A DNA stretch of 64,000 nucleotides, taken from IMG/VR virus record IMGVR_UViG_3300021431_004525; one strand, written 5' to 3'. Below are positions 1 to 64,000 of this stretch, in pieces (within the stretch, counting starts at the first letter, position 1; every line of letters begins with the position of its first letter). Both the position numbers and the translations under genes were made by a program. Source of the stretch: a virus (lineage: Duplodnaviria > Caudoviricetes). The notes beneath the pieces were generated by a model. That model saw nothing but the letters and a program-made list of their open reading frames with translations. It had not been told where the DNA came from and did no database searches.

Positions 1-820
1 ACGTGTTTTTGCACGGGCCTAATCGGCTATAAGACCTTTACGTTCACATTAACCAACAATTTCCACTTTTCATGCCGGCACATCTCCTAAATCATCATCG
101 TAATCACTACGTTAATGTAAACTCTCTTAGTACATGCCATTGTCAGAATTATTGCAAATCATTCCGACTGAGTTTATCCTTCTCGTCCCTGCGTTACCGC
201 TTGCCAATCAGGCCCGGTCCGCAATCTGCGCTTGAAGGTTGAGCCACTTTCCGAAAGAGAACGTAGAGAGAACCGGATATGGCATTGCCACTTACACATG
301 CAATGAAAGATTATAATCCAACAATTGACACGGGCGAATTTCATATAGTCCACTGACTTTAATTCGCAAAGGCGATGTGGCTTGTTCTCACTTTGGTCTA
401 TGCTGCGGTATCTGTGCGTCACCGTTTCACCTATATAACGGGCTGCGTTGATTAGCGTCAGCAATAAGCCTTATTTTAAATATGAATTTATATTATACTA
501 ACCTTATTTGTCAAGGCTTGTCCCTTACTCTTATCATAGTTCCAAAGTCTTATATTAATATTAAACAAATCAAATCTTACATGCCCTTTAATTGGGCGGA
601 GGTCTTGTGTCCATATTATTTGAACTATTACGGATTGGTACTAAGGTGGAATATTCCCCACAACCTCCCATCATCCATCGTTGGTTTTACAACTCCGCTA
701 ATACTTTCTTGCGGGTGTCACGGTCATTTGTTTTATTTTGACAATGCAAAGTTACAACAATTTTCTCATATTTCCAAATATTTTATGTTAAAAAGTGTAA
801 AGCCTTATGTTAAAAACCGT

Positions 821-952
821 TTAGTGTTTGCGTTTTCGTTCACCAAAGGATTTAGGGTCATTAGCAATCTCTGTTGCACCGGCTTTCAGCATTTGAGGAA
901 TACGCTCATACTCTCTTTGGGTGAAAAAATTTACGATATAAGGTGTTTCCAT
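821..952 (-). CDS. small hypothetical protein (43 aa, METPYIVNFF...)
   Basis: Translated by hand; below the ORF-track cutoff; AT-rich leader. Confidence 0.45.
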   Translation of the reverse strand: METPYIVNFFTQREYERIPQMLKAGATEIANDPKSFGERKRKH

Positions 953-980
953 ATAGATTGATATTTCTTTTTATTATTTA

Positions 981-1105
981 ATCACGGGGAATTAGCGGTT
1001 GCCGGTTAAGCCCTCACCAGTTTTTGTTTAGACCTCCTTCTTAAACTGCGCAGCGGTTAGGTACTGGGTCTGCTTGGGTTCCGGTCAACCCCGCTATTCC
1101 GTGAT
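981..1105. ncRNA. candidate structured RNA / long imperfect hairpin
   Basis: ATCACGGGGAATTAGCGGTTGCCGG (981-1005) pairs with CCGGTCAACCCCGCTATTCCGTGAT (1081-1105); GC-rich island in AT-rich intergenic DNA. Confidence 0.45.
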
Positions 1106-1129
1106 ATGTTTTACTTTCGTTTATTCTTT

Positions 1130-1456
1130 TCAAGCAGCCAACTTGTTAATAACCTGCTTCAACCTACTTGTCACAAAGCCTTTCGTCTTGTTGTCCTTGA
1201 TGGTGTCGCTCAACATGTCGCAGATATAGTTCAGCGTTGGAATGACATTCTCAGATGTAATGTTTCCGGTACCGACTTTTGCAGCGGCCTTGCTAAGTTC
1301 CTCTCCATGGCTTTCAATTGCAAGAATGATAGCGTCCTTATCCCAAGCATGGATGCCGGTGAATGTGGCCAATGCCTTGCCGTTCTTACACACTACTACG
1401 TTTCCGTTCTTGTCCATCACGTCAAACGTACCTACTTTTGTCACAATCTGTACCAT
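1130..1456 (-). CDS. hypothetical early protein, C-terminal -LAA
   Basis: 108 aa ORF with plausible composition. Confidence 0.75.
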   Translation of the reverse strand: MVQIVTKVGTFDVMDKNGNVVVCKNGKALATFTGIHAWDKDAIILAIESHGEELSKAAAKVGTGNITSENVIPTLNYICDMLSDTIKDNKTKGFVTSRLKQVINKLAA

Positions 1457-1527
1457 AATTCTTAGATGTTTTTATTAATCAATGTTTAACTTAATCTGTC
1501 TACCATACTCATTTGAGTACATGGGGG

Positions 1528-1601
1528 TGACTCCGGCGTGGCTCGAACACGCGACACCAAGTTTAGGAAACTTGTGCTCTATCCAACTGAGCTACGGAGC
1601 C
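1528..1601 (-). tRNA. tRNA-Arg (anticodon CCT)
   Basis: Reverse complement GGCTCCGTAGCTCAGTTGGATAGAGCACAAGTTTCCTAAACTTGGTGTCGCGTGTTCGAGCCACGCCGGAGTCA folds as a cloverleaf; anticodon loop TTCCTAA; no encoded CCA. Confidence 0.95.
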
Positions 1602-1793
1602 TGTTTGTAGGTTTTCCTATTCCACCTACCAAGCCACATGGACTTAACTCTCACCATGTTCTACCGGTCAATTCCGTTTGGGTCAGGACTAATCTAACAC
1701 ACCTCTCGGCTTGTCTGCACTTTCTTAGGGTGCTTGCGGCCTAATTGAAAACCCACTATTGGTAAAACTCCTTCAGCCTATTGTCCTTAGTTT

Positions 1794-2036
1794 TTATTCC
1801 ATTGTCGGCATAAATAGATTTACAAAATGAGCATAAAATAGGCTTGTGGCATCAGCTAATTGACTTATATTTTCATTCTCGGCAGTGATTGAAACAAAAA
1901 CAAAGCCTTCATAGATGTCCTCTTTATATGAAAACTTGGTGCCAAAGGCTGGAAAAACTGAATTGATAAACTCTTTCAGTTGCTCTAATTCTTTTTCATT
2001 TCCACTTTTTTCGATGTTCAAAAGCTGAATCTTCAT
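1794..2036 (-). CDS. hypothetical early protein
   Basis: 80 aa ORF downstream of promoter at 2068; GGAGA upstream. Confidence 0.7.
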   Translation of the reverse strand: MKIQLLNIEKSGNEKELEQLKEFINSVFPAFGTKFSYKEDIYEGFVFVSITAENENISQLADATSLFYAHFVNLFMPTME

Positions 2037-2175
2037 AATCTAATCTCCTATTAATTTAAATTGACACTGCAAAGTTACGAATAATTTTTTAATCTACCAA
2101 ACTTTTTTGCTTAAAGAAGTTTAATGAATTGTTAATTGATGTTAATGTGTACTCATTCGAGTACATGGGGTCTGC

Positions 2176-2481
2176 TCATGCTGCCTCCACGAAGAAGATA
2201 GGATATTTTCCACGTTCATTGTCGCAATTGTAATACCGGAAGTCATTAACGATATTCTCAAAGGTACTGCCATTGGTAAAGGCATTATCCTCAACATGTT
2301 TCTTACTTGTGGGGAAAGGTTTTTGCCACACATTGTTTACACGCATCATGCAAGGGTGCATCCATATAGGTTCACCATTCTCATAGGCTTTCTTTGCCAT
2401 AGGTGCTGTAACTTGTTTCACTTTGTGAGAAATACCATCACAGTCTACCATTTGAAAAGTCATTCCTTTATAGCGTAACAT
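2176..2481 (-). CDS. hypothetical early protein, C-terminal -EAA
   Basis: 101 aa ORF. Confidence 0.8.
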   Translation of the reverse strand: MLRYKGMTFQMVDCDGISHKVKQVTAPMAKKAYENGEPIWMHPCMMRVNNVWQKPFPTSKKHVEDNAFTNGSTFENIVNDFRYYNCDNERGKYPIFFVEAA

Positions 2482-2549
2482 ATTCTTATTTCTAAATAAT
2501 ATTTGTTATTTGTTACTCATTTGAGTACATGGGTAGGTAATGTGGGGGC

Positions 2550-3239
2550 TTATGCGGCCTCCACGTTACACACCTTACCTTTAAGACTACTCTCTTTGTA
2601 ATAGACGGCTTCACCATTTGAGAAAACACCGCCACAGACGTAAACCTCCTCACAGATATACCGGCACACATCGTCGACCTCATCAGATAGTTTTTCTATC
2701 ATACCATTCAGCCACTTCACAAGGTTTTTCCTTTGGATTTTAGCCAATCCGGCATTCCATGTGTCACACCATGAATCGGTGACATTTTCTTGCCATGTGT
2801 CGGCAATATCATCCACAAGAGACTCTATGGAATAATTTTCAGAAATCCGGAAGTGATTACCGTAATTATCAGATATACAAATGTCCCAATCGTAGTTCAT
2901 TCCGGAATAATGACCGCTATGAACATAAATCTCCTGACTGAATTCAAAATTGTTGAAATCCATGTCAGCACCCTTTTTACCGAAAGCATACCATTTAGAC
3001 TTAGACGAAAGACAAGATGCGTGCATACTATCTTGATAGGAGTTACGGTCATTGTAGTCCACAGGGTCAAAACCCTTTTCCTTTGCGCTTTCTTGTGCAA
3101 AGTCGATATCGCAATCATAGTCAATGGAATCCTTAAATACCTCGACCTCCTCCTCAAGTTCATCATCATAAGCGGTTGTTGTATCGCCTACGACATAATA
3201 ATTACGTGCATTGATTTTGTGGAAATTAGGACAACTCAT
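2550..3239 (-). CDS. acidic hypothetical early protein, C-terminal -EAA
   Basis: 229 aa, D/E-rich. Confidence 0.85.
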   Translation of the reverse strand: MSCPNFHKINARNYYVVGDTTTAYDDELEEEVEVFKDSIDYDCDIDFAQESAKEKGFDPVDYNDRNSYQDSMHASCLSSKSKWYAFGKKGADMDFNNFEFSQEIYVHSGHYSGMNYDWDICISDNYGNHFRISENYSIESLVDDIADTWQENVTDSWCDTWNAGLAKIQRKNLVKWLNGMIEKLSDEVDDVCRYICEEVYVCGGVFSNGEAVYYKESSLKGKVCNVEAA

Positions 3240-3253
3240 AATGTAAAGAATTT

Positions 3254-3427
3254 TTATTTGTTATACTTCTCGAATACATAGCCATAAGCAAGAATAGACG
3301 CAAAAAACCCTACAGAAATCGTTAAAAAACTTCTGTACGGATTGGATAAACAGAATACGCTATAGCCTAATATAGCGCACCATATAAGTGTAATAAACAC
3401 TAAAAGAAATCTTTTCTTATTATTCAT
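3254..3427 (-). CDS. small membrane protein (57 aa, two hydrophobic segments)
   Basis: MNNKKRFLLVFITLIWCAILGYSVF...FLTISVGFFASILAYGYVFEKYNK; directly after promoter at 3462. Confidence 0.6.
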   Translation of the reverse strand: MNNKKRFLLVFITLIWCAILGYSVFCLSNPYRSFLTISVGFFASILAYGYVFEKYNK

Positions 3428-3669
3428 ATACCTTAATTTTTAGATGTTATTTGAAATCGGATGCAAAGGTAAGCATAATATTTGAGACCACCAAATTTTC
3501 AGCGTTTTTTTATGATTTGTTAAGGAATACCCATGAATTGTGTTAAAGTAATGTTAAACACCTCAAAATATTTGCATAATTCAAAGAAATGTATTACCTT
3601 TGCAGTGTCAAAAGTTAAGGGAATGACACCCCACAAGTTTAACATCTTTAATTTATAGGAGAGACAAAT

Positions 3670-3957
3670 ATGACTAACAAGGATTTGATTAAGGCTTTTA
3701 TCAACGGCAAAGAGGCACAGAATAAGTCAATGCGTACCAATGGTACAAAGTTGTTCAGTTATTTTACTTGCATCGCTCAGAAGACTTCTGACGGCATTCT
3801 ATTTAACGTCTGCAAGTATAGCACGACAACAAGCAAGCAGCAGACCTACACACGAGATGAACTTGAGATACACGGAAAAAAGTTTACAGAAGTAGGTGCG
3901 GACACATACATACCGCGTGGCACATGCGACCTCACACGCTACCATAAGGCAGCATAA
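3670..3957 (+). CDS. hypothetical early protein, C-terminal -KAA
   Basis: 95 aa; promoter at 3595; AGGAGAG upstream. Confidence 0.85.
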   Translation: MTNKDLIKAFINGKEAQNKSMRTNGTKLFSYFTCIAQKTSDGILFNVCKYSTTTSKQQTYTRDELEIHGKKFTEVGADTYIPRGTCDLTRYHKAA

Positions 3958-4007
3958 GGTTAAAATAAAATTTCATTTTTTTGTTTTTTGAATTTTTATA
4001 TTTATCT

Positions 4008-4045
4008 TTCCCCTTCAGTCCGTGATGGATAGAGGGGGGATTTAT
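4008..4045 (+). terminator. hairpin terminator with inner CAGTCCGnGAnGGATAG motif (second copy 7641-7675)
   Basis: TCCCCTT-CAGTCCGTGATGGATAG-AGGGGGA and TCCGTT-CAGTCCGAGAGGATAG-GACGGA, each followed by T-rich sequence. Confidence 0.6.
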
Positions 4046-4078
4046 TTAACATTTTTTAATAAATAAAAATTGGACATG

Positions 4079-4111
4079 TTGGAAACTATACTTCAAAGTT
4101 TCACCCTTGCC
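4079..4111 (-). ncRNA. 33-nt hairpin motif RNA, copy 1
   Basis: GGCAAGGGTGAAACTTTGAAGTATAGTTTCCAA; just downstream of minus promoter at 4131; no ORF. Confidence 0.55.
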
Positions 4112-4331
4112 CTTTGTCTTTCATTGACGATACAAAGGTACAAAGAATCTTTGAAATATCCAAATAAAAATCAATTTATTTTCAACGGGTTATTGTTTTT
4201 TAACAGAAAATTAACGAATTGCAAAACTATATTAAAAAATCGCCAAAAATTTGGTAGTCTCAGATTTTTGTTGTACCTTTGCATCAGAAATCAAGGAATA
4301 ATTCCGAGATAACATAAATTAGTTTTTTAAT

Positions 4332-4592
4332 ATGGAACGTTTAGAAATAAAAAAGTACGACAAAAATTTCGGTGCATATCTTGTTATTAATACAAGTGAG
4401 TGTGAATCGTGGGCTGTAGATGGTGACAAGCCATTAATTCATGAGGTGACATCAGCCGAGGACTTTATGAATTTAGGTTTAGAGGTCTCAACCGATGGCA
4501 GACCGTTCACAGACCTCAAAATAGGTGAAAAAGTTGCCGATATTGATTTTGGCGGTGACTATGAGGGTGTATATGTAATGAGAGTTGGTTAA
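4332..4592 (+). CDS. hypothetical early protein
   Basis: 86 aa; promoter at 4274. Confidence 0.8.
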   Translation: MERLEIKKYDKNFGAYLVINTSECESWAVDGDKPLIHEVTSAEDFMNLGLEVSTDGRPFTDLKIGEKVADIDFGGDYEGVYVMRVG

Positions 4593-4697
4593 CATCTTTT
4601 AACAATTCTGAAATGCTTTTTAACTAAAATAATTTGCATATTTCAGAAAAATGTATTACCTTTGCAGTGTCAAATTAAAAATCAATTCATATAAGTT

Positions 4698-5045
4698 ATG
4701 GTCAGAACAGAATATCAGATAAAATTGAAAAGCGGCTTATATGTCGGCTTAGTAAATTTCGGCAGAACCTATAAGGCTTGCAAGAAGGCTTGCCGTTTGA
4801 GTGGAATCACGGAAGATACCGCAAAGCGTCTCGCAATGGATTGGGATGGCGAATTAACAGAGTTTACGCTTCTCCCGTGTGTGATGTCCAACTATGGCGA
4901 AGGATGGGACGTGGAATGTTTTTGCGCCACGAAAGAGGAGGCAAAGGCAGACCTTCAATCCTACCGTGAGAATTGCCGTGATGCGGCATTCCAAATAAAG
5001 TGGAAATGGAGTGAAAGATACATCAGCCTCAAGGAGGTTGCATAG
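4698..5045 (+). CDS. hypothetical early protein, C-terminal -EVA
   Basis: 115 aa; promoter at 4657. Confidence 0.8.
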   Translation: MVRTEYQIKLKSGLYVGLVNFGRTYKACKKACRLSGITEDTAKRLAMDWDGELTEFTLLPCVMSNYGEGWDVECFCATKEEAKADLQSYRENCRDAAFQIKWKWSERYISLKEVA

Positions 5046-5221
5046 AGATACGCGAAGGGGTGGCTACCCTTCTATTAGGAAAAGTAACAGAGCCTAACGT
5101 AGAAGCAAGACCAAAGTGTTTACCCTCAAAACATTTTTTAACAATTCATTTAAGTTTCTTTAGCACGAAAAAGTTGCATAATTCAGATTTTATTCGTACC
5201 TTTGTAGTACAAAAATAAAGA

Positions 5222-5254
5222 GGTAGGAGTGAAATCCTAAAGTATGGTCTCCGA
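5222..5254 (+). ncRNA. 33-nt hairpin motif RNA, copy 2
   Basis: GGTAGGAGTGAAATCCTAAAGTATGGTCTCCGA; downstream of promoter at 5197. Confidence 0.55.
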
Positions 5255-5402
5255 CACGAGCCAATTAAAATTGTTAATATTCCTTAATTTTTAACATTCT
5301 TTAACAAAAATAACTGGGCAAAAATTTGTATATTCCAAAAAATTGTCGTACCTTTGCACTATCAAAAATGAATTAGTAATAACCCTTTAATATTAATAAG
5401 GT

Positions 5403-5564
5403 ATGGTAGCAATAAATAAAAATCATCTGAAAATTGGACGTTACACAATCCAACATGATTGGAATGAAGGTTTTGTTGTCCTTGATGAAGAAGGTCAGCA
5501 GTACGGAAGTGGCTACGACCATGTATGTGATGCAATCGAACAAGTTTTGATGTATAACGACTGA
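5403..5564 (+). CDS. small hypothetical protein (53 aa)
   Basis: MVAINKNHLKIGRYTIQHDW...; promoter at 5349. Confidence 0.65.
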   Translation: MVAINKNHLKIGRYTIQHDWNEGFVVLDEEGQQYGSGYDHVCDAIEQVLMYND

Positions 5565-5705
5565 GAATTGTTAAAGGAGGTTAAAACCAGTGTTAAAAAC
5601 TGTAAATCCCTTGGTTATTCCAAAAAATATTCGTAACTTTGCATCGTCAAAATAAGACAAGTAATTCACATTAAGTTTAATTCTAAAAAATAGGAGATTT
5701 AAGTT

Positions 5706-6245
5706 ATGGCAAAAAATTCAGTTGAAACCGCAATTCGTAACGCTGCAAGCAGCAAGGTGGCAGGCAAGTTCAATCTTCCGCAGTACAAGAAAGAAGGTAC
5801 AAAGCATTATGACGAGCGACAGAAGGCACTTCTGCACAAGCGTATCTGTGAGGAAATCGTAGCCTTTGCAGACAGCCACAAGGACATCCCATTCTATTTC
5901 ATCCTTCAAGTAGGTGTCTCTAAGGGTGCTTTCAAAATGTCGGAGTTTGAGAAGGGTTACAAGCAGTTCAAGGCTTGCAAGGTGGAGCAAGTTCACATGA
6001 TGGGCATGGAGTACAACAAGTACAACGGACTTGAGGGAAAGAAGATGTCAGACGTGACCATCCGTTTGGTGATGCGTTACTACGAGAAAGTTAGCAGTGA
6101 TTTCGTGACGTTCATCAACGACCTCAACAAGTCCGAGAAATTGGGCAAGCAGTGTGGGGCACGCGGCAATTACGAAGCACTCTGCAAGAACCTTAATATC
6201 CCCGTCAAGGAGACCGAGGACAAGCCAATGGCAGATGCAGCCTAA
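5706..6245 (+). CDS. hypothetical early protein, C-terminal -DAA
   Basis: 179 aa; promoter at 5634; AGGAG upstream. Confidence 0.85.
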   Translation: MAKNSVETAIRNAASSKVAGKFNLPQYKKEGTKHYDERQKALLHKRICEEIVAFADSHKDIPFYFILQVGVSKGAFKMSEFEKGYKQFKACKVEQVHMMGMEYNKYNGLEGKKMSDVTIRLVMRYYEKVSSDFVTFINDLNKSEKLGKQCGARGNYEALCKNLNIPVKETEDKPMADAA

Positions 6246-6246
6246 A

Positions 6247-6262
6247 TGTTCCACGTGGAACA
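6247..6262. promoter_or_regulatory. parS-like palindrome TGTTCCACGTGGAACA
   Basis: Perfect 16-bp palindrome fitting the bacterial parS consensus TGTTNCACGTGNAACA. Confidence 0.7.
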
Positions 6263-6379
6263 TCAACCAAAGGGGAAGGGTATAACGCTCTTCCCTTAAT
6301 TTTTTTAACTATGTTAAAAGTGTTAATTTGCTTGCGTAATTCAATTATTTTTTGTACCTTTGCAGTAGAAAAATTAAAA

Positions 6380-6412
6380 GGTAGGGGTGAAACTCTAAAG
6401 TATAGTCTCCAA
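6380..6412 (+). ncRNA. 33-nt hairpin motif RNA, copy 3
   Basis: GGTAGGGGTGAAACTCTAAAGTATAGTCTCCAA; downstream of promoter at 6355. Confidence 0.55.
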
Positions 6413-6604
6413 TACACCCCATTATATAAATGTGAATTTTATTTAATATTATATGAATGTTATATAATTTTAACATTTTCGTACTATACTATCAGAAATG
6501 TTAATTTAATGTTAAACATACGAATTTCCTTGGTTATTTGAAAAAATTGTATTACCTTTGCATCACAATTAAAAAACAAGTTAAACATTCAAATATTAAA
6601 TAAT

Positions 6605-6862
6605 ATGTTCGGAAAAGGTTCTAAATATAGTTTCAATGGTGACGGCAATTTAGATTGTCAGTTTCTCACCTCCACCTTTGAGGATGGATATCCATATTCT
6701 GTAGGTGTCGTGAATCATACCAAAAAAACGGTTAACCCTGTTCATGGCTACCACTACCCAAACAGATGCGCAAAAGGTCTTATGAACTATGCGCTTAAAT
6801 TAGGCTACACCTATGAGGACAGCGAAATGCCAAACAAATTGAATAAAACAATTAAAAACTAA
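6605..6862 (+). CDS. hypothetical early protein
   Basis: 85 aa; promoter at 6553. Confidence 0.75.
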   Translation: MFGKGSKYSFNGDGNLDCQFLTSTFEDGYPYSVGVVNHTKKTVNPVHGYHYPNRCAKGLMNYALKLGYTYEDSEMPNKLNKTIKN

Positions 6863-6867
6863 ATGAT

Positions 6868-6990
6868 ATGATATACTTTGTAAATGGTAAGGCTAAATTT
6901 GCCTTCGGTGACAAGTCAATGAACGACCATGCAAGACAAGTCATGGATAATCTGAAATGTAAAGAAACCGGAAAAAGATTTGCTGCTTAA
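6868..6990 (+). CDS. small hypothetical protein (40 aa), C-terminal -FAA
   Basis: MIYFVNGKAKFAFGDKSMNDHARQVMDNLKCKETGKRFAA; translated by hand. Confidence 0.65.
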   Translation: MIYFVNGKAKFAFGDKSMNDHARQVMDNLKCKETGKRFAA

Positions 6991-7083
6991 CATTCTTTAG
7001 CACGGAATATTTGCATATATCAGATTTTATGACTATCTTTGCACCATCAAATTTAAGTTTAACGTTTTAATTCATTTAAAGTT

Positions 7084-7608
7084 ATGGCATACGATATTAA
7101 CAACATCATGGCAAAGGAAAACGCAATGCGCGACCCTAAGAACGTAACAGAATGGAAACAGCAACGAGAAATGTTACGCGACTATCTGATACCCATCAGC
7201 ACTGCTGAAAACGTCTCTGTGGGCGAAATATACGGCTTCTGCCCCTATATCATTTATGTAAGGATGGACGCACTGAAGCGAGAGGATTGGCCGAATAACA
7301 TCGCCGAAAATTCCATCTATATCGACTTTAAAATAGACCTTTTTAACAAAAAGGTGGAAGTACATCAAAATGGGCATATTTGGCTTTCACCATACGACAA
7401 AACAACACCAAAGTACAAGTATCTCGCCATGAAGTCAATGCAAGACGTATTGGTCGACAATGGTGGCAAGAAGTTCCGCAAACAGGGCTATAAGGACATT
7501 AAAGACCTTGCCAACAAAATGCAGAAGTATTACGCACAAGTCATGGAAGCCGTCAATGACTACACCGATGGCTATCCATACAAACAAGGAACAAAACAAG
7601 CGGCATAA
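7084..7608 (+). CDS. hypothetical early protein, C-terminal -QAA
   Basis: 174 aa; promoter at 7034. Confidence 0.85.
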   Translation: MAYDINNIMAKENAMRDPKNVTEWKQQREMLRDYLIPISTAENVSVGEIYGFCPYIIYVRMDALKREDWPNNIAENSIYIDFKIDLFNKKVEVHQNGHIWLSPYDKTTPKYKYLAMKSMQDVLVDNGGKKFRKQGYKDIKDLANKMQKYYAQVMEAVNDYTDGYPYKQGTKQAA

Positions 7609-7721
7609 ACAGATTTTTTAAATTAATACTATGTTGTTAGTCCGTTCAGTCCGAGAGGATAGGACGGATTTTATTTTACTTACATTTTGAAACATAAATT
7701 AACATATTATCAATGGATGGG

Positions 7722-7783
7722 TCGGAGATTATACTCTAAGGTGTCACCCTTACCAATCATCCATCGTTGGTTTTACAACTCCG
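7722..7783 (-). ncRNA. 62-nt structured RNA containing copy 4 of the 33-nt motif
   Basis: CGGAG...CTCCG closing stem; first 28 nt identical to 670-697; motif GGTAAGGGTGACACCTTAGAGTATAATCTCCGA at 7722-7754. Confidence 0.55.
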
Positions 7784-7796
7784 AAACTCGTTTGTG

Positions 7797-7939
7797 TGAC
7801 TCATTGGGGAATCGAACCCCAAAGGTGAACATTTTTGCCGACAGCACCATCTGTTTCCGACTACTCATGCGCTGACACCATACTTTATCATAGGATTGGT
7901 AGTCCTAAAAGCCTCCAAGCCAGCCTTATCGTTTGAGCC
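7797..7939 (-). ncRNA. tRNA-like RNA (143 nt) with oversized variable region
   Basis: Acceptor GGCTCA/TGAGTC; T arm TGGGG-TTCGATT-CCCCA; anticodon-like arm TAGGA-CTACCAA-TCCTA; promoter at 7979. Confidence 0.6.
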
Positions 7940-8172
7940 TTTGTTATTTGAAAGAACGCCTTTTATTTCTTTTGACGATGCAAAGGTACAAAATAATCTT
8001 GAATTTCTATGTTAATTGACTGTTAAAAATTCGTTAAAAAACGTTCAATTGTTAAATAAACTAAATCCACTAAAAATAAATTCATTTTTTCTTGCATATA
8101 TCAGTTTTTTTCCGTACCTTTGCATCGTGAAATTAAAACAAATAGTAATAACTCTTTAATACATTATTTATT

Positions 8173-9276
8173 ATGACACAGATTTTGAATATCAACGGAC
8201 AGAGTAACGTGAGCGTTAATCCTAACACAGAGACGGGCGCACAGCGTGTAGCATGGCAGCAGTTCGGTACAATCTGCGAGAAGGGTGCAACCATCCACGA
8301 CGTTATGGCAGACGTAACAAGTGAAAACCGCATTAACTATGAGGTTGGCGAAATGCCACTGATGCGTGTACCTTCTGAAATGGTTGAGGCTATCCGCAAA
8401 GGTGAGGCTTTCGATTGGAATCCGTCAGTGTCCGACATCATCAGCACCCATAAGGCTACGCTGCGCACTGACAATAACGACACACTTGGTATCGTAGGTA
8501 AGGGCTACGGAATCGTGCAGAACAGCAAGGCTTTCGACTTCATGGACTTCATTAAGGAGGCAAGCGGTAGTGAACCCGTTATCGAATCCTATGGCGCACT
8601 TGGCTATGGCGAACGTATGTTCATCACTGCCACACTTGGTGAGGATTCGTATCTTAACCCTAACGACGCAATCAAGAACTATGTGGTGTTCACTAACTCA
8701 CATGATGGCAGTGGCGGTGTCATGGCTTTCTTCACCCCGATTCGTGTGATTTGTCAGAACACGCTGAACATGGCTATTAAGGGCTGCGCCAACAAAGTGG
8801 TGTTCAAGCACACTTCTAAGGTCGACGAGCGTCTTGATTGGACTATCGAGCGCAACCGCAAAATTGCTGCTGAACTTTTCAGCAAGTCAGTGAAATTTAG
8901 CGACAAGTTCATGGAGCGTATGCTTGGACTCAAGGAGGAGACCATCACTGCTGAATATGCACGAGACTTCGTAGGCAAGTTGTGTCTGACTGCTCCCGCC
9001 TTTGAACTTTGGAAGAAGGCTGACTTCAAGGCTGACCACGTTGAGGAAATCAGCACACGGACAAAGAACATTATGGCAGCCCTGACGGACAGCATCGAGA
9101 ATGGAGTAGGACAGGAGTACAATCGTGGCACAAAGGTGTGGCTGCTGAATGGTGTGACTACCTACCTTCAGAATGAGAAAAATTGGAAATCTCAGGAAGA
9201 CAAGTTCAACGCTATGATGTTCGGTAGCGCACAGAAGAAGGTCGAGGATGCTTACCAACTGCTGATGGCTGCGTAA
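8173..9276 (+). CDS. DUF932/DUF945 (phage/plasmid-like) protein, C-terminal -MAA
   Basis: Motifs LGIVGKGYGIVQNSKAF, NSHDGSG, TPIRVICQNTL, KHT, W.LLNGVT. Confidence 0.85.
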   Translation: MTQILNINGQSNVSVNPNTETGAQRVAWQQFGTICEKGATIHDVMADVTSENRINYEVGEMPLMRVPSEMVEAIRKGEAFDWNPSVSDIISTHKATLRTDNNDTLGIVGKGYGIVQNSKAFDFMDFIKEASGSEPVIESYGALGYGERMFITATLGEDSYLNPNDAIKNYVVFTNSHDGSGGVMAFFTPIRVICQNTLNMAIKGCANKVVFKHTSKVDERLDWTIERNRKIAAELFSKSVKFSDKFMERMLGLKEETITAEYARDFVGKLCLTAPAFELWKKADFKADHVEEISTRTKNIMAALTDSIENGVGQEYNRGTKVWLLNGVTTYLQNEKNWKSQEDKFNAMMFGSAQKKVEDAYQLLMAA

Positions 9277-9292
9277 GGTTTCACGTGGAACA
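9277..9292. promoter_or_regulatory. second parS-like site GGTTTCACGTGGAACA
   Basis: One mismatch to TGTTTCACGTGGAACA; immediately after the stop codon, as for the first site. Confidence 0.6.
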
Positions 9293-9297
9293 TACAC

Positions 9298-9510
9298 GGA
9301 GGGGGATGTGGTAGGGCTACTGCACCCCCTCCCTATGTACCCCCTACCTACGTATCCACCCTCTCAGCCACCCCCTATGTTTCCGGCTGACGGTAGCACA
9401 CGGTTTGCTCTGCAAATCTTTGAAAAAATTCTGGAAAAAAATTAAGGGGGTGGGGGTTATTCTATTAAAGGTTATTTCAAAAAAAATTCCAGAAAAATTT
9501 TTGAAAATCT
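9298..9510. other. G/C-run and A/T-run non-coding segment; candidate genome-end/packaging or origin region
   Basis: Runs such as CACCCCCTCCCTATGTACCCCCTACC, GGGGGTGGGGGT, AAAAAATTCTGGAAAAAAA and AAAAAAATTCCAGAAAAATTTTTT; lies at the boundary of the early region. Confidence 0.35.
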
Positions 9511-9640
9511 AAAATATGACATATATTAAACAAATGTACTAAATATGTAAATTTAAGTTTCTTTAACTAAAAAGATTTGGCTATTTTGGCAAAAATGAGT
9601 AATTTTGCATTTGAAATTATTTTAAAATGAAAAAATACTT

Positions 9641-11383
9641 ATGGAAGTACAACAACAGAAAAAAATCACAGAAATTTTCAACACAATTGGTTGGAAACGT
9701 CAAAATGCTGAACGTTTAGTAATTGAAGAAAATGAACAGCGCGGTTATGAATGGGGGACTCAGCAGTTCAAAGAATTGATGGAAGACATTGAAGAACAAA
9801 TAGCGTCTAAATCCCCTAAAGAAATATATTTATCAACATTTCTTAGTCACCAAGAAGCAAATTCTCCATTTACTAAGATATTTGATGGTAATCAACGTTT
9901 AACTACAATTTTAATACTATTAATTGCTCTTCGTGATTATATCAAGCACAATTTTGAAGAGAACTTATATTATAATGACATTATTCGTAGAATTGAAGAA
10001 TGTATTTTTAATTCTAACAATGAATGTATTATGATTTTGCAAAACGAAGATAACAATTGTCTTACTGATATTCTCAATAACAGTGATTCTGTGTTCAAGA
10101 GTGTATATATGTTTAAAAACAATCTTGTTAACAAAATGTATCGTAACTGTTATAATTACATACACATGCGCACAGAACAATGTCCTGATTATCCGTTTTT
10201 ACTTTTTACAAAAGGCATTGAAAATGTAGTAATGGCAGAAGAACGTGCAACAACAAAAAATGAGGCAAGGCGTTTGTTTGGTAGAAAGAACGCTTCTGGT
10301 ATTAATGTAGCAAAAGGAAATGTAATTTCCTCTTTTATTTGTGGTTTAATTGATTTATATACTGACAGTCGTGATGAGTTCATTCACGTCAAGACTAAAT
10401 TTGATGGTGCAATGTCTCGTATTCCGTCAAAAGAGTACACTGACTTTTACCGTCTTTTTCTTTATTATTTAAAAGACACATATTTAACTCCGTCTCAAAC
10501 ACAAAAGGAAATTGAAAAAATCACTAAATCGGCATTAAAGGGTACTGAAAAGAATGACCATTTTAGTAACATTTCTGAATTGATTGACTGTATTGACCGT
10601 TTCAGTAAATTTATGTCTGAAGTTAGTCATAAGCGTTTAAGTGAGTTTGCACCTTCGCATAAGATTAATCGTCTGCTTTCATTAACACCAGATGAAATAA
10701 CAATTACGATTACGATGATAGATTTATTTACTGACAAATATTCTAATTACAACATTGATAATGAAGATAAATATCAAATATTAAATGGTGTAATGAAAAT
10801 TATCGTAAGAAGAATGTTCGCGCCAAATTCTACTAACCATTCGGAAAAGACTATGCTTAATGTAATGGGAAACATCCTAACTTTGAAGGGGTGTAATGAA
10901 CATTTATATCAGACGTTTAAACGTTACATGTCTGGCGAAACAAACAAGGCACTATGTTATGGCTATTTGACTGAAAGTGACCTTATAGAAAGAGTATCTA
11001 AAATTCCGGTTTATAGGCGTTTAGGTTCTAGGATGCAAGTGTTAAAATACTTATTCCATAACTTAAACAAATATGTTAATAGTGGTATCGAACAATATGT
11101 CTACACTGACTTTAATGATATGACTATAGAACACATTAAATCACAAAATGAATTTTCATCGAAAGACCTTTTACAACACACAATTGGTAATCTTACACCA
11201 CTTACACGAAATAATAACTCACGCTGTAAAAATCGTCCATTCAATGATAAAAAGGCTGTATACCTTAATAGCGGAATAAAATTAACAGAAAGTGTCGGCT
11301 CAAAGGCATATTTCAATAATGAAGAAATTGTTAATAGGAGTAATGAACTTGCCCCATTAATTATGGAAATTACAAGATTATAA
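9641..11383 (+). CDS. GmrSD-like protein (DUF262 + DUF1524/HNH)
   Basis: QRGYEW and DGNQRLTT (DUF262); C-terminal TIEHIKSQ...IGNLTPL...N (DUF1524 HNH). Confidence 0.8.
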   Translation: MEVQQQKKITEIFNTIGWKRQNAERLVIEENEQRGYEWGTQQFKELMEDIEEQIASKSPKEIYLSTFLSHQEANSPFTKIFDGNQRLTTILILLIALRDYIKHNFEENLYYNDIIRRIEECIFNSNNECIMILQNEDNNCLTDILNNSDSVFKSVYMFKNNLVNKMYRNCYNYIHMRTEQCPDYPFLLFTKGIENVVMAEERATTKNEARRLFGRKNASGINVAKGNVISSFICGLIDLYTDSRDEFIHVKTKFDGAMSRIPSKEYTDFYRLFLYYLKDTYLTPSQTQKEIEKITKSALKGTEKNDHFSNISELIDCIDRFSKFMSEVSHKRLSEFAPSHKINRLLSLTPDEITITITMIDLFTDKYSNYNIDNEDKYQILNGVMKIIVRRMFAPNSTNHSEKTMLNVMGNILTLKGCNEHLYQTFKRYMSGETNKALCYGYLTESDLIERVSKIPVYRRLGSRMQVLKYLFHNLNKYVNSGIEQYVYTDFNDMTIEHIKSQNEFSSKDLLQHTIGNLTPLTRNNNSRCKNRPFNDKKAVYLNSGIKLTESVGSKAYFNNEEIVNRSNELAPLIMEITRL

Positions 11384-11401
11384 TAATATGAATACAATAT
11401 A

Positions 11402-12217
11402 ATGAATAAAATAGAACCTATTGATTTTAATGATATAAAAGATAAATTATTTGAGAGTGGGGATTATTTACCATTTAATATAAATGAGTGTTCTGATAAA
11501 CCGGTAAACAATTTTCTTATTTCTGAGACATTGATGTTCGACAATCCAATGTCAATAGGTCTTTTAGATGAAGATGATATGTTATGGGAGGGTTTAATAA
11601 GGACATATCCTATTGAAACATTGAAAAAATATGTTTGTCGGGCATTGCAATTTAACGAGAAGCAATTTCAAATAAAAGAGAAAAACGGTCAGAAGTGTGC
11701 TTCAATATATTATCGTTATGACGAAGAAACAAAAAAATGGATAATAAAAGCCATGAATCTTGGCGGATATTATATGTCACAGGAAATAATTGGTAAAGGC
11801 GCAAATGAAGGTTTAAGAGAAATGAGATTTGAACCTAAATTTGAGGATGATATATACACACAAGTTATGGAAAGTTGCAAAGTTCTGTATCACGTTACCG
11901 AAAAGAAAAATATCAATCGTATACGTCACATAGGAATTTGTTCACGTTCAAATTGTTCAATTTTTGATTATCCTGCCAGAATTTATTTACTAAAAGATAG
12001 TGTTGATAAACAATTTATTATATCTTTAGCAAAATCGTTGTCAGTTTCAAAATACGGTAAAAATGGACATATAGATTATTCGCTTATTACAATTAATCCG
12101 AGACTGTTGCCCAAAGATACAAGATTTTACGAAGATGTTAATTTACCACAAGGAATTTTTATGTATGGAAATATATCACCAAAATGTATAATAGATATTA
12201 AAGATTTAGACATATGA
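11402..12217 (+). CDS. hypothetical protein with possible ART/KptA-like C-terminal domain
   Basis: LYHVTEKKNINRIRHIGI...RIYL pattern. Confidence 0.55.
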   Translation: MNKIEPIDFNDIKDKLFESGDYLPFNINECSDKPVNNFLISETLMFDNPMSIGLLDEDDMLWEGLIRTYPIETLKKYVCRALQFNEKQFQIKEKNGQKCASIYYRYDEETKKWIIKAMNLGGYYMSQEIIGKGANEGLREMRFEPKFEDDIYTQVMESCKVLYHVTEKKNINRIRHIGICSRSNCSIFDYPARIYLLKDSVDKQFIISLAKSLSVSKYGKNGHIDYSLITINPRLLPKDTRFYEDVNLPQGIFMYGNISPKCIIDIKDLDI

Positions 12218-12810
12218 ATACAATAATTGAATTAAAGTCAGTATATGACTATACTACTGAAGAGGAAACCGAGAAAAGCATATATGAATCTGTTGTCGGA
12301 TATTACAGTAGTATTGATAAGGCTATTAAGCAGATGAAGGTGCTAACAACTAAAGACAATAACTATGTGATGTTTCTTGTATCTGAGTATATATTAGATG
12401 ATATTTCTGACGATAATGATACATGGACACGTTGGATTAAGGAATGCCAATACAAATGTATCGATAGCGAAATTGTAATGACACATGAGTCAAATAAAAT
12501 TTACAATGGCTTTGTAGCAGATGAATTTAGTTATAAGCCGGGTGATATTATTGAATATATTGGTTTTAAAGATACGGTTTATCAAGGAATAGTAGGATAT
12601 ACCCCACCAACTGTTGAAGAAATAGAAAAGCGTAGGCTAATAGTGGATGATACGGATGATTGTTATTTAGTATATGCATTGGGTGATGGAGATACACATG
12701 ACCATGTAAGGACAAATTATATTATTGGTTATGCAGATGTATCACCGGAAATATATAAACAATATAAAGATAAATTAAAAGAAAGGAATGAAGTAAATGG
12801 AAAAAGGTGA
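12214..12810 (+). CDS. hypothetical protein
   Basis: 198 aa; ATGA overlap with upstream gene. Confidence 0.8.
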   Translation: MNTIIELKSVYDYTTEEETEKSIYESVVGYYSSIDKAIKQMKVLTTKDNNYVMFLVSEYILDDISDDNDTWTRWIKECQYKCIDSEIVMTHESNKIYNGFVADEFSYKPGDIIEYIGFKDTVYQGIVGYTPPTVEEIEKRRLIVDDTDDCYLVYALGDGDTHDHVRTNYIIGYADVSPEIYKQYKDKLKERNEVNGKR

Positions 12811-13210
12811 AAGATATATACATATTAAGTCAATGAATCTTTATACATTAATTACTGATAATTTTATGTTTAAGGATAATGGTGAATGGCGAAAGGGTCT
12901 TTGTTTATATAAGACGGATGGTGAGTATTTTGCAAGGACAAGGGAAGATTTCGAGAAGAACTTTATGTTGTATGATGATTGGCTTGTATTTTTGCAAAAA
13001 GGTTATCGTGAATATGAGCCTACTGCTGATGAGATTGCCAAGATTAATGAAATGCTTGGTCATGAATGTGGAAATGATTATGTGTTTCACATTAACGACA
13101 ATGGCAACATATTTGTATCTACTAATACTGATACATGGCTATGTCTTGCTGGACGTGAATGGATAATTGATTTCGAGAATAAGACTTGGAAACTATTAAG
13201 TATGAGTTAG
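12797..13210 (+). CDS. hypothetical protein (DUF1653-like N-terminus)
   Basis: G.RY.H.K...Y and YFAR..EDF pattern. Confidence 0.65.
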   Translation: MEKGERYIHIKSMNLYTLITDNFMFKDNGEWRKGLCLYKTDGEYFARTREDFEKNFMLYDDWLVFLQKGYREYEPTADEIAKINEMLGHECGNDYVFHINDNGNIFVSTNTDTWLCLAGREWIIDFENKTWKLLSMS

Positions 13211-13211
13211 T

Positions 13212-13823
13212 ATGAAAAGGAATGTTGGTTTATTTTGTGGAACATTTAATCCCATACATAATGGTCATTTAATGATGTGTAATTACATATTGGGTCATTA
13301 TGGTCTTGATGGCATTATTTTGGTTGTAAGTCCCGATTCTCATTTCAAGAAGCATACCCATTTGGCTAAATTCGATACACGTATTAGTTTATGTGCTTCT
13401 GCCACCATTGATGACGATAGGCTTGTGGTATCGTCTATTGAAGATGAATTACCGAAGCCGTCATATACATATCAGACCTTGGAGTATTTCAAGAAAAAAT
13501 ATGATAATATAGAGTTCGTTCTTATTATTGGTGCTGATAATCTTGTTGGCTTAAGTGAGTTCAAGAATGTTGAATACATTTTATCGAATTTTAGGATAAT
13601 GGTATGTCCTCGCAATGGTATTGACTGTAAGATGTATGTAGATGAGTTATATAGGAACTTCGGTGATATTGATATAAAAAGTATAGAGTTAATTGAGGGC
13701 ATTCCTGATGTTGGTTTATCATCCACATTTATAAGGGATGAGGTTGCCAAAGGGAAATCAATTAAATACTATGTTCCTGAGAATATTGAAACATCTGTGG
13801 AAGTTGAATATGGTTCATCGTGA
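13212..13823 (+). CDS. nadD: nicotinate/nicotinamide-nucleotide adenylyltransferase
   Basis: GTFNPIHNGH (HxGH), SYTYQTL, IIGADN, SSTFIR. Confidence 0.92.
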   Translation: MKRNVGLFCGTFNPIHNGHLMMCNYILGHYGLDGIILVVSPDSHFKKHTHLAKFDTRISLCASATIDDDRLVVSSIEDELPKPSYTYQTLEYFKKKYDNIEFVLIIGADNLVGLSEFKNVEYILSNFRIMVCPRNGIDCKMYVDELYRNFGDIDIKSIELIEGIPDVGLSSTFIRDEVAKGKSIKYYVPENIETSVEVEYGSS

Positions 13824-13856
13824 TATTTATACTATATATGAATTATGTAGTATAAA

Positions 13857-14177
13857 ATGAATTTATTTTTAAAATTTGCGAAGAACAATACCGGTTACAG
13901 TGTTAAGAATTTATTTGTAATCATAATAGTAATAATAGGTTGTTTATTATTATTAGTACCGTTAGTATCTTTAACGATTGAGGCGATTTACATGCATACG
14001 ATTGCCACAGACTTAATGGGTATGTCCGCATACATTACGTCTGTTTCCGCATTATTTGGTATTGCGGGCTATACAAAGGTTAGTTCTGAGAAACATGAAA
14101 GACCGTTTACACCACCTAATAATGAAGAGGAAAATGGAAATGAAATAGTTGAATCAGAGGAAATTGCTAATGAATAG
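13857..14177 (+). CDS. two-TM membrane protein (holin-like candidate)
   Basis: Two hydrophobic helices, charged C-terminal tail, late motif upstream. Confidence 0.5.
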   Translation: MNLFLKFAKNNTGYSVKNLFVIIIVIIGCLLLLVPLVSLTIEAIYMHTIATDLMGMSAYITSVSALFGIAGYTKVSSEKHERPFTPPNNEEENGNEIVESEEIANE

Positions 14178-14267
14178 GTAATAATATAGTAGATGGCACA
14201 AATATCGAATAATACAAATCTTGATGATATTTATTAGAAAGATGGCGAATTAAATTCGTATTATAAT

Positions 14268-15017
14268 ATGAATAAGAGACTTATAAGACTAACAGAATCA
14301 GACCTTCATAGGATTGTAAAAGAATGTGTAAAACGTCTTATTAATGAAGATAAAGAATATGTAAGTGTTACTGATTTCAATTATGATGGTAAAGAGTTAT
14401 ATGATGTAGGCGATGGTGATTCATTTTGTTATCTCCCTTGTGACATATATGGTACGCCGAAACTATATTATGCAGATTGTCACTTTTCGTGCGCACTACA
14501 ATCACTTGAAGACATAATCTATTCTTTTTATAAGGGTAATATAGAGAGTTTAATAGATGAAGACGATATACATAGCATAGCAGAAGAATTATGGCTTAAC
14601 TGCATAAGTGAGCCTGGAAGGGTATTTTATAAAAAGTATATCGTAGTTGGCTTTGATGGACACATACCATCTTGTGAATATGTTAAAGGTGTGATTGAAT
14701 ATTTGGGCGGTAATTCAAGCAATTATTGTGTAGTATATAATGAAGAAGATTCAGTAAAAGAAATACCTTGTAATTTTTTTCTTGCTCAAGGGATAAATGG
14801 GAAAGATAAACCAACTATTATGGAAGTTCCAAGAGAACTCAAGATGATTTATGACAAGATGCACACAAAAAGGGATGCCGTTGATAGAAAATTTCCTATG
14901 AATATGACAAGGGCTGAATATTATTGGCTTACAAGGCAAGAAAACAAAAAAAGTTATGATAAAGTAATAATAGAAGTTATCAATCAATACTTAAAACAGA
15001 ACTTGGTATTAAACTAA
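14268..15017 (+). CDS. leader-tagged putative internal virion protein
   Basis: N-terminus MNKRLIRLTESDLHRIVKECVKRLINE. Confidence 0.75.
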   Translation: MNKRLIRLTESDLHRIVKECVKRLINEDKEYVSVTDFNYDGKELYDVGDGDSFCYLPCDIYGTPKLYYADCHFSCALQSLEDIIYSFYKGNIESLIDEDDIHSIAEELWLNCISEPGRVFYKKYIVVGFDGHIPSCEYVKGVIEYLGGNSSNYCVVYNEEDSVKEIPCNFFLAQGINGKDKPTIMEVPRELKMIYDKMHTKRDAVDRKFPMNMTRAEYYWLTRQENKKSYDKVIIEVINQYLKQNLVLN

Positions 15018-15047
15018 ATGAGCAACCTTGATTGGCTGCTCATTTTT
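15018..15047. terminator. bidirectional terminator
   Basis: ATGAGCAACC-TTGATT-GGCTGCTCAT-TTTT between convergent genes. Confidence 0.7.
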
Positions 15048-15052
15048 GTATA

Positions 15053-15742
15053 TTATTGATATCTCATATAATCTGCTAATAATTCTCTACCTCTTTCAGT
15101 TTCAACATATGCAGCACCGTTTTCATCGAATTCAATTTCCATCCAGTCAGTTGGTTCTCCGCCATAGAATTTAAAACGTGCTGAATCGCCAGACGGATGA
15201 ATTTGCACCTCATGTCCTCCTGAATTAGTGACAGTTCTATATCCTGTTGGTTTAAATTCATCTGATTCTTTCAATTGTTTATTAGTGCTTTCCGCCAACA
15301 CTTCTGTTATACATTCTTTAATAAGATTATTAAGTTGGCTTTCGGTCATATTGAATTTTTGTTTTTTCGATTCCGTATATTTCTGTTTTAAGTAATTATC
15401 GTATCTTTGTCCTGTTTGTCTTGGTGTGCCTTTTGTCATTTGTGCTATATTTGCTACGTCTTTATCGTTTGACATTGCATCCATACCAAGTTGTCCTTTT
15501 AAATCATCTGCGTTAATGTTGCTATCAAGATATGAGCCTACATTGGCATCTTGCTGTTGCTGTGCCAATCTATTTTTATTATTGTCGTTAAATTCTTTCC
15601 ATGAGGCATCTATCTGCTGTTGTTTGGTCATAGGTGTCTGTGGCTGCATATCATATCCATTGAAACCACTTTCTTTAAGTGCTTTGGTTATTGCTTCTTT
15701 GACAATATTAACAAATTGTTTTTGTTTTATTTTCTGTGCCAT
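15053..15742 (-). CDS. leader-tagged modular protein
   Basis: IVKEAITKALKE, then internal MTESQLNNLIKECITEVLAE and QLKE. Confidence 0.75.
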   Translation of the reverse strand: MAQKIKQKQFVNIVKEAITKALKESGFNGYDMQPQTPMTKQQQIDASWKEFNDNNKNRLAQQQQDANVGSYLDSNINADDLKGQLGMDAMSNDKDVANIAQMTKGTPRQTGQRYDNYLKQKYTESKKQKFNMTESQLNNLIKECITEVLAESTNKQLKESDEFKPTGYRTVTNSGGHEVQIHPSGDSARFKFYGGEPTDWMEIEFDENGAAYVETERGRELLADYMRYQ

Positions 15743-15803
15743 TTATATATGTCGATACATATGTTTTTATTTTAGGTAATTATATATTATTTGACCCGAC
15801 TTG

Positions 15804-16061
15804 TTAAATTCTTGATATAGAATCTTTCATTCTAATATTAGATAATATCCCTTGTAGAGTATTTACCATAGAATGTATCTCTTGCCTATATGAATAGGGG
15901 ACTTTGCCCTCTAAATCATATAAATTATGCATTTCATTTTTTATAAGCTGTTCATAATTAGCATCATAATCATAAATATCACTTTCGTTAAGGATATTTT
16001 TAATTGCTTCTTTAACTACTTTATGAACATCTTGTTCTGTAAGTTTAATTCTTTTCTTCAT
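15804..16061 (-). CDS. leader-tagged small protein
   Basis: MKKRIKLTEQDVHKVVKEAIKNILNE. Confidence 0.75.
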   Translation of the reverse strand: MKKRIKLTEQDVHKVVKEAIKNILNESDIYDYDANYEQLIKNEMHNLYDLEGKVPYSYRQEIHSMVNTLQGILSNIRMKDSISRI

Positions 16062-16112
16062 ATATCTTATATTAAATTATTATTGGGTCTAATTCTATAT
16101 AGATGCCTTATT

Positions 16113-18116
16113 TTATTTGTTTTTTGAACGTCTGTCGAATACTTCCTTTTCATCTACGATGTAGACTCTTGGGCTTCTTACGCCAGTTTTCTCTTCGATG
16201 TAGTACCAAACCATGCTTTCAACTTCTTCTTCGATTGCATCCATTGGCATATCAGGAGAAGATACCGCAACCTCTACTGACACATCATATCCGTCAAATC
16301 CATCTGGCTGAAGTATGATTTGTCTTACCAAGACTGATGAATAGTTATTGGAATTGTCAATATATTCATCCTTTACTGATTGTAATTCTTGTACTTTCTC
16401 AGGTGTTAACTCATCGAACATTCCGTCGACGTTAAGTTTCATAATTGCACCATATGAATAGTCTGACAAATCGTCATCCTCTTCTGGATACCACGACTCT
16501 TTAAGTTGTTTTTTCAGTGATTTGATTTTATTAGTAAGTGGTGTTGTATCTTTTCCATCATCCTCATAGTCAGAAATTTGTTGACGTAATTTCCTTATTT
16601 GTCTGTTAATTTCTTTATTCGCCTCATCTCTTTTTAACCTATGTTTTTTAGAGTCTTCGTTATCCTGTGATGAATGTACTTGGCCTGTATCTATTTCCTC
16701 ATGGATTTTTCCTTCGTTTGCAGTTACTTTTTCAACTTTGTTAAGAGGAACTGACATTAATGTCCATGTTTTACCATCTTTCTGATAATCGACATCACAT
16801 GTTTCTTCCCATGTCATAAGGTGTGTACCGAAATCTTTAATGACACCTTCTATATTTTGAGTTCTACCGTGTACTATTACTTTATCACCGGTTTGGAATT
16901 GTCCGTCAGATGATTTGGCATGATATGTACCGTTGGCTTGTTGCATTGCCTTTATATATTCTCTCATATCATAACTCATTTCATCATCTTGTTCTTGTTT
17001 CCAATGTTCATCATCGTCTGACAAATCATCGATGGCTTCTTTAACCATATTTCTTATTTTGCTTTCCAATGCCGCTGTTGGGTGTTTAATTTCCTTTCTT
17101 TTTGAAAGAACCAATCGACGTTCTCTGTCTGATGGTTTATTCCAATGTACGCCTTCCTCTGCCCAATCAGGTTTGTTGAGGAAATTATACCAGTAACCAC
17201 CTTCTCCACCCCATGCGATGAGGTTATTTGGGTCTGTAGCATTCCACCCTTTTGTTACGTCCCAATATTTAGCCTTTTGAATGTACGGTTTTATCTGATT
17301 AAGGTCATCGACTAACATGCTTTCATTTCCTTGCCCTTCAATATAACAATGGAAAAGGTATTGACCGGTACTTTCTCTCAGATGTCTTTTAGATTCATCA
17401 AATGCACGGTTAAGGGAACCTTTACGATGTAACGGACGTTTATCAGCAGCAGCCATTGCACGTTTATCGGCACGTTTCATATTTTCTTTTTCTTTATTGT
17501 GCATCTTATCTTGGTCTTTTCTCGCAAAATAAGCATCTACGCCATCATGTGCAAATTTATGTGCGTTGATTCTGTAATTGTTTGAGAAATCATCCGGATG
17601 ATTTGGTTTGTCATAATTTCCGGCATATACTTCTGATAACACCTTATTTACGGTTTCCCTTATTTTAGACTCAAGTGGGTGTTCTCTTTCTGCTTCTGCT
17701 TTACCATAGTCGGCAAGTGCATCAAAACCGGGTGCTACATCATAAGGATTGAGATTGAAGTCATTCACATAGTTGTCAACAGTATCTGAGAAAGCGTTGA
17801 ACTTATCAAGTTCTTCTGCGTTTTTACCGTATCTTGCCTGTGTGTCCTTTGCTTGGTCATCGATTTCTCTCCAATCGGAATCCATTTCTTCTTTCTTACG
17901 GTCAGGATAAACAGGACCTTCAGGACCGTTATTGATATTATCATATTTAGCGAGTGAGTCAAGGAAATCATCATCCATTGTTTCCCCGGTTACACTTGCA
18001 AGGTTATTCATATCGTTCATATAGTCGCCTGATACGCCATTGGCATCAATAGTTTCGGACAATATTTTATTGATATGTTCCTTTAATTGTTCTCTATTTA
18101 ATTTCTTATTAGCCAT
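16113..18116 (-). CDS. leader-tagged multi-module polyprotein (667 aa)
   Basis: Repeated junctions ILSE, LESKIRETVNKVLSE, HLRE, LESKIRNMVKE, IHEE, QLKE. Confidence 0.8.
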   Translation of the reverse strand: MANKKLNREQLKEHINKILSETIDANGVSGDYMNDMNNLASVTGETMDDDFLDSLAKYDNINNGPEGPVYPDRKKEEMDSDWREIDDQAKDTQARYGKNAEELDKFNAFSDTVDNYVNDFNLNPYDVAPGFDALADYGKAEAEREHPLESKIRETVNKVLSEVYAGNYDKPNHPDDFSNNYRINAHKFAHDGVDAYFARKDQDKMHNKEKENMKRADKRAMAAADKRPLHRKGSLNRAFDESKRHLRESTGQYLFHCYIEGQGNESMLVDDLNQIKPYIQKAKYWDVTKGWNATDPNNLIAWGGEGGYWYNFLNKPDWAEEGVHWNKPSDRERRLVLSKRKEIKHPTAALESKIRNMVKEAIDDLSDDDEHWKQEQDDEMSYDMREYIKAMQQANGTYHAKSSDGQFQTGDKVIVHGRTQNIEGVIKDFGTHLMTWEETCDVDYQKDGKTWTLMSVPLNKVEKVTANEGKIHEEIDTGQVHSSQDNEDSKKHRLKRDEANKEINRQIRKLRQQISDYEDDGKDTTPLTNKIKSLKKQLKESWYPEEDDDLSDYSYGAIMKLNVDGMFDELTPEKVQELQSVKDEYIDNSNNYSSVLVRQIILQPDGFDGYDVSVEVAVSSPDMPMDAIEEEVESMVWYYIEEKTGVRSPRVYIVDEKEVFDRRSKNK

Positions 18117-18215
18117 GACTAAATTTTTATTATAACGTTATATAATAATAAATAGGTGTAAATGGTTAAATGTTAAGCAATTTAATAGCATTTTCGAGGT
18201 GTGACTGTTGTTCTT

Positions 18216-18401
18216 TTAGTCATATTTTTCTTTTTTAAGTTCTTCAATGAGTTTATCTGCATAACTTACTGCAAGGTCTGCCAATTGTCTTTTGAAAATG
18301 AATTGTAAGACGAATGTCATGATTGAACTGCTAAGTATCGCGTTCATTATGTTAATGGATGCATCAACTCTTACCTGTTCCCAATTTATATTATTATCCA
18401 T
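18216..18401 (-). CDS. hypothetical protein
   Basis: INWEQVRVDASI...AVSYADKLIEELKK, a common Bacteroidota phage pattern; promoter directly upstream. Confidence 0.7.
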   Translation of the reverse strand: MDNNINWEQVRVDASINIMNAILSSSIMTFVLQFIFKRQLADLAVSYADKLIEELKKEKYD

Positions 18402-18462
18402 AATGCAAAGATAGTATTTTTCCTTGATATAATCAAATGATTTTAGTTAATTTAATATAATT

Positions 18463-20256
18463 ATGTTAAATGGCGTTGTTATAATTAATATGAATAGGAT
18501 AATCAAAATAACTGAAGAATGTTATAATGCTTTTATAAACGGAGAAGATGTATTGTTTGAGGGTGTTGACTGGTCAAAAAATGATGACGGTACTATTAAT
18601 ATGTCTGTTAATCAGAGAATGGACAACAATTCAAACAAGGGTACTAACAGTGTTGACACAAGGGTATTTGGTACTAAGGATGATATTCTTAATGGTAAGA
18701 TTTTGACTAAAACCGGTAAAGAAAATCAAAAGTCGAAATCACTACAACAATATTATGACAACAGGAAAGCACAGATTCAGTTTTATAACAATGTCATAGA
18801 TTATGTAAGAAATGGCCGTCAGGGGCAATTACCGTATGTTAATGGTTTGGATGATACAACATGGGGTGCTGTTAAGAAATGGTTTGATAAAGGCTATTCT
18901 GACAATAGAATAATAGATGCTTGTAAGAAATCCATTAATAGAGTGAATGGCGATTCCGTACAAACGTTCTCAACATATAACCGTGTTTCTCAAGCAGAGA
19001 ATCCGGATAAAGTTGCAAGATACATTACAGGTATTGTACCTGACACTAATGTTAAATACATTTCATTGTTCTCAATGACAGATTTCAATTTCAGTGATGC
19101 AATAAAGCATGGTACATTACGTCAAAACAGCAACACGGATAAACTTCTTGGTATCGGTGAAAAAGACCGTGAATTAGATGCAAATGGTAATTATAAGGAA
19201 TTAAACATGACTTATGATGGAAATGTAAAACCAAATGTTGCACAGAATTTTTCTTTGAACAATGTAAAAGATGGTCATTTTAAACAGCAATTTGGTTTAA
19301 ATGGAGATGGTGGTTATTCATCAGTTTCACAGTTCCTTGATAAATCAGTTAATTATGCCGCTTATGCGTTGAAGAAAGAAGGGTTTACTCCGGACATATT
19401 AGTGTCTGCGCCATCTTCATCTGACTTTAACAAATATTATTGTACGAATTTGTCTAATAAGTTAGGAATAAAGTATATAAGTGACTTCTTCAAAAGGAAT
19501 GTTGTTAATGTAAGGTATGCTGATGGAAAGGATTTGTTATCAAAAGGTTTCTCTCCAAAGGACGTAATGGAGTTTGAAAGTCAAGCCAAGAATATTGCAT
19601 ATAATGAGATTGCATATTTGGTATCTGAACCAATTCGTAAATTCATAAATGATTATCAGTCAATATTCAATACAATCTCATTACAGAAGCATAGCCGTGA
19701 GAAGACAAGTTTGAATGATATATTTGACTGTACAATGATTTATGCATATAGAACAATTCTGAATAGTTTACAGAACGATGTTGTTTCTGAGCATCTTGTA
19801 AAGAATTTCTTATCAAAACAGACAAAATTATATCAGAAATCATATGATTCTACACATATTTTCAATGAAGTTTCTTCGAGAATCAAGATGAAAATTGGTC
19901 AGAAAGTATTCAATAACGTACTGATGCAAACCAAGAATTTGGTTGAACAATATTCAAATCTTTTGAAACAGAATGGTTATAAGTTAAGGTTTAATCTTAA
20001 ACGTTTTAAGATTACATCATTTAAGAAACAGTTTAGACCATTCTTATCAAATCTTTATGTCGTTGCTGATGACTATATGAATAATGGTCAGTTAATGAAA
20101 CAATACAGAAACGCCAAGTTCCTCATTTTTGATGAGGATATAAACAGTGGTGCAACATTAAAGATTGTCATCGATGCATTGGAAGAGAAATTACCGGAAA
20201 ACACGGAAAATAACATGATGTGTTTAGTTAATGCTTACAGTGCAAGCGGTTTCTAA
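18463..20256 (+). CDS. phosphoribosyltransferase-fold protein
   Basis: APSSS loop and C-terminal PRPP-binding motif FLIFDEDINSGATL; leader IIKITEE...LFE; probable start 18490. Confidence 0.7.
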   Translation: MLNGVVIINMNRIIKITEECYNAFINGEDVLFEGVDWSKNDDGTINMSVNQRMDNNSNKGTNSVDTRVFGTKDDILNGKILTKTGKENQKSKSLQQYYDNRKAQIQFYNNVIDYVRNGRQGQLPYVNGLDDTTWGAVKKWFDKGYSDNRIIDACKKSINRVNGDSVQTFSTYNRVSQAENPDKVARYITGIVPDTNVKYISLFSMTDFNFSDAIKHGTLRQNSNTDKLLGIGEKDRELDANGNYKELNMTYDGNVKPNVAQNFSLNNVKDGHFKQQFGLNGDGGYSSVSQFLDKSVNYAAYALKKEGFTPDILVSAPSSSDFNKYYCTNLSNKLGIKYISDFFKRNVVNVRYADGKDLLSKGFSPKDVMEFESQAKNIAYNEIAYLVSEPIRKFINDYQSIFNTISLQKHSREKTSLNDIFDCTMIYAYRTILNSLQNDVVSEHLVKNFLSKQTKLYQKSYDSTHIFNEVSSRIKMKIGQKVFNNVLMQTKNLVEQYSNLLKQNGYKLRFNLKRFKITSFKKQFRPFLSNLYVVADDYMNNGQLMKQYRNAKFLIFDEDINSGATLKIVIDALEEKLPENTENNMMCLVNAYSASGF

Positions 20257-20780
20257 TCCATATGGTCATGTATTGTATCAAGTAGTCCTTTATCGTCTTT
20301 TAGTTTTTCAAGTTCTTTAATCAACTTGTTTTCTTCTTCACGTTCAGGATTATCAAGTAACTTTTTATATATTTCTAATTTTTTACTTAAATTATCAAGA
20401 GAACCTTGTATATCGGCATCATGATTCCATTTACTTAGCCAACCTTCATTTTTCTTACAATTTTCGATACATTTAGCATATTCATCGACAAGGTACTTAT
20501 CTTCATCCACAAATACAATATTCATTTTTATGAAAAATTCAAAGATAAAGTCAATTAGTCCAATGCATGAGAAATCAGCACCTTCATTACCGCGTTGCCC
20601 TTTTTTACCTGTTATATAATCTTTGAAGACTTTTCTGCAATCGTCTATAACAAGGCTTTGCAAATCTAAATAAGCGTCACTCTGTCTTGGACCGACACCC
20701 CACGCACCTTCATTAATCGACTGTTTATATGTATTGTCGATTTTACTCATTAGGTTTTTTATTTCATTTAATGTATTCAT
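20253..20780 (-). CDS. DUF4259-like protein behind a short leader
   Basis: ...SINE-GAWGVGPRQSDAYLD resembles the MGAWGxGxFxxDxAxD start of DUF4259 proteins. Confidence 0.55.
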   Translation of the reverse strand: MNTLNEIKNLMSKIDNTYKQSINEGAWGVGPRQSDAYLDLQSLVIDDCRKVFKDYITGKKGQRGNEGADFSCIGLIDFIFEFFIKMNIVFVDEDKYLVDEYAKCIENCKKNEGWLSKWNHDADIQGSLDNLSKKLEIYKKLLDNPEREEENKLIKELEKLKDDKGLLDTIHDHMD

Positions 20781-21865
20781 TGTTCTAATCTATTAAAATG
20801 ATTATTAAAATAATCTCGTCCATACAATTGTATAATTTGTTTTGGCCATAATTCATTTTTAATCAAGTCATATGCATTATCTGATGGAGGATTTTGAAGC
20901 ATTCCAAAAGACTCAAGTGATTGTTTTACTTCTTCACGACTGTTATAATAGTCTTTTTCATTTTTCCAAATCCTATCAATCACATCATCAAATGATTTAA
21001 CATCCTCATTAGGATAGAATAGTTTTTCTTTTCTTATCTTGGAATATTTCCAATTTCCCTTATAATCAGTACCTTCACACCATTCTTTATTCTTGAATTT
21101 CTTCAGAAATTCCCTTACACTCATAGGTTGATAGTTATCACTACTATGCACATATCCATCCTCATGGGGTAATTTAACCCATATACGTTTAATCATATTT
21201 GGATTTAAGTCGCCCATAAACAATGCTTGATGTTCTGTATTATTGAAAATTCTGTCAGCCATTTCCGGTTTATCTGAGTTTCTGACATGGTTCATTGAGA
21301 TTTCGCGTCTGCGATGTTTATCATCGTAATAGTAATCATCCTCTGTATTTAATGCATCCTGACGATATTGCATCTTCTGTGCGTTTCTTTCTTCGCCGTT
21401 TTTAAATGGCATTGGGTTTGTTCCTTGTCCGAAGTAAGAACCTTGTCCGTTCCATATAGGGCTTTCCAAATCAGAGCCTTTTGCTGTAAACTCAATAATA
21501 GCCATACCTGAATTAGATACACCGAATTTCTTTGCCGTTTCAAAATCAGTGGTTACGAAGATTCCAAGTGGATTCATTCCACTTTCATAAGAATACTGTC
21601 TTGGATGGTATGTCCTGCCGGATGTGCCGTTAATTGCTATATCACAAGCGGTTTTCAATTCACACCCATGAAATACACGTATTCTGCTATCATCGGTAAT
21701 CGGTTCTTGGTTATATATGTCTGACCAATGGCTTTTCTGTACTTTACCGTTGTATTTCTCACCCCTTGTATCTATATATCTGACTTCGTTAAGTGCCTCA
21801 CAAACCACTTGTTGTATTACGTTTCTTAGTGTACTTTCTTTTATTCTTATCTTATTTTCAGTCAT
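20777..21865 (-). CDS. leader-tagged ADP-ribosyltransferase-like protein
   Basis: IKESTLRNVIQQVVCEALNE leader; RVFHG...GIFVTTDFETAKKF ART-like core; start reassigned to MTENK, downstream of late motif 21909. Confidence 0.6.
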   Translation of the reverse strand: MTENKIRIKESTLRNVIQQVVCEALNEVRYIDTRGEKYNGKVQKSHWSDIYNQEPITDDSRIRVFHGCELKTACDIAINGTSGRTYHPRQYSYESGMNPLGIFVTTDFETAKKFGVSNSGMAIIEFTAKGSDLESPIWNGQGSYFGQGTNPMPFKNGEERNAQKMQYRQDALNTEDDYYYDDKHRRREISMNHVRNSDKPEMADRIFNNTEHQALFMGDLNPNMIKRIWVKLPHEDGYVHSSDNYQPMSVREFLKKFKNKEWCEGTDYKGNWKYSKIRKEKLFYPNEDVKSFDDVIDRIWKNEKDYYNSREEVKQSLESFGMLQNPPSDNAYDLIKNELWPKQIIQLYGRDYFNNHFNRLEQ

Positions 21866-22001
21866 ATCGTCCATATCAGAATTGAAATTACCTTTAATGT
21901 ATACAAACATAAATAGTGAAATTGGACCAACAAAAAAGAAAAAAGCAGTGAAATTACTATTTCACCACTTCTCAAGGTGATAAAATTTGCAAAAATGCAA
22001 G

Positions 22002-22532
22002 TTATCGTGAAAGATAGTATGCAATTGATACATCCCCTTGTGCGTTACGTATTAGGAATGTTGTCAAAAAAGGAAACTCTCCACCACCACACCAATTCCA
22101 AATATCCTTTGAGGTTGGAACATCAACACCACGTCCGATGTAGGCATGTTGCATATAATCTTCTATGTATTCTTGCACATATTCAGCGATTTTATCTGCT
22201 GTACCGGTAAGTTCGAATAATTCCTTACATTCATATGTTATAGGTAATTTTTCATAATATCTAAACCAACGTCTGTTAATTTCATCATATATATGGCAGT
22301 GTGGTGTCTTTTTTGCCATATTGAATGGATTCTGTTTGAAAATTGTTAGAATCTTATTAGAAAAGTCATCCAATACGATTTTCTTGCAGAAATCAATGTC
22401 CGGATTATCATAGTCAATATCAACCTTTGTATACATTACAACACCGGCTCTTACAAATGCATTACCATACTCATTTGGCGGCAATACTTCGCAACATGCA
22501 TAAATCTTTTCTTTATTATCTTTTGTCTCCAT
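22002..22532 (-). CDS. hypothetical protein
   Basis: 176 aa; host-type promoter at ~22554. Confidence 0.75.
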   Translation of the reverse strand: METKDNKEKIYACCEVLPPNEYGNAFVRAGVVMYTKVDIDYDNPDIDFCKKIVLDDFSNKILTIFKQNPFNMAKKTPHCHIYDEINRRWFRYYEKLPITYECKELFELTGTADKIAEYVQEYIEDYMQHAYIGRGVDVPTSKDIWNWCGGGEFPFLTTFLIRNAQGDVSIAYYLSR

Positions 22533-22629
22533 TTAAATTAAGTTTAATTCAAATGCAAATATACTGCAAAAAAAATATATTAACAAATAAAATTTGTAAC
22601 TATTTATCTGTATATACGGATATTTTTTA

Positions 22630-23976
22630 ATGGCACAACATATAAATAAAGACGATTTGAAGAAAATCATTAAGAAGATTATTAAGGAATCTGTTGGTAT
22701 TCCATCAGAGGAAAACTATTATATTAGCGTAATGGTTCCAAGGATAAAGTCTTGGATGGATGAAGTTTATCAAGATTGGGGCGGTATCAATGCTGTTTCA
22801 CCTGAAGCATTAACTGATTTCAGCAACCGTAATGACTATGAAGAGTCTCTTGATGCTTTTGCACACGAATTTAATGTAGATAGAGAAGAACTTAGACCAG
22901 CATTTGATAAAGCAATTGAGATTGCACATAGTAAATTAAAGGAAGACTTACTTGGAGAGGCTAAGTTTGTTAACCAATTCACACCATATACAGATGATGA
23001 GAAAAGGACAAATTTTGAATATTTGAAAACCGGTTTTGGTAGAAGTCCTGAAGAAAGAAATCCGTCTTATGCAGCGGCAAAAAAAGCAGCAGAAGAAAGA
23101 CGTAAGCAAAAAGAGGCACAGAAACAAAATGGTGAAGTGAGCGAAACTATACATTATACCGCAGAAAGAATGGCAGCAGACAACAACTATCGCATGAAAT
23201 GGAATGAAAAATATCTTAAGCCATTACTTGATAAATGCGACACAATATTAAACGGTTCTGAAAACGCTTCTGTACAAGAAATTATCGACCTTTACAAAAG
23301 GCTTAACACAATTAGAAGCTGTAACCCAATTAAGTATGATGTAAGACTAATAGAGTTACAGGATGAGATTAAGGATAGATTGGAAAAGTTGGTTGAATTT
23401 ATTAGACAAATGATGACTAATAGGCCAAATGAATCCAAGAAACGTGTTAATAATCAAACATTAAATTGTAATAGAAATATGAATAAGAAACTTATAAGAT
23501 TAACAGAAAATGACCTTCACAAGATTGTAAAAGAGTCTGTTATTAGAGTATTGAACGAGAAACTCGTATATAGAAATGCAAAATTTTACACTCCGACACC
23601 AATACCAAGTGACGGTGGACCAATGTATAACGATACTTTTGCTTTTAAGGAATTTCAAAAACTTATAGATGGGTGTAATAGACAATTGAAATTTCCTGTA
23701 CTTAACAGAAAACAAGGCATAGATGCGAGTGAATTCCTTATTCAACAGTTTGAGAATTGGGTAAATGAATATGGCAAATATATTGTATCTAATCAACCAA
23801 TTGGAAAATTAGTTAAAGGAAATGGAATTCAAAATAAGTTCGGAAAAATAGAATATGTGAAAGGTGATGGGGGATACGCAAGAATTTTTGCTGATTGTGT
23901 TAATAGTGGGACACCGTATTACGATGAAGTAGCAGATACTTTTGACCCGTATCCCGATGAAGAAGTGTATTTTTAG
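22630..23976 (+). CDS. leader-tagged multi-module polyprotein
   Basis: INKDDLKKIIKKIIKE at N-terminus; internal MNKKLIRLTENDLHKIVKESVIRVLNE. Confidence 0.8.
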   Translation: MAQHINKDDLKKIIKKIIKESVGIPSEENYYISVMVPRIKSWMDEVYQDWGGINAVSPEALTDFSNRNDYEESLDAFAHEFNVDREELRPAFDKAIEIAHSKLKEDLLGEAKFVNQFTPYTDDEKRTNFEYLKTGFGRSPEERNPSYAAAKKAAEERRKQKEAQKQNGEVSETIHYTAERMAADNNYRMKWNEKYLKPLLDKCDTILNGSENASVQEIIDLYKRLNTIRSCNPIKYDVRLIELQDEIKDRLEKLVEFIRQMMTNRPNESKKRVNNQTLNCNRNMNKKLIRLTENDLHKIVKESVIRVLNEKLVYRNAKFYTPTPIPSDGGPMYNDTFAFKEFQKLIDGCNRQLKFPVLNRKQGIDASEFLIQQFENWVNEYGKYIVSNQPIGKLVKGNGIQNKFGKIEYVKGDGGYARIFADCVNSGTPYYDEVADTFDPYPDEEVYF

Positions 23977-23987
23977 TATGAGCAGTT

Positions 23988-24085
23988 AAGCAACCATCAG
24001 GCCAAACTTAATCTCACTCCATTTGCGAACCAAGCCAATTGACTTGTCAAACATATGGGCGAATCTCTCTGATTCGCTCATTTTT
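23988..24085 (+). repeat. conserved ~98-bp 3' element with terminator, copy A
   Basis: Aligns nearly end to end with 59719-59815; ends ATGGGCGAATC-TCTCT-GATTCGCTCAT-TTTT. Confidence 0.9.
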
Positions 24086-24190
24086 ATTGTGTTCCAACTA
24101 TACTTTGTGCCAACCGCTATATCATTGTCAAACAAAAAAGGTGGGGAAATTAATCCTCACCTTTAACATTCCGACTTATTGTGACTTTAC

Positions 24191-24562
24191 TTATTTTACT
24201 TCGACACCACGATTACGAAGAGTCAGATTAAACAACATCAAATACTTTTTATACTGTTCCTTAGTTAGTATATAAGACATATACTTGATGTGTTTGTTAA
24301 TACTGTTTTTAAGCAAAGTCTCTCTTGTAGAGCCGTCATAACCAAGAACTGAAAACTCAATATCACGTTCATACTCATCGATTATTTCCTTAACGCCATC
24401 TTTCTGGTCGTTTGTCAGTTCAAGCGTGCTGTATAAATGATTGTAGTTTGAAATTTTAAGCCCATAACGAGCAACTTCATTAAGTGCGTTCATTCCCTCA
24501 TTCTCAGCATTTGCACAGATACCCATGCACATAAACATTACGATAAATAAAATCTTCTTCAT
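24191..24562 (-). CDS. secreted/periplasmic hypothetical protein
   Basis: Signal peptide MKKILFIVMFMCMGICANA. Confidence 0.75.
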   Translation of the reverse strand: MKKILFIVMFMCMGICANAENEGMNALNEVARYGLKISNYNHLYSTLELTNDQKDGVKEIIDEYERDIEFSVLGYDGSTRETLLKNSINKHIKYMSYILTKEQYKKYLMLFNLTLRNRGVEVK

Positions 24563-24874
24563 ACTTTTTCCCTTTCTTTTAAAAATTTTTTATTTACTTT
24601 AATTTTTTCATTTATTATTAAATAACGTATTTTTTACACTTTTTCATCACATAAGTCGGTCTTTAAATAATATTTTTTACTTTTTTTGACATATATCAAA
24701 TTATTTGTGTTCGCACACAACGTTTATTTTTTAAAAAACCACAATAAAAGTGGCTTATTTGTTTTGACGAATCACATTTACTTTTGAAATGTGATGCAAA
24801 GGTACTAATAAAAAATGGATTGAGCAAATAAAAACAAAAAATATGGCTTTTTTGAGCCATATTATTGATAAAAG

Positions 24875-25192
24875 TCAAATTTGGAATATCTTTTTTATAT
24901 CTTCTTCCTCTATATCACAATGGTATAAAATATATTCAAAATGTGGAAAAACAATACAGTCATGTCTGAATATGCATTGGAAATCCGTATCACATTCGTC
25001 TATAGTATCAGTAGAGAATAATTTGGCGAACGATTTTAGGGCTTTGAAATCAATCCACATGACAAGATATTCATCACCATCATCTTTTCTCCATGAATAT
25101 TCTATTCCGTAGTGCCTCGTCCAAAAATCAACAAAATCCTGTATATTCTCTATTTTTTCCTCATTGTAGTTTTCAATATCCTCATTCGTCAT
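24875..25192 (-). CDS. hypothetical protein
   Basis: 105 aa, in operon. Confidence 0.75.
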   Translation of the reverse strand: MTNEDIENYNEEKIENIQDFVDFWTRHYGIEYSWRKDDGDEYLVMWIDFKALKSFAKLFSTDTIDECDTDFQCIFRHDCIVFPHFEYILYHCDIEEEDIKKIFQI

Positions 25193-25194
25193 AG

Positions 25195-25659
25195 TTACTT
25201 ATTGTTTAAAAATTCTTTTATATTATTTATTGTTCTTTTTATCCAACTGTCTTTCTCCGGATATGTGTTTACTTTCACTTTAATCCCATTAACCTTTATT
25301 ATCTGAATACGTTTTTGCTCAAGTTTATATTGTTCATCACGTATCTTTCTTATAGCCGCCCATGCAGCCATGAACTGATGTGTATAGAATATACCGTTAA
25401 GACTGTCTTTATCAATATCATGGCATTGTATCGTTGCACATATATAACCAGTTTCATTTGATAATGAAAACCATGAACCATCAATTTTTTCAATAGTGTA
25501 AGTTAATAGTTTGCCTGTACTTTCACTGATACGGTACAGTTTATCACCAACTTTAAGGTCAGAAATTCTATTTATCTTCATCATTTTATACATTAATTCG
25601 GATTTTTTTAATCTAAGCCAATATTTCACCCATTCGGGTATTCTAATTGTTATTTTCAT
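25195..25659 (-). CDS. hypothetical protein
   Basis: 154 aa; promoter immediately upstream. Confidence 0.75.
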   Translation of the reverse strand: MKITIRIPEWVKYWLRLKKSELMYKMMKINRISDLKVGDKLYRISESTGKLLTYTIEKIDGSWFSLSNETGYICATIQCHDIDKDSLNGIFYTHQFMAAWAAIRKIRDEQYKLEQKRIQIIKVNGIKVKVNTYPEKDSWIKRTINNIKEFLNNK

Positions 25660-25765
25660 TACATTGCAAATATACTACAAAAAAATGGAACCCCAAAGGA
25701 ATTCCATGTTAAAATTATTAAAGTCTCCGATTTTTCTCTCGATAGAGGCTTAAATTGTGGCTTAA

Positions 25766-25927
25766 TTACTCAGCCACAATTGTGTCAGCGGCAATAAAAT
25801 CAATTGAATCAACTACTGTTGTATCAACCTTTGTTGAATCATTACTCTCAGCACCCTTTGTTGAGTTGCCGCAAGATGCAAATACCATTGAGGCAAGCAT
25901 CGCAAAAACTAATACCAATTTACGCAT
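25766..25927 (-). CDS. small lipoprotein (53 aa)
   Basis: MRKLVLVFAMLASMVFAS-CGNSTKG... lipobox FASC; D/T/S/V-rich tail; promoter at 25979; not in ORF track. Confidence 0.8.
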   Translation of the reverse strand: MRKLVLVFAMLASMVFASCGNSTKGAESNDSTKVDTTVVDSIDFIAADTIVAE

Positions 25928-26039
25928 TGTTTCTAATTTAATTTAGTTAATTATTTATGTTATTTTTCTCTAAGCGTTTGCAAAGATACTAAGAATAAAT
26001 ATCATAGCAAAACAAATAAGGATATTTTTTAAGATAATT

Positions 26040-26588
26040 ATGTATATAATTGACATAAATCAAAAAACAATGAAGAAACCAAACGAAATAATTGATATCG
26101 AGATTAAATGGAGTAACTTTATTCCTTTCGCCGGATATTTGGCTATAACGTTTTTCGGCAAAATGTGGATGAGAAACAGCACCAAGGAAAAATGGGAAAA
26201 ATATATAAAAGATGGAATGGCTGCTTATGCCATCAACCATGAAATGATACACGTAAAACAGGCAGTATCTACACATAATTCATGGTGGAGGTTTTATGTA
26301 TTATATATATGGTATTGGCTAAAAGCCGTTTTCAGAGGTACTACATTTGCATATAAAATGAACCCATTTGAAATGGAAGCATATGCAAACGAAAATGATT
26401 TAACTTACATTGCAAAACACTACGGTGGTGCCGGAAGATGGAAAGTATATAAAACTATACCTATAAAGACACGTAAGGCATATTGGAAAGACTATAATAA
26501 TAAGAGAAAAACAGAATATATTACTTTCGGAAAATATATAAATGAATATATAGACCCATATTATAATTTTAAGGAATATACCTTATAA
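26040..26588 (+). CDS. HExxH putative zinc metallopeptidase
   Basis: NHEMIHVKQ...NPFEMEAY. Confidence 0.7.
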   Translation: MYIIDINQKTMKKPNEIIDIEIKWSNFIPFAGYLAITFFGKMWMRNSTKEKWEKYIKDGMAAYAINHEMIHVKQAVSTHNSWWRFYVLYIWYWLKAVFRGTTFAYKMNPFEMEAYANENDLTYIAKHYGGAGRWKVYKTIPIKTRKAYWKDYNNKRKTEYITFGKYINEYIDPYYNFKEYTL

Positions 26589-26611
26589 CAAATAAAAGCG
26601 GTGGAGTTAAT

Positions 26612-26944
26612 CTACCGCCTTAAATTATTCAGCCAATAATGTATTTTGAGAATACGTTTTTCTTTCTTTGTGTGGTTTTCCTCAAATTGTTTCTGATACC
26701 ATTTTTCCTTATCCTTTAAGTATGTTTTATACATACCCCAATATACATCATGGGTTATTTCCGTATCGTTTCTGTCATCGACATATACCATAGCGAAATC
26801 TGTATTTGTTTTTCTATACACCCATAAAACACTGCACCAGAATTTTATAGGATATTGTGGTATATGTTCCCATAGGATTTGAGGATAATAACCGTTCCTA
26901 CACCCTATTAAATAATTCCAAATTGGTCTTAGTATAAACTTCAT
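26612..26944 (-). CDS. hypothetical protein
   Basis: 110 aa; overlaps upstream stop. Confidence 0.65.
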   Translation of the reverse strand: MKFILRPIWNYLIGCRNGYYPQILWEHIPQYPIKFWCSVLWVYRKTNTDFAMVYVDDRNDTEITHDVYWGMYKTYLKDKEKWYQKQFEENHTKKEKRILKIHYWLNNLRR

Positions 26945-27546
26945 GGCATTTCTTCTTTTTTTAATAATTCATCTTCACCATCCGGATTAACCCAATATAT
27001 TTTATTATCATCGTTTCTTCTCCAACGTTGTGGCCTTTCATGCTCTTTGCACCAGTTTTTAACGCAGTTATGACACTCTGTTGTAAGCCAACCTTCAACT
27101 GTCATACCCACATCTTCTTTGCTTCCGCATAGTTCACAAGTCACGCTTGCTTCTTTCTCAGCAGCATCTATAAGTGCCTCTACTTCATCGTTGTAGAAAT
27201 TAAGATATACACATAGTTCACCCCATTTTTCTTTGATTTGGCATATTTCCATACGGTCTTCCTCCGCTTTATCCTTATTGTATTCCTCGATGTAATCGAA
27301 TATAGGCTTAAGTAATTCATGCCAACCTTTTCCACATTCCACACCGAACAATTCAAACGGTTCCCAAGGTATAATGTCAAAATCGTCTTTATTTAACTCC
27401 TGAGTCATTTCCTTATCCTTATAATATTTGTGCGTATATTTTGGAATCGGATGACCGAATAAATTTAAAAATCCGTCACGTACTGCATCATCATAGCAGT
27501 AGTCAGTTTTACCATTTTCTTTTAATCTTATTTTTATTTTTTCCAT
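26941..27546 (-). CDS. conserved phage protein with Zn-binding motif
   Basis: GW..L, QIKEKWGELCVY, CELCG...CHNC. Confidence 0.75.
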   Translation of the reverse strand: MEKIKIRLKENGKTDYCYDDAVRDGFLNLFGHPIPKYTHKYYKDKEMTQELNKDDFDIIPWEPFELFGVECGKGWHELLKPIFDYIEEYNKDKAEEDRMEICQIKEKWGELCVYLNFYNDEVEALIDAAEKEASVTCELCGSKEDVGMTVEGWLTTECHNCVKNWCKEHERPQRWRRNDDNKIYWVNPDGEDELLKKEEMP

Positions 27547-27713
27547 ACTTATTTGGATATTTATTATATATAATAATTGTGTACAAATGAACGATACGAG
27601 AGAATATTTTGTTTTATATTATGAATATGGGTTTGAAGAGGATTTTATGCATCCTTATCCTTATAGGAGAGACCATACGCTTTATTCAGAAGATTTTGTT
27701 GCAGAACCTTTAA

Positions 27714-28442
27714 CTATATCGTAAACAATTTTTCAACCGCTTTCTTTGTATTAGTCTGATGCATTGCATTGGTGATTTGTTTACTCCATATACATTTAAA
27801 CTCATCCGGCATATTATATTCTGAAACAAATATTGTATGCCCCTTATTTTTCATTTCCTTGCACCACTCATAGAATTTTTCATAATCAAAATTCTTGGAT
27901 GTTGAGTATTGTTTAGTATTCTTATAAGGAATGTCGCAATAAATCAACGAGTTTTCAGGAATTTCCATTTCCCAATAGTTTCCGCTTTGCCATTCAACAC
28001 CTTTAAGTTTTGGAATCTGTTTTAATGTGTTATTTATATTTTCTGAAATATAATCCCTTGATTTGCCGTTAGTGCCTATTACGTTGTGACCGGAGTAACC
28101 CGCATCGACAAATCTTCCATTATATGATGCCATAAATCCTACCCAACCGACTAAATCATCATCATAATTATTGGTGCGTCCATATGCATCATCCCTTATT
28201 TTTGAATAAAATTCTTTTTCAATATGATGACAAAATACTTTATCATTTGTTAATGATTTCCACATCGCTATTAAGTATTTGTTATTATCATTGGCAATAC
28301 GCCTATATTGAGAAGGAACATTTTCTATCACAGAACAACCACCACAAAAAGCATCTACGAATGCTGATTTTTCATCAATTTTCTCAAGCATAATCGGGAG
28401 AATGTCATTAATAATTCTTTGCTTGCTTCCGAGATATTTCAT
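27714..28442 (-). CDS. DNA adenine methyltransferase (Dam/D12 class)
   Basis: KYLGSK, DAFCGG, IYCDIPY (DPPY variant), VSEY. Confidence 0.9.
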   Translation of the reverse strand: MKYLGSKQRIINDILPIMLEKIDEKSAFVDAFCGGCSVIENVPSQYRRIANDNNKYLIAMWKSLTNDKVFCHHIEKEFYSKIRDDAYGRTNNYDDDLVGWVGFMASYNGRFVDAGYSGHNVIGTNGKSRDYISENINNTLKQIPKLKGVEWQSGNYWEMEIPENSLIYCDIPYKNTKQYSTSKNFDYEKFYEWCKEMKNKGHTIFVSEYNMPDEFKCIWSKQITNAMHQTNTKKAVEKLFTI

Positions 28443-28698
28443 ATATTTTACCAGTTTTGTTATGATAATTTATTAGTTTCATTTTTTCATGTACCCAATA
28501 ATCCTTCAAGTCCAATAATTCTTTTTGCTTAATAATATCTTTCTCGCCCTTTATTTTTTCATCTATTTCATTAATGATAGATAAAATTTCTTCAAGAGAT
28601 TTGGTTGGCATTTTCTTATCATAATAAAGAAAATCACCGATAGCAAATAATAAACTCAGCAGACAGAATCCAATTAAAATAAAAATGACTGTTGTCAT
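28408..28698 (-). CDS. hypothetical membrane-anchored protein
   Basis: N-terminal hydrophobic helix. Confidence 0.6.
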   Translation of the reverse strand: MTTVIFILIGFCLLSLLFAIGDFLYYDKKMPTKSLEEILSIINEIDEKIKGEKDIIKQKELLDLKDYWVHEKMKLINYHNKTGKIYEISRKQAKNY

Positions 28699-29261
28699 GG
28701 TGTTTTTGTTTTAAGTTTTAAAATATTTTCTTTTAAAGTGACAATTCTCATTGCTCCAAGTCTTGCTAATTCAAGACGTTGTTCCAAAAACAGTTTTTTC
28801 GCACCGAGCATTTGAGGATATGCTTCTCTGAGTTTATCAGTGCCGAAAGCCCTGAATCTTTTTCCATGAAATACGAAATTCAAATCTTCGTCATATGTTA
28901 TTATGCCGGTATAATCAAAACCGTCCTTTTCATTTCTTTTTTCAAATTCCTCTTCAAGTTTATCCCTAACTTTTTCAAATATTGAAATTGGTACACAATA
29001 GTAAAAATATTTTATTATAGGATTATTGTGATGGTTATGTTTCTTTTTGAAATCGGCTAAGAAATCACTCCAAGAACGTTTTATCTCAATCTCTGTGAGA
29101 TATCCCGATTTAGATAAAACCAACATATCACATTCGTGGTGTATAGGAAGATTCTCGCTTATGCCATTCACGTTAAACACGACAATGTTTTTAATGAAAT
29201 TGAATTTATCGTGTCTTGCCAATCCGGTTTCTATTTCTAATAAATCTCTTTTTGTATCCAT
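28695..29261 (-). CDS. PD-(D/E)xK nuclease (MmcB-like)
   Basis: ECDMLVL...TEIEIKRSWSDFLADFKK...YFYYCVP. Confidence 0.7.
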   Translation of the reverse strand: MDTKRDLLEIETGLARHDKFNFIKNIVVFNVNGISENLPIHHECDMLVLSKSGYLTEIEIKRSWSDFLADFKKKHNHHNNPIIKYFYYCVPISIFEKVRDKLEEEFEKRNEKDGFDYTGIITYDEDLNFVFHGKRFRAFGTDKLREAYPQMLGAKKLFLEQRLELARLGAMRIVTLKENILKLKTKTP

Positions 29262-29426
29262 ATCTTATGCAAAGATACTAAAAAAATTCCATTAAACAAA
29301 TTTTTTAGGTTAAAAAAACAAAAATACGCCAAGTTTTTATTCCTTGGCGCAAAAATATAAAAGAATTATGGAAAGAAATGATTTAGTATTATAGTAATAA
29401 ATAGTTGAAAAAAGATGAAAATACAA

Positions 29427-29762
29427 TTAGGCCATATTGCTTTCTGCTTCGACATGGAAACATTTAGGGCATTGCCATATTCCAAATGCTTGATATTCAG
29501 TTTTATCCCATTTTCCATCCTCATCACAATGACCAATTACTCTGTTATCTTTTTCATCATGTTCATCATATATAGACATAAGGAAAGGCATTTGCGTACC
29601 ACATTTAGGACATTTTTTGAATTTTTTGAAATCCGCCTGTGTCGTATGTGTATTAGCGTCCTGTTCTTCTGCTGTTGAAACCTTTATTGCTTCAGTTAGG
29701 TTTTTTACTTGTTGTTCGCTAATAACAACCGTATGTTTATTTAAATTAGTAAAAAGTTTCAT
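29427..29762 (-). CDS. leader-tagged zinc-ribbon protein
   Basis: VVISEQQVKNLTE; CPKCG...CPKC. Confidence 0.7.
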   Translation of the reverse strand: MKLFTNLNKHTVVISEQQVKNLTEAIKVSTAEEQDANTHTTQADFKKFKKCPKCGTQMPFLMSIYDEHDEKDNRVIGHCDEDGKWDKTEYQAFGIWQCPKCFHVEAESNMA

Positions 29763-29774
29763 TTATCGTTAGTA

Positions 29775-30971
29775 TTATTTTTTATAATATTCATCCAAAA
29801 TGGCATCACTTAAACCGTGGTCTAATATTACGATTAAATCTTTGTTATAACGTCTTACCATGCCATAATTTGCAATTCTTGTTAAATCACCCATTGGGGC
29901 TTGGTAACTAGTCATATAGTCATATATGTCATGTAGGGTATCATTATTTTCAATAAGATTGTAGAATTGTTCATCTGGCATTTTAGAATAAGATGTTCTA
30001 CGAAACCTGTTTCTATCATACTCATTATAACAAGAGCCAATGAACGAAACAAATTCATCCCATGTCATACCAAGGCAATGCTTAAAATCTTCAGGTTTAG
30101 CCGGCAATACATACTCACATACTATCCAACTATCATTGGCATCATCACAATCAAAAATTTTTGGAAAGCAATCGAGGGACTGTTTATACCATTCTGATTC
30201 ATGTTCATTTTGAGCGATGCCTTTTTGGTTTTTAGCAAGTTTAAGACACGTTTGGTCATTTATTTGAAAAACTACTCTTGAAGAACCGTTGCCTATTATT
30301 TTTCCAAGATGTTCCTTACAATATGCAAGACGCTGATTAAAAGAATTAATAGATGATAACATCTGTAATGAAAACTGTGAATCTTGTGCTTCTGTTAAAC
30401 GATTTCTGCTTTCATCGGTACGATATACAAGTTTTGAAGGTTGCATTGATTGTATTGGATTTGGTTTCAAAATATACCAAGTATTACCTCCATCAAGGCT
30501 AAATTCCCAGAACGTTTTAGACATTTGTCCTGTACGTTTCGATGTCCCTTGAAATGTTTCAGATGTGATGGTCCTATATTTAACTGAACGTCTGTTTCTA
30601 GTTGCTGCGCCATTAATAGTATCTATAGAACGTCTTAATTCTTTTTCTGCTCCGGCACCACGTCCGAATAAACTTAATGTTGATTCAATTTTGTCATTAC
30701 CGAAATTTTTAATTTTGTATATAATGAATTTGTTATCAGAGACAACAATATTATTACCGGAACGGAAATTCTGTCCATTTGTATCAAATGTGGATACTTG
30801 GGAAACCACGTCATGTGCCGCATGACCACCATTATCAGCGTATAATGGGTTATGTCCAAGATTCCTGCTTACATCTGTATGTGAGTTATGTGGCGTTGCC
30901 GTTGTGTCAAATCGCCCTTCATTTATAAATTCTCTTATTACTTCTCTTACGATATTTCTAATATTTTCCAT
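29775..30971 (-). CDS. leader-tagged two-module protein with C-terminal protein-kinase-like domain
   Basis: IRNIVREVIREFINE; after RLTE: IGNGSSRVVF, LKLAK, NEHE, GDLTRIANYG, ILDHG; start reassigned to MENIR. Confidence 0.7.
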   Translation of the reverse strand: MENIRNIVREVIREFINEGRFDTTATPHNSHTDVSRNLGHNPLYADNGGHAAHDVVSQVSTFDTNGQNFRSGNNIVVSDNKFIIYKIKNFGNDKIESTLSLFGRGAGAEKELRRSIDTINGAATRNRRSVKYRTITSETFQGTSKRTGQMSKTFWEFSLDGGNTWYILKPNPIQSMQPSKLVYRTDESRNRLTEAQDSQFSLQMLSSINSFNQRLAYCKEHLGKIIGNGSSRVVFQINDQTCLKLAKNQKGIAQNEHESEWYKQSLDCFPKIFDCDDANDSWIVCEYVLPAKPEDFKHCLGMTWDEFVSFIGSCYNEYDRNRFRRTSYSKMPDEQFYNLIENNDTLHDIYDYMTSYQAPMGDLTRIANYGMVRRYNKDLIVILDHGLSDAILDEYYKK

Positions 30972-31053
30972 AGGAAAAACCATCAATATTTTATAAATAT
31001 CGGGTAAAAACCTCAAAATAACAACTATTTATATACAAACATACGAGAAAAAG

Positions 31054-31383
31054 ATGAATGCATTTAACGAATACGGATATGACGAGAGTATAAACACCAT
31101 AACCATTCCAGAGGAAACAAGGACTAAGTGGGGAGAGTGGAAGAAGGAAACCCGTGATTGGAGAAAATACATAGAAAACCATATTGACGAAAAGCATGAT
31201 GAAACGCAAAATCACGTTACATCTGAAACAAACCGTGCAATAAACGATATTAAGACAGCCATTACCGCATCACGTGACTATGTTGTGGATAATGTTAATA
31301 GTAGGGCTAATGAGATAAAGACAAAGATTGACTCAAGCCGTACTGTCATTGACAACATTTGGGATAAGGTAAGGAATTTATAA
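31054..31383 (+). CDS. hypothetical protein
   Basis: 109 aa; late motif at 31026. Confidence 0.75.
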   Translation: MNAFNEYGYDESINTITIPEETRTKWGEWKKETRDWRKYIENHIDEKHDETQNHVTSETNRAINDIKTAITASRDYVVDNVNSRANEIKTKIDSSRTVIDNIWDKVRNL

Positions 31384-31410
31384 ATAAAACCTTAATTTAT
31401 AAAAATATAG

Positions 31411-31800
31411 ATGCCAAGGACATATAGACCATACGAATATGATTATGATACCCCTTATATCGGACGTACCGGTGTAATTGAGAATTATCTTGATAAGAAA
31501 TTCAGTGGTATAAGCATAGATACTGATGAGGTTAAAGAAGTGATTGAAACCTCTGTACACGATTCATTGGGTAATATCGACTGTAAGTTCTGTTCTGTCC
31601 ATAATCATATTGAAAGAGCAAAGAACGAAATCATTGAAAACGGCGGAGGTGGGGGATGCACTTGCAATTTAGCCACGAAGGAAGATATTGCAAATGCCGT
31701 TACACAAATCAATTCACATACGGATGAGAAGTTTGACGAGATTGATTTCTTAAGTCATTTCTCTGACCTTAATCAGCAAATCGCAAATTTAAATAATTAA
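31411..31800 (+). CDS. hypothetical protein
   Basis: 129 aa. Confidence 0.75.
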   Translation: MPRTYRPYEYDYDTPYIGRTGVIENYLDKKFSGISIDTDEVKEVIETSVHDSLGNIDCKFCSVHNHIERAKNEIIENGGGGGCTCNLATKEDIANAVTQINSHTDEKFDEIDFLSHFSDLNQQIANLNN

Positions 31801-31819
31801 TTAAAATAGAAATAATATT

Positions 31820-32053
31820 ATGAGTTACAATAAATCAAATCCTTTTGAGTGGGGTAATGAACCACTTACAGTTAAGAAGGAAGATGCTGAAGAAACCATA
31901 TTCAACACCATTCCAACACAGAAAAATGCAACATATACAGAAGTTCCAGAAGAACAGTTCATTAATACAGCATTTGACAGCTTTGTGGAAAATATAGAGT
32001 CGCCAACGCCACAGTTAAAGAAAATATGTGGAATTGAATGCACAAAATCCTAA
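31820..32053 (+). CDS. hypothetical protein
   Basis: 77 aa. Confidence 0.65.
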   Translation: MSYNKSNPFEWGNEPLTVKKEDAEETIFNTIPTQKNATYTEVPEEQFINTAFDSFVENIESPTPQLKKICGIECTKS

Positions 32054-32075
32054 AACAAAAATAAAGCCGGGGTAT

Positions 32076-33947
32076 TTAACCTCGGCTTTGTTCTGCTATC
32101 TCCATAACCTTTTTCACTTTTTCAACTGCCTTGTTATCACCTTTCTGCATGAATAAGAGTAATTGGTCAAGTAACGCATCATCACTGTCAAACTCTCCGT
32201 CATCATCATAGCGATTCTCTTCCAATACAACACAATTATCATTACTGTGGAAATCGGTGATTTCTGTGGCATTTCTAAGATTGAACTTCGCCATTTCAGC
32301 ATTATTCATTGCTTCCATCGGTTCTTTACCAAGAACTTTACAGACTTTATTCTCAATATATTTAAGTTCTGTCAATATGGCTGTAGGTTCTGCCATACTG
32401 CCGACTGGTGGTACTTCTTTTTCTGAAATGAATCCTAATTTGTTCTTTGGCCTTGTATATGCGACATACTGCAAATTCCTCTCTTGCAGTTTTTCCCAAT
32501 CGTGGTGGGCGAGTTTAGATGGCATCATTGAATGACATAAAATGTATACGTTTTCAGCCTCCAAACCCTTTGCTTTGTGAATTGTTGAAAGACAGACACC
32601 CTTTGCTTCTTCCTTGAATATTTCCTCTATATGTTTTATTAAGTCATGTTTCGTTGTATATCTTTCGGCAAGAATTATCAATGCATTAATAGTATCATAT
32701 TTTTCCATTATGCCCATAGATAATGTTGCATCGTTCATGTCAAGCCCACGTTTTATCATCAGTTTATTACGGTCTGTAAACAACTTGTCATAAAGTCTGA
32801 CAAATACACCATCCTTATCAAGTTTAACATTAAGTTCGTCACAGTCAATATCATCAAGCAACTTAATAAGGTTAGTACCTATATCCTGTCCTTTTATATA
32901 ACAATTGACACCGCGTCTTAACAACTTTATATACAAATTTAACAATGGTGCTTTTGAACGTGCAAGTACCATATCACCATCCTTTATTTCACTTATACGG
33001 CAATTTTGTGCGACAATTCCATCCGGTGCATTTTCCCTGTATTGCATTTCTGGTACTAAATTATTGGCGAACTTTGTTATGTTCTTAGCACATCTATATG
33101 ATACAGGCAAGTCAAATACCGTCGTATTAGGATAGTTACACATATAGTCAAACGCTTCAGGCGATGCACCGGCAAAGAATATAATTGACTGATTTTTATC
33201 ACCGACACAAAAAAATCTTGTTCCACGCTTAAAACAACGAAGGAATAATTCAACAGCCATTTGGCTTGCATCCTGTGCTTCATCAAAGAAAATCCAATCA
33301 AATTGTAATCCTGATGGTTTGAGTGATAATTCATACGGAAGCCATACCATATCCGTGTAGTCTATGGTTTTATAGTTCTCCTTGCCCCATTTGAGACATT
33401 TTAGGGCAACTTCGCATTCATCAAATGAAACCGGTATATCATATCTTATAGCAACCTGTTCTATTTCCTTAACTGACTGTGCGAGGTTAAACCTTGAATA
33501 ATTAATCAACATGGAAATGCTGTCGATATATTCCTCTACCATTTGACGTGTCATAAATGAACTGTTCTCAATGGATGTCAGTTCGGCAATATTATTTTTA
33601 AGATATGTACGGTACTTGTATTCATCAATTTCAATATCATTACCAAGATTTCTACGTACAATTAGATTTCCCAAACTATGAATGGTCTTTACAGTACAGT
33701 TATCATAGCCTTCAAGACGCTTTGTAAGTTCTTCAACAATACTTTTATTAAAAGCAATAAACAAACATTTCTTAGACTTGGGAACAAGTTTCATTGCTGA
33801 TACTATCGTCGAAGTTTTACCGCTACCAGCTGACGCAGATATAACGGCATTTCCGGTTCCGTGTTGAACGAAATCGAAAATTTTCTCCTGATAAGGTGAA
33901 GGTATAAATCCGAAATCTATTGTCTTAGTTTTTGCAGTCTTTGTCAT
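32076..33947 (-). CDS. UvrD/Rep-like SF1 helicase
   Basis: ASAGSGKT, DEAQD, VGDKNQSI, SYRC, STIHKAKGLE, YVAYTR; start reassigned to MTKTAK. Confidence 0.92.
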   Translation of the reverse strand: MTKTAKTKTIDFGFIPSPYQEKIFDFVQHGTGNAVISASAGSGKTSTIVSAMKLVPKSKKCLFIAFNKSIVEELTKRLEGYDNCTVKTIHSLGNLIVRRNLGNDIEIDEYKYRTYLKNNIAELTSIENSSFMTRQMVEEYIDSISMLINYSRFNLAQSVKEIEQVAIRYDIPVSFDECEVALKCLKWGKENYKTIDYTDMVWLPYELSLKPSGLQFDWIFFDEAQDASQMAVELFLRCFKRGTRFFCVGDKNQSIIFFAGASPEAFDYMCNYPNTTVFDLPVSYRCAKNITKFANNLVPEMQYRENAPDGIVAQNCRISEIKDGDMVLARSKAPLLNLYIKLLRRGVNCYIKGQDIGTNLIKLLDDIDCDELNVKLDKDGVFVRLYDKLFTDRNKLMIKRGLDMNDATLSMGIMEKYDTINALIILAERYTTKHDLIKHIEEIFKEEAKGVCLSTIHKAKGLEAENVYILCHSMMPSKLAHHDWEKLQERNLQYVAYTRPKNKLGFISEKEVPPVGSMAEPTAILTELKYIENKVCKVLGKEPMEAMNNAEMAKFNLRNATEITDFHSNDNCVVLEENRYDDDGEFDSDDALLDQLLLFMQKGDNKAVEKVKKVMEIAEQSRG

Positions 33948-34386
33948 TATCTTTTTTATTATGTAAAATCTCCTTAATCGCACTAATCGCCATTTCTAAA
34001 TCGTAGTCATCATCAATGCCAAGGATTTCAAAAAGTTCGTTAATATTCCTTTCACGCCTGCTTACCGTGAATTGTTTAATATATTCCTCAACCGTTTCAG
34101 CAAAATCATCTGGTGTCTTGTAGAGAACTCTGTAAAAATCAAACTCTTCATTATATAACAGATAAAGGATTGAAAGGAAACGGGAATCTACATACCCATC
34201 CCAATTTTCATGCATGAAATCCGATAATTTCTTCTCATCAATGTTGAATATCTCAGATATTTCATTATCACTAAGTCCATGTTTTCTTTTCAAATCAAAA
34301 ATCAAACCACGAATAAAACTTATGAGTTTTCCGTGAAATTTCTCAACCTCATTGTTGAAAATGTCTTTTGTTGTTTCTTTTACCAT
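33925..34386 (-). CDS. hypothetical protein, possible HTH
   Basis: GLSDNEISEIFNIDEKKLS. Confidence 0.6.
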   Translation of the reverse strand: MVKETTKDIFNNEVEKFHGKLISFIRGLIFDLKRKHGLSDNEISEIFNIDEKKLSDFMHENWDGYVDSRFLSILYLLYNEEFDFYRVLYKTPDDFAETVEEYIKQFTVSRRERNINELFEILGIDDDYDLEMAISAIKEILHNKKDNDKDCKN

Positions 34387-34490
34387 TTGTCTAAATTTAA
34401 ATTATATAATTATATTAACTCACGTTTTTCTTTTAAAATCTTATTGAATATTTTCTCAGCATTCAATGAGTCTACTGCATAGAGGTTTCT

Positions 34491-34841
34491 TTATCTTTCA
34501 TAACCATGTGGGGAATAGTCAAACTCAACGCATGGCTCACGTCTGCCTTTTTCATCAAGTATTTCATAATAATATGAATCAGGTTGGCGGTCACGTGTGC
34601 AAAACTCAATTGGGTCTAATTTTTCGTTAATACATTTATGATATGCTTCTTTTGACCACCATATTGTTCTATCATTGTATTCCTTATCCGGTTCCGCCAT
34701 GTCTATATTATAGACATTGCAAGTGCAACCACGTGGAACACAGTCATCACAAAAGTAAAATTTACCTCTTGTGGCCGGTAGATAAAACCATGTTGCTGAT
34801 TTATTACATTTGCTACATTTGTGTATTTTAACTTTTTTCAT
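34491..34841 (-). CDS. Cys-rich hypothetical protein
   Basis: CSKC, CDDCVPRGCTC, GRREPC. Confidence 0.7.
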   Translation of the reverse strand: MKKVKIHKCSKCNKSATWFYLPATRGKFYFCDDCVPRGCTCNVYNIDMAEPDKEYNDRTIWWSKEAYHKCINEKLDPIEFCTRDRQPDSYYYEILDEKGRREPCVEFDYSPHGYER

Positions 34842-34965
34842 TTGAATTTGCGTTTTGCCAAGGCATACAAAAATCGTAATTTACTTCTTCATTCTTAACT
34901 TCATTTACCGTGTTATTAATTGAAGACGGCGAAAAATAATAATTTTCTTGCATATTTTTTAATCT

Positions 34966-35553
34966 TTAGTTATTGGAATAATCTGTTTTACGGTATGTTT
35001 CGAGTTCTTTTTTAAAGGCTTCTGTCTGAACGTAGCCACAACAATTCAATTCACGGCAGAAACCGGAGTATACACAGTTACGTACCATCTTGTCGGCCAT
35101 AACTTTGTCATGTTTGGCAATTTCATCCTTAACCATCTGCCATGCTTCCCTTGTTTCTTTTGAAGCACAAGTACAAAGTCTTTTGCGTGAAACATTAATT
35201 AATGTTTGTGCATTTACTACAAAGTCTTGGTCGTTAGGTGTTCCTTGTGGCAACTCATCCCTTGAACAATTAAGTTCTCTTCTGTCTTCTCTCTGAGAAT
35301 GAATAAATGGTAGCATAAAACCATGCCTGAGTAGATGGACACCAACCCATTGGCGTAAGTTTTTAAATGAAATGAGATATTCAACCAATTTAATAGGTGA
35401 ATGTTCTGCAAGTAACACTTTCGCTTTCCAATTATCAGAAGGTTCTTTGTCAATTGGTTCTTTACCTATTGTTCTCCTTGCGGCATTCAACGCTCTTTTC
35501 CATGAAGTCTCCTGTGTTACTGTTACTAAAAGTTGTCTGTCATTACTGTTCAT
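34966..35553 (-). CDS. thyX: FAD-dependent thymidylate synthase
   Basis: AEHSPI, HLLRH, SQR.DR, RKRLC, CVYSGFCRE; start reassigned to MNSN. Confidence 0.75.
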   Translation of the reverse strand: MNSNDRQLLVTVTQETSWKRALNAARRTIGKEPIDKEPSDNWKAKVLLAEHSPIKLVEYLISFKNLRQWVGVHLLRHGFMLPFIHSQREDRRELNCSRDELPQGTPNDQDFVVNAQTLINVSRKRLCTCASKETREAWQMVKDEIAKHDKVMADKMVRNCVYSGFCRELNCCGYVQTEAFKKELETYRKTDYSNN

Positions 35554-36067
35554 TGATGAAGTCCTCCTCTTTTGTGATACCACCCTCTAACTCTGAATAT
35601 GAGTAGTTTATATTCATTGATTTAAGTAATCTGGTAATTGATACTTGGTTTTCAACACCTTCGTATATCGGCTTGCCATTAAGACTAAGACGGAATTCAC
35701 CGGTTTCACCATTTATTTCCAAATGATATGCAAGATTGGTAAATGCTTCCTCAGTAACCTTATTTTCATTGATGAATTCTTCTTTAAGAGCATCAAGTGT
35801 TTCTTGTGACGTATCTGAAAGCCTTACACCCTTATACTTCTTAGTAATAAACTCGTTTACCGATTTACCGTGTGATTCCGCATTTCTAAACAAGAGATAG
35901 TCATTTACATCAACATCCTTGTAAAGATATGTTCTTCCTTGTTTGAATACCACCTTCAACGCTTTCTTATCTGCGTTTGTGTCATAACACACACTATACA
36001 GTACATTACTACTGTCATACCAAGTGTGGTCTTTGTTGTTAACGTACTTATTATAAACTATTGCCAT
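35543..36067 (-). CDS. KTSC-domain protein
   Basis: SSNV...Y...L.V.FKQGRTYLYKDV...Y..F..AESHGK. Confidence 0.8.
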   Translation of the reverse strand: MAIVYNKYVNNKDHTWYDSSNVLYSVCYDTNADKKALKVVFKQGRTYLYKDVDVNDYLLFRNAESHGKSVNEFITKKYKGVRLSDTSQETLDALKEEFINENKVTEEAFTNLAYHLEINGETGEFRLSLNGKPIYEGVENQVSITRLLKSMNINYSYSELEGGITKEEDFINEQ

Positions 36068-36182
36068 TGTATTTTATTTATTCCAAACGCAAAAATACTA
36101 TTTTATCGCCATATAACCAAATGTTTGGTTGAAAAAAATTACGAATACGCCTATCTTTATGTAAGATTATTGTTAAAAATTA

Positions 36183-38603
36183 ATGTTTGAAGCGAATTTT
36201 ACTAACGAAGCGGCTAATGTATTTCAATATATAAAAGATAATTTAATTAAGAAATATCCGTCAGATAAGATTACAATAGAGTATTTTATATTGTCTATTT
36301 TAGAAAACGAAGATTCAATCGGTTATCAGATACTATCTAAATCGACATTGACAAGTACACTGAATGGCATACACGATTGGTTTGTTCAATTTTTATCTAA
36401 GTTTAGTAATCAAAAGACCGTTGATAATATATCATATGATACTATATATGATAGGGCAATTGAACTTGCCAAGAAAGATTACAATGTTGATAATATAACT
36501 TCCGGGCATATATTGCTTTCTATCTTCAAACTTAGTGAGGGCATTTCTAAACAATTTAAACAGATTGGAATAACATACAACCAATTGTTAGCCAACCTAA
36601 ATTCAGTTTTACCGCCATCTGATAATAAGAAACCTGTTAGGGCAACCATTAAACTGCAAGTACCAAAAGGTGCTGTTGAAGAATTGTTGGTGGATATGAA
36701 TGAGTTGGCTTCAAACGGTAAGATAGATGAAGTCATTGGCAATGAAGAGACAATTAATAAAATTTTCAATATATTATCAAAACGTGACCGTAATAATGTT
36801 GTTATAGTCGGAGATTCCGGAATCGGTAAGACCGCAACGGTATCACATATTGCGAATTTATTGGTTAGTGGGAACGTACCAAAGCCTTTTAAAAACAAGA
36901 AACTTATTAAGTTCGATTTTATGAGTCTTGTTGCAGGTGCGGTTCTAAGAGGTAATTTCGAGGCAAAATTCAACGCAATTATAGCAGATGCCGTTAAAAA
37001 GGGTGGATATATATTCTTTATCGATGACTTGCAATCGATTCTATCTGATAAAAGTAAGTTCGCTGAAATCAATACGGAAAACTTACTCGACATGATTTTG
37101 ATGGAGCGTAATATCGGATTTATCTGTACGATGGATAACAGCTCGTATAATGCATACATCTATAATAATCCATCAATGAAAAGGCGTTTCCAAAAAATTG
37201 TAATGAAAGAGAAGGATATAGATACCGTCATATCAATTCTTAAATTGTGTAAGACAAAATATGAAAAATATCATAATGTATCTTACACTGATGGGGCTGT
37301 AGAAACTTGTGTAAAGTTAGTTAAACGTTACGTAAAGGATGGAAAATTGCCGGACTATGCAATAGATGTGTTCGATGAGATAGGCGCAAAAAAATCATTG
37401 GAGGTAAAAGAAGATGAACGTGTTGAGGAATGTAAGGAAAAATTAAAAGCAGTAAAAGAAAAAATCTCCAAGATTAATAATAGTACGGAAAGAAAGGATT
37501 ATGATGAGTATGATAATTTGAAAAATGAAGAGATTCTATTGAAGTCTGAGTTGTCTTTAATTGAAAAGGAAAATCTTTTGAATAATAAACCAATTGAAAT
37601 AACTGAAGATGATGTAAAAGAACAGATTTCGCTTAAAATTAATGTCCCACTTAGTAAAATAACTGAAAATGAAAGGGATAAACTTAAAAACCTTAATTCA
37701 AAATTAAAGGAATATGTAGTTGGACAAGACACTGCCGTTGATGAAGTGTGCCGTGTTGTCAAAAGACAAAGAATCGGTATGGTTAACAACAACAGACCGG
37801 CTGTATTATTCTTCAGTGGCATGACCGGAACAGGTAAAACTTATTTGGCTAAAAAACTCGCACAAGAGGTATTCGGTGATGAGAAATCGATGATAAGGCT
37901 TGATATGAGTGAGTATTCGGATAAGATGAGCGTAAATAAACTGTATGGTGCGGCAGCAGGATATATTGGCTATGATAAAGGTGGTATTCTTACAGAGGCA
38001 ATCAAAAAGAATAATCACTGTGTATTGCTGCTTGATGAAATGGAAAAGGCTAATGAAGACGTTCATAATGTATTCTTACAGTTGTTTGATGAAGGCAGGA
38101 TGACTGATAACATGGGAAATGTTGTAGATTTTTCCAATGTCATTGTAATCATGACATCCAACGTAGGTGCTAAGGAAATTGCACAAAAGGGAAAGGGTGT
38201 GGGATTTGTTAAGAATGAAAACTCGAACAACAAAGAGGCAATAGATAAAGCCATGAAGAACAAATTCAGACCGGAATTTATCAACCGTATTGATAGTGTT
38301 ATTTATTTCAATAAACTCTCAGAAGAAAATATAAAGGAGATAATTAAACTTGAAATAATCAAACTTGGAGAACGTATTGAAAATATCAAATATAAGTTAG
38401 GTGAGAGTTTTACGGATGATAGATGTATCTCTTATATATATAATAAGGTAAAGGAAGATGATGAATACGGCGCAAGACCTATTATACATACGATACAACA
38501 TGAATTTGAGGATAGGATAACAGATTATATTATTAATGAACAGCCCTCAGATGGCTTTGTTTTTGAACTGTCTGAAATAGGCTTGGAAAATATTTTAAAA
38601 TAA
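36183..38603 (+). CDS. clpC: ClpC/ClpB-type AAA+ ATPase
   Basis: Clp-N repeats; GDSGIGKT; coiled-coil M domain; GMTGTGKT; LLDEMEKA; GVGF loop; FRPEFINRID; YGARPI. Confidence 0.88.
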   Translation: MFEANFTNEAANVFQYIKDNLIKKYPSDKITIEYFILSILENEDSIGYQILSKSTLTSTLNGIHDWFVQFLSKFSNQKTVDNISYDTIYDRAIELAKKDYNVDNITSGHILLSIFKLSEGISKQFKQIGITYNQLLANLNSVLPPSDNKKPVRATIKLQVPKGAVEELLVDMNELASNGKIDEVIGNEETINKIFNILSKRDRNNVVIVGDSGIGKTATVSHIANLLVSGNVPKPFKNKKLIKFDFMSLVAGAVLRGNFEAKFNAIIADAVKKGGYIFFIDDLQSILSDKSKFAEINTENLLDMILMERNIGFICTMDNSSYNAYIYNNPSMKRRFQKIVMKEKDIDTVISILKLCKTKYEKYHNVSYTDGAVETCVKLVKRYVKDGKLPDYAIDVFDEIGAKKSLEVKEDERVEECKEKLKAVKEKISKINNSTERKDYDEYDNLKNEEILLKSELSLIEKENLLNNKPIEITEDDVKEQISLKINVPLSKITENERDKLKNLNSKLKEYVVGQDTAVDEVCRVVKRQRIGMVNNNRPAVLFFSGMTGTGKTYLAKKLAQEVFGDEKSMIRLDMSEYSDKMSVNKLYGAAAGYIGYDKGGILTEAIKKNNHCVLLLDEMEKANEDVHNVFLQLFDEGRMTDNMGNVVDFSNVIVIMTSNVGAKEIAQKGKGVGFVKNENSNNKEAIDKAMKNKFRPEFINRIDSVIYFNKLSEENIKEIIKLEIIKLGERIENIKYKLGESFTDDRCISYIYNKVKEDDEYGARPIIHTIQHEFEDRITDYIINEQPSDGFVFELSEIGLENILK

Positions 38604-38668
38604 ACTTGTTTATATGGTCAAAAAATAGTATCTTTGCATTAAATGTATTGCAAAGATATTTATATTAT

Positions 38669-39055
38669 ATGTGTGATATGAAAAAAAATATAGTGATAAA
38701 CGAGGATATTGAGAGGGAAATTATAGGTGAAATCCTTACGGAAGGTTTCTCTCCTGATAGGGAAAAAGTACTTCTTGTTAAAGACTATCTTGACAAGAAT
38801 TTTGAGCCTGTTAAAATGGATGATATCGACGCAAATGGGTATCCAGTAAAAGACAAGATGGTAAATATGTTAAGCAGTGGGCAACCAATAAAAACCATGT
38901 CACTCAGAGAATTTTTACTATTGCTTGACGATAGATTCCATGATATGATGACTGATGATAGCGATAGAAAGAAATTTCTTAAACAAATAATTAAGGAGTG
39001 GTATACAGGAAAGTTGGCAAAGAATGGACTTTTGTCCGTCAATTTCATTAAATAG
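38669..39055 (+). CDS. hypothetical protein with leader-like N-terminus
   Basis: KKNIVINEDIEREIIGEILTE; late motif at 38657; start reassigned. Confidence 0.7.
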   Translation: MCDMKKNIVINEDIEREIIGEILTEGFSPDREKVLLVKDYLDKNFEPVKMDDIDANGYPVKDKMVNMLSSGQPIKTMSLREFLLLLDDRFHDMMTDDSDRKKFLKQIIKEWYTGKLAKNGLLSVNFIK

Positions 39056-39090
39056 GTATATGAAATTCGCCAACTCATTTAAATAAAAAC

Positions 39091-39629
39091 GGGAACTATA
39101 TATGTGTTGACTCCAAAGTAATATTTATTTAAAAAATAACTTGAATAATACGTATAAAACGATATGAAGAGATTAGTAAAATTAACGGAAGGAGACCTGC
39201 ATAGGATTGTAAAAGAATCGGTAAAAAGGATATTGAGAGAGGGTTTGAATGACTACGACTATTATTTTAGTGTCCCAGATTATGATTATGACCAAAATGA
39301 ACCGTGGGAAGACACATTTGGTGTGAAAGAGACCATAAACGGATTGGAAATATATGACTACTCGAATGAACTCATATGTGTACTTAGAGGTAAACGGCTA
39401 AGAGATTACAAGACCGGACCTGACCAAGCAGGTGCGGATATGTCAAAGATTAATGATGACAAGTTGATTGCTGATATGAGGAAAGCACGTGGTTATTGAT
39501 TAAGCCACTTAGCACAGCCTTAGTTCATCACATATGGGAATCATCCGATAAACTTGCCGAACATGCCCAAAAAGCGTTCCTATTGGGACACTTTTTCTTG
39601 CGTTTAGTGTCAACAGATATATAGTTCCC
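39091..39629. mobile_element. 539-bp cassette bounded by 21-bp terminal inverted repeats
   Basis: GGGAACTATATATGTGTTGAC (39091-39111) versus GTCAACAGATATATAGTTCCC (39609-39629), 20/21 match; encloses late motif, one gene and a terminator; no transposase. Confidence 0.6.
39164..39499 (+). CDS. leader-tagged small protein
   Basis: MKRLVKLTEGDLHRIVKESVKRILRE. Confidence 0.8.
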   Translation: MKRLVKLTEGDLHRIVKESVKRILREGLNDYDYYFSVPDYDYDQNEPWEDTFGVKETINGLEIYDYSNELICVLRGKRLRDYKTGPDQAGADMSKINDDKLIADMRKARGY

Positions 39630-39648
39630 TAAAAAAATAAATTATAAA

Positions 39649-40116
39649 ATGAGACAAACACTAATTAAAGCATTATTAACACTAACTTTCATGATTTGCG
39701 GCTTGGAAAGTTTTGCACAAAGTACACCGACAGAAAACAGATGGGACAATTTAATAAAAGCAATTAGCGCAGTAGAAAGTAAAGGAAATCCAAGAGCAGT
39801 AAGCGGAAAACATGTTGGAATTTTACAAATTTCCACAATTGCAGTTGATGAGTGCAACCGTATAAACAAACTGAAGAAAAACAAAAAGCGGTTCACCTAC
39901 AAAGATAGGTATAGTGTAGAAAAATCAATTGAAATGTTTTGGATAATTCAAAACTTCTATAAACCAAAGAAGGAAATTAGCGATTCAGAACTTCAAGAAC
40001 ACATGATAAGGCTTTGGAATGGAGGATGTGGTTATTCAAAAAATTTAAGGGCAACAAACGGATATTTGAAAAAAGTACTTAAAAAATTAGAGAAAATTGA
40101 AACGGCTTCTGAATAA
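39649..40116 (+). CDS. lytic transglycosylase / lysozyme-like protein with signal peptide
   Basis: AISAVESKGNPRAV, GILQI, WNGG; N-terminal signal sequence. Confidence 0.8.
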   Translation: MRQTLIKALLTLTFMICGLESFAQSTPTENRWDNLIKAISAVESKGNPRAVSGKHVGILQISTIAVDECNRINKLKKNKKRFTYKDRYSVEKSIEMFWIIQNFYKPKKEISDSELQEHMIRLWNGGCGYSKNLRATNGYLKKVLKKLEKIETASE

Positions 40117-40182
40117 GTGGCCGTTTTTTATAATCTCGATGCAAGAAAACCCATTAATCTTCAGTTAATGGGATGAATTGCA

Positions 40183-40301
40183 TCAACCTTGATTCTCGAT
40201 GTACTTTCTAATAGTATCAGGATTCGCTTCACCAAAGAGCATACAAATATTAAGTGGCACTTTAGGTAAAACTTGTACCTATTCTTAGAAATATAACCCA
40301 T
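40183..40301 (-). pseudogene. tnpA: internally deleted Y1 transposase
   Basis: N-terminus MGYISKNRYKFYLKCHLIFVC joined out of frame to C-terminus GEANPDTIRKYIENQG. Confidence 0.8.
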
Positions 40302-40393
40302 ATCGAAATATTTTTTACAAAAATAGTAACTTTTTGTAAATTATTCGATATTTAATATTGAAAAATAATTAGCTTTTAACTATATTTTAATAT

Positions 40394-41590
40394 ATGAAAG
40401 TGATTTTAAAGACATATAAGTATAGAATGTACCCAAATAAGGAGCAAGAACAGATGCTTGCAAGGTATTTCGGGTCGGTTCGCTTTGTCTATAATCATTT
40501 TCTTGCTGAAAGAAAACAGCAATACACTGAGAACGGTAAAAGTGATAACTACTATACACAAGCAGGCACACTTACTAAACTGAAAAAACAAGAAGAATAC
40601 TTGTGGCTAAAGGAAATTAATTCACAAACACTTCAATTTGCACTTAGAAATCTTGAAACAGCATACACAAACTTCTTTAGAGGTAATGCAAGGTTTCCAA
40701 GATTCAAGTCAAAAAAGAATGGTGGTAGTTTCCATATACCACAACATTGCTCTGTTGAAAATGGTAGAATCTACATACCAAAGTTTAAGGGTGGTATAAA
40801 GATAGTGGAACACAGACCATTCAAAGGTGGTGATGTTAGGAATATGACAATCTCTGTCACGCCAAGCGGAAAATATTATGTTTCAATACTTACTCAAGTT
40901 GCATATGAACCATTGCAGAAAACCAATGCAGAGGTTGGTATAGACTTGGGACTAAAAGACTTGGTAATCACAAGTGATGGTAAAAGGTATTCAAGCAATA
41001 AGTTCATCAAGCATTACTCAAAGGAACTTGCAAAGGCACAGAAGCATTTGTCAAGGAAGCAGAAAGGTAGCAATTCTTGGGACAAACAAAGAATTAAAGT
41101 TGCAAGAATACAAGAGAAAATTCATAACTGTAGGTTTGACAAGTTACATAAGGTTAGTACTGACTTAATCAGGAAGTATGATGTAATCTGTTGCGAGGAT
41201 TTGAATGTTAAAGGTATGCAAAGAAACCATAGACTTGCTCAGGCAATATCTGATGCAAGTTGGGGGGCATTTCTTTCAATGCTTACCTATAAGGCGGTTA
41301 TGAATGATAAACAAGTAGTGAAGATAGGAAGATACTATCCATCTTCAAAAACTTGTCATCATTGTGGCTGGATTAAAGAGGATTTATCGTTAAAAGATAG
41401 GGAATGGACTTGCCCTAATTGTGGAGAAGTTCTTGACAGAGATGTTAATGCAGCAATGAATATCCTTTCAGAAGGATTAAGAAATATATCGGCAGGAACT
41501 GTCGATTACACTGATGGAGCAGATGTAAGACCCTTTCAAGGGCAGTCAGCTATGAAGTCAGAAGCCCACAAATCTTTAGTTTTTGGGTAG
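40394..41590 (+). CDS. tnpB: RNA-guided endonuclease TnpB
   Basis: KTYKYRMYP, RFVYN, GIDLG, CEDL, SSKTCHHCG, CPNCG, DRDVNAA; all three RuvC acidic residues present. Confidence 0.95.
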   Translation: MKVILKTYKYRMYPNKEQEQMLARYFGSVRFVYNHFLAERKQQYTENGKSDNYYTQAGTLTKLKKQEEYLWLKEINSQTLQFALRNLETAYTNFFRGNARFPRFKSKKNGGSFHIPQHCSVENGRIYIPKFKGGIKIVEHRPFKGGDVRNMTISVTPSGKYYVSILTQVAYEPLQKTNAEVGIDLGLKDLVITSDGKRYSSNKFIKHYSKELAKAQKHLSRKQKGSNSWDKQRIKVARIQEKIHNCRFDKLHKVSTDLIRKYDVICCEDLNVKGMQRNHRLAQAISDASWGAFLSMLTYKAVMNDKQVVKIGRYYPSSKTCHHCGWIKEDLSLKDREWTCPNCGEVLDRDVNAAMNILSEGLRNISAGTVDYTDGADVRPFQGQSAMKSEAHKSLVFG

Positions 41591-41625
41591 TTCACCTATT
41601 TATTGTTATACAATTTTTTAATAAA

Positions 41626-44442
41626 ATGGAGAATACAAAAGATTATATCAATCCTTGGACTTATGATTATTCCGGTGATGATGGAACCGGTATGATTAAT
41701 CCGCCTGCATTTCCAGGCGGAGTGGATGAGCAGGAAATGAATACTGCCATACAAACAGCGGTAGATAAACTTGTTAATGGTGCTCCTGCTGCATTGGACA
41801 CACTTGGTGAAATTGCAGATGCATTAGAAAATGGTGAATCAATCGAAGCAAGGTTGGTTGCAGAGATAGCAAAGAAACTCGATACTGATACTTATGAGGC
41901 AGATAAGGCTACGTTCGCTACAAAAGACGAAATACCTACGGTCCCTACAAAAGTTTCTGAGTTGGACAATGATGCTAATTTCATTACAGAAGATGCTCTT
42001 TCAGATTATGCTAAGTCGGCAGATGTATATACCAAAGATGAAGCCGATGCCAAATTCTTAACCGAGCATCAAGATATTTCTAATCTTGCTACAAAGGAAG
42101 AGGTTTCAGAAGTTGAGGGTAAAATCCCTACGAAAGTATCAGAATTGGAGAACGATGCCAACTATTTGACGGAACATCAATCACTTGAAGACTATGCGAC
42201 AAAGGAAGAACTTGAGTTAAAGGCTAATTCGGCTGATTTGGCCGCTGTTGCTACAAGTGGTTCTTACAATGATTTGGAAGATAAACCGGAAATTCCCGTT
42301 GTTCCTGAAAATGTTTCTGCATTCACGAATGATGCCGGCTATTTGACGGAACATCAAGACCTTTCGGCTTATGTAAATGGTGCTACCTATAATTCAGACG
42401 CAAAAGAGATTGATTTCAAACATGATGATAACGTATTGTTCGTAATTGATGCAACACCATTCATTAAGGACGGTATGATTAGTTCGGTTGCTATTGATAA
42501 CGGTAATTTGGTAATTACATTCAATACTGATGCAGGCAAAGAGCCTATTTCAATACCTCTAACAGACATTTTCAATCCTGCAAATTACTACACTAAATCA
42601 GAAAGTGATGAGTTGTTTGCGACTAAATCAGAAAGAGAAAATGGTGATAACGCAGTAAAGAACGAAATATTTACTAAGATTTGGTCTAAACCTAATGATG
42701 TTGAGCATGGATGGTTTCAAACTAAGTATACTAATGCTGATGGTAGTGTAGCACAATTATGGAATGAATCTGATGGCGGTGGTGCGTTGTATGAGAATAA
42801 AACAGCCGGTATCAAATCATTTGTTGGTGTTAATGCTGACGGTGCAGACGGTGTTTGTGTACAGATTTACTCAAAACAAACATCTAACAACACAGGTTCA
42901 AGATTAAACGTCAACCCTAATGGTATGTTCTACGGTGTCGGTAATTCTGCTTCTATGAAACCAGAGGAAGAACTTGCCGTCAAAGGTGATGTGACTGCTG
43001 CTGTTGAAGGCTTGGCTAAAGAAAGTGACATTCCGACAAAGGTTTCTGAATTGGAAAATGATGCTAATTACTTAACCGAACATCAGTCTTTGGAAGGCTA
43101 TGCAACTGAGACTTGGGTAAACGAGCAAGGTTTCTTGAAAAACCATCAAGATTTGTCGGCTTATGTTACTGGCGGTGACTACAATTCACAGACAAAGGCT
43201 ATTGAACTGAAGAATGGTGACACTGTTTTGGCTTCTATTGATGCTACAGACTTCATCAAAGATGGCATGGTATCAGAAGTTAAGATTGAGGGCGGAAATC
43301 TTGTTATTACATTCAACTCTGATTCCGGTAAGGAAGATATCACAATTCCACTGAGTGATATTTTCAATCCTGAGAACTACTATACTAAAACTGAAACTAA
43401 CAATAAGTTCGTTGTAGGTAAGATTACAAACCAGAATGGCTCTTATGCACTTATTTTCAATGAAAGTGACGGTGGTGGTTCACAATATTTCAACAGCACT
43501 GCTAACGTAATATCTTACGTAGGTACAAATGATGGTGATGCCAACGGTATCTGTGTCCAGATTTATTCAAAGAACAAAGCCACTAACGAGGGTACACGTA
43601 TTAACGTTAATCCAAACGGTGCATACTATGGCGTGGGTGCAAGCACTCCACTTGACCCATACAATGAGATTGCTGTAAAGGGTAACATATCAGACCTTAA
43701 CGCACAGATTGACAATGAACTTGCTGAGAAGGATGCTACTATTGCATCATTGAAAAGTGAAGTTTATTCGTTAAAACAGGTTGTCGGTAATATGGGTGGC
43801 GCAGTAACGTATGATTTGCCCGGCGAAGGAAAATCATTTAATACCCTTATGCTTAATAACGGTACAGTAAAACTTAGCGATGATGTTGAAACTGGTAGAT
43901 TTGGTCCTGGTATTACAGCAAATAATAATGTAACATTGAATCTTAATGGACATACATTGGAAGTTGATACAACCGGTGATTCCGCAAGTATTCTCGCAAG
44001 AGGTTCACAAACTGTAACTATCAAAGGTAATGGTGCAAACAGCAAGATTGTAAACAATGGCAATGGTAAAATCCTTTGGGTAGCAAGCACAAACGCAACC
44101 GCTAATATTCAAAGTGGTAACTTCATTGGTAATGGTGCTGCGGCTGAGTTAATCTACTGTGAGACTGGTACTATCAACATCACAGGCGGTACATTCAGAA
44201 ACAGTAGTGAGGACAAGAGATACTTGCTTAACTGTAAAGATGCTAATTTCAAGGCCGGAACTGCTAAGATTATTGTAAGCAGTACAAGTAAGACAAGTGG
44301 TCCTAAATTCTATGATTTTGACCCAAGCAACAATCCGGAGGGTGAAGGTACAACCTATGTAGCAGAAGGTTGCCACGTGATTTCATCGGTTGTTACAGAA
44401 GATAATGTTGAATACACGGTTTATACGGTTGTTAAAGATTAG
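41626..44442 (+). CDS. tail-fibre/virion surface protein with internal repeats
   Basis: GAPAALDTLGEIADAL; repeats PTKVSELENDANYLTEHQ; duplicated block IDAT.FIKDGM...NESDGGG...CVQIYSK...INVNPNG; beta-helix-like C-terminus. Confidence 0.7.
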   Translation: MENTKDYINPWTYDYSGDDGTGMINPPAFPGGVDEQEMNTAIQTAVDKLVNGAPAALDTLGEIADALENGESIEARLVAEIAKKLDTDTYEADKATFATKDEIPTVPTKVSELDNDANFITEDALSDYAKSADVYTKDEADAKFLTEHQDISNLATKEEVSEVEGKIPTKVSELENDANYLTEHQSLEDYATKEELELKANSADLAAVATSGSYNDLEDKPEIPVVPENVSAFTNDAGYLTEHQDLSAYVNGATYNSDAKEIDFKHDDNVLFVIDATPFIKDGMISSVAIDNGNLVITFNTDAGKEPISIPLTDIFNPANYYTKSESDELFATKSERENGDNAVKNEIFTKIWSKPNDVEHGWFQTKYTNADGSVAQLWNESDGGGALYENKTAGIKSFVGVNADGADGVCVQIYSKQTSNNTGSRLNVNPNGMFYGVGNSASMKPEEELAVKGDVTAAVEGLAKESDIPTKVSELENDANYLTEHQSLEGYATETWVNEQGFLKNHQDLSAYVTGGDYNSQTKAIELKNGDTVLASIDATDFIKDGMVSEVKIEGGNLVITFNSDSGKEDITIPLSDIFNPENYYTKTETNNKFVVGKITNQNGSYALIFNESDGGGSQYFNSTANVISYVGTNDGDANGICVQIYSKNKATNEGTRINVNPNGAYYGVGASTPLDPYNEIAVKGNISDLNAQIDNELAEKDATIASLKSEVYSLKQVVGNMGGAVTYDLPGEGKSFNTLMLNNGTVKLSDDVETGRFGPGITANNNVTLNLNGHTLEVDTTGDSASILARGSQTVTIKGNGANSKIVNNGNGKILWVASTNATANIQSGNFIGNGAAAELIYCETGTINITGGTFRNSSEDKRYLLNCKDANFKAGTAKIIVSSTSKTSGPKFYDFDPSNNPEGEGTTYVAEGCHVISSVVTEDNVEYTVYTVVKD

Positions 44443-44444
44443 TA

Positions 44445-44484
44445 AAAATAAAGGGGTAGAATAAACTTCTACCCTTTTTTATTT
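44445..44484. terminator. bidirectional terminator
   Basis: AAAGGGGTAGA-ATAAACT-TCTACCCTTTT. Confidence 0.75.
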
Positions 44485-45403
44485 ATAAAAACATTTTCAG
44501 ATTTTCTATTATTATCGGATTATATATTTTATAACATGAATGCCTTATTTTCCTATTATCCGTTATTGTAATGCCGAACAGTTGTTTTATGAAATCAGCA
44601 AATTCATCTTTTGTCGATGGTGTGAATCTGAAAATTCCTTTATTATCGAACATTTCATAATTTCTGTTTTGTATTAACAGTTCTTTTACCAAACGATTCA
44701 TTTCTTTGCCGAAATTAATATTCAACTTTGTGAAGTGTGGCATTTCCGATAAGAATATTGGAAATTTAAAATTCCTTTTGAAGCCATTGATGATATGCGC
44801 CCTAAAATACATCTTGAAATTATCAAGTGTATTGCAATTCACAATTATATGGTCATCATCAAACATATCCCACGTAAGTGATGTTTCTGAAATATGATTG
44901 GATACATTTGTTGTTATAGGACGTACAATAAAGAAACATTGGCCTCCAAACTCTTCTATGAGTTTTCGTTCATTAGGAAATCTTACATCATCAACTGCAA
45001 CCGTTTTACCTTCAGCAACATATTTCTGTATATCCCTTTTCATACAGTTTACATGCCAATCCGGATTATGTTTACGTATACAATCCGTACCTATGACTTG
45101 TAACATCTGTCTTATGTTGGTAAATTCGACACGTCCTATGTCAGCTTTGATTTCTTTTTTGTCTATATCGGTCCATTTATTTATTATATCATACCATCTA
45201 TCGTCAGGCGCATAACAAAATGTATGGCCGTTATCTTTTTTCTCATTTAGTTCTCCGATTGAACACCCGAGAATTTCAGCACAGATACCTTTTAAATAAT
45301 TTGCTGCTGTTACAATAACGCCATCATAGTAATCTTTTACTATTTCAGATAAAACGCCTTTACCTGACCTTTTACGACCACAAAATCCAAAAATCTGACT
45401 CAT
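44483..45403 (-). CDS. deoxynucleoside monophosphate kinase
   Basis: GRKRSGKG, RQMLQVIGTD..RK, DDVRFPNE, HISE. Confidence 0.88.
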   Translation of the reverse strand: MSQIFGFCGRKRSGKGVLSEIVKDYYDGVIVTAANYLKGICAEILGCSIGELNEKKDNGHTFCYAPDDRWYDIINKWTDIDKKEIKADIGRVEFTNIRQMLQVIGTDCIRKHNPDWHVNCMKRDIQKYVAEGKTVAVDDVRFPNERKLIEEFGGQCFFIVRPITTNVSNHISETSLTWDMFDDDHIIVNCNTLDNFKMYFRAHIINGFKRNFKFPIFLSEMPHFTKLNINFGKEMNRLVKELLIQNRNYEMFDNKGIFRFTPSTKDEFADFIKQLFGITITDNRKIRHSCYKIYNPIIIENLKMFL

Positions 45404-45762
45404 ACATCAATATTTATTTCTTCAAATTCATCACTATCATTATGTGGCATATTAACGTTGCTTTCTTCATTTTCATCGATATTATCGATTGTTCTTATTT
45501 CTTTGAGTATTTTTGAAAGACTTGTTGTTTCTTTTTCGTATATCTTATTGTCTTTCTCATGTTCAACGAAAACCTGTTTAATGGTCACATCCCTTACATT
45601 TTTCTTAATGCCGGCCAATGACAAAACTTCATCATCAAATGAGAAGCCTTGTTTTATTAAGTTAAAAATTTCTTTTTTGCCGTTTTCTAATACTTCTTTG
45701 ACTGTTTTGCCTTTATGAATACCAGTCGTTATTTCAGAATTAATATTTAATGTTTTATGCAT
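45400..45762 (-). CDS. hypothetical protein
   Basis: 120 aa; GIHKGKTVKEV. Confidence 0.7.
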   Translation of the reverse strand: MHKTLNINSEITTGIHKGKTVKEVLENGKKEIFNLIKQGFSFDDEVLSLAGIKKNVRDVTIKQVFVEHEKDNKIYEKETTSLSKILKEIRTIDNIDENEESNVNMPHNDSDEFEEINIDV

Positions 45763-45797
45763 AAATGAAAAAGATAATTAACATTAAATAGTGTATA

Positions 45798-46235
45798 TCA
45801 TTTGAAAAGTTTCAAATGACCGGTAAATTCATCTATTTTATCACTCCAAAACGGTCCGATTCCTACACAAGTTTTTGTTTTGACCCCATGAAAACACGTC
45901 AAGCCATTATCCTCAATAAGCACAACCGGTATTTTTTCCTCTGCTGTTTTGTTGTATTCTACAATTTTATCATAAATGTCAACCATTTCATTTTCCGTAT
46001 TGACTTCAAGGCATATTTTAGTGAAAATTCCATTAAGCCATTTATCAAGAATTGAGTTTTCACCAAATGTCACTTGATATTTTGTACGGTCATCAAGACA
46101 TGTCTTTTTACTGAACATTGTAAGTAAAGCCCCCAAGGACGCATGACATCCTTGGGCGACTATTTTACCAACATTCATTTGCTTTGACTTATCTATGATA
46201 ATTACTTGTTTTACTTGTCTTTCGATGTCTTTCAT
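45798..46235 (-). CDS. pth2: peptidyl-tRNA hydrolase, PTH2 type
   Basis: KQVIII, M..GKIVAQGCHA, KICL, DNGLT, TCVGIGP. Confidence 0.9.
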   Translation of the reverse strand: MKDIERQVKQVIIIDKSKQMNVGKIVAQGCHASLGALLTMFSKKTCLDDRTKYQVTFGENSILDKWLNGIFTKICLEVNTENEMVDIYDKIVEYNKTAEEKIPVVLIEDNGLTCFHGVKTKTCVGIGPFWSDKIDEFTGHLKLFK

Positions 46236-46335
46236 TTTTACTATGCTATTTAAATATAAAGGTCTGCCTTCCTAACGTCACAGATGTGCTAAGATTATAT
46301 GCCTTGTACGTTGTAGAATAGGCAACCTTTTTATT

Positions 46336-47502
46336 TTATGCGGCCTCTTTATTTTTATCCTTATTCTGATATTTGGAAACCATATCAGCGGTAATTGTAA
46401 GAGTTACCTTTTCCTTGTTGTAACCACCGTAATCAAACATAACATCAGCAAGCAACTTGTCGATAACGCCACGAAGACTACGAGCACCGGTTTTCTTTTC
46501 GTATGCTTCCTTGGCAATAAGTCTAAGTGCATCATCCTCGAATGTTAAATCAACATTATCAATCCAAAACAGTTTCTGATACTGTTTAACGATAGAGTTT
46601 TTAGGCTCTTTCAGAATTTGGAACAACTGTTCCTCAGTAAGATGCTTTGTATGCGTGACAAGTGGGAAACGTCCGATAAGTTCCGGTATGATGCCAAACT
46701 TCTTCAAATCATCAGTCGTAACATCAGCAAGCAAATCCTCTTCCTCGTTATTAGTTCCGTTCATTATTGAATTGAAACCAATCACCTTTTTATTCTTGCG
46801 CTTCTCAATGATTTTCTCTAAGCCATCAAAAGCACCAATGCCAAAGAAAAGAATATTTGTGGTATCAACAGGAATACACTCCTGTTCAGGATGCTTACGT
46901 CCACCATTCGGCGGAACAAGAACGTTAGTACCCTCAACAATTTTAAGCAATGATTGCTGTACGCCTTCACCGCCTACATCACGTGTAATTGACGTATTTT
47001 CACTCTTTCGTGAAATCTTATCGAACTCATCTAATACAACAATCCCATGTTCTGCTGCTTGAATGTTAAGATTTGCTGCCCGCAAAACACCAAGTACAAC
47101 AGTTTCTACATCATCACCAACGAAACCAGATTCGGTAACTTTTGTTACATCAGCAATGTAGAATGGGATATTCAGATGCTTTGCAAGCATTCTAAGCATA
47201 AATGTTTTACCAGTTCCACTTGGACCGCAAATGATGGTGTTACTCTTTTCAATTTCTACGTCACTGTACGGATTGTCTTCCTCTCCTTGTGTGTATCCGT
47301 ATATGTTGTCCATGAAACGTTTGTAATGGTTATACACAGCCACAGAAATATACTTTTTGGCCTCCTCCTGTCCGATTACATACTGATTAAGGTAGTCATA
47401 GAGATATTTTGGAGTAACTTTGTCCATAATCTCACGCATTTGTGCCTTAATCTCATTCACTTCTTCTAAAGATACTTCTTCTGTTTTCTTTTTTGCCGTC
47501 AT
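46336..47502 (-). CDS. clpX: ClpX ATPase lacking the N-terminal zinc-binding domain; C-terminal -EAA
   Basis: [55 protein letters not shown] loop, PELIGR, GARSLR; start reassigned to MTAKK. Confidence 0.95.
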
Positions 47503-47612
47503 AAAAATATTTTTTGCTTTAAATTCGAGTGCAAAGGTACTAAATATTTTTTTAAACACCAAATATTTCTATATTTATTTTTATAGATTTTCGTATTTTT
47601 TAACATTTACAT

Positions 47613-49733
47613 ATGCTGGCATATCAAAAAATAAATGAAATTAAAGGCTTTCATGGTACTTCATATGACTTTAATAGGTTTAATCATAAAAAGTATCTCG
47701 ACACAGGAGACGGCTCACAAGAGTTCGGATGGGGTACTTATGTGACTGACAATAGGGATATTGCCGGAGAATATGCTGAACGTTCAAAAGAAGCAAACAC
47801 AGGTTCGTATGACAAGAATAATGAACGTATAACAACGGAAAGATTAACTTCAATAGCCAACGAAACAATAACAAATGATGCAATTGCACAAGATATTATC
47901 AATAGTCTACGTATGATAATGTATACTACAAAGACTATTGATGCTAATACGTTGGAAACAGAAAAAAACAAATTTATCTCAAAATATAGTGAAAACAGTA
48001 ATGAAATAGATTCATTTTTCAGAAATCTGTCAGAATTGAACCCACATCTTTCAAAGGCTAAAAGTTATGTGTATGAGGTTGAAATACCTGAAAACAATGG
48101 TAGTAACTATATTGAATGGTTTAATCCAATTAATAATGGAATAAAAACAAAAATAGTAAAAGGGTTAAATTTCCTAAATACCAAATACCATAATAGATTT
48201 GAGGGAATAACTGAGGGGATAATTGAGGGAACGAGTAACGGAAAAGAACTGTATGAACGTTTGGTTGGATTATTAGGCTCACCAAAAGCGGCATCGTTAT
48301 TTTTGCTTAATATGTGTAATATTGACGGCATAGTATATCCAATTGGCACTGTTTTTGGGTTCGATGGCGAAGAAGGAAATAATTATGTTATATTCAACGC
48401 ATCTTCAGTTAAAATAAACAATAAGATTGTTAGTGAAAGTAAAGTTATGAATTTAAATGAATGGAAACCGTCGTTTTTCGACCAATTGCCGGAAAAGATA
48501 AAGTTGTATCACGGAACTGATATAATGGCATTAAATGACATTATAGAAGAAGGAAAGATATGTGCATTGCATGGTCATAAACGAAGTGAAACATATGGTG
48601 TCAATTGGTTTAGCACACAATTAACCAATAATTTCGGTCATGGAAGTAACTTCTCCATTGAAGTGCCTAAATCAGATTTCATTAACGGAAAATTCAGGTT
48701 CATGAACAACACCGATGTGACATCGTGGGATAATGAAATACCGATTGACGGATATAATTTCAGAATAGAACGAATCGGCGGTTTCAATGAGGAAACTTTC
48801 AGAAATCTTTTTGAAAGGGTTAATGGAGATATATTTGAATGGGTTAACAAACTGAACAAGATAAACTATGAGTTCAATGAATATATGATGACGGTTGAAT
48901 ATCCTGTTGTCATGTATTTGATTAAACAATTGTTCGGTGAAGAGGTGCTTAGAAAGGAAGGAATAATTGAATCAAAACTATATATCAATGAAATGGATGC
49001 GGAAGATGTAAGTCTTTCTTCATTCAAGACAAAGGAGGAACTTCATGACAGGTTTTGGATAAACGAGAAACTTAATTCAAGGGTAAGGGAGAAACTGCTT
49101 GATATTGCTGATGATTTTATCGATGAACTGGCAATACCTAATTTCAAACCAAAGGATATTGTATTTACAGGCTCACTTGCCAACTATAATTGGTCACGTT
49201 ATTCAGATATCGACGTACATATAGTAGTGAGTTTTAAAGACATATATAAAAAAGTAGACTTGATTGATGATTATTTTAAGTCTAAAAAGGAAATATGGAA
49301 TCAGACACATGAAAAATTGAAGATATATGGCTATCCGGTGGAAATAAGCGTTGAAAACGCAGATGAACCGGGGGTATCATCAGGTGTATACTCACTTATT
49401 AAGAATAAATGGGTGACTGAGCCGTCAAACTTTGATGACGCAAAACTTAATGAGAAATACATTAAGGAATTTTCTGCCGAAATAATGAATGAAATTGATG
49501 AAATTGAAAAACGTATAGAAAAGGAAACAAGCAATTCAAGACTTGAGGAACTTGGCGAAAGAACCATGAAAATATTCAAACGTCTTAAGAATATGAGAAA
49601 GGAAGGACTTGCAAGAAGCGGTGAAATGTCCAGCGGAAATATCATATACAAACTGTTAAGGCGTATGAATTATTTGGATAAGATATGGGATATTGTAAAC
49701 AACACATATAATAAAATAAACTCCATTAAATGA
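47613..49733 (+). CDS. polyvalent protein: ART-like + ART-like + nucleotidyltransferase
   Basis: FHGT...F..F....GDGSQEFGWGTYVT; LYHGT...GVNWFST; GSLANYNWSRYSDIDVH (GS...DxD). Confidence 0.75.
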   Translation: MLAYQKINEIKGFHGTSYDFNRFNHKKYLDTGDGSQEFGWGTYVTDNRDIAGEYAERSKEANTGSYDKNNERITTERLTSIANETITNDAIAQDIINSLRMIMYTTKTIDANTLETEKNKFISKYSENSNEIDSFFRNLSELNPHLSKAKSYVYEVEIPENNGSNYIEWFNPINNGIKTKIVKGLNFLNTKYHNRFEGITEGIIEGTSNGKELYERLVGLLGSPKAASLFLLNMCNIDGIVYPIGTVFGFDGEEGNNYVIFNASSVKINNKIVSESKVMNLNEWKPSFFDQLPEKIKLYHGTDIMALNDIIEEGKICALHGHKRSETYGVNWFSTQLTNNFGHGSNFSIEVPKSDFINGKFRFMNNTDVTSWDNEIPIDGYNFRIERIGGFNEETFRNLFERVNGDIFEWVNKLNKINYEFNEYMMTVEYPVVMYLIKQLFGEEVLRKEGIIESKLYINEMDAEDVSLSSFKTKEELHDRFWINEKLNSRVREKLLDIADDFIDELAIPNFKPKDIVFTGSLANYNWSRYSDIDVHIVVSFKDIYKKVDLIDDYFKSKKEIWNQTHEKLKIYGYPVEISVENADEPGVSSGVYSLIKNKWVTEPSNFDDAKLNEKYIKEFSAEIMNEIDEIEKRIEKETSNSRLEELGERTMKIFKRLKNMRKEGLARSGEMSSGNIIYKLLRRMNYLDKIWDIVNNTYNKINSIK

Positions 49734-49790
49734 GTTTATAAAAAAATTAACTATTTATTATTAAAATAACTAATTAGTTTAAAAAATAAC

Positions 49791-51335
49791 ATGAGTAACA
49801 TTTATGATGAACAACTTGATAGGATGAAGGCTCTTATGTCTTACGGTATCAATGAAGCAACCGCAAGAGAGTCACAGTCTGTAGTTGAATATAAAACAGA
49901 AGGTGCGGACGGAAAAACCTACGGTATCATACGTGAAGGACAGAAATTCTATATCAAAGCAGCACCTAAAAAAGACACAGAAGTTATTGCAGAGGATTTC
50001 GATTACATAGGCGGTTTCATGAACAAAAAGAATTATGAATACCTCACATATCCAATGGCTTCAAAACAATTGGAACTTAAACTTATGTCAATCAATGAGG
50101 CCTGCAATACAAAGAAGCCGGTCATGACTGAGGGTATTAAGAATGAGGCCGCTGAATGGCAGGTAAATGAAACTAAGGAAATGAGGGCTGAACTTGACAG
50201 ATTTGCAGAAATCGTCAATAATGTCGGTCATATTCTTAAAGAGGACAAAGATGGCGGTTTCACGATGAACCACACTTTACCAGAAGCACCTGCAAAGAAC
50301 CCATCAGATGAAAAGGTTAATGCGCCTTTTACAGATACAGCAGTTGCAAAACTTGACAAAGATTTGAAAGAGACCGAGACAAATCCTGAGAAGGCCGGTG
50401 GTCCTTACACTGAGGATGGTGAGGTATCTAATAAGGAAATGCAATCTGATAAGACCCCTGGTAACGGCGCAGATGATGGCACATATTGTGAGAAACCACA
50501 ATATGTTGACACAGGCGTAGCAGGTGAACATCCTAAAGGCGGAAAGGTCGTAAGGGTAGAATCAAAAGGTCATACAGTTAAATTAACTGAGGCTCAAGTT
50601 CTTGCATGGAACAAGTCAAAGGATTTCATGGATAAGACAAATGGAACTAAGATTGGTAGTTCTGCACCTTATACAGACCAAGTTGATGGCAATCAAAGCA
50701 ATCAGGGTGAATCTGATGCAGAACCAATACATGAGGATGCTAATGTTGTACACAATACAGATAATCAGAACTCTCCAACACCGGGGACAAACGAAATTGG
50801 CGACAGTGCCCCATTCACAGATAAAGTAAATGAGGAAGTCGTAGATGTAAATGATGTTGCAGGCATGGGTGACAATGATGTTCCATTCCCAGAAGTAGAG
50901 GGCGGTGACAATGGTTCTTATTTGAACTTCGAACAGAATTACAATGATTGGCTTGATTCACAAGAACCGGAACCAATATCATTGGACAATGATAATCCTA
51001 TTGATGGCGGTGATAACTATGAAGAAGAACTCGACCCATCATTGATGGACATTGGTGAAGTTCCTTACGAAAGTATCAACCGTATCGTTAAACAAGTTAC
51101 TGAATCAGTGTTGAATGACTTTGGTAAGCATCCTGCATATCAGAAGAAACCTATGACAACGCCTCCTAATACTGAGATTGATAAGTTCGGTAAAGATTGG
51201 AATGATGATTCAGCCAAGGGTGAGAAACCATTCGGTACACAAATCGGTAGTTCTGCGCCATTCACTGACGAGGTTATCGAGCAACTTACTGATTCTATCA
51301 TGAAACGTATCAATCAAGGTAAAAAAAAAGATTAA
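49791..51335 (+). CDS. putative prohead core/internal protein
   Basis: Acidic; repeats IG.SAP(F/Y)TD; multiple INE/LKE/VNE sites; late motif; first gene of the head module. Confidence 0.65.
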   Translation: MSNIYDEQLDRMKALMSYGINEATARESQSVVEYKTEGADGKTYGIIREGQKFYIKAAPKKDTEVIAEDFDYIGGFMNKKNYEYLTYPMASKQLELKLMSINEACNTKKPVMTEGIKNEAAEWQVNETKEMRAELDRFAEIVNNVGHILKEDKDGGFTMNHTLPEAPAKNPSDEKVNAPFTDTAVAKLDKDLKETETNPEKAGGPYTEDGEVSNKEMQSDKTPGNGADDGTYCEKPQYVDTGVAGEHPKGGKVVRVESKGHTVKLTEAQVLAWNKSKDFMDKTNGTKIGSSAPYTDQVDGNQSNQGESDAEPIHEDANVVHNTDNQNSPTPGTNEIGDSAPFTDKVNEEVVDVNDVAGMGDNDVPFPEVEGGDNGSYLNFEQNYNDWLDSQEPEPISLDNDNPIDGGDNYEEELDPSLMDIGEVPYESINRIVKQVTESVLNDFGKHPAYQKKPMTTPPNTEIDKFGKDWNDDSAKGEKPFGTQIGSSAPFTDEVIEQLTDSIMKRINQGKKKD

Positions 51336-51967
51336 GTGAACGTAAGGTTATAAAATTGCCATCTCAGCCGGAAATACCGGCTGAACCAATGGCAGAACCA
51401 CCTATGGATAACGAAATGCCAATGGCAGACAACAGTGGCGGGGAAATGCCGCCAATGAATGACGAAACGCCTAATGACGGTGGTAACCCTTTTGACACTA
51501 ATTTTGATGCCGGTGTTGATGCCAATGAGGAAACTGACCCAAAGAAATACATACAACAATTAACGGGTAAATTAAGTCAGTCACTTCGTTCATATAATGA
51601 AAATCTCCCACAACCAGACGCTGACCTTGACAAATATGTTGCAGGCATGATAGTCAAACAGGCAATAGAAGGTCTTTCGCCTGAAGATACCAACGACATT
51701 TTGAATAAAATAAAGGGTGATGAATCGGAAGAAACACCGGAACAGTCATCACAAGAAGAAATTCCACAGGAACAGCCAATGGATAATGCGATGCCGGACG
51801 AAGGTGGAATAGACATGGGTGAAAGTGTTGTTAAGGAAAACAAAACTAAAATAGATGAGATTTTCAATCAGGTTATGCAGAATAAGGATGAAGATGACCA
51901 AATGCAGAAACCTATAACAAACATAAGTTATAAGAAAAAACCTTTTACATCACCTAACTTTAAATAA
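51323..51967 (+). CDS. acidic head-associated protein, probably the -1 frameshift extension of 49791
   Basis: Frame is open from 51323 across the A9 run; track start is a TTG at 51356 with no late motif upstream. Confidence 0.6.
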   Translation, partial: KKRLSERKVIKLPSQPEIPAEPMAEPPMDNEMPMADNSGGEMPPMNDETPNDGGNPFDTNFDAGVDANEETDPKKYIQQLTGKLSQSLRSYNENLPQPDADLDKYVAGMIVKQAIEGLSPEDTNDILNKIKGDESEETPEQSSQEEIPQEQPMDNAMPDEGGIDMGESVVKENKTKIDEIFNQVMQNKDEDDQMQKPITNISYKKKPFTSPNFK

Positions 51968-52044
51968 AAAGCAAATGCCTCCAATATACATGGGGGCGTT
52001 TTTAATAATATCAAACGACTATTTATTATTATAATTGCATAACT

Positions 52045-52686
52045 ATGAGAAAAGTTAAAATAACAGAAGAACAAAGGCAGTATGCTTTAAGTGAAGGTAT
52101 AGTACTTAATGCCGATGTCGACGCTGCCGGTGGCGATGTTAAAAAAGCGGTTGATACAACAAAGCAACAGGCACAGAAATCAGGTGTTGATGTTAAAAAG
52201 GCAACAATTCAGATACCGCCTTCGAATGAAAGTAAAGTCATTACCAAGAAACAGATTATGGAAAATAGATTAAACGAATTTAAGAAAAATTCAGACTATT
52301 ATTCTTTGAGCGAATTTCTGAAACGTATCGGTAATAAGAAAATAAATGAAAGTGGTCTTACCAACACACAGATTAGAAACATTACGGGTATTACAGATGA
52401 TGATGAATTGAATGCCGCTGCTGAAACAGAAGAAAAAGAACAACTTGAAAGCAATATTTGGAATGCAATTGCCCAAATGGCCGGTGGAAACCCAAGAAAG
52501 ACATCGTTCGATTTCGGACAATTGGCCGAAATGCTTAAAACACGGTTTAATATGAAATATATTGGAACTGATGAGAATCAAGAATGCCATACATTTACCG
52601 ACGGTGTTAATAAACTTGACATTTTCCCATCAACATACTATCCTAAACAAAGAACAATAACACTTTATAATATGAGCGTATATTAA
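52045..52686 (+). CDS. leader-tagged head-associated protein
   Basis: MRKVKITEEQRQYALSE; extra module after KINE. Confidence 0.75.
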   Translation: MRKVKITEEQRQYALSEGIVLNADVDAAGGDVKKAVDTTKQQAQKSGVDVKKATIQIPPSNESKVITKKQIMENRLNEFKKNSDYYSLSEFLKRIGNKKINESGLTNTQIRNITGITDDDELNAAAETEEKEQLESNIWNAIAQMAGGNPRKTSFDFGQLAEMLKTRFNMKYIGTDENQECHTFTDGVNKLDIFPSTYYPKQRTITLYNMSVY

Positions 52687-52687
52687 T

Positions 52688-53983
52688 ATGTTAGAACTGC
52701 CAAAGTACATACTTAAGTCATTGGAAAACAACAAGACATCACTTGGTGAGCATCCTTCTTTTCCACCGGATGAAGAAGAGAAATTCATCGTAAATGCTGT
52801 TGCAAACAAGTTCACTGATATAACAAACAATTTGGAAATAACTGACATTGAGCAACTTAAATCGGAATTAGGAAAACTTGTCACGTTATGTAAGAAAATT
52901 GAATCCAAGAATGTTCATGCATTGGAAGAATTATGCACTACAATAGTTACTGAACTTTTCAGTATTCCGGAGGATACCATCCAACTTAACGTGAAAATCG
53001 TAGATGAAGTGAATGATGACAACCAAAGGTTTCTACCAGAGAAAACAACGGATTTCAGTTTTGACAGTATCAGTGATATGAACTATCTCAGTGGTGAGAT
53101 ATATAAAAGACGTATGCTTAATGTACTTGTGACAGGTGCTTCCATGTATTATGCCAATAACATTTCATCTTATATAAGGGAACTGTTTGAAATTGATGAT
53201 GAATTGCCATCCTTATACAAGAAAATCATCAAGTATAATGAGATACTGATGTTTTTTGAAAAGGATAAGTTGAAAGAGGATAGTGATACCACTGAAGCAG
53301 GTAAAGTCGATGTAACAATGGATATGCCCCAGAATATGGTTAAGATTGATGCGGAAGGCATAATTTTTCCTGTTTTGCTCAATGAAACAATAAAAGGTAT
53401 ATTGGAACTTGCAATTGCTCACGGTTTACCGGAAAATAGGGAAAAGGCTGAATATGTCATTAAAAAATCAGATTTCAAGTTAGCCGAACTTTGGGATATG
53501 AGACTCGGTTCTGCCTTGTGGAATATCATAGCATCACAGATTGATAATATGGATGTGGTAGAACCTAATTTCTTCTTAATGACATTGGCGGAATTGCCGT
53601 CATATAAATTCAATGATTGTCTTAGGGAAATATTCGGAAGAACAAAGAGAGGTGAGAGAATACTCAAGAATATCATATCTAAAATAGAATCAGAGAAAGA
53701 CAAGGATGAGTTCAACGACTTCATACAGCAAAGTAATGATGGTGTTGAAATTGAAGACGGATACTATACAAGTGAGGAATTGATTGCCGATTGTGTTAAT
53801 GAATCAGTCGGATTAGAGGAAAAGAAACATAAATTACGGAAAAATGATAAGGGTGAAACCGTTCCGGAAAAATGTGATAAATGCGGTTCAAAGATAGGTG
53901 TTTTCATACAAGGTGAACCTATTTTTAAATGTACTAACAAAAAATGCGGTAAGTATTTTGGTGTTTTACCATTTAACGGTTAA
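52688..53983 (+). CDS. conserved hypothetical protein upstream of terminase, with C-terminal Zn-ribbon extension
   Basis: 431 aa; CDKC...C...C after VNE/LEE. Confidence 0.75.
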   Translation: MLELPKYILKSLENNKTSLGEHPSFPPDEEEKFIVNAVANKFTDITNNLEITDIEQLKSELGKLVTLCKKIESKNVHALEELCTTIVTELFSIPEDTIQLNVKIVDEVNDDNQRFLPEKTTDFSFDSISDMNYLSGEIYKRRMLNVLVTGASMYYANNISSYIRELFEIDDELPSLYKKIIKYNEILMFFEKDKLKEDSDTTEAGKVDVTMDMPQNMVKIDAEGIIFPVLLNETIKGILELAIAHGLPENREKAEYVIKKSDFKLAELWDMRLGSALWNIIASQIDNMDVVEPNFFLMTLAELPSYKFNDCLREIFGRTKRGERILKNIISKIESEKDKDEFNDFIQQSNDGVEIEDGYYTSEELIADCVNESVGLEEKKHKLRKNDKGETVPEKCDKCGSKIGVFIQGEPIFKCTNKKCGKYFGVLPFNG

Positions 53984-54076
53984 ATATAAAAGTCACTGAT
54001 TTACAGTGGCTTTTTTGTTTTAGATATATAACTTTTGATTTTTTGCTCCTATTTATATAATTTTAATAAAAAGAGC

Positions 54077-55957
54077 ATGAGTAAACAAAGTGAATATATA
54101 AAATGCTATCAAGATAAATCGAGGATTTACTTTATCGAAAATTATCTTTACACATTCAACGCTATGGAACGTAGTGAAGTACCGTTCTTATTATTCCCAA
54201 GACAAAAGGAGTATTTAAGGGCGTGTGCGGAGGATAATGAAGTTGTAACAGTAAAATGCCGTCAGTCAGGTATTTCCACTGTTTCTGCTGCATACATTTG
54301 CGGTCAATGTGTATTTGCCAATAAGAAGTCACCGGAAACCATTCTATGTATAGCAAATAAACTTGACCAAGCAATTGAATTGACGAATAAGATTGTTAAT
54401 TTTCTTGACCAAGTACCAAGATGGATGTGGGGCAGTGACTATTATTCACCTGACCCGGATAGTTCTAAAAATACAAAATCGATTTATATAAAAAGAAATA
54501 AAAACTACATTGAACTTTTTAACGGCTGTAAAATTTACGCCCGTGCATCCGGTCCTCACTCAGCTCGTGGTGTCAGTAGTACGACTATACTTTGTCTTGA
54601 CGAGGCAGCGTTCTTGGCTGATTCTGTTGCGGCATATACGAGTGCCAGAGCATCTCAGTCAGCGGTTGAGAATCCGAAATGCCTGATGATTTCCACACCT
54701 AACGGTAAAGACCCATTATATTATAAAACTTATTCACAAGCATTAAGAGGTGAGAATAATTTCAGAATTGTTGAATTTAAGTTCTATCAAGACCCTCGTT
54801 ATAACCGATATCTTAAATGGTATAAGAAAGACGAAAAAACCGGAGAGATTCTATGGGATGAAGACCCTGTAATAGATAAGAAAGGCAACATTGAATATAA
54901 CGAAGAAAGGTGGAGGAATCTTGAAAAGAACGGATGGACACCGACTTCACCTTGGTTCGAGGATATGTGTAAATCGTTCAATAATGACGAACAGATGATT
55001 GCACAAGAGTTGCTTGTTTCGTTCCTAGGTTCTTCGGATAACGTTGTACCACCGGAAGTCATTGAAATGCATCAGAATGAAAATGTTATCCAAATAACCC
55101 CGGATTGGCCGTTAAGAGACCAACTTATCGCAGAAACATGGATATGGCAAGACCCGATTCCGGGACACCGTTACATCGTATCAGTAGACCCTTCATCCGG
55201 TAGTGGAGAAGATAGAACCGCAATTGAAGTGATTGATGTGGATGCCATCGATGAGAATGGAACACCGTTCTTTGACCAAGTACTTGAATATAACGGAAAA
55301 ATCAACGGTGAGGAAATAGCCGGTTTGGTTGATAGATATGGTCATATATATAATGATGCGTTGGTAGTCGTTGAAGCCATCGGAGGATATGGCGATGCCG
55401 TTATCTTGACCTTGATGAACCTAGGTTATCCCAATTTATACTATGATGAAAATGCGTTGAAGAACTATACATTGAAAGTAACCGCTTCCAAGTTCAATAA
55501 AAAGGCGGGTGAGGCATTGCCAGGTTTCAGAAGTAACGGTTTACGTATTCAGATGATTTCGAACTTTGTTGAAATGCTTAAAAACAATTCATTCAGAGTT
55601 AGAAGTACACGTGTTATCAGCGAATTGGAAACTTGGGTGTTCAAGAACGGAAGACCGGACCACCAAGACGGAAGCCATGATGATTCACTTACATGCCTTG
55701 CTATGGGATTGTTCATTGCCGTATTCTATATGTTACGTAATGAAAAGGCTAAACAAAAGGACACGCAAATTGTTAAGTCATGGTATGTCAATAACGGTAA
55801 CAATTCGGATTACAGAAGTGGTAAACTTGAAGACAAGGTTGTAATGTCATCGCCAAAGAAAATGCCGTTCTACAGTAATGTGCAAATGGCTAAGAAAGAA
55901 AAGGCAAGATTTAATGCAATGCTTTTGCTCGGTGGCTTCGGAAGGAAGAAACATTGA
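54077..55957 (+). CDS. terminase large subunit
   Basis: KCRQSGIST (Walker A), LCLDEAAF (Walker B), ISTPNG, QE...F, VSVDPSSG, HDD; start reassigned to MSKQ. Confidence 0.92.
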   Translation: MSKQSEYIKCYQDKSRIYFIENYLYTFNAMERSEVPFLLFPRQKEYLRACAEDNEVVTVKCRQSGISTVSAAYICGQCVFANKKSPETILCIANKLDQAIELTNKIVNFLDQVPRWMWGSDYYSPDPDSSKNTKSIYIKRNKNYIELFNGCKIYARASGPHSARGVSSTTILCLDEAAFLADSVAAYTSARASQSAVENPKCLMISTPNGKDPLYYKTYSQALRGENNFRIVEFKFYQDPRYNRYLKWYKKDEKTGEILWDEDPVIDKKGNIEYNEERWRNLEKNGWTPTSPWFEDMCKSFNNDEQMIAQELLVSFLGSSDNVVPPEVIEMHQNENVIQITPDWPLRDQLIAETWIWQDPIPGHRYIVSVDPSSGSGEDRTAIEVIDVDAIDENGTPFFDQVLEYNGKINGEEIAGLVDRYGHIYNDALVVVEAIGGYGDAVILTLMNLGYPNLYYDENALKNYTLKVTASKFNKKAGEALPGFRSNGLRIQMISNFVEMLKNNSFRVRSTRVISELETWVFKNGRPDHQDGSHDDSLTCLAMGLFIAVFYMLRNEKAKQKDTQIVKSWYVNNGNNSDYRSGKLEDKVVMSSPKKMPFYSNVQMAKKEKARFNAMLLLGGFGRKKH

Positions 55958-56005
55958 AAAACATTGGATAGATACTTATATTTATATTAAATAGGATTGT
56001 ATACA

Positions 56006-58063
56006 ATGCCAACAAAACCAACGATATTTCAAAAATTGACAAATATATTGTCAAATAGCAATGACATACAGACGGCCGTCAAAAAGGTAAATTCATATGG
56101 CCTTGATGACTCTGATATCCTTTTTAGAACTAAGAACAAGGATGAGTATGACAGTAAACTTAAGCAGCTAAGACAAGGCCATCTTCTTGCAAAGCAGTGG
56201 AAAAAAGCAACTTATGAATTAACGAATAAATCACTTGCCGGTCTAAACGAGGTAAAAATGATGTATCGGGATGCTGACTTGATGGATTTATTTCCGGAAA
56301 TCGGTACAGCACTTGATATAGTTTCAGAGGAAGCATGCTTTATCAAGAAAGATGCCTTTATGGTTAATGTCACGTCTAAATCAGAACGTGTAAAGTCGAT
56401 TATACAAGACTTACTTGTGAATAGGCTTCAGATTAATGTAATGCTTCCTATGATTTGCCGAAGCATGTGTAAGTATGGCAACACGTTTATGCTGCTTGAC
56501 ATTAACGATGAAAACGGTGTCGTTAACTGGAAACAGTTACCGGTTTATGAAATCGAGAGATATGAAAACGGTATGGAAAATCCATATGCCGGTGCTTATG
56601 TTAATCTCAATAATATTAACTTGAACCAAACAGATTCAACAAAATTCGTGTGGGTTGGCCAATCTGAATTTATACCATATAGGAATTGGCAGATAGCGCA
56701 TTTCAGATTACTTTACGATTCATTACTATTGCCGTATGGTGTATCATATCTTAATAAGGCAAGGCGACACTGGCGCATGCTTTCAATGATGGAGGATATG
56801 ATGCTGATTTATCGTCTTGAACGTTCAATTGAAAGGCGTGTGTTTAAGGTAAACGTTGGTAATATAGATGAGGATGATGTTCCTGCATATGTAGAGGACA
56901 TTGCAAATAATTTCAAGAGGACACCAATCATTGACCCAATGACCGGTCAATTGGACTTGAAGAAAAACATCTTGAATGTATCAGAAGATTTCTTCGTTCC
57001 GGTGCGTGATGAAAATGCAAACAGCCCTATCGAGACTTTACAAGGTGCTCAGAATATGACAGCGATGGACGATATTAAGTTCGTTCAAAATAAAGTCGTA
57101 ACGGCATTGAGAGTGCCTAAATCATTCTTGAATTTTGAAGAGGCTACTGGTGATGGTAAAAACTTGTCATTACTTGATGTAAGGTTTACAAGAACGGTGA
57201 ACCGTATTCAGCAGGCATTACTTATGGAGTTGAATAAGATTTGCATAATTCACCTTTATTTGTTAGGTTTCGAGGACGAACTTACTAATTTCAGCCTTAC
57301 GATGAATAACCCATCTTCTCAGGCCGAAATGCTTGAATTGGAGAACATGGCAAAGAAGGTGACAACGGCAAAGGATGCAATATCAGATGCCGGTAATGGA
57401 ATACAACTCATGTCATGGACAAGGGCTTGTAAGGAAATAATGGGATGGTCAGATAAGGAAATCGAAGAGAACTTACAAGAAATAAGACTTGAAAAGGCTC
57501 TTGCAGCAGAACTTGAAAAGACGGCACAGATTATCAAACGTACAAGAATATTTGATAAGGTCGATAATATCTATGGTGAGCCGGGTGCTGAATATTCAGC
57601 CGGTGCTCCGGGAGAAGACGGAGAAGAAGGCGGAATGTCAGGTGGCGGCGGTGCCGGAGGATTCGGCGGTGGCGCAGTAGGAAGCGAGGACTTCGATTTC
57701 GGTGATGAAGAGGGCGAAGAAACCGGTTCAGAAGGTGAAATGGATATGAACACTGCCGCAGATGAAGAAGGTACTGATATGGGCGGTGGTGAAGAAACAG
57801 AAGAAACCGAACCTACAACTTCAACAATGGGTGAAACGTATATGAGGAATATGTTGAAGAATATCATTGATGAACAAAGGGAAATGCAGAAAGATATAGT
57901 TAGGAAAAGTAAGAAATATACAGGCAAACTTGCTGAAAGGAAAAATAAATACTATAAGGAAAAGAACCGTATAAACGAAAATGTGCCAATATATCAGAAA
58001 AATTTCCTGATTAATGAAGATTTAAATTCAATGATTAAACAATTGGGTAACTTAAACGATTAA
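56006..58063 (+). CDS. portal protein (T4 gp20-like)
   Basis: SYLNKARR...MMEDMMLIYRLERSIERRVFKVNVGN, EDFFVP, IETLQG, ALRVPK; acidic Gly-rich tail. Confidence 0.92.
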   Translation: MPTKPTIFQKLTNILSNSNDIQTAVKKVNSYGLDDSDILFRTKNKDEYDSKLKQLRQGHLLAKQWKKATYELTNKSLAGLNEVKMMYRDADLMDLFPEIGTALDIVSEEACFIKKDAFMVNVTSKSERVKSIIQDLLVNRLQINVMLPMICRSMCKYGNTFMLLDINDENGVVNWKQLPVYEIERYENGMENPYAGAYVNLNNINLNQTDSTKFVWVGQSEFIPYRNWQIAHFRLLYDSLLLPYGVSYLNKARRHWRMLSMMEDMMLIYRLERSIERRVFKVNVGNIDEDDVPAYVEDIANNFKRTPIIDPMTGQLDLKKNILNVSEDFFVPVRDENANSPIETLQGAQNMTAMDDIKFVQNKVVTALRVPKSFLNFEEATGDGKNLSLLDVRFTRTVNRIQQALLMELNKICIIHLYLLGFEDELTNFSLTMNNPSSQAEMLELENMAKKVTTAKDAISDAGNGIQLMSWTRACKEIMGWSDKEIEENLQEIRLEKALAAELEKTAQIIKRTRIFDKVDNIYGEPGAEYSAGAPGEDGEEGGMSGGGGAGGFGGGAVGSEDFDFGDEEGEETGSEGEMDMNTAADEEGTDMGGGEETEETEPTTSTMGETYMRNMLKNIIDEQREMQKDIVRKSKKYTGKLAERKNKYYKEKNRINENVPIYQKNFLINEDLNSMIKQLGNLND

Positions 58064-58094
58064 AACACCTATTTATTATATAAAAGAACGTAAA

Positions 58095-59282
58095 ATGGCT
58101 GAATTTAATGATACATACCGCAAGGCCGGAATATTGATGCAAAGTGCCTTGAAAAAATATGAAGCAGGTGATATTGAGGGCGGAAACAGAGACCGTCAAA
58201 TGGCTAATGAAATGTATGATAAAGCCGAAAATCAAGTAGATGCTACGGCAATGTTATATGGCGAAAGCCGTAATTTCGGTACTATATATAAGGTTTTTGA
58301 AAGTAATACCTCAAAATTATTCACTGATAAGAAAGGTAACGGCAAGTTGAAGAAAATACTCAAATTCATCAAGGAAAACAAAACCTTGAAATCGGAATTT
58401 GACGCATATAATGCATTGATTTATCCGGAATCTGTAACAAATGCAGAGGAATACGTAAATGAAGCAATCTCATTGATTCCTAATTTGGATAAGAAGACCG
58501 TCGTAGAGAACAATCAGAAATTCATAGACTTAATCCATGAACTGAAACTTAATGAAATGGTCGAAATACCAGACGATGACTTGAAACTTTATGAAGCAGT
58601 TGAATACATCGTTTTAAATCCAAAGACATTAGATAACGTGAATGAGTTTGTCAATGCCAAGAAATGCATAACAGAACACATTGAAAAGAACTGCAATTAT
58701 AGCAATGTCACCAATGAAACCGTTGACTCAGTTTATGATAAAGGCGTTAAAGAGGTAGATGAAAACTATCAGAAGAACCTTAACGAAGATGAGAAAATGC
58801 TTGTTGAGAAATTAGCAAGTATTAATACAAAGGAGGCATATTTCGACGCTGCCAAACTTGATACGTTGAAAATGCTTGACACACAGCTTAATGAATGTAA
58901 CGAGGAAAATCGTGAGGGTCTTCAGCAGATTATTGAAAACATCAGTAAGAAGGCATACGACGAAAATAAGTTTATTGCCGATGCCGCAGAATTTAGGGAG
59001 ATAAAGAATACTTTACAAGAGCAAACAATGCCTAAGGCACTTGTACAGACACTTGCTACGGAACTTGCAAAGAAATATCGCGGAGAACCATCGAGGAATG
59101 AAGATTGGATAATCGGTGAATTATCATATAATACTCCGGATGACGTGGATACTGAAAAAATCATAAAGGATGTCAAAGAATTGTCACAGAGATATAATCC
59201 TGAAGATGTCGGCTATATGGTGATTAGTAATATGATGGCCGGAAACTATAGAGGATTTTGGGCTGAAAGCAAAGAACGTTGA
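58095..59282 (+). CDS. head-module hypothetical protein
   Basis: 395 aa between portal and protease; late motif; C-terminal extra module after LQE. Confidence 0.75.
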   Translation: MAEFNDTYRKAGILMQSALKKYEAGDIEGGNRDRQMANEMYDKAENQVDATAMLYGESRNFGTIYKVFESNTSKLFTDKKGNGKLKKILKFIKENKTLKSEFDAYNALIYPESVTNAEEYVNEAISLIPNLDKKTVVENNQKFIDLIHELKLNEMVEIPDDDLKLYEAVEYIVLNPKTLDNVNEFVNAKKCITEHIEKNCNYSNVTNETVDSVYDKGVKEVDENYQKNLNEDEKMLVEKLASINTKEAYFDAAKLDTLKMLDTQLNECNEENREGLQQIIENISKKAYDENKFIADAAEFREIKNTLQEQTMPKALVQTLATELAKKYRGEPSRNEDWIIGELSYNTPDDVDTEKIIKDVKELSQRYNPEDVGYMVISNMMAGNYRGFWAESKER

Positions 59283-59361
59283 TGATGCACGTAAATATTT
59301 TGAAGAACATCCGAATATAGATTGGGAATTACAAAAATAAACTAACATATAATATATTAAA

Positions 59362-59718
59362 ATGAAATACACTATAAAAGAATCAGAATTAAAAAGTCTG
59401 GTAAGAAAACATATCGTTGAGGCTCTTAAACAACGTGAAAAACGTTCAAATGAAGATAGGCTGAAACAGTTTATAAAAGAATCAGACCTTAGCAGAATTG
59501 TGAAAGAGTCTGTGAATAGAGTGATTAAAGAAGAACATTACAACGATGATGCAGCTCTACCTTACATAACTAAAGCATTTGATGAATTAATCAATAAAAT
59601 AGGCAATGCTGCTGTTGCTATTAATGGTGAAAGTTGGGATGCTGCAATATCTAATGACCCATTTTCAAAAGCTTTAAAACTTATTTATCAAGCAAAACGT
59701 GTATTGCTTAATGCTTAA
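59362..59718 (+). CDS. double-leader-tagged small protein
   Basis: IKESELKSLVRKHIVE and IKESDLSRIVKESVNRVIKE. Confidence 0.8.
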   Translation: MKYTIKESELKSLVRKHIVEALKQREKRSNEDRLKQFIKESDLSRIVKESVNRVIKEEHYNDDAALPYITKAFDELINKIGNAAVAINGESWDAAISNDPFSKALKLIYQAKRVLLNA

Positions 59719-59815
59719 AAGTAACCACCAGTCCAACTCTAATTTCAGACCATTTACGAACTAAGCCAATGGACTTATCTAACATATGGGCGAATCTCTA
59801 TGGTTCGCTCATTTT
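59719..59815 (+). repeat. conserved ~97-bp 3' element with terminator, copy B
   Basis: Homologous to 23988-24085. Confidence 0.9.
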
Positions 59816-59880
59816 TTATATGTTAAAATTTGTTAAATTAAAGAAAAAGTAGTATATTTGCAGTATATTTGAAAATTTTA

Positions 59881-60321
59881 ATGAATACCGATAACAAGAG
59901 AACTACGAAGGAATATCCTTTACCGAAAAAAGATGGTATAAACATAAGGACAAAATACGGCACATTGGATAAGAATAATCCTAATATAATTTATATAAGG
60001 TCAAAGGCCGTAATAACGCCTATTACTGACAAGAAGGATTTCTCAGAAGAAATCATCAAGATAAAGAGGTTGTTTGAACAGAAGGTAAAGGAAACAGTAA
60101 GAAATTCATGTAGTTTTGAAGACAAGTATATCTGTACAATTGAAATGAGTGAGAACGGTATTTCGTTTGGTAAGAAAAGTCACGTAAAATACGACATATA
60201 TGTTAAGCCGAAAGAAATGAAACCGTTGATTGAATATCATAATGATATGTTAAGGCTGTCTTACCTTTTTAATGAGGAATTATCACAATCACTTATAGAT
60301 AACAATATTAAAATCGAATAG
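59881..60321 (+). CDS. hypothetical protein
   Basis: YGTLDKNNP..IYI; host-type promoter at 59853. Confidence 0.75.
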   Translation: MNTDNKRTTKEYPLPKKDGINIRTKYGTLDKNNPNIIYIRSKAVITPITDKKDFSEEIIKIKRLFEQKVKETVRNSCSFEDKYICTIEMSENGISFGKKSHVKYDIYVKPKEMKPLIEYHNDMLRLSYLFNEELSQSLIDNNIKIE

Positions 60322-60373
60322 GTAATATTTAATCTGAATGGTATATTTATAATATATTGAATAGACTATTCAG

Positions 60374-61093
60374 ATGAGTAAATTATATAATAAGGAACAA
60401 CTTGTTGAAATTAAGAAAGGCCAGACAGGCTATGGTCTTCTTATTGAACATGATGGGCATATTATCGGAAAATCTGATGTTATCAATCAGATAAAGGAAG
60501 ATATTGATGCACATCATCAATTCGTCATACCAGATGATTTTGTTGTTTCTGCCGTTTTTCAGAAATACGGTATCAAAAACGCAAACGGAAGAATATATCC
60601 GGAAGAAATCCTTAAAAGGGAAGTACAGAAATATTTGGAAACAAGAGTGGCAATGCATAATGCAGTCGGTGCGTTAGACCATCCGGCTTCATCTTCATTG
60701 TCAGGACATGATGTGTCACATAACATACTTGATTTAAGATGGGAAGGACACACTCTTGTAGGTGAAATGAAACTACATCTTTCACCCGGTTATAAACGTT
60801 ACGGAATTTGTTCTACAAGTGGCGACTTGGCCGCTAACATGATTCTTGACGGTATTCTTATTGGCGTATCATCAAGAGGCGTAGGCAGTGTTGAACAGAA
60901 ATTCGGTACATCAGTGGTTGGTGATGACTTTGAATTGGTCGGTTGGGATATAGTTTTAGAGCCGTCAACACCGTCTGCTTGGATTAAACAAAACTCAGAA
61001 GAACTTGAACCGTTTATTGAAACTGACTTAACAAAAAAAGGTAATGTCTTATCAGAGAAAATTGAAAAAATCGGTAAGATTTTGAATATTTAA
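60374..61093 (+). CDS. prohead protease (T4 gp21-like)
   Basis: NANGRIYP, GALDHP, VSH, GVSSRGVGS, DIVLEPSTPSA. Confidence 0.93.
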   Translation: MSKLYNKEQLVEIKKGQTGYGLLIEHDGHIIGKSDVINQIKEDIDAHHQFVIPDDFVVSAVFQKYGIKNANGRIYPEEILKREVQKYLETRVAMHNAVGALDHPASSSLSGHDVSHNILDLRWEGHTLVGEMKLHLSPGYKRYGICSTSGDLAANMILDGILIGVSSRGVGSVEQKFGTSVVGDDFELVGWDIVLEPSTPSAWIKQNSEELEPFIETDLTKKGNVLSEKIEKIGKILNI

Positions 61094-61205
61094 ATGTGAC
61101 ATTTTAAGAAAAACATTTATAAAGGCTATGCAAAATAGCCTATTTTATGCATTTTTAATCAAAACAATATATTTATATTTAAATAATTGAATAATTTTAT
61201 TCATA

Positions 61206-62690
61206 ATGGCAAATAATATCAGAAGCGAATATATCAAGAATCTCGTAGAGGACAGAGATAAATTGACGCAGAAACTTGAAGAGACAACCAAAAACACATT
61301 GCAGAATGTCGTTGAGGAAACAATCAACAAGCAGTTGCGCCAAATGATTTCTGAAGCCAACGATGATTTTGAAGTGGAAGAGGTTAAACCTGACACTGAT
61401 GATACGGCTACAAGTGATGTCGAAAATCCTGCTGACGGTGAGGGTGCTGCAATCGATGCTAACCCTGAAGGTGGCGAAGATGCCGGCGCAGTTGCCGACG
61501 ATAACACAGGCGCAGAAGGTGGCGATGCTGCTGCTGACGCAGCAACAGATGATGCCGCAGGCGACGAAGTATGGGACGGTCTTGAACAGTACAAAGGTGA
61601 AGACGGTGAATATGACCTGACAAGTATGGGTAAGGACGATGTTATCAAGGTTCTTAAAGTCATGGGTCCTGAGGACGGAGTTAGAGTTCTTAAAAACGAT
61701 AACGGAACCGTTACATTACAGGATGACGAAACTGACAAAGAATACATCATTGACTTAGACGGTTCTACCGGAAGTAGTAGTGATGCAGATGCAGAAGGTG
61801 ATGCTGATATCGAAATCGAATTGGATGACGATGGTGCAACAGACGAATGCAATGCAAAACCCGGTAAAGTGATTAAGGAAGGTGAAGTGAATCTTGGTTA
61901 CACGGATAGTTACCAAGGGGAAACTGCTATGACAGTTGACAGTAACAAAGAAACCGCAAACAGTAAAGACACTTATTCTATGGATGCCGGTGTTCCAACC
62001 GGTACTGAGAAACCTTGGGTTGGACATAAAGGAAATATGTCACCTTATGGCAGTAAAGAAAAGAAAGTAAATGAAGGTGAAGCATGTGAGAAATGTGGAA
62101 AGAACCCTTGCGAATGTGGAAAGAAACTCGATGAAACAATGACTTCAACTGAGAACAGTGCAAACGTAAGAGGTGACGGTATGACACACGCAAACACCAA
62201 CAGTCACCAGAAGTTCGCAAGAAACGGACATGTAGGCGGACAACAGACAAGAGGTACTGGCGAAGGCTATGAACCAGCAAATGAAAGCATCGACGCTATC
62301 AAGAGAAAAGCTAATGCAATCTTCTTGGAGAACAAGGAATTGAGAAACATTGCAGAGTCAATTAAGAATAAACTTGAAGAAGCAATCGTAGTGAACAGCA
62401 GCCTCGGAAACATTATCAAGTTGGTTACTGAAAACAGTACTACACTCGAAGAGAAGAAGAATATTATCAAACGTTTTGACAGTGTTAAGACTATCAACGA
62501 AGGTAAGGCCCTCTATAACACGATTTCAGAGGAATTGAAGAAGTCAACAAAGGTTAATAATACAAGTGAAACAAAACTTGATAACCAATTGGCAGAATCA
62601 AAGAAAACACAGTTGGTTGAAACAACAATGTATCAGTCAGCAGACCTTTCAGCGACACTCAGCCTTATGGAAAGACTTAACAAACTCTAA
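61206..62690 (+). CDS. prohead core scaffolding protein
   Basis: Acidic and coiled-coil; lies between protease and capsid genes. Confidence 0.75.
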   Translation: MANNIRSEYIKNLVEDRDKLTQKLEETTKNTLQNVVEETINKQLRQMISEANDDFEVEEVKPDTDDTATSDVENPADGEGAAIDANPEGGEDAGAVADDNTGAEGGDAAADAATDDAAGDEVWDGLEQYKGEDGEYDLTSMGKDDVIKVLKVMGPEDGVRVLKNDNGTVTLQDDETDKEYIIDLDGSTGSSSDADAEGDADIEIELDDDGATDECNAKPGKVIKEGEVNLGYTDSYQGETAMTVDSNKETANSKDTYSMDAGVPTGTEKPWVGHKGNMSPYGSKEKKVNEGEACEKCGKNPCECGKKLDETMTSTENSANVRGDGMTHANTNSHQKFARNGHVGGQQTRGTGEGYEPANESIDAIKRKANAIFLENKELRNIAESIKNKLEEAIVVNSSLGNIIKLVTENSTTLEEKKNIIKRFDSVKTINEGKALYNTISEELKKSTKVNNTSETKLDNQLAESKKTQLVETTMYQSADLSATLSLMERLNKL

Positions 62691-62755
62691 TTCAGACGTT
62701 TTTGCGTAAAAACTGATATTTATAATTAAATAAAAAGAAAAAAGTATAAAAACAT

Positions 62756-64000
62756 ATGCGTGAATTATTAACAAGCGGCGCAGTCGGTTCTATCGAACTT
62801 AACGCCCAGAAGAAAATCAGAGCAGACATTCAAGAAAGATGGGAGAAACTTGGCCTTGTAAAAGGTCTTGAAGGCCACATCAAGGAGACTGTTTCTACTC
62901 TTTATGAGAACCAGGCAAAGCACCTCATCTATGAGGCTACTGCATCAGATAACTCAGGCTCATTCGAGACTGTTGTATTCCCATTGATTAGACGTGTATT
63001 CAGTAAATTGCTTGCCAACGATATCGTTTCAGTTCAGGCCATGAACCTTCCTATCGGTAAGTTGTTCTTCATCAAGCCTGTAACATCAGAACGTGAATGG
63101 GACTTCGCATCTGACACTCAGATTACCGATGGTGACACTGGCCGCCATGTTGGTCTTATGGGTTACAAGAGAACACAGAAGAACCGCCTCTATGACGAGA
63201 ACGGAAATCCTGTTGCTTTCGATGCTGATGACCAGAGAACTTGGAACACAAGAAACCGTTACTATCTTCCTGATGAGGTCGTACAGCCAACTCAGACAGA
63301 TGCTGATACCACAGAGCCTGAAGTAACGAAGTATATGAAGAAGACTCTTTATGACCTCTTCTACAATGACTTCCTCTTCGACAACTCTAAGGGTAAGGTG
63401 ACTATTAAGGTCGGTAAGGCTTCTGTTGTGAAAATCCTTCCTAACGGAGACTATGAGGACGTTGACCCTGCTGACATTCCAGTTAGCCCACTCGACGGCT
63501 CAATCAGTTCACTTATGCTTAAAGTAGGTGGTTTCAGTCAGTTCAATGCAGGCCACTTGATTGGTCCTGATGGTAACGAAATGGATACCGAATCATTCCT
63601 CGCTTCTTTGAAGGTTATTGCTAACAAAGACTTCACTGACGATAGCGAAGATGGCAAGTATACTACTTTCAAACAGGGTGAGTCAATCCAGTTCCGTGTT
63701 GTTACTCAGAAATATGCAACCGGTCTTGTAGATTACGCTCCTACTTGTGACCCACAAGGACACATCTATATCGAGCTTGACCTTACAAAGCCTTGCAAGA
63801 ACCAGGGTACTACAATCAACGGTTACATCGGTTTGAATCCTAACACTGAAATTGACCCCGCTGCTGACTTCCAAGTTGCTTGGGCAGAGTACGATTCACT
63901 CGAACTCGAAACTGAAATGGGTGAGGTTTCATTCCAGCTTACTTCAGTAACTGTTTCTGTTGAAGAGCGTAAACTTCGTGCTACTTGGTCACCTGAACTT
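62756..64000 (+). CDS. major capsid protein (T4 gp23-like), truncated by window end
   Basis: MRELLTSG...RWEKLGL...LYENQA...FPLIRRVFSKLLANDIVSVQAMNLPIGKLFF...RKLRATWSPEL; not in ORF track because it has no stop in the window. Confidence 0.93.
   Translation, partial: MRELLTSGAVGSIELNAQKKIRADIQERWEKLGLVKGLEGHIKETVSTLYENQAKHLIYEATASDNSGSFETVVFPLIRRVFSKLLANDIVSVQAMNLPIGKLFFIKPVTSEREWDFASDTQITDGDTGRHVGLMGYKRTQKNRLYDENGNPVAFDADDQRTWNTRNRYYLPDEVVQPTQTDADTTEPEVTKYMKKTLYDLFYNDFLFDNSKGKVTIKVGKASVVKILPNGDYEDVDPADIPVSPLDGSISSLMLKVGGFSQFNAGHLIGPDGNEMDTESFLASLKVIANKDFTDDSEDGKYTTFKQGESIQFRVVTQKYATGLVDYAPTCDPQGHIYIELDLTKPCKNQGTTINGYIGLNPNTEIDPAADFQVAWAEYDSLELETEMGEVSFQLTSVTVSVEERKLRATWSPEL

What the first reader, a model, noticed from the sequence alone, without database searches (positions are those of the whole stretch)
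1130..9276. Early proteins carry C-terminal Ala-Ala (ssrA-like) degrons
Seen: 8 of the 15 ORFs I accept in 800-9300 end in AA: 1130 KLAA, 2176 VEAA, 2550 VEAA, 3670 HKAA, 5706 ADAA, 6868 RFAA, 7084 KQAA, 8173 LMAA. A ninth (4698) ends EVA. Codons vary (GCTGCT, GCAGCA, GCCGCA, GCAGCC, GCGGCA, GCTGCG), so selection acts on the protein rather than on a DNA repeat. Among the accepted genes in the rest of the window only ClpX ends in AA. Known: ClpXP recognises the terminal AA-COOH of the ssrA tag. Inference: early products are hard-wired for timed destruction, or they saturate/decoy host ClpXP.
Basis: partly seen in the sequence, partly recalled or inferred. Interest (0 to 1): 0.85.

Follow-up and report, generated by a model that had tools for sequence, protein, structure and literature searches.

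The report
Ala-Ala tails on jumbo-phage early proteins
In a family of huge phages from ruminant guts, an 8-kb block of small, unrelated early genes nearly all end in Ala-Ala, kept by natural selection on otherwise hypervariable tails; this ending matches the bacterial "destroy-me" (ssrA) tag, so these proteins are probably built to be degraded by a Clp protease, though no degradation has been measured.

Summary
Eight of about 14 genes in window 1-9300 end in Ala-Ala and a ninth ends in Val-Ala, against 1 of 62 genes elsewhere in the window (Fisher p = 1e-6; about 0.04 expected from composition).

Selection acts on the protein. The Ala codons differ synonymously between relatives and never change the residue. 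The proteins are not paralogues.

Three families were followed into a 5.8-billion-protein database:
- 5706 family: 119 of 120 cluster representatives end in (A/V)A, on a 10-43-residue tail that is otherwise hypervariable and predicted disordered.
- 2550 family: 26 of 33 end in xA.
- 7084 family: a variable appended tail that mostly ends in AA.

The block sits behind Bacteroidota-type sigma-A promoters, so it is probably early. All 30 Bacteroidota tmRNA tags sampled end in AA. The phage carries a ClpX that lacks the zinc-binding domain but keeps the pore, RKH and IGF loops, plus a ClpC-like ATPase.

Limits: the tag is not a general trait of genes behind these promoters. It is nearly absent from two more distant relatives that also carry ClpX. 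The reader of the tag (ClpXP) is inferred, not shown.

The scan's earlier AI notes describe similar Ala-Ala tails in other phages. Verdict: a new variant of a known kind, interest about 0.65.

The parts
1130..1456 (-). 108-aa gene of unknown function, ends KLAA
   Evidence: The orthologues in G001, L064 and L061 (68-94% identity) all end KLAA, with three different Ala codon pairs. Covered by an RNA-library contig.
2176..2481 (-). 101-aa gene, ends VEAA
   Evidence: Relatives end VAAA and VPAA, so position -3 is free while AA is kept. More distant relatives end IEVE, IEAE or IKA.
2550..3239 (-). 229-aa gene, ends VEAA
   Evidence: Of 33 database cluster representatives, 22 end AA, 3 VA and 1 LA, across several tail lengths down to about 46% identity. 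No Pfam, PHROG or NCBIfam match.
3670..3957 (+). 95-aa gene, ends HKAA
   Evidence: G001 has a tail of different length, VKKEAA. More distant relatives end YIK, YIKK, KKA or KKNE. A promoter -7 box lies at 3595-3602.
4698..5045 (+). 115-aa gene, ends KEVA (Val-Ala variant)
   Evidence: The orthologue in L062 ends KEAA and the one in L061 ends KAAA, so VA and AA interchange within one family.
5706..6245 (+). 179-aa all-helical protein with a disordered acidic tail, ends ADAA
   Evidence: of 120 cluster representatives, 104 end AA, 15 VA and 1 AV. Right-anchored entropy is 0.07 and 0.54 bits at the last two positions against 2.0-3.3 bits at positions -3 to -14; tail length is 10-43 aa. AlphaFold2 gives pLDDT 89.5 overall, with residues 169-179 below 50. 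No fold match.
6868..6990 (+). 40-aa gene, ends RFAA
   Evidence: Relatives end TLAA, KLAA, RLAA and RLAA; one ends RLDA.
7084..7608 (+). 174-aa protein, ends KQAA on a coil tail
   Evidence: The conserved core ends at GYPYK. It is followed by an appended tail of 0-14 aa that mostly ends AA or VA (examples TKQAA, IKKAEAA, IEQPTEDVKAA, IVPPDGEKAA). AlphaFold2 gives pLDDT 88.9, with residues 162-174 lacking secondary structure.
8173..9276 (+). DUF932 / TIGR03299 protein, ends LMAA
   Evidence: Closer relatives end LMAA, LAAA or LLAA; more distant ones end LLSA, TKIA, MLVA or LLAC. Far DUF932 members often end in a hydrophobic residue followed by A, so part of this signal is a family trait.
46336..47502 (-). 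Phage ClpX without the zinc-binding domain, ends KEAA. The true start is probably the ATG at 47502.
   Evidence: NCBIfam ClpX equivalog score 479 bits against a cut-off of 359. Alignment to H. pylori ClpX 1um8 shows the GFVG pore loop, the RKH loop and the IGF loop. No Cys cluster at the N-terminus. Promoter -7 box TACCTTTG at 47532-47539.
36183..38603 (+). ClpC/ClpA-like double AAA+ ATPase with a VGF (ClpP-docking type) loop
   Evidence: A GVGF motif lies at residues 672-675 of the second AAA module. The protein is below the equivalog cut-offs of ClpA and ClpB.
3464..3471 (-). -7 box (TACCTTTG) of a Bacteroidota-type promoter driving 3427 to 2176 on the minus strand
   Evidence: TTG-N19-TAnnTTTGCA architecture.
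8115..8122 (+). -7 box of the promoter before the DUF932 gene. Equivalent boxes lie at 3595, 4274, 4657, 5349, 5634, 6553 and 7034.
   Evidence: Twelve TACCTTTG sites lie in 1-9300 against 3 in the other 54.7 kb.
4332..4592 (+). Untagged gene in the same block (ends MRVG); serves as an internal control
   Evidence: the orthologues keep MRVG or MRIG. The other untagged neighbours are 3254-3427, 5403-5564 and 6605-6862.

Best explanation
A block of small, unrelated, cytosolic proteins of a rumen jumbo phage (host probably Bacteroidota) each carries an encoded C-terminal (Ala/Val)-Ala-COOH, in the two proteins modelled at the end of a flexible tail. The genes are transcribed from host-type sigma-A promoters and are therefore probably early. 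The tail works as a built-in ssrA-like degron. The free Ala-Ala carboxyl end enters the axial pore of a ClpX hexamer, either host ClpX or the phage's own ClpX that lacks the zinc-binding domain. That hexamer is docked through its IGF loops on ClpP. The protein is then unfolded and degraded, so each tagged product is short-lived. The variable residues upstream of AA would set the rate. Shown: the enrichment, the selection on the last two residues, the flexible tails, the promoters and the intact ClpX motifs. Inferred: who reads the tag, that the proteins are unstable, and the timing.
For: 1. Enrichment: 8 of 14 genes against 1 of 62. Independent gene calls on relatives give 10 of 21 and 8 of 27.
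2. Protein-level selection: between the window, G001 and L002 the 18 terminal Ala codons show 12 synonymous and 0 non-synonymous changes. About 21 of 54 positions at -3 to -8 differ, including indels. Codon pairs vary within every family.
3. The tagged proteins are not paralogues.
4. Deep families: in the 5706 family 119 of 120 representatives end (A/V)A on a hypervariable tail of 10-43 aa. In the 2550 family 26 of 33 end xA. The 7084 family has an appended tail of variable length that mostly ends AA.
5. The tails are predicted flexible: pLDDT below 50 for residues 169-179 of the 5706 protein, and coil for residues 162-174 of the 7084 protein.
6. AA, VA and AV are the C-terminal endings known to be read by ClpX. 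In an unbiased E. coli screen, 91% of the top 100 C-terminal pentapeptide degrons ended in AA (PMC10862746). AA-to-DD or VA-to-DD changes stabilise CmdA and HigA1 (bioRxiv 10.1101/2024.02.24.581848).
7. All 30 Bacteroidota tmRNA tags sampled end in AA.
8. The phage ClpX passes the equivalog cut-off and keeps the pore-1, RKH and IGF loops but lacks the zinc-binding domain. From established knowledge of E. coli ClpX-deltaN, that form still degrades ssrA-tagged substrates.
9. None of the eight N-termini looks like a signal peptide or membrane anchor by eye; no predictor was run.
10. RNA-library contigs from three studies cover the genes.
Against: 1. No degradation data exist.
2. Position -3 is often acidic or polar (E, D, K, Q) rather than the Leu of LAA. 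In E. coli, AA alone is not sufficient and acidic contexts are weak.
3. Two related jumbo phages carry ClpX, and G003 also carries ClpP, yet they have 1 of 310 and 0 of 409 AA ends. The tags are therefore not tied to possession of a phage ClpX.
4. No ClpP gene was found in the window, G001 or G002.
5. The DUF932 end is probably helical, and part of that signal is a family trait.
6. Many genes behind the same promoter type are untagged.
7. The host assignment rests only on promoter motifs and habitat.
Confidence: 0.55

Rival explanations
1. Same tag and same reader, different purpose. The tagged proteins are made in bulk to compete for ClpXP and other proteases that read ssrA tags. This slows degradation of host or phage substrates, for example ClpXP-dependent activation of toxin-antitoxin or abortive-infection systems.
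For: The tags sit on genes with strong host-type promoters. ClpXP degradation of an AA-ended antitoxin triggers the CmdTAC phage defence, so blocking ClpXP could benefit a phage.
Against: One abundant decoy with an optimal LAA-like end would be enough. Instead, nine or more different folded proteins each keep a tag in diverse, often weak-looking contexts, and single families gain and lose it independently. The phage also adds ClpX capacity rather than an inhibitor.
Confidence: 0.12
2. The (A/V)A-COOH end is read by something other than ClpX. Candidates are the phage ClpC-like ATPase, FtsH, Lon or an unknown phage factor. The outcome could be degradation, remodelling, or docking and localisation rather than ClpXP proteolysis.
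For: A shared terminal dipeptide on unrelated proteins requires a common reader, but nothing here identifies it. The upstream contexts differ from LAA. The tag is lineage-restricted while ClpX is not. A ClpC-like protein with a VGF loop is encoded nearby.
Against: No PDZ, ClpS or SspB domain was found in the three related records. AA, VA and AV are exactly the ClpX-type variants. ssrA-type ends are the dominant short C-terminal degron class known.
Confidence: 0.2
3. There is no shared function. The AA ends come from chance, common descent of a C-terminal module, a DNA or RNA motif at gene ends, or stop-codon context.
For: GCN GCN followed by a stop is a short string. DUF932 and ClpX families often end in Ala in general.
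Against: Binomial p is about 5e-18. blastp finds no similarity between the tagged proteins. The wobble positions vary, and terminal codon usage equals the genome-wide Ala usage. The downstream sequences are unrelated. The terminal dipeptide is invariant on hypervariable tails of different length. The other 62 genes of the window do not show the feature.
Confidence: 0.02

Closest known systems
tmRNA (ssrA) tag and natural ssrA-like 'C-motif 1' ClpX degrons (for example ...LAA, ...VAA, ...LVA; CmdA AA, HigA1 VA, sigma-AntA AA)
   Same: A free C-terminal Ala-Ala or Val-Ala on an accessible tail. The last two residues are the only constrained ones. The sampled Bacteroidota tags end ALAA, AMAA, AVAA, AYAA or RLAA.
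   Different: The tails here are encoded in the genes rather than added by trans-translation. Position -3 is usually polar or acidic. The window's tails contain no copy of the tag's upstream part. Nothing has been tested biochemically.
ssrA-like tags on the repressor and integrase of mycobacteriophage BPs and relatives (integration-dependent immunity; PMC4557955)
   Same: A phage gene encodes its own C-terminal ssrA-like degradation tag to make the product unstable.
   Different: In BPs, one or two regulators of a temperate switch are tagged, and the tag is removed by integration at an attP site inside the gene. Here nine or more unrelated proteins in one early block of a large lytic-type phage are tagged, with no sign of an attP site or a switch.
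Clp components encoded by jumbo phages (ClpX, ClpA, ClpP, ClpS; PMC7824862, PMC6102473)
   Same: This phage family encodes ClpX and a ClpC/ClpA-like ATPase, and relative G003 also encodes ClpP.
   Different: The published work gives no substrates and suggests roles in assembly or action on the host. Here a candidate set of phage-encoded substrates is identified, although possession of ClpX does not predict the tags.
The scan's own earlier notes on other phages (e1-5364399, e1-5335866, e1-3267603)
   Same: Ala-Ala or Ala ends over-represented on phage proteins, in one case in huge phages that carry ClpX.
   Different: Those are different phage lineages and hosts, and they are AI notes that I did not check. 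The Rhizobium phage cases also copy the SspB-binding head ANDN, which has no counterpart in the window.

Membership tests
ssrA-like C-terminal ClpX degron (C-motif 1) | Last two residues are Ala-Ala (or Val-Ala) with a free carboxylate | tested here: met
ssrA-like C-terminal ClpX degron (C-motif 1) | The terminal dipeptide is functionally constrained independently of the rest of the tail | tested here: met
   Zero non-synonymous against 12 synonymous changes. Entropy is 0.07 and 0.54 bits at the last two positions against 2.0-3.3 bits upstream. Ala codons vary within every family.
ssrA-like C-terminal ClpX degron (C-motif 1) | Non-polar residue at -3 (the Leu of LAA), which contributes to ClpX binding in E. 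coli | tested here: not met
   Only 1130 (L), 6868 (F) and 8173 (M) fit. The others have E, E, K, D, Q and E at -3. In the 5706 family position -3 is mostly D, E or K, with a hydrophobic residue at -5 instead.
ssrA-like C-terminal ClpX degron (C-motif 1) | The C-terminus is accessible or unstructured | tested here: met
   This is prediction only. The 5706 tail has pLDDT below 50 and the 7084 tail is coil. The other seven proteins were not modelled.
ssrA-like C-terminal ClpX degron (C-motif 1) | ClpX- and ClpP-dependent degradation that is abolished by AA-to-DD | not testable with these tools
   Needs experiments.
ssrA-like C-terminal ClpX degron (C-motif 1) | The host's quality-control tag has the same end, so a reader exists in the cell | tested here: met
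   All 30 tmRNA tags from 30 Bacteroidota genomes end in AA. The host phylum is itself inferred from promoters and from the ruminant-gut habitat.
ClpX (AAA+ unfoldase of ClpXP) | Scores above the curated equivalog cut-off | tested here: met
   NF003745 scores 479 bits against a cut-off of 359; TIGR00382 scores 466 against 371.
ClpX (AAA+ unfoldase of ClpXP) | Walker A and B motifs, pore-1 loop, RKH loop and IGF ClpP-docking loop | tested here: met
   [24 protein letters not shown] and VIGF are seen in the alignment to 1um8 and in the translation.
ClpX (AAA+ unfoldase of ClpXP) | N-terminal C4 zinc-binding domain | tested here: not met
   The profile match begins at model position 40-53, and there is no Cys cluster in the N-terminus. 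Homologues in G001-G003 are 377-385 aa.
tmRNA-tag mimicry that includes the adaptor-binding head (as noted by the scan in Rhizobium phages) | Copy of the upstream part of the host tag, for example (G/A)ENNYA in Bacteroidota | tested here: inconclusive
   The window's tails lack it. About 17 of 120 tails in the 5706 family read E-N-N-(G/A)-(L/I)-x-x-A-A. In E/K/N-rich tails this could be chance.

The most novel reading that the evidence does not exclude
A widespread family of rumen jumbo phages runs a hard-wired proteolytic programme. Evolvable 'linker plus Ala-Ala' modules are appended to a set of early effector proteins. A phage ClpX without the zinc-binding domain, which should then be restricted to C-terminal tags, docks on ClpP to clear these proteins on schedule. 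This would give the first defined substrate set for the Clp genes that many jumbo phages carry.
Probability: 0.3. Interest if true: 0.8.

Novelty: new variant of a known kind. Interest (0 to 1): 0.65.

Why it matters
Encoded ssrA-like tags are known on single phage regulators and on a handful of bacterial proteins. Here, half of a gene block carries them: nine or more unrelated proteins. Hundreds of natural variants show that only the last two residues are constrained.

If the tails are degrons, this would be a general way for a phage to limit the lifetime of its early products. It would also supply candidate substrates for the unexplained ClpX, ClpC and ClpP genes of jumbo phages. The natural tails would form a ready-made series of tags of graded strength for Bacteroidota. 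The claim can be tested directly with reporters carrying AA or DD ends.

Tried and rejected
- Finding the window's own genome: none is held. An exact 39-mer from the window is absent from IMG/VR, and megablast against GenBank phages finds nothing. Genome-wide statistics therefore come from relatives G001-G003.
- Function of the tagged proteins: Pfam, PHROGs and NCBIfam give nothing except DUF932. Foldseek against the PDB finds no significant match for the 7084 or 5706 models. The ESM Atlas feature search on the 2550 protein gave no usable hit.
- Promoter class as a predictor of the tag: strict TACCTTTG within 150 nt gives p = 0.15 in the window and p = 0.005 in G001. A looser -33/-7 pattern with operon extension shows no association. 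That transcription-unit assignment is crude, and I do not claim a class-wide link.
- Host identification through ClpX: the genome-contig scan returned only distant HslU- or ClpX-like hits in unrelated phyla. It was useful only as a route to a Bacteroidota genome handle.
- 'The phage ClpX is itself tagged' as strong evidence: rejected, because 29 of 66 close cellular ClpX homologues end in Ala.
- ClpP in the window, G001 or G002: not found. G001 and G002 are incomplete records.
- ClpS, SspB and PDZ domains in G001-G003: none found.
- Rfam scan of 1-10000: only the tRNA matched.
- RNA-library contigs show presence only. They give no transcript ends, strand or level, and parts without cover mean nothing.
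- Complex prediction was not used: a ClpX hexamer exceeds its size limit, and a monomer-peptide job would not be informative.
Full report
**What the window is**

The 64-kb window is part of a large tailed phage.
- It has a T4-type portal (55997-58063) and large terminase (54035-55957), a ClpX-like gene, a ClpB/ClpC-like gene, GmrSD, a TnpB element and one tRNA-Arg.
- No whole genome is held for it, and it matches no GenBank phage at the DNA level.
- IMG/VR holds relatives. G001 (= L001) is 125 kb and about 83% identical in DNA. L002 is similar. G002 is 237 kb, with about 54% protein identity in the DUF932 gene. G003 is 339 kb, complete with terminal repeats, at about 43% identity.
- Near-identical DNA occurs in sheep, goat and bovine gut metagenomes from 14 or more studies.
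- Intergenic regions in 1-9700 carry TTG-N19-TAnnTTTGCA promoters, the Bacteroidota sigma-A architecture, in front of almost every gene. The strict TACCTTTG box occurs 12 times in the first 9.3 kb and 3 times in the remaining 54.7 kb.
- I therefore take the host to be a rumen Bacteroidota and the block to be transcribed by host RNA polymerase, meaning probably early. Both are inferences.

**The observation**

- A dicodon-trained gene caller that ignores C-termini finds 14 genes in 1-9300, of which 8 end in Ala-Ala. It finds 62 genes elsewhere, of which only the ClpX-like gene does.
- Alanine makes up 5% of residues, so about 0.04 AA ends are expected in 14 genes. The binomial p is 5e-18 and the Fisher p against the rest of the window is 1.3e-6.
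- Database gene calls, which are not mine, on diverged relatives give 10 of 21 genes (L061), 8 of 27 (L064), 4 of 20 (L062), 2 of 18 (L065) and 0 of 22 (L066).

**Selection acts on the protein**

- Between the window, G001 and L002, the 18 terminal Ala codons of nine genes show 12 synonymous and no non-synonymous changes.
- Right-anchored positions -3 to -8 differ at about 21 of 54 sites. Tail length also changes: HKAA against VKKEAA, and TKQAA against IKKAEAA.
- Within each family several GCN pairs are used.
- Terminal Ala codon usage resembles the genome-wide usage, and the DNA after the stops has nothing in common.
- blastp finds no similarity among the tagged proteins.

**Three families in the 5.8-billion-protein collection**

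- 5706 family: 253 hits were found and 120 cluster representatives listed. Of these, 104 end AA, 15 VA and 1 AV. The conserved core ends at ...NLNIP, and the tail that follows is 10-43 residues long, acidic or polar, and hypervariable. Right-anchored entropy is 0.07 and 0.54 bits for the last two positions against 2.0-3.3 bits for the twelve before them. Even G002, which has a single AA-ended gene among 310, has it on this orthologue.
- 2550 family: 22 of 33 representatives end AA, 3 VA and 1 LA, across several tail lengths. The exceptions are mostly the most distant members or forms cut just before AA.
- 7084 family: the core ends at GYPYK. It is followed by no tail or by an appended tail of 8-14 residues that mostly ends AA or VA.
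- 4698 family: the window's EVA end alternates with EAA and AAA in relatives, so Val-Ala is a variant of the same signal.
- Untagged neighbours keep their own non-Ala ends, for example MRVG and TIKN.
- In the L010 lineage the orthologues of four tagged genes all end in a single Ala (KKA, IKA, YKA, LVA). The background frequency of Ala ends there is about 2-4%.

**Structure of the tails**

- AlphaFold2 with family alignments gives confident folds for the two proteins modelled.
- The 5706 protein has pLDDT 89.5 and is all-helical, with residues 169-179 below pLDDT 50.
- The 7084 protein has pLDDT 88.9, and its last 13 residues lack secondary structure.
- Neither fold matches a solved structure, so what these proteins do is unknown.
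- None of the eight N-termini looks like a signal peptide or membrane anchor by eye; no predictor was run.

**Who could read the tag**

- The ClpX-like gene probably starts at the ATG at 47502, downstream of a TACCTTTG box at 47532-47539. It passes the NCBIfam ClpX equivalog cut-offs.
- It aligns along its length with solved ClpX structures. It keeps the Walker motifs, the pore-1 loop (GFVG), the RKH loop and the IGF loop, but it has no zinc-binding N-domain.
- From established work on E. coli ClpX-deltaN, such a form still handles ssrA-tagged substrates but not substrates that depend on the N-domain or on adaptors.
- The 806-aa ClpC-like protein has a VGF loop of the ClpP-docking kind.
- ClpP itself was found only in the complete relative G003. 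For the window's phage, ClpP would be the host's, or encoded outside the sequence I could see.
- All 30 tmRNA tags from 30 Bacteroidota genomes end in AA: ALAA, AMAA, AVAA, AYAA and RLAA.
- In an unbiased E. coli screen of C-terminal pentapeptides, AA ended 91% of the 100 best degrons. AA alone was not sufficient, and upstream residues mattered (PMC10862746).
- AA-to-DD or VA-to-DD substitutions stabilise the ClpXP substrates CmdA and HigA1.

**Limits and contrary evidence**

- The tag is not a property of early genes as a class. In G001 the same promoter type extends over more than 50 kb. Only the block of about 9 kb syntenic with window 1-9300 (9 genes), three other genes (one a SprT-like peptidase) and ClpX carry AA.
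- G002 and G003 encode ClpX, and G003 also ClpP, but they have 1 of 310 and 0 of 409 AA ends. Possession of a phage ClpX therefore does not predict the tags.
- The phage ClpX's own AA end is weak evidence. Of the 66 closest full-length cellular ClpX representatives, 29 end in Ala, 6 of them in AA and 5 in VA.
- Position -3 is mostly polar or acidic, unlike LAA.
- DUF932 proteins tend to end in a hydrophobic residue followed by Ala in general.
- No PDZ, ClpS or SspB domain is encoded in the three related records, so no alternative phage-encoded reader of a known kind is visible.

**Expression**

Contigs assembled from four metatranscriptome runs of three studies lie on the individual genes of the block, for example 7105-7604, 8175-9375 and 4561-5066. 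This is consistent with transcription in the rumen. It gives no ends, strand or level, and DNA carry-over cannot be excluded.

**Comparison with what is known**

- Encoded ssrA-like tags are documented for the repressor and integrase of mycobacteriophage BPs (PMC4557955) and for several bacterial regulators.
- Jumbo-phage Clp genes are known but have no assigned substrates (PMC7824862 and PMC6102473).
- My literature searches found no report of block-wise tagging of many unrelated phage proteins.
- Earlier AI notes of this scan describe Ala-Ala or Ala ends in other phage lineages. I did not test those. They suggest the phenomenon recurs, but they are not independent evidence for the mechanism.

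**Verdict**

Its reading as an ssrA-like degron for a Clp protease is the best-supported mechanism (about 0.55) but is untested. The decoy reading and the other-reader reading remain open.

Noticed in passing
window 1-790, mainly the minus strand downstream of the promoter box at 747-754: RNA-library contigs from three studies cover this stretch at far higher word depth (424, 85, 29 and 265) than the neighbouring genes (about 1-25). One contig runs 93 nt beyond the window start. This suggests a very abundant transcript of about 0.8 kb. Rfam finds no match.
   Followed up: partly
window 4133-4140(-), 5197-5204(+), 6355-6362(+); also 747-754(-) and the leader after 3595-3602(+): Stand-alone promoter cassettes are followed by a conserved short sequence (for example ...GGTAGGGGTGAAACTCTAAAGTATAGTCTCC...) and not by a gene. 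The same repeats appear in relatives. They explain spurious ORFs such as 4070-4312, 5060-5218 and 6311-6541. Other first-stage notes call this a 35-nt hairpin RNA.
   Followed up: no
window 36183-38603 (+): ClpC/ClpA-like double AAA+ protein with a VGF ClpP-docking loop. It scores below the equivalog cut-offs of ClpA and ClpB. Homologues are present in G001-G003.
   Followed up: partly
G003 (L023, L024): 243141-243857 and 19152-19754: The complete 339-kb relative encodes two ClpP homologues. The genome search reported the second with an internal TAA.
   Followed up: no
proteins P0204-P0353: Cellular ClpX homologues that have the zinc-binding domain often end in alanine themselves: 29 of 66 end in Ala, 6 in AA and 5 in VA. 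This hints at a general trait of the ClpX C-terminus.
   Followed up: no
5706-family tails (P0051-P0170): About 17 of 120 tails read E-N-N-(G/A)-(L/I)-x-x-A-A, reminiscent of the Bacteroidota tmRNA tag (G/A)ENNYALAA seen. This may be partial tag mimicry or a composition effect.
   Followed up: partly
window 9641-11383 (+) and 40394-41590 (+): A GmrSD-type type IV restriction enzyme lies directly after the tagged block, and a TnpB (IS605 OrfB) gene lies inside the phage genome.
   Followed up: no
G001 110840-111544 (L030:10840-11544): A SprT-like metallopeptidase in the relative's early region also ends in Ala-Ala (NHYAA), as do a 411-aa protein (FPKAA) and a 67-aa protein (LKKAA) nearby.
   Followed up: partly
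window 1526-1601 (-): tRNA-Arg (anticodon CCT) sits inside the minus-strand arm of the block, between the genes at 1794-2036 and 1130-1456.
   Followed up: no

Follow-up and report, generated by a model that had tools for sequence, protein, structure and literature searches.

The 64,000-nt stretch of viral DNA analysed here (IMGVR_UViG_3300021431_004525, hereafter the window) carries four copies of a 33-nt sequence. The question is whether these copies are genes for small RNAs, leaders of neighbouring messages or DNA elements, and, if they are transcribed, how the RNA might act. The original prediction took them for a family of tiny early RNAs, driven by promoters, lacking an ORF and sharing a covarying stem; a larger alignment backed this description.

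Motif copies and associated elements in the window

All four copies lay exactly where they had been predicted, with no mismatch to the consensus, and their stem pairs were as originally given (Table 1). A search of the window with the consensus returned exactly 4 matches where 0 were expected by chance, and none of 100 shuffles was matched. The covariance model built from related copies recovered the same four only in the 64 kb, the next match having an E value of 0.1. Folded alone, each hairpin had an energy of -4 to -7 kcal/mol and a z score of about 0, so that the reality of the hairpin rests on covariation and not on energy.

Table 1. Positions of the motif copies and of elements associated with them in the window
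Feature	Position	Strand	Remarks
Copy 1	4079–4111	-	GG, 5-bp stem CAAGG/CTTTG, loop GUGAAA, tail; 63.9 bits
Copy 2	5222–5254	+	stem TAGGA/TCCTA, loop GUGAAA; 61.9 bits
Copy 3	6380–6412	+	stem TAGGG/CTCTA with G.U pair, loop GUGAAA; 65.7 bits
Copy 4	7722–7754	-	stem TAAGG/CCTTA, loop GUGACA; 60.4 bits
Promoter of copy 1, Bacteroidota-type	4133–4164	-	TTTG, 20 nt, TACCTTTG; -7 box ends 21 nt before motif
Promoter of copy 2	5174–5204	+	-7 box TACCTTTG at 5197–5204, 17 nt before motif
Promoter of copy 3	6327–6362	+	-7 box at 6355–6362, 17 nt before motif
-7 box of promoter driving tRNA-like element and copy 4	7981–7988	-	226 nt upstream of motif
Degenerate tRNA-like element	7796–7873	-	perfect T arm; lies downstream of this promoter, before copy 4
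Intrinsic terminator of gene 5706–6245	6271–6297		upstream of copy 3 promoter
GTTAA box	5273–5277	+	exactly 20 nt past UCC of copy 2 tail
GTTAA box	7699–7703	-	20 nt past copy 4 tail
Long hairpin common to copy 1 and convergent 95-aa gene 3670–3957	4008–4040		-18.8 kcal/mol (+), -13.2 (-)
GNRA-capped long hairpin common to copy 4 and convergent 174-aa gene 7084–7608	7639–7670		-16.7 kcal/mol, z -4.1 (+); -9.8 (-)
Outer stem around copy 4	~7757–7765 with 7712–7721		the two segments pair
Perfect palindrome, 16 bp	6247–6262		near the copies

A strong promoter of its own close by, with the -7 box TAnnTTTG, was found for copies 1 to 3 but not for the more distant copy 4. The tRNA-like element preceding copy 4, called by ARAGORN only with a relaxed threshold and uncalled in other scans, is a possible processing handle. 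No ORF could be linked to the copies, as had been predicted for three of them, none that is conserved being located downstream of any of the four; the start of a 76-aa frame (6311–6541) that overlaps copy 3 precedes the promoter of this copy, and nothing equivalent to the frame was found at the other loci. The two long hairpins, at 4008–4040 and 7639–7670, are likely two-way terminators and the 3' ends of the copy-1 and copy-4 RNAs, respectively, such ends being placed from hairpins alone. A simple terminator finder was too strict, giving almost no calls, and the hairpins were folded one by one instead. For both the copy 1 and the copy 4 types, the arrangement of a shared hairpin and a convergent gene is conserved in relatives. 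The spacing of the GTTAA box, 20 nt after the UCC of the tail, is fixed in 124 of 231 copies.

Architecture and covariation of the motif

For the alignment, 231 distinct copies with 194 distinct cores were collected. The stem is always of 5 bp and occurs in 34 variants, every one of which pairs. Among 143 distinct aligned copies, 99.7% of the stem cells pair and 205 cells carry double changes; none of 500 shuffles reached these values, and slid registers fell to 60% or less. Mutual information over 70 columns picked out the stem pairs only, and RNAalifold, run on 106-nt units, found this hairpin and no other. The covariation originally seen in the four window copies was borne out in this larger set. 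In addition, one stem pair is G.U in 39 of the 143 copies, and this strand-specific pair fixes the RNA strand.

The loop has the consensus G-U-R-A-N-A, with position 5 free; GUGAAA accounts for 60 of the 231 copies, and GUAAAA, GUGACA and GUAAUA are also common. This variation does not favour the resemblance to the 690 loop of 16S rRNA suggested in the original prediction, and the covariance model missed the 690 hairpin in 11 Bacteroidales 16S genes, whose 690 loops are identical because the genes were fetched by that exact sequence. On these two grounds a mimic of 16S helix 23 was rejected.

The stem is followed by a single-stranded tail of 13 nt, RAGUAU-NN-UYUCC, which is almost invariant, even between phages with about 30–45% protein identity, except that positions 7 and 8 vary freely (A/U/G and G/A/U). 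In front of the stem is a short 5' leader, rich in A, whose last bases are AGG. This AGG may pair with UYU of the tail, making RAGUAUNN an 8-nt bulge; the 3-bp helix is 89–99% compatible, with one-sided changes only. Leaders did not pair better with the tail, or with the sequence downstream, than shuffled leaders did. A pseudoknot between the loop and a downstream CAC, which by eye had seemed possible, was discarded, since the loop variants do not covary with it and no mutual information was detected.

Distribution and genomic context

The motif recurs in uncultured jumbo phages of about 350–380 kb from human gut and rumen, which were assigned as T4-like from the terminase. Each genome has 3–9 copies, clustered within 10–25 kb in promoter-dense early regions and lying among ORFan genes. 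A -7 box is located 10–41 nt upstream, mostly 14–30 nt, in 204 of the 231 copies; counted to the start of the stem, the distance is 12–43 nt for all copies and 16–23 nt for the three promoter-proximal copies of the window. In the complete 351-kb phage (IMGVR_UViG_3300045988_162489), three copies are antisense between plus-strand genes. The metagenome scan gave at least 120 stretches with the motif among the matches listed.

The orientation of the copies relative to genes is informative. Thirty-eight of the 207 classifiable copies (at least 18%) face the 3' end of a convergent ORF, which argues for stand-alone RNA genes and not leaders. This layout is kept with two gene families down to 32–45% protein identity, and its persistence points to autonomous units.

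No match was found in Rfam 15, at the gathering score or at E values up to 10, nor in cultured phages when region and core were compared by megablast and blastn. The covariance model had no match in 150 Bacteroidales genomes or in Flavobacterium phage immuto, which is the closest among cultured relatives when terminases are compared. When 185,579 species genomes were scanned strictly, matches came from phage-like contigs only, with no array, and tail strings in the literature returned only unrelated primers. On the sequence features described, the copies are a predicted, previously undescribed family of small-RNA genes of large Bacteroidales gut and rumen phages, transcribed from host-type early promoters.

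Possible modes of action

The reading that we prefer, held with slightly less than even confidence, is that these are stand-alone early non-coding sRNA genes, the core of whose RNA works through protein binding. Host RNA polymerase would transcribe RNAs of roughly 60–130 nt from consensus Bacteroidota promoters in the phage early region, and the functional core would consist of the A-rich leader, the weak 5-bp hairpin with its strictly kept pairing, the hexaloop and the 13-nt tail. The protein partner might be a conserved host factor, titrated or redirected early in infection, or else a phage protein recruited by the RNA. Recognition of the protein type is suggested because the stem is weak, the invariant bases are broken by free positions and no complementary partner was found in a search covering phage DNA and one host rRNA operon. 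We infer, as the best reading, that the RNA would be abundant early, recognised by protein and used as decoy or recruiter; decoys that occupy an RNA-binding or defence protein of the host, as originally proposed, appear to be the most plausible class of mechanism. The RNA probably acts neither through long stretches of base-pairing nor in cis on the transcript that carries it.

Candidate partners were sought among the proteins encoded nearby. The 95-aa neighbour family is syntenic and conserved and gave a confident AlphaFold model (pLDDT 94), for which Foldseek returned nothing with E ≤0.001 (best VIA Z, 3.9); as a partner it was set aside, there being no informative fold match behind the idea. 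Comparison of the neighbouring early proteins with PHROGs and Pfam yielded nothing informative. A AAAUUGUUAA-type box after the motif presumably recalls a RegA-like repressor; the single 12-bit match to such a protein (E=0.04) was not credible.

Several features of the tail would also fit a trans-acting base-pairing sRNA, in which the tail is the seed for a conserved host mRNA or other RNA or for the few SD-like phage leaders: it is single-stranded and invariant, with a pyrimidine-rich end, it could pair with GGAGAUU over 7 nt, a short pairing (≤7 nt) with a host RNA is compatible with its sequence, roughly half of the homologues of a 179-aa early gene retain SD-like leaders, and FopS offers a precedent (PMC11697453), its multicopy sRNAs having a single-stranded seed that is conserved and being driven by sigma-ABfr promoters. 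Such a seed is nevertheless unlikely. The conserved leader block AUAGGAGA complements the tail block over 5 nt only and SD-like leaders precede 7 of 69 ORFs, so that the pairing with GGAGA leaders suggested in the original prediction gained no support; moreover, the two freely varying internal positions are unusual within a seed, no extended complement of the tail was seen in about 1 Mb of DNA from related phages (a 12-nt pattern gave 2 non-trivial matches only), and the best duplexes of the tail with a Bacteroidales rRNA operon were within the shuffled range. Distinctly less probable is a promoter-proximal leader acting in cis, which would modify the transcribing polymerase, as in put/nut-like antitermination, or control the downstream message. 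The motif is positioned 14–30 nt past promoters, the next ORF is co-oriented in 103 of 207 copies, and read-through is possible at the roughly half of the copies that are followed by a co-oriented promoter and gene within about 100–140 nt. In boxB/boxA and put sites a hairpin is followed by a conserved linear element, an order that the motif resembles. Against this, at least 38 of 207 copies are directed towards a hairpin terminator and the 3' end of a gene convergent with them, the genes downstream are served by consensus promoters of their own, tandem units have no terminator between the motif and the downstream promoter, copy 4 is at the 3' end of a non-coding transcript, and no NusG-like protein or paralogue was found in five phage contigs, including the complete 351-kb genome. 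The motif was thus not found as a site between a promoter and the terminators or genes that it would control, as put and nut sites are.

Selection at the DNA level was considered as well. A cassette of the PeSL type, in which promoter and stem-loop serve as a recombination linker and transcriptional insulator while early ORFans are shuffled within a hyperplastic region of T4 type, would suit a phage that is T4-like by terminase and whose copies lie among ORFans in a promoter-dense region; PeSLs combine strong early promoters with stem-loops in the hyperplastic ORFan regions of T4-type phages (PMC2839356), and a strong early host-type promoter in such a region is present here. It is improbable on several grounds. 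The 5-bp stem is weak and without a U-tract, hence not a terminator, and it lies inside the transcript, neither in nor before the promoter, a stable terminator stem-loop in or beside the promoter and upstream of the transcription start being absent. The stem sequences differ within one genome and yet keep pairing with strand-specific G.U pairs, which indicates selection on RNA and not DNA homology, and the tail is invariant across phages with 30–45% protein identity. An origin or primer transcript that forms R-loops with AT-rich DNA further downstream, like those of T4 oriF/oriG, would agree with the clustering of copies at a centre of divergent transcription, the AT-rich sequence downstream and the palindrome (6247–6262) close by; it is very improbable, given up to 9 copies per genome in both orientations and an invariant loop and tail with no evident use for a primer. 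We give least credence to an RNA anti-CRISPR, whether a solitary-repeat mimic (Racr) or a viral guide or tracr mimic, that loads host Cas proteins. The copies are indeed solitary, promoter-driven hairpin units of about 33 nt in a phage (PMC10651486), with no adjacent cas genes or spacers, and 66 of 151 sampled Bacteroidales genomes encode Cas9. The repeat mimicry mentioned in the original prediction gained no support in the genomes compared, as neither the 185,579 species genomes nor the 150 Bacteroidales genomes held an array or host copy and the motif does not resemble two Bacteroidales II-C repeats or the tracrRNAs that go with them. Viral sgRNAs have a repeat:anti-repeat stem-loop of at least 7 bp and then a tracrRNA-like 3' part (bioRxiv 10.64898/2026.06.01.729453), whereas the motif has a 5-bp stem and a tail to which the 3' parts of the two tracrRNAs are unrelated.

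Significance

Bacteroidales dominate the human gut and rumen. To our knowledge, their jumbo phages are uncultured, the RNA-level interplay of phage and host is almost unexplored in the phylum, and the phylum is without Hfq, ProQ and most Shine-Dalgarno usage. The motif is small, clean and very widespread, and its textbook covariation and defined promoter make it an easy handle: a synthetic RNA could serve as bait for Bacteroides or Prevotella lysates, or a plasmid could express it, with no need to culture the phage beforehand. If the stand-alone sRNA binds a host factor, as one form of the preferred reading would have it, that factor would show what these phages must neutralise first. That it represents a new class of phage takeover factor is possible but doubtful; if true, gut Bacteroidales phages would have in it their first described RNA-based system of host takeover or anti-defence. 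The motif merits an Rfam entry, which would better annotate "empty" intergenic cassettes in phage genomes.

Comparison with known systems

Lambda nut (boxA/boxB) and HK022 put RNAs lie close to a promoter and combine a hairpin of about 5 bp, whose purine-rich loop is conserved, with a conserved linear element, and the phage motif shares each of these features. It differs in that its copy number is much higher, many copies have no downstream operon, and no N-like or NusG-like partner was found. The FopS/GibS sRNAs of Bacteroides thetaiotaomicron, which are multicopy and RbpB-associated, are similar in size class (about 65–70 nt), in copy arrangement (intergenic or antisense), in having a conserved single-stranded region and in their canonical sigma-ABfr promoters (TTTG / TAnnTTTG) (PMC11697453). 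There is no sequence relation to FopS, which is in Rfam, whereas Rfam scans of the phage motif were empty; in FopS a single-stranded seed at the 5' end precedes a terminator, in place of the covarying internal hairpin with conserved loop, and the motif, unlike FopS/GibS, is phage-encoded and was not found in 150 genomes of the host order. With PeSLs the motif has in common a repeated strong early host-type promoter and a stem-loop among ORFans of a T4-like phage, but the stem-loops of PeSLs are GC-rich terminators, situated within the promoter or beside it and directly upstream of an ORF (PMC2839356), whereas the motif has a weak stem about 10–25 nt into the transcript, a conserved loop and tail, and often no ORF. 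Like Racrs (PMC10651486) and viral sgRNAs, it is phage-encoded, promoter-driven and solitary, with a conserved hairpin presumed to load a protein of the host. What defines Racrs is their resemblance to host CRISPR repeats (PMC10651486), which was not seen for the motif in the genomes compared; the motif is instead distinguished by 3–9 dispersed copies, each with a constant 13-nt tail.

Four motif copies in the window

A degenerate pattern for the 33-nt hairpin core (5-bp stem, hexaloop and single-stranded tail), searched with 0 mismatches, matched the window exactly four times and matched none of 100 shuffled sequences. R1, a covariance model built from related motif copies, also found only these copies when run with filters off (60–66 bits; next-best match E = 0.1), so the original prediction of four copies at these positions is borne out. 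The Rfam comparison that it had proposed matched no family in 3900–8200, even at E up to 10, and tRNA-Arg is the sole known RNA in the window.

Positions of the motif copies and neighbouring features in the window
Feature	Position	Strand	Remarks
Copy 1	4079–4111	-	
Copy 2	5222–5254	+	
Copy 3	6380–6412	+	
Copy 4	7722–7754	-	Enclosed by outer stem
Long hairpin	4008–4040		Common to copy 1 and 95-aa gene; from folding
Long hairpin	7639–7670		Common to copy 4 and 174-aa gene; from folding
tRNA-Arg	1526–1601		
tRNA-like RNA	7796–7873	-	Degenerate, perfect T arm; -7 box 7981–7988; co-transcribed with copy 4
28-nt segment	670–697		Overlaps frame 482–961(+)
28-nt segment	7756–7783		Identical to 670–697
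95-aa protein gene	3670–3957	+	Product ends in KAA
Early gene	5706–6245		Product ends in DAA
174-aa protein gene	7084–7608		Product ends in QAA
AUAGGAGA leader	5685–5705		
AUAGGAGA leader	3650–3669		
AUAGGAGA leader	2037–2056	-	
TGTTCCACGTGGAACA	6247–6262		Perfect 16-bp palindrome directly past stop of gene 5706–6245
Lon-like protease	36183–38603		

Three of the copies had been described as lying just after their own promoter; copy 4 is unusual in lacking one. Upstream of it lie, in order, a promoter, the degenerate tRNA-like element (called by ARAGORN, as Ser, GCT, only at relaxed threshold) and the 28-nt segment; in related contigs, the orthologues of copy 4 lie close to a promoter. Two different non-coding units on the minus strand are headed by the 28-nt segment: one ends in the motif, while the end of the second is a hairpin of another kind (GUGG/CCAC) with UUAGUAC after it; the shared head with different 3' hairpins suggests modular sRNAs.

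Structure and covariation

The pooled loci contain 231 distinct copies with 194 distinct 33-nt cores. Covariation was upheld in this larger set: in an alignment of 143 distinct copies, 99.7% of cells are paired and both sides have changed in 205 cells, values reached by no shuffle, and pairing falls to 60% or less when the 3' strand is slid out of register. While this alignment was fitted to the model, an independent count with a regular expression not requiring pairing gave all five pairs in 332 of 367 matches. There are 34 stem variants, every one Watson-Crick or G.U. Since one pair is G.U in 39 of the 143 copies, where the other strand would read C.A, the promoter strand is the one from which the RNA is read. 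The four variable stem pairs alone emerged from mutual information over 70 columns, and the hairpin was the only structure predicted by RNAalifold for the 106-nt units. The stem is weak (-4 to -7 kcal/mol, z about 0).

The loop follows the consensus G/A-U-R-A-N-A (GUGAAA in 60 copies, GUAAAA 45, GUGACA 34, GUAAUA 22, GUAACA 21), and the tail consists of RAGUAU, two free positions and U-Y-U-C-C. The AGG before the stem is compatible with pairing to the tail UYU in 99, 96 and 89% of copies, with only pairing-preserving transitions and no double changes; such a helix, leaving an 8-nt bulge, could form but is unproven. Leader pairing, whether to the tail or to the downstream region, did not exceed that of shuffled leaders. 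A GTTAA box lies exactly 20 nt past the tail in 124 of 231 copies, often with TTAAC 10–14 nt beyond. Intergenic regions are rich in these words (e.g. 4593–4640, 5255–5330, 6413–6540), which also stand upstream of nearly all early promoters and often form inverted pairs 10–25 nt apart, possibly operator sites of some regulator.

Transcription units

A -7 box is located 10–41 nt upstream of the motif in 204 of 231 copies (modes 15–21 and 28–30 nt). Among 207 classifiable copies, the next feature is a co-oriented ORF in 103, the 3' end of a convergent ORF in 38 and neither in 66. In the complete 351-kb related phage (IMGVR_UViG_3300045988_162489), four copies are co-oriented with leftward genes, and three minus-strand copies (321505, 322445 and 323799) are placed among rightward genes, between which they point the opposite way. 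The convergent layout is conserved: 13 of 22 homologues of the 95-aa protein, down to 32% identity, have an opposite-strand copy 75–128 nt beyond the stop, and for the 174-aa protein the arrangement is seen in 10 of 15 homologues. Downstream genes in tandem units carry a consensus promoter of their own, 75–145 nt past the motif. The antisense copies, the convergent layout and these promoters together argue that the copies are autonomous transcription units, with read-through possible in tandem units.

The two long hairpins, probable two-way terminators, contain an inner hairpin (CAGUCC, GNRA-type loop, GGAUAG) conserved across phages, which looks like a reusable terminator module. The 95-aa early family has a conserved KYSxTTSKxQ motif and a confident AlphaFold model (pLDDT 94), but neither Pfam nor PHROGs gives it a function and no fold in the PDB matches it (best Z 3.9); the Ala-Ala end of three early proteins is absent from its more distant homologues.

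Phage, host and distribution

The window encodes terminase, portal, tail and Lon-like proteins and therefore belongs to a tailed phage. Its terminase shares about 27% identity with T4-like myovirus terminases, Flavobacterium phage immuto being the best match. Its Bacteroidota-type promoters (TTTG, about 20 nt, TAnnTTTG) reach their highest density within the first 8 kb, where 11 of the 25 strict matches lie. An SD-like leader precedes only 7 of 69 ORFs. Motif-carrying contigs measure 237–351 kb, one being 100% complete (CheckV); from the completeness values, whole genomes should be about 350–390 kb long. Judged from terminase kinship, promoters and contig sizes, the window derives from a T4-like jumbo phage that is uncultured and has a host among the Bacteroidales. 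A NusG-like gene, sought as an antitermination partner, was found in none of five contigs, and a RegA-like repressor had no credible homologue.

A pattern scan of part of IMG/VR gave 21 loci; every match with a paired stem lies just downstream of a Bacteroidota promoter, and unpaired matches fall in coding sequence. On whole contigs R1 found 3, 6, 7, 8, 7, 9 and 3 copies, always clustered within 10–25 kb. The 66 matches in 185,579 species genomes are at chance level; the five with a perfect stem are all in short phage-like MAG contigs behind a Bacteroidota promoter. In another 150 genomes from the order to which one such MAG belongs, R1 detected no credible copy (sole E = 5e-4 match in coding sequence). 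A stricter pattern matched at least 120 metagenome stretches, drawn from the human gut and from further, coded records; among those listed, the richest has 8 copies within 12.6 kb. Sequence and model searches found the motif in no cultured phage, and a literature search for literal tail strings returned no relevant paper. The motif family is an undescribed, widespread RNA family.

Possible function and known systems

Our preferred, though tentative, reading is that the motif is an abundant early RNA that would titrate or recruit a protein, since its traits are those of protein-recognised hairpins: a stem that is strictly paired despite its weakness, fixed positions for the conserved bases with free ones between, strong early promoters, gene multiplication and no RNA partner found. 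A base-pairing sRNA with a short seed is a less probable alternative. The best duplexes of the tail with the rRNA operon (-12 to -16 kcal/mol) are inside the shuffled range, and about 1 Mb of related loci held only two non-trivial matches to a 12-nt tail-complement pattern. Proposed pairing with the GGAGA leaders of early genes gained no support: the AUAGGAGA leader is present on three early genes and kept in about half of the 179-aa protein homologues, but its conserved part is complementary to that of the tail over only 5 nt. Mimicry of the 16S rRNA 690 loop found no support, R1 missing this hairpin in all 11 Bacteroidales 16S genes (fetched by exact 690-loop match, so all carry that sequence) and the phage loop being variable. 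A cis leader, for which the co-oriented ORFs would speak and the antisense copies would not, is unlikely.

A role as origin transcript is very improbable, and an anti-CRISPR RNA slightly more so: the suggested repeat mimicry was not seen, as no arrays turned up in the genome scans and the motif shows no relation to two II-C repeats and tracrRNAs. Cas9 is common in the Bacteroidales order (66 of 151 genomes sampled), and the definition of viral sgRNAs calls for a stem of 7 bp or more. A DNA role like that of PeSL cassettes, whose stem-loops are terminators at the promoter and which serve as DNA homology patches (PMC2839356), is doubtful, if less so than these two. Both share the promoter-plus-stem-loop idea and a T4-like setting, but motif copies of one genome differ in stem and still pair. 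Phage-encoded sRNAs are a known kind; the multicopy cassette layout is unusual. Among host systems the closest analogue is FopS, a multicopy family that RbpB binds (PMC11697453) and to which the motif has no sequence relation.

What the first reader, a model, noticed from the sequence alone, without database searches (positions are those of the whole stretch)
14268..59718. Shared leader plus L/I-x-E sites: a modular capsid-cargo tagging system
Seen: at least 12 otherwise unrelated ORFs carry variants of one amphipathic helix, (K/R)(L/I)(T/K)ExxLxxIVKExVxxx(L/I)xE. Clearest cases: 14268 RLTESDLHRIVKECVKRLINE; 15804 KLTEQDVHKVVKEAIKNILNE; 22630 internal RLTENDLHKIVKESVIRVLNE; 39164 KLTEGDLHRIVKESVKRILRE; 59362 IKESDLSRIVKESVNRVIKE. 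Weaker versions occur in 15053, 16113, 20777, 29427, 29775, 38669 and 52045. Most follow the same TATTTAT motif as the head genes. Known: T4 gp21 cleaves after L/I-x-E, and T4 internal proteins use a cleaved N-terminal capsid-targeting sequence. This phage encodes a gp21-like protease, and its capsid protein has HLIYE-A near the N-terminus. Inference: the leader is a portable prohead-targeting signal, removed at maturation to release diverse effectors that are injected with the DNA.
Basis: partly seen in the sequence, partly recalled or inferred. Interest (0 to 1): 0.9.

Follow-up and report, generated by a model that had tools for sequence, protein, structure and literature searches.

The report
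Shared head-loading leader on phage proteins
A giant gut or rumen phage with a T4-type head starts many unrelated late proteins with the same roughly 26-residue peptide, which ends in its head protease's cutting motif; this is most likely a much-expanded version of T4's "load into the head, then clip off" tag, but nobody has measured packaging or cleavage.

Summary
Five ORFs carry a near-identical leader (36-46 bits; best of 20 shuffled proteomes 9.6). Two more reach 12-26 bits, three are supported by their own protein families, and two (16113, 38669) stay unproven.

The peptide sits at the N-terminus, or at internal joints that look like gene fusions. Its consensus is M-K-K-x-I-R-L-T-E-S-D-L-H-x-I-V-K-E-S-V-K-R-V-L-x-E. 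It is conserved as protein, not as DNA.

It is very widespread. 9,518 cluster representatives match in a 1.84-billion-protein library. Related 350-410 kb phages carry about 10-16 copies each.

Evidence for a T4-like capsid-targeting propeptide:
- The phage encodes a gp21-type (S77) protease and a gp23-type capsid protein with a conserved L-[ILM]-x-E|A site.
- Tagged genes share the TATTTAT promoter motif of the head genes and never the host-type promoter.
- In two cargo families the leader length varies, but it always ends [LIFV]-x-E right before the conserved domain.
- Tagged genes cluster in the head module.
- A 95-96% identical relative has a different cargo behind the same leader.
- Two cargo domains fold as an ADP-ribosyltransferase (like T4 Alt) and a kinase.

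Packaging, cleavage and injection are inferred only. The scan noted the same tag earlier on other genomes. I found no paper describing it.

The parts
14268..14348 (+). Leader (27 aa) at the N-terminus of ORF 14268-15017 (249 aa). TATTTAT at 14228.
   Evidence: 45.6 bits; promoter motif.
15984..16061 (-). Leader at the N-terminus of ORF 15804-16061 (85 aa). Second gene of the minus-strand unit that starts at 18154.
   Evidence: 36.6 bits.
15290..15349 (-). Internal leader copy (residues 132-151) of ORF 15053-15742. A weaker N-terminal copy lies at 15671-15742.
   Evidence: 26.0 and 11.7 bits.
18054..18116 (-). Claimed weak leader at the N-terminus of ORF 16113-18116 (667 aa). Not demonstrated.
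   Evidence: No N-terminal profile hit, only an 8.4-bit internal stretch. The gene does have TATTTAT at 18154.
21785..21865 (-). Leader of ORF 20777-21865 (start revised to the Met at 21865). The mature part is an ART-fold domain that starts V-R-Y-I-D.
   Evidence: 12.6 bits. 158 homologues keep [LIFV]-x-E just before V-R-Y-I-D. Fold results.
23479..23559 (+). Internal leader of ORF 22630-23976, preceded by a relic M-N-K-K start (a fusion joint). A weak N-terminal copy lies at 22630-22689.
   Evidence: 41.1 and 5.7 bits. Relic Met statistics.
29691..29762 (-). Variant leader (class M-K-L-F-x-x-x-x-K-x-x-x-I-S-E-x-Q ... L-x-E) of ORF 29427-29762.
   Evidence: The same variant recurs on many homologues of another family. 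Loose-pattern hit.
30918..30971 (-). Short leader (18 aa) of ORF 29775-30971. An internal R-L-T-E|A joint at 30390-30401 separates domain A from the kinase-fold domain B.
   Evidence: Orthologues score 7-20 bits and keep x-x-E|G-R-[FY]-D. Joint. Fold results.
38669..38743 (+). Possible short leader of ORF 38669-39055. Unproven.
   Evidence: Loose-pattern hit only. TATTTAT at 38657.
39164..39241 (+). Leader of ORF 39164-39499 (111 aa). The whole unit is flanked by 27-nt inverted repeats at 39091-39117 and 39603-39629.
   Evidence: 43.4 bits. TATTTAT at 39122. Inverted repeat.
52045..52095 (+). Short leader (17 aa; I-T-E ... L-x-E|G) of the conserved head-module protein p213 (52045-52686).
   Evidence: Both Glu sites are kept in 11 orthologues while the residue before each Glu varies.
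59362..59532 (+). Double leader of p118 (59362-59718), which lies between the portal-side gene p395 and p150 in the head module. The strong copy is at 59461-59532.
   Evidence: 36.4 and 5.8 bits. Cargo at 59486-59811 is replaced in relative L001.
60374..61093 (+). Prohead protease, T4 gp21 family.
   Evidence: Pfam Peptidase_S77, 81 bits. PHROG 207. PDB 5JBL E=1.4e-14.
61206..62690 (+). p494: acidic, helical-ended, scaffold-like protein in the gp22 position, with many conserved [LI]-x-E sites.
   Evidence: Position and composition.
62756..64000 (+). Major capsid protein (gp23 family); it runs off the window. The candidate maturation site L-I-Y-E|A is at 62924-62938.
   Evidence: Pfam Gp23. The site is kept in 14 relatives while the residue before the Glu varies.
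54077..58063 (+). Large terminase (54077-55957) and portal (56006-58063), each behind a TATTTAT motif.

Best explanation
The peptide is a portable N-terminal propeptide that works like the capsid targeting sequence (CTS) of phage T4's internal proteins and Alt.

Proposed sequence of events:
1. Tagged genes are transcribed late, from the promoter class used by the head and tail genes.
2. The amphipathic leader helix gives the protein affinity for the assembling prohead core, so it is enclosed by the gp23-type shell.
3. The gp21-type (S77) protease then cuts after the leader's terminal hydrophobic-x-Glu. It may also cut after the L-T-E in the first half of the leader, and at internal leader copies in fused proteins.
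4. This releases mature cargo inside the head. Cargo includes an ADP-ribosyltransferase-fold enzyme and a kinase-fold enzyme, and probably leaves with the DNA.
5. Because the leader is shared, recombination within it swaps cargo, which makes a large and fast-changing repertoire.

Shown here:
- the leader exists, is conserved as protein and is N-terminal;
- the protease and capsid families;
- conserved Glu sites;
- promoter co-class with the virion genes;
- clustering in the head module;
- one cargo swap.

Inferred: targeting, cleavage and injection.
For: 1. The tag is real and portable. The five clear copies score 36-46 bits against at most 9.6 in shuffles, and the bodies are unrelated. DNA copies differ at synonymous sites.

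2. It is N-terminal. 133 of the 150 best library hits, and 48 of 53 ORFs in related loci, start with it. In a logo from 228 instances, position 3 is L/I in 96% and position 5 is E in 98%. Position 20 is L/I in 94%, the residue before the last Glu varies, and conservation collapses after that Glu.

3. The processing machinery is T4-type. Peptidase_S77 scores 81 bits. It aligns to T4 gp21 with His and Ser at the two positions where the deposited chain has Ala. The gp23-family capsid protein keeps L-[ILM]-x-E|A-T in 14 relatives. The protease N-terminus, the scaffold-like p494 and p213 also keep [LI]-x-E sites.

4. The leader boundary coincides with the domain boundary.
- In 120 listed homologues of ORF 20777, the leader ranges from about 8 to 32 residues and always ends [LIFV]-x-E just before the invariant V-R-Y-I-D.
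- In the 29775 family, stand-alone copies of domain B each have their own leader ending L-x-E|A.
- The fused window protein has R-L-T-E|A at that same joint.

5. Timing. TATTTAT lies at -25 to -42 of terminase, portal, protease, scaffold-like, capsid and tail-fibre genes, and of every tagged transcription unit. There are 44 occurrences in the window, 18 of them in the -15 to -60 windows (about 3% of the sequence). 18 other genes have host-type TTTG-N-TAnnTTTG promoters and none of those is tagged. The motif also precedes head genes in a 354.8-kb relative. It precedes 27 of 48 leader ORFs against 176 of 588 controls.

6. Location. Variable tagged small genes are inserted between terminase, portal, p395, p150 and protease in relatives.

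7. Modularity. Against L001 (95-96% nucleotide identity in the flanks), identity runs to 59485, inside the leader. It is absent over 59486-59811 and resumes at 59812.

8. Cargo type.
- The ORF 20777 model (pLDDT 91) matches only ADP-ribosyltransferase folds: Foldseek probability up to 0.97; Z up to 6.8, rmsd 4.1 over 117 residues.
- Domain B of ORF 29775 (pLDDT 92) matches kinase folds at probability 1.00, E=3.5e-4.
- T4 Alt is a head-packaged, gp21-trimmed ADP-ribosyltransferase (PMC9026906).

9. Co-occurrence. 7 of 9 leader-bearing viral records that are at least 90% complete encode S77. One of the two exceptions also lacks a terminase match, so it is likely a fragment.
Against: - No virion proteome, N-terminal mapping or cultured phage exists, so targeting and cleavage are analogy.
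- The terminal Glu in my logo is partly forced, because I kept only hits that reach the end of the profile.
- Hydrophobic-x-Glu is common in charged helices. Observed/expected is 1.2-1.45 in this phage's ordinary proteins.
- The expected depletion of such sites in cargo is seen in library families (0.64-0.93) but not in the window's own tagged proteins (1.43).
- Solitary intact copies sit in low-G+C islets of bacterial chromosomes that have no phage head nearby. A 73-kb, 42% G+C element with a resolvase carries one copy and no S77.
- The promoter control set is biased toward late regions.
- The ADP-ribosyltransferase match has only middling Z.
- The leader shows no sequence likeness to T4's 10-residue CTS.
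Confidence: 0.62

Rival explanations
1. The leader targets proteins to the head, or to another virion part, as a permanent docking or oligomerisation helix and is not removed. The Glu endings would then be a helix feature, not cleavage sites.
For: The leader is an amphipathic helix in the model of ORF 20777 (residues 10-25). Late promoter class and head-module location fit equally well. Internal copies stay conserved. Hydrophobic-x-Glu is generally over-represented in this phage.
Against: - Leader length varies four-fold within one family while the hydrophobic-x-Glu stays fixed just before the mature domain.
- The same three-residue rule marks the capsid propeptide site, with a variable middle residue.
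- Conservation stops abruptly after the Glu.
Confidence: 0.15
2. The leader is a recognition tag (degron or adaptor-like signal) for the phage's own Clp-type unfoldases. It would control the level or folding state of late proteins and have nothing to do with the capsid.
For: The window encodes a ClpA/B-like two-ring AAA+ protein (36183-38603) and a ClpX-like one (46336-47502). Two tagged genes lie directly downstream of the first. The leader's start (polar, T or hydrophobic, hydrophobic, basic, hydrophobic) resembles ClpX N-terminal motif 1 as I recall it from Flynn et al. 2003; this is memory, not a test. An earlier scan note reports ssrA-like Ala-Ala tails on this phage's early proteins.
Against: - An N-terminal degron does not explain conserved internal copies, the fixed Glu boundary, or the preference for the head-gene cluster.
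- Only the first five residues would be needed, yet about 22 are conserved.
- The motif resemblance is loose.
Confidence: 0.08
3. The shared stretch is mainly a DNA-level recombination or mobility element (cassette boundary), and the peptide is incidental.
For: A cargo-swap breakpoint lies inside the leader. The 39164 unit is flanked by 27-nt inverted repeats. T4-type phages shuffle genes through shared regulatory cassettes (PMC2839356).
Against: - Copies differ freely at synonymous positions while the peptide is kept; mean DNA column identity is 68% with the amino acids conserved.
- The peptide is kept in phages whose portal is only 34-48% identical.
- The reading frame and N-terminal position are always kept.
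Confidence: 0.03
4. The leader serves some other cellular address, such as membrane association, export, or binding to a host factor.
For: It is an amphipathic helix. Solitary copies persist in bacterial chromosomes without a phage head.
Against: It is highly charged, with no hydrophobic core or signal-peptidase site. It is restricted almost entirely to jumbo phages with T4-type heads, and none of the 18 genes with host-type promoters carries it.
Confidence: 0.06

Closest known systems
[quoted passage not shown]
   Same: - A short N-terminal peptide shared by otherwise unrelated, fast-evolving proteins.
- It ends in hydrophobic-x-Glu, the gp21-type cleavage rule.
- The phage has gp21-, gp23- and gp20-family head genes in T4-like order.
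- One cargo is ADP-ribosyltransferase-like, as Alt is.
- Cargo is replaced behind a conserved leader.
   Different: - The leader is about 26 residues (with short forms of 13-17), not 10, and has no sequence likeness to the T4 CTS.
- It has two Glu sites.
- It recurs internally at fusion joints.
- There are about 10-16 copies per genome and about 9,500 protein clusters overall, against a handful in T4.
- Tagged genes are scattered across the genome as well as in the head module.
- Nothing has been shown experimentally.
Long propeptides of ejection and inner-body proteins in giant phages phiKZ, 201phi2-1 and SPN3US, cut by gp21-related proteases after a short motif ending in Glu (PMC5694885, PMC7411985, PMC10052503)
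   Same: Jumbo phages that load many proteins into the head and trim them with a gp21 homologue after Glu. Paralogues there share conserved N-termini (SPN3US gp53 and gp54).
   Different: Those propeptides are often over 100 residues and are not one portable consensus shared by dozens of unrelated proteins. The cleavage motif there has a small residue rather than Leu/Ile two positions before the Glu.
Mobile regulatory cassettes (promoter plus stem-loop) that mediate modular gene shuffling in T4-type genomes (PMC2839356)
   Same: Short shared sequences at gene starts act as recombination points that exchange the downstream gene between close relatives.
   Different: Here the shared element is largely a coding leader kept at the protein level. 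Only the 39164 unit also shows flanking inverted repeats.

Membership tests
T4-type CTS / gp21-processed head cargo system | The phage encodes a gp21-family (Peptidase S77) prohead protease with catalytic His and Ser. | tested here: met
   Pfam PF03420, 81 bits against a cut-off of 27. Aligns to T4 gp21 (PDB 5JBL) at E=1.4e-14. The query has His and Ser where the deposited chain has Ala. That these are the catalytic pair is my recollection.
T4-type CTS / gp21-processed head cargo system | gp23-family capsid protein with an N-terminal propeptide ending in Leu/Ile-x-Glu. | tested here: met
   Pfam Gp23 matches from residue 69. L-[ILM]-x-E|A-T is conserved in 14 relatives while the middle residue varies. 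Cleavage itself is not testable here.
T4-type CTS / gp21-processed head cargo system | The targeting peptide is at the extreme N-terminus of otherwise unrelated proteins. | tested here: met
   133 of 150 library hits and 48 of 53 locus ORFs. Bodies are unrelated.
T4-type CTS / gp21-processed head cargo system | The peptide ends at a gp21-type site directly before the mature domain. | tested here: met
   Logo. Boundary kept despite leader-length polymorphism in two cargo families.
T4-type CTS / gp21-processed head cargo system | Expressed with the head genes (late). | tested here: inconclusive
   Same TATTTAT upstream motif as the head and tail genes, and no host-type promoter. Timing is inferred from promoter class. 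No transcript time course exists.
T4-type CTS / gp21-processed head cargo system | Sequence homology of the peptide to the T4 CTS. | not tested
   The T4 CTS is only 10 residues (PMC9026906) and no T4 CTS sequence was compared here, so I claim functional analogy only, not homology.
T4-type CTS / gp21-processed head cargo system | The peptide is necessary and sufficient for packaging, and is removed in the head. | not testable with these tools
   Needs virion mass spectrometry or reporter fusions. The phage is uncultured.
ADP-ribosyltransferase fold (cargo of ORF 20777) | Structural match of the core to solved ADP-ribosyltransferases, plus conserved NAD-site residues. | tested here: inconclusive
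   Model pLDDT 91. All top rows are ADP-ribosyltransferases, but Z is at most 6.8 (rmsd 4.1, 117 aligned) and Foldseek E is at best 0.009. Invariant His66, near-invariant Tyr93 and invariant Glu94 and Glu125 in the family. Pfam gives nothing for this protein. The protein atlas points to DarT/PARP/Arr at 0.88.
Protein-kinase-like fold (domain B of ORF 29775) | Bilobal kinase fold with a Gly-rich loop, a conserved Lys and a catalytic/metal-binding Asp. | tested here: met
   Model pLDDT 92. Foldseek probability 1.00, E=3.5e-4, to aminoglycoside phosphotransferases, ULK1 and CK1. G-x-G-S-S-R loop; invariant Lys50, Asp168 and Asp190. Activity and substrate are unknown.

The most novel reading that the evidence does not exclude
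The solitary, intact leader-tagged genes in low-G+C islets of Prevotella and Segatella chromosomes could be host-captured 'Trojan horse' proteins. By keeping the phage's head-loading tag, they would be packaged into the proheads of an infecting jumbo phage and sabotage its progeny. That would be an anti-phage defence that exploits the phage's own cargo address.
Probability: 0.04. Interest if true: 0.85.

Novelty: new variant of a known kind. Interest (0 to 1): 0.62.

Why it matters
If the reading is right, T4's capsid-targeting principle has been scaled up in the jumbo phages of gut and rumen Bacteroidales. It would be a general address label carried by roughly ten thousand protein families. 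That would mark out, from sequence alone, the set of proteins these uncultured phages deliver into Prevotella and Bacteroides cells. It would be a ready catalogue of candidate host-takeover and counter-defence enzymes (ADP-ribosyltransferase-like, kinase-like and many unknown folds).

It would also give a defined peptide and protease pair for loading foreign proteins into phage heads that target abundant gut bacteria, as was done with T4. And it would explain how cargo repertoires turn over, by recombination inside the leader.

The claim is directly testable with one protease, one reporter fusion and mass spectrometry.

Tried and rejected
- Complex prediction of the leader (alignment A3) with the scaffold-like p494 (alignment A5): score 0.00, below the mark, controls not run. 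This is no verdict either way.
I therefore could not inspect the genomic context of the 150 best library hits. I used IMG/VR and GTDB pattern scans instead.
- The search for related loci would not accept the leader alignment because no stretch was conserved enough.
- tblastn of a 32-residue leader against 50,697 deposited phage records gave only a chance hit. A profile search then showed a divergent variant in LR756508. It found nothing significant in Flavobacterium phage immuto or Microcystis phage Mel-JY01.
- Pfam and PHROGs give no family for the tagged proteins, apart from phrog_4301 (unknown function) on ORF 29775.
- List of cluster members: none of the ten sampled hits has a functional name.
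- DNA-level repeat explanation: rejected because of synonymous variation.
- Depletion of [LI]-x-E in cargo as a signature of protease exposure: seen in library families, not in the window's own tagged proteins. I treat this as inconsistent.
- Literature searches found no description of this leader. The Jug-phage paper does not mention it.


Full report
**What the window is.**
Earlier notes of this scan place the window in a roughly 392-kb phage of gut or rumen Bacteroidales. It holds a T4-type head module:
- large terminase, 54077-55957, and portal, 56006-58063;
- a conserved unknown gene, p395;
- the small tagged gene p118;
- p150;
- a prohead protease, 60374-61093;
- an acidic scaffold-like protein, p494;
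- a capsid protein that runs off the window.

The protease matches Pfam Peptidase_S77 at 81 bits, PHROG 207, and T4 gp21 (PDB 5JBL) at E=1.4e-14. It has His and Ser at the two positions where the deposited chain carries Ala. The capsid protein matches Pfam Gp23. This gene order is conserved in 15 related IMG/VR loci found through the portal.

**Checking the observation.**
Translation and pattern scans confirm the five clear cases at the stated places. I built a profile from the five, iterated it on the window plus related loci, and scored all six-frame segments.
- The five score 36-46 bits.
- The internal copy in 15053 scores 26, 20777 scores 12.6, and the N-terminal copy in 15053 scores 11.7.
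- Twenty shuffled proteomes never exceeded 9.6 bits. That is 8 real hits at 10 bits or more against 0 expected.
- The remaining 'weaker versions' fall below that line.

All-against-all BLASTP shows similarity confined to the leader. The DNA copies differ freely at synonymous sites, so selection acts on the peptide.

A logo from 228 distinct instances reads M-(N)-K-K-x-I-R-L-T-E-S-D-L-H-x-I-(I/V)-K-E-S-V-K-(R/K)-(I/V)-L-x-E.
- There are two hydrophobic-x-Glu triplets, L-T-E and (L/I)-x-E.
- The residue before the last Glu varies.
- Nothing is conserved after it.
- The final Glu is partly forced by my selection of full-length hits.

**Reach of the motif.**
- Five related contigs each carry 2-11 matches.
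- A complete 354.8-kb relative has 16 matches in about 13 ORFs.
- A profile search of 1.84 billion cluster representatives gives 9,518 hits at E<=0.001 and 1,297 at E<=1e-10.
- Of the best 150, 133 start with the leader and most carry 2-4 copies.
- Internal copies have a relic Met within six residues in 34 of 95 cases, against 15% expected. This points to fusions of neighbouring tagged genes.
- None of the ten sampled clusters has a functional name.
- An exact degenerate pattern finds 113 stretches in IMG/VR, many on 280-413 kb contigs.
- A 484-kb deposited huge phage (LR756508, portal 34% identical) has a divergent variant placed right at the start codon.
- The nearest cultured T4-like relatives (Flavobacterium phage immuto, Microcystis phage Mel-JY01) have none.

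**Is it a protease-removed propeptide?**
Four lines of evidence bear on this.

1. The capsid protein keeps L-[ILM]-x-E|A-T-(A/T)-(S/A)-D-N-S-G-S-F in 14 relatives, with the middle residue varying (Y, S, K, T). This is the signature of a site defined by a hydrophobic residue two places before a Glu. It sits where the Pfam Gp23 model begins. The protease N-terminus, p494, p514 and p213 keep similar sites.

2. Within the family of ORF 20777 (158 homologues), the N-terminal extension ranges from about 8 to 32 residues, from the full leader to short forms. Every listed member still ends [LIFV]-x-E immediately before an invariant V-R-Y-I-D.

3. ORF 29775 is a two-domain protein. Stand-alone homologues of its second domain each carry their own leader ending L-x-E|A. 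The window protein has R-L-T-E|A at exactly that joint. These families also show that the short forms on 29775, 29427 and p213 (52045) are recurrent classes and not noise.

4. A loose N-terminal pattern matches 8 of 81 window genes against 0.17 expected.

**Timing and place.**
TATTTAT occurs 44 times in the window. Eighteen occurrences lie 15-60 nt upstream of a gene start, in about 3% of the sequence. These precede terminase, portal, p395, protease, p494, capsid and tail-fibre genes. They also precede the leading gene of every tagged transcription unit.

Eighteen other genes have the Bacteroidota host-type TTTG-N17-21-TAnnTTTG promoter, and none of those is tagged.

The motif also precedes head genes in the 354.8-kb relative. 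It precedes 27 of 48 non-redundant leader ORFs against 176 of 588 control ORFs (odds ratio 3, p=3e-4). That control set is itself rich in late genes.

In relatives, variable tagged small genes are inserted between terminase and portal, portal and p395, p395 and p150, and p150 and protease.

At the p118 site, the window and L001 are 95-96% identical up to 59485, inside the leader. They are unrelated over 59486-59811 and identical again from 59812. This is a cargo replacement behind a retained leader. L003 has yet another cargo there.

**Cargo.**
- The mature part of ORF 20777 gives a confident model (pLDDT 91). Its structural neighbours are all ADP-ribosyltransferases, at modest scores: Foldseek probability up to 0.97; Z up to 6.8, rmsd 4.1, 117 residues aligned. 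The protein atlas points the same way. Some homologues are fused to Pfam ART-PolyVal domains.
- Domain B of ORF 29775 (pLDDT 92) is kinase-like at Foldseek probability 1.00.
- T4 Alt, a head-packaged, gp21-trimmed ADP-ribosyltransferase, is the obvious parallel (PMC9026906).

**What does not fit neatly.**
- Single intact copies lie in low-G+C islets (28-34% against 41-46% in the flanks) of bacterial chromosomes. These include Segatella bryantii DSM 11371 and Prevotella sp. MA2016, the latter next to an IS1595 transposase.
- 13 of 301 genomes of that family have a match, usually one.
- A 73-kb, 42% G+C element with a resolvase has one copy and no S77.
- These look like lateral captures, but they show the tag can persist without a T4-type head.
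- Depletion of [LI]-x-E in cargo is inconsistent.
- The phage's Clp-type unfoldases allow a degron reading, which I rate low.

**Comparison and verdict.**
The closest known system is the T4 CTS with gp21 processing (PMC9026906, PMC5694885). This is a functional analogue in a phage that has the same head machinery. It differs in having a longer, unrelated, two-site leader, internal joints, and a far larger repertoire.

I found no paper describing it. Earlier notes of this scan reached the same reading for the same or similar tags on other genomes. Those are unverified AI notes, not independent evidence.

I put 0.62 on the targeting-plus-cleavage model. The existence and portability of the leader are near certain.

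Noticed in passing
window 39091-39117 and 39603-39629: 27-nt inverted repeats (89% complementary) enclose exactly the promoter motif, the tagged ORF 39164-39499 and its downstream end. It looks like a MITE-like cassette around one cargo gene.
   Followed up: partly
L219 9933-10196 (Segatella bryantii DSM 11371 chromosome); L221 9796-10824 (Prevotella sp. MA2016); L220 9937-10797: Solitary, intact leader-tagged genes sit in 1-3 kb low-G+C islets among housekeeping genes of bacterial chromosomes, one of them next to an IS1595 transposase. 13 of 301 genomes of the family have a match.
   Followed up: partly
window 47613-49733: The first gene of the conserved head module (706 aa, behind TATTTAT) combines weak ART-PolyVal and nucleotidyltransferase matches. 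It resembles the 'polyvalent proteins' delivered by phages and conjugative elements. It has no leader.
   Followed up: no
window 36183-38603 and 46336-47502: The phage encodes a ClpA/B-like double AAA+ protein and a ClpX-like protein. Neither match includes a peptidase partner in this window.
   Followed up: partly
No TATTTAT was seen upstream.
   Followed up: no
L225-L228 (LR756508.1, 484-kb uncultured huge phage): A diverged leader family (M-R-L-T/S-E-x-K-L-R-x-I-V-K-E-E-I-x-x-V-L-x-E) heads several small ORFs clustered at 189-195 kb and 219 kb of that genome.
   Followed up: partly
window 59277/59278 versus L001 13281-13443: The near-identical relative L001 has about 160 extra nucleotides at the 3' end of the p395 gene, just upstream of the swapped p118 cargo.
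   Followed up: no
window 40394-41590: A TnpB/IS200-IS605-type transposase gene (PHROG 506, E=3e-137) sits between tagged genes and the tail-fibre gene.
   Followed up: no
L087 (IMG/VR contig of 72,928 bp, rated 92% complete): A 42% G+C element with a serine recombinase carries one leader-tagged 122-aa gene next to a homologue (43% identity) of the window's early-region ORF 7084-7608. It has no S77 protease or T4-type terminase match.
   Followed up: partly

Follow-up and report, generated by a model that had tools for sequence, protein, structure and literature searches.

The stretch of phage DNA analyzed here, 64 kb in length and hereafter referred to as the window, contains a direct repeat of 106 nt in two copies (copy 1, 23988-24093; copy 2, 59719-59824) that are 82% identical, as determined by repeat search and alignment across the window; the initial annotation had proposed that the segments 23988-24085 and 59719-59815, lying 36 kb apart, are homologous, and this was borne out. 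An 18-mer common to both copies (ACATATGGGCGAATCTCT) occurs exactly twice in the window, versus 0.08 occurrences expected. Each copy begins 0-12 nt after the stop codon of a plus-strand gene (22630-23976 and 59362-59718, respectively), and BLASTP alignment of the two products reveals a common leader of 20 residues (LTENDLHKIVKESVIRVLNE vs. IKESDLSRIVKESVNRVIKE; E 6e-5) and no relationship outside it, in agreement with the earlier description of a leader joined to unrelated cargo in front of each element. The leader is also conserved in the DNA, as had been noted at that time, and is repeated at 14290, 23501, 39183, and 59474 of the window. On the plus strand, the element contains stop codons in all frames, and its end is formed by a hairpin (ATGGGCGAATC/GATTCGCTCAT) and a subsequent T-run. 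A third copy of the same kind of element, diverged and frameshifted, is located at 39497-39605, and its alignment with the 3′ end of the transposase gene described below (80/103) scores 71, versus a shuffle maximum of 26. The 9-mer ACATATGGG at 39531, previously regarded as a homologous anchor at approximately 39530, was rejected as such because its position within the third copy differs from that in the other copies. Searches of INPHARED phage records by blastn and megablast returned no match, and exact k-mers of the window were unmatched in IMG/VR (30-mer) and in JGI metagenome contigs (33-mer). The phage is very large, with a matching contig of 391,794 bp in ENA.

As judged from its sequence, the repeated element corresponds, when read on the opposite strand, to the final ~35 codons of an IS1595-family transposase gene. 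The minus-strand reading of copy 1 yields a 22-codon tail, MFDKSIGLVRKWSEIKFGLMVA, followed by a stop codon. Two pattern scans of IMG/VR contigs, performed with a 15-mer located in the hairpin, provided 28 copies of the element with the general 22-codon minus-strand frame MFDKSIGLVRKWSEIRVGLMAA and a stop codon at the same position; frame and stop are intact in 23 of the 28 copies and disrupted in the remaining five, including copy 2 of the window. Codon differences among the copies are mostly synonymous, including AGT/TCT exchanges for serine and CGN/AGR exchanges for arginine, and the pairwise differences per site at minus-strand codon positions 1, 2, and 3 amount to 0.22, 0.18, and 0.42; the synonymous exchanges and the third-position excess indicate that the element was shaped as a minus-strand coding sequence. 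The frame extends to a full protein of 329-339 amino acids in five contigs (L061, L056, L024, L035, and L017), and the proteins of L061 and L056 comprise the DDE_Tnp_IS1595 catalytic domain (PF12762; E 1e-43 and 6e-45, respectively) and an N-terminal zinc ribbon (PF12760; E 7e-9 and 2e-9) and match the NCBIfam model for IS1595 (NF033547; E 3e-59). When the full-length transposase P0001 was aligned with the window by tblastn, copy 1 (24102-23989) matched residues 292-329 with 82% identity (E 7e-14) and copy 2 (59827-59726) matched residues 294-327 with 76% identity (E 2e-9), and both stubs lie past the end of the Pfam domain (residue 295), only residues ~292-329 being left. Furthermore, tblastn revealed a decay series in other contigs, ranging from full genes through internally deleted genes and longer 3′ pieces to minimal stubs, and detected no full-length transposase in the 64-kb window. 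In a search covering one genome per prokaryote species, the same transposase was found at up to 95% identity; most of the hits came from Prevotella of the rumen and gut and from other Bacteroidales, and cultured isolates were among them. A further transposase match, in a phage contig of 89 kb (G001, the contig of L001; C1:16368-16817), falls within a 342-codon frame that one TGA interrupts; the gene has either become a pseudogene recently or points to recoding of the stop codon in this phage. Two other readings of the element were rejected: plus-strand coding under recoded stops, because the variation falls at minus-strand third positions and the element trails different genes in different frames, and a tmRNA-like tag, suggested by the ...LMAA end, because ARAGORN detected none and the tail is the transposase C-terminus.

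The architecture of the transposon was obtained from its intact relatives. In an alignment of five full-length copies, homology ends at the transposase stop codon on one side and begins ~120 nt 5′ of the start codon on the other, at a motif of ~30 nt. An nhmmer profile of this motif identified it as a ~30-bp inverted repeat with the consensus GG(C/T)AATnATATAGnnnTTGrCmCAAA, and inverted pairs, 0.5-3.4 kb apart, enclose the transposase gene (or its stub) and a convergent gene. The element ends are GG...CC, and perfect 8-bp target duplications surround 31 of the 43 inverted-repeat pairs; in the next 8 nt outward, used as a control, at least seven matches were found in 0 of the 43. By eye, duplications were evident for some phage units only, and the question was decided by the automated test, which included bacterial copies. 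The typical unit length is 2.3-2.7 kb, and reduced forms are also present, such as a transposase-less unit of 532 bp (L047) that retains its target duplication. L047 is among the 31 pairs with a perfect duplication, whereas the window unit 15775-16107 was assessed apart from them. Target duplications enclose the leader gene in L035, L017, and L047, and since duplications and inverted repeats thus surround it, the transposon carries the leader gene as a passenger. The 8-bp targets consist almost exclusively of A and T (TTTATTTA, AATTTTTA, AAAATAAA, and similar), which makes terminator T-runs and promoter regions likely landing sites, and this would likely favor insertion between genes and beside earlier copies.

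The marks of the IS1595 family are 8-bp duplications, a zinc ribbon (in all groups but IS1016), and this DDE domain (PMC8101967). The full-length relatives carry the DDE domain, the zinc ribbon, inverted repeats, and the 8-bp duplication; the two copies in the window have no transposase domain, no inverted-repeat pair, and no target duplication, with one inverted repeat left in copy 1 and none in copy 2 according to nhmmer. Because neither copy has both inverted repeats or a duplication, their transposon origin rests on homology and not on intact ends, and the two copies are remnants, not members able to move.

At locus 1, the transposase 3′ remnant occupies 23986-24102 on the minus strand (residues 292-329, with the TAA stop at 23986-23988; tblastn) and contains, on the plus strand, the hairpin with its T-run at 24055-24086 (ATGGGCGAATC-TCTCT-GATTCGCTCAT followed by TTTTT; terminator scan and fold). 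The left terminal inverted repeat GACAATGATATAGCGGTTGGCACAAAG (24101-24132, minus strand; nhmmer E 1.5e-5) is joined directly to the remnant, one transposon end and the gene stub thus being kept. The preceding leader module with cargo Z (23460-23976, plus strand), delimited by a repeat family (81% to 14249-14329), a leader scan, and strain alleles, comprises ~20 conserved nt before the ATG at 23479 and the leader MNKKLIRLTENDLHKIVKESVIRVLNE and is fused in frame with a resident ORF starting at 22630. A second hairpin flanked by an A-run and a T-run (AAAGGTGGGGAAATTAATCCTCACCTTT; 24134-24166) lies between copy 1 and the gene 24191-24562; where strains lack the relic, no other structure separates the two convergent genes, and this hairpin is therefore probably a bidirectional terminator. 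At locus 2, the remnant (59719-59827, minus strand; residues 294-327, peptide MLDKSIGLVRKWSEIRVGLVVTFKH; tblastn) is decayed, with a TAG within the hairpin loop codons and the natural stop lost, and its hairpin, which includes one G-U pair, and T-run are located at 59786-59818 on the plus strand. The gene before copy 2 (59362-59718, plus strand) comprises a resident N-terminus, a transposon-type leader (hybrid), and cargo X4, and the Bacteroidota-type promoter of the next gene (TATATTTGCA) lies 3′ of the hairpin. Many copies of this promoter type (...TTTG...N19...TAnnTTTGCA) are present in the window, in the early region 3541-9609 and before the gene at 59869 (59815-59862), and mirror-image copies precede minus-strand genes.

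Three further units were identified in the window. The third unit, 39091-39629, is bounded by the inverted repeats 39091-39117 (plus strand) and 39602-39629 (minus strand) (GGGAACTATATATGTGTTGACTCC/GGGAACTATATATCTGTTGACAC; nhmmer E 0.023 and 4.8e-5) with a target duplication of only 5/8, and it contains a leader gene (39164-39499, plus strand), the frameshifted remnant 39497-39605 (minus strand) of another transposase subfamily, and its own hairpin and T-run at about 39569-39600 (fold). The fourth unit is a transposase-less cassette of 333 bp (15775-16107), in which inverted repeats surround a leader gene (15804-16061, minus strand) only and which is flanked by the perfect 8-bp duplication TTATTTTA (15767-15774 and 16108-16115). 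The fifth unit (14177-15050, plus strand) contains the leader gene 14268-15017, one inverted repeat 5′ of it (14177-14203), and a hairpin with a T-run (15018-15050); homology of this hairpin to the transposase hairpin was rejected, the score being 23 versus a shuffle maximum of 29.

The hairpin lies at the center of the interpretation. A consensus terminator scan matched 24055-24081 plus TTTTT with an 11-pair stem, and the form of an intrinsic terminator, i.e., a G+C-rich stem-loop followed by a T-run, is present in copy 1, copy 2, and 32 of 59 intact genes. In these 32 of the 59 distinct full-length genes, no 34-nt segment of the entire antisense strand folds more stably than the hairpin site, which is located at a distance of 77-96 nt from the transposase stop and has the T-run next to it. 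Two sequence versions of the hairpin, along with a compensatory variant, encode the same peptide (K-M/A-S-E/Q-S-E-R-F), and the stub boundaries of the tblastn decay series cluster just upstream of it; among phage stubs, conservation of the hairpin is partly ascertainment because the copies were gathered with a 15-mer from it. These features point to the hairpin as a putative intrinsic terminator of the convergent passenger, located inside the transposase reading frame, and this role would account for the retention of the stub after the remainder of the transposase gene has disappeared.

On this basis, it is considered highly probable that the element is the tail of an IS1595 transposase gene doubling as the 3′ UTR and terminator of a passenger gene and that leader-cargo-stub modules are mobile. 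The intact transposon consists of ~30-bp inverted repeats around the transposase gene and a convergent passenger, with the two stops abutting or overlapping and with a passenger product composed of the leader MNKKLIRLTESDLHRIVKESVNRVLNE and variable cargo. The hairpin and the passenger-strand T-run, ~60-95 nt inside the 3′ coding end of the transposase gene, would terminate the passenger mRNA. Where the transposase gene is deleted, the stub is retained with the passenger, an outcome seen twice in the window (23986-24132 and 59719-59827). Modules move by transposition, as target duplications in relatives and at 15775-16107 show. As the strain alleles show, they are also replaced, presumably via short-homology recombination whose joints lie within the leader and at either the hairpin/T-run or the inverted-repeat end. 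Leader and element are linked primarily because both belong to one passenger-carrying transposon with inverted repeats and 8-bp duplications.

Near-identical strains of the window phage, located via exact-protein look-ups, provide alleles with different cargo at both loci, and the cargo is not invariant. At locus 1, the inverted repeat, the stub, and cargo Z are present in the window, L242, and L243; L244 and L246, with a 100% identical neighbor gene, are without them and have another C-terminal domain ending 63 nt from the neighbor, and homology between the alleles stops ~4 nt beyond the outer end of the inverted repeat. At locus 2, both flanks of L247 and L249 are ~99% identical to the window, and the difference, aligned against the window-type L248, spans 59486-59808 on the plus strand, a segment made up of the 3′ portion of the leader, cargo X4, and the transposase remnant as far as the hairpin. 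To the left, the alleles join at a GAATCAG microhomology within the leader (59479-59485) and, to the right, at TCATTTTTTAT after the hairpin (59809 onward); the alternative allele lacks a stub and contains a different hairpin of its own. In five closely related phage contigs, the DNA to the right of the stub is 85-100% identical, the cargoes are unrelated, the stubs are only 77-86% identical, and the switch point is at the 3′ half of the hairpin. The amino acid sequence of cargo X4 is 94% identical to that of the passenger in L036, where leader and stub are likewise present although the neighboring gene of this phage is only 26% identical. As a separate observation, strains differ within one gene (window 22630-23976, L243:4587-5972, and L244:4436-4918) by whole modules at leader-like linkers, ESKKR[VI]KKSEIVEAIKDV, namely, by a 92-residue insert, a 13-residue indel, and an alternative C-terminal domain, and domain shuffling at such linkers seems general, beyond the transposon-borne leader.

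The initial annotation had viewed leader and element as homology arms between which cargo is swapped, and a dedicated cassette-exchange system with leader and 3′ element as fixed arms is conceivable though rather doubtful. Such a system would account for alleles at locus 2 that break in the leader and at the element-terminal T-run, for the common flanks and different cargoes of the five related phages, and for the presence of cargo X4 with leader and stub in phages with diverged neighbor genes. The element, however, lies within the exchanged segment and is more divergent between related phages than the flanks; the joints are microhomologies of 7-11 nt, not arms of 100 nt; one boundary at locus 1 is the inverted-repeat end of the transposon; and transposase coding accounts for the sequence of the element. 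Hence, the signature of cassette exchange is genuine, and leader and element do belong to one modular unit, with joints at the places that the initial annotation had predicted; the element is not a fixed arm or dedicated recombination site, and the supposed arms are more aptly regarded as the termini of modules derived from a transposon.

The preferred reading, a transposase tail retained with a passenger gene, is further informed by the genes upstream of the other copies, which were tabulated as had been suggested. A convergent ORF lies within 90 nt in 25 of the 28 stubs and is leader-tagged in 23 of these 25; leader-tagged genes constitute only a few per cent of the window ORFs. The passenger ORFs consist of the leader MNKKLIRLTESDLHRIVKESVNRVLNE followed by unrelated sequence, and their stop codons often overlap the transposase stop in TTAA. 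By these counts, this transposon lineage carries a leader gene nearly always. In the opposite direction, a leader-first scan provided 91 newly assessable leader genes, with a convergent stub in 14 and any IS mark in 25; with the known loci counted in, ~30-40% of leader genes bear an IS mark, and among the bacterial copies the strict leader is found in the nearest convergent ORF for 16 of 45. This weak reverse association indicates that the leader family is wider than the transposon. Passenger proteins and their neighbors matched nothing in Pfam or PHROGs, the ESM Atlas yielded hypothetical viral clusters and nothing else, and a literature search retrieved neither the leader string nor IS1595 elements with such passengers in phages. 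At many loci, a conserved stretch of ~45 nt (GATATTTATTATTAAAATAACGAATTAATACGTATTATAAT) is located 5′ of the leader ATG, between the inverted repeat and the gene (14227-14267 and 39120-39163 in the window); it is probably the passenger promoter, unlike the TTTG/TAnnTTTG type found elsewhere in the window.

These associations also bear on whether the stubs could be inert scars of old insertions, with a hairpin without role and a leader association reflecting where insertions are tolerated. The decay in copy 2 and in 39497-39605, along with a complete relative of 401 kb that has stubs and no transposase, would fit such an origin. Against it, the hairpin and T-run are kept in two sequence versions at the same place in intact genes, stub boundaries cluster just upstream of the hairpin, nearly all assessable stubs (23/25) adjoin a leader gene, and the leader gene lies inside the target duplications; it is thus unlikely that the stubs are inert.

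Less probable still is that the plus strand specifies a regulatory RNA, whether cis-acting (the alternative raised in the initial annotation) or small, in the sense of a structured 3′ UTR whose function would extend past termination. If the hairpin terminates, the element would indeed form the 3′-terminal part of the passenger mRNA, and the fold of copy 2 exceeds that of shuffled sequences (z -3.3). Copy 1 outside the hairpin, by contrast, does not fold better than shuffles (z -1.6), the element matches no Rfam family (a search of the whole window with Rfam 15 at the gathering threshold detected only a tRNA at 1528-1601), and the variation tracks minus-strand codon positions, not pairing. Finally, a minus-strand micro-protein of 22-31 residues (MFDKSIGLVRKWSEIRVGLMAA) that is functional and selected independently, consistent with the conserved frame, stop, and many synonymous differences in 23 of the 28 copies, is very improbable because the peptide is the transposase C-terminus, five copies including copy 2 of the window are disrupted, the upstream codons contain stops in copy 2, L042, and L029, the ATG is absent in L003, L004, L006, and L022, and the synonymous pattern is expected from stubs of diverged functional genes.

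With the element read as the tail of a passenger-carrying IS1595 transposon, a role for the leader itself may be considered. Most leaders end in L/I-x-E (RVLNE, RILKE, and RVIKE), the gp21 cleavage consensus. The head module is T4-like according to Pfam (Portal_T4, Peptidase_S77, and Gp23; window 60374-61093 and 55997-58063, and the gene tables of L247 and L248), and Peptidase_S77 is the family of the T4 gp21 prohead protease. The L/I-x-E terminus, together with a T4-type S77 prohead protease in the phage, would fit a leader that serves as a capsid-targeting tag released by the protease. A more speculative proposal, advanced here tentatively, is that the IS1595 lineage may be a dedicated vehicle for polymorphic phage proteins, with the leader as a capsid-targeting and protease-release tag and with the leader and the tail terminator as recombination joints, so that cargo would be shuffled between giant phages and Prevotella chromosomes. 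If true, a transposon would thereby drive the diversification of effector proteins that are packaged or injected.

Several known systems resemble these units in part. IS1595-family insertion sequences with passenger genes are referred to as transporter IS (Siguier, Gagnevin & Chandler 2009, cited in PMC3129680), and the derivatives recognized in PMC3129680, citing the same work, are IS with passenger genes, transposase-less cassettes, and MITEs. The present elements agree with transporter IS in the zinc-ribbon and DDE_Tnp_IS1595 transposase, the short inverted repeats, the 8-bp duplication, and the extra genes inside. They differ in that a single polymorphic gene family, in which variable cargo follows a constant N-terminal leader, fills the passenger slot, the passenger gene is convergent with that of the transposase and stops at a hairpin within the transposase frame, the elements circulate in very large phages and in Prevotella/Bacteroidales genomes, and the window has transposase-less derivatives only. 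PMC3129680 also names mobile insertion cassettes and MITEs, an example being IS231-MIC231 of Bacillus cereus. The features of a mobile insertion cassette (IS ends, no transposase, and sometimes a gene) are present in 15775-16107 (333 bp) of the window and in L047 (532 bp), partly present in 39091-39629, and absent from copies 1 and 2, which are relics and not mobilizable cassettes because one or both inverted repeats are missing and they are fused into resident genes.

Integron cassettes are comparable in that promoter-proximal variable genes are each followed by a conserved, imperfect palindrome of ~60-130 bp and the cargo is strain-variable; unlike attC, the 3′ element here is the tail of a transposase gene and is associated with 8-bp duplications and DDE-type ends. 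Polymorphic proteins of the Rhs/CdiA-CT type have a constant N-terminal part and exchangeable C-terminal modules, and the internal proteins of T4 carry a capsid-targeting sequence. The leader proteins resemble both in having a constant N-terminal tag and unrelated C-terminal domains exchanged by recombination; in addition, the phage has T4-type head genes, including the Peptidase_S77 protease, and the leader ends in L/I-x-E. In contrast to these systems, no toxin or immunity pair was seen here, and leader genes also occur in bacterial contigs.

Accordingly, IS1595 with passengers and its relics are of an already known kind, and the new features are the constant-leader passenger family, a putative terminator embedded in the transposase tail, the survival of the transposase tail as a 3′ element, and the mapped strain-level exchanges. 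The design is compact in that the likely terminator of the passenger is written in the transposase frame, which would explain why the stub outlives the gene. With regard to annotation, many such conserved 3′ elements in Bacteroidota phages can be labeled IS1595 relics. The exchanges offer a concrete mechanism for the replacement of domains in accessory proteins, with breakpoints mapped in natural strains. Furthermore, a conserved non-coding repeat becomes a readable record that giant phages of the rumen have an active gene-carrying IS family in common with their Prevotella hosts, and the genes carried by this shared IS are the phage's own leader-tagged accessory proteins.
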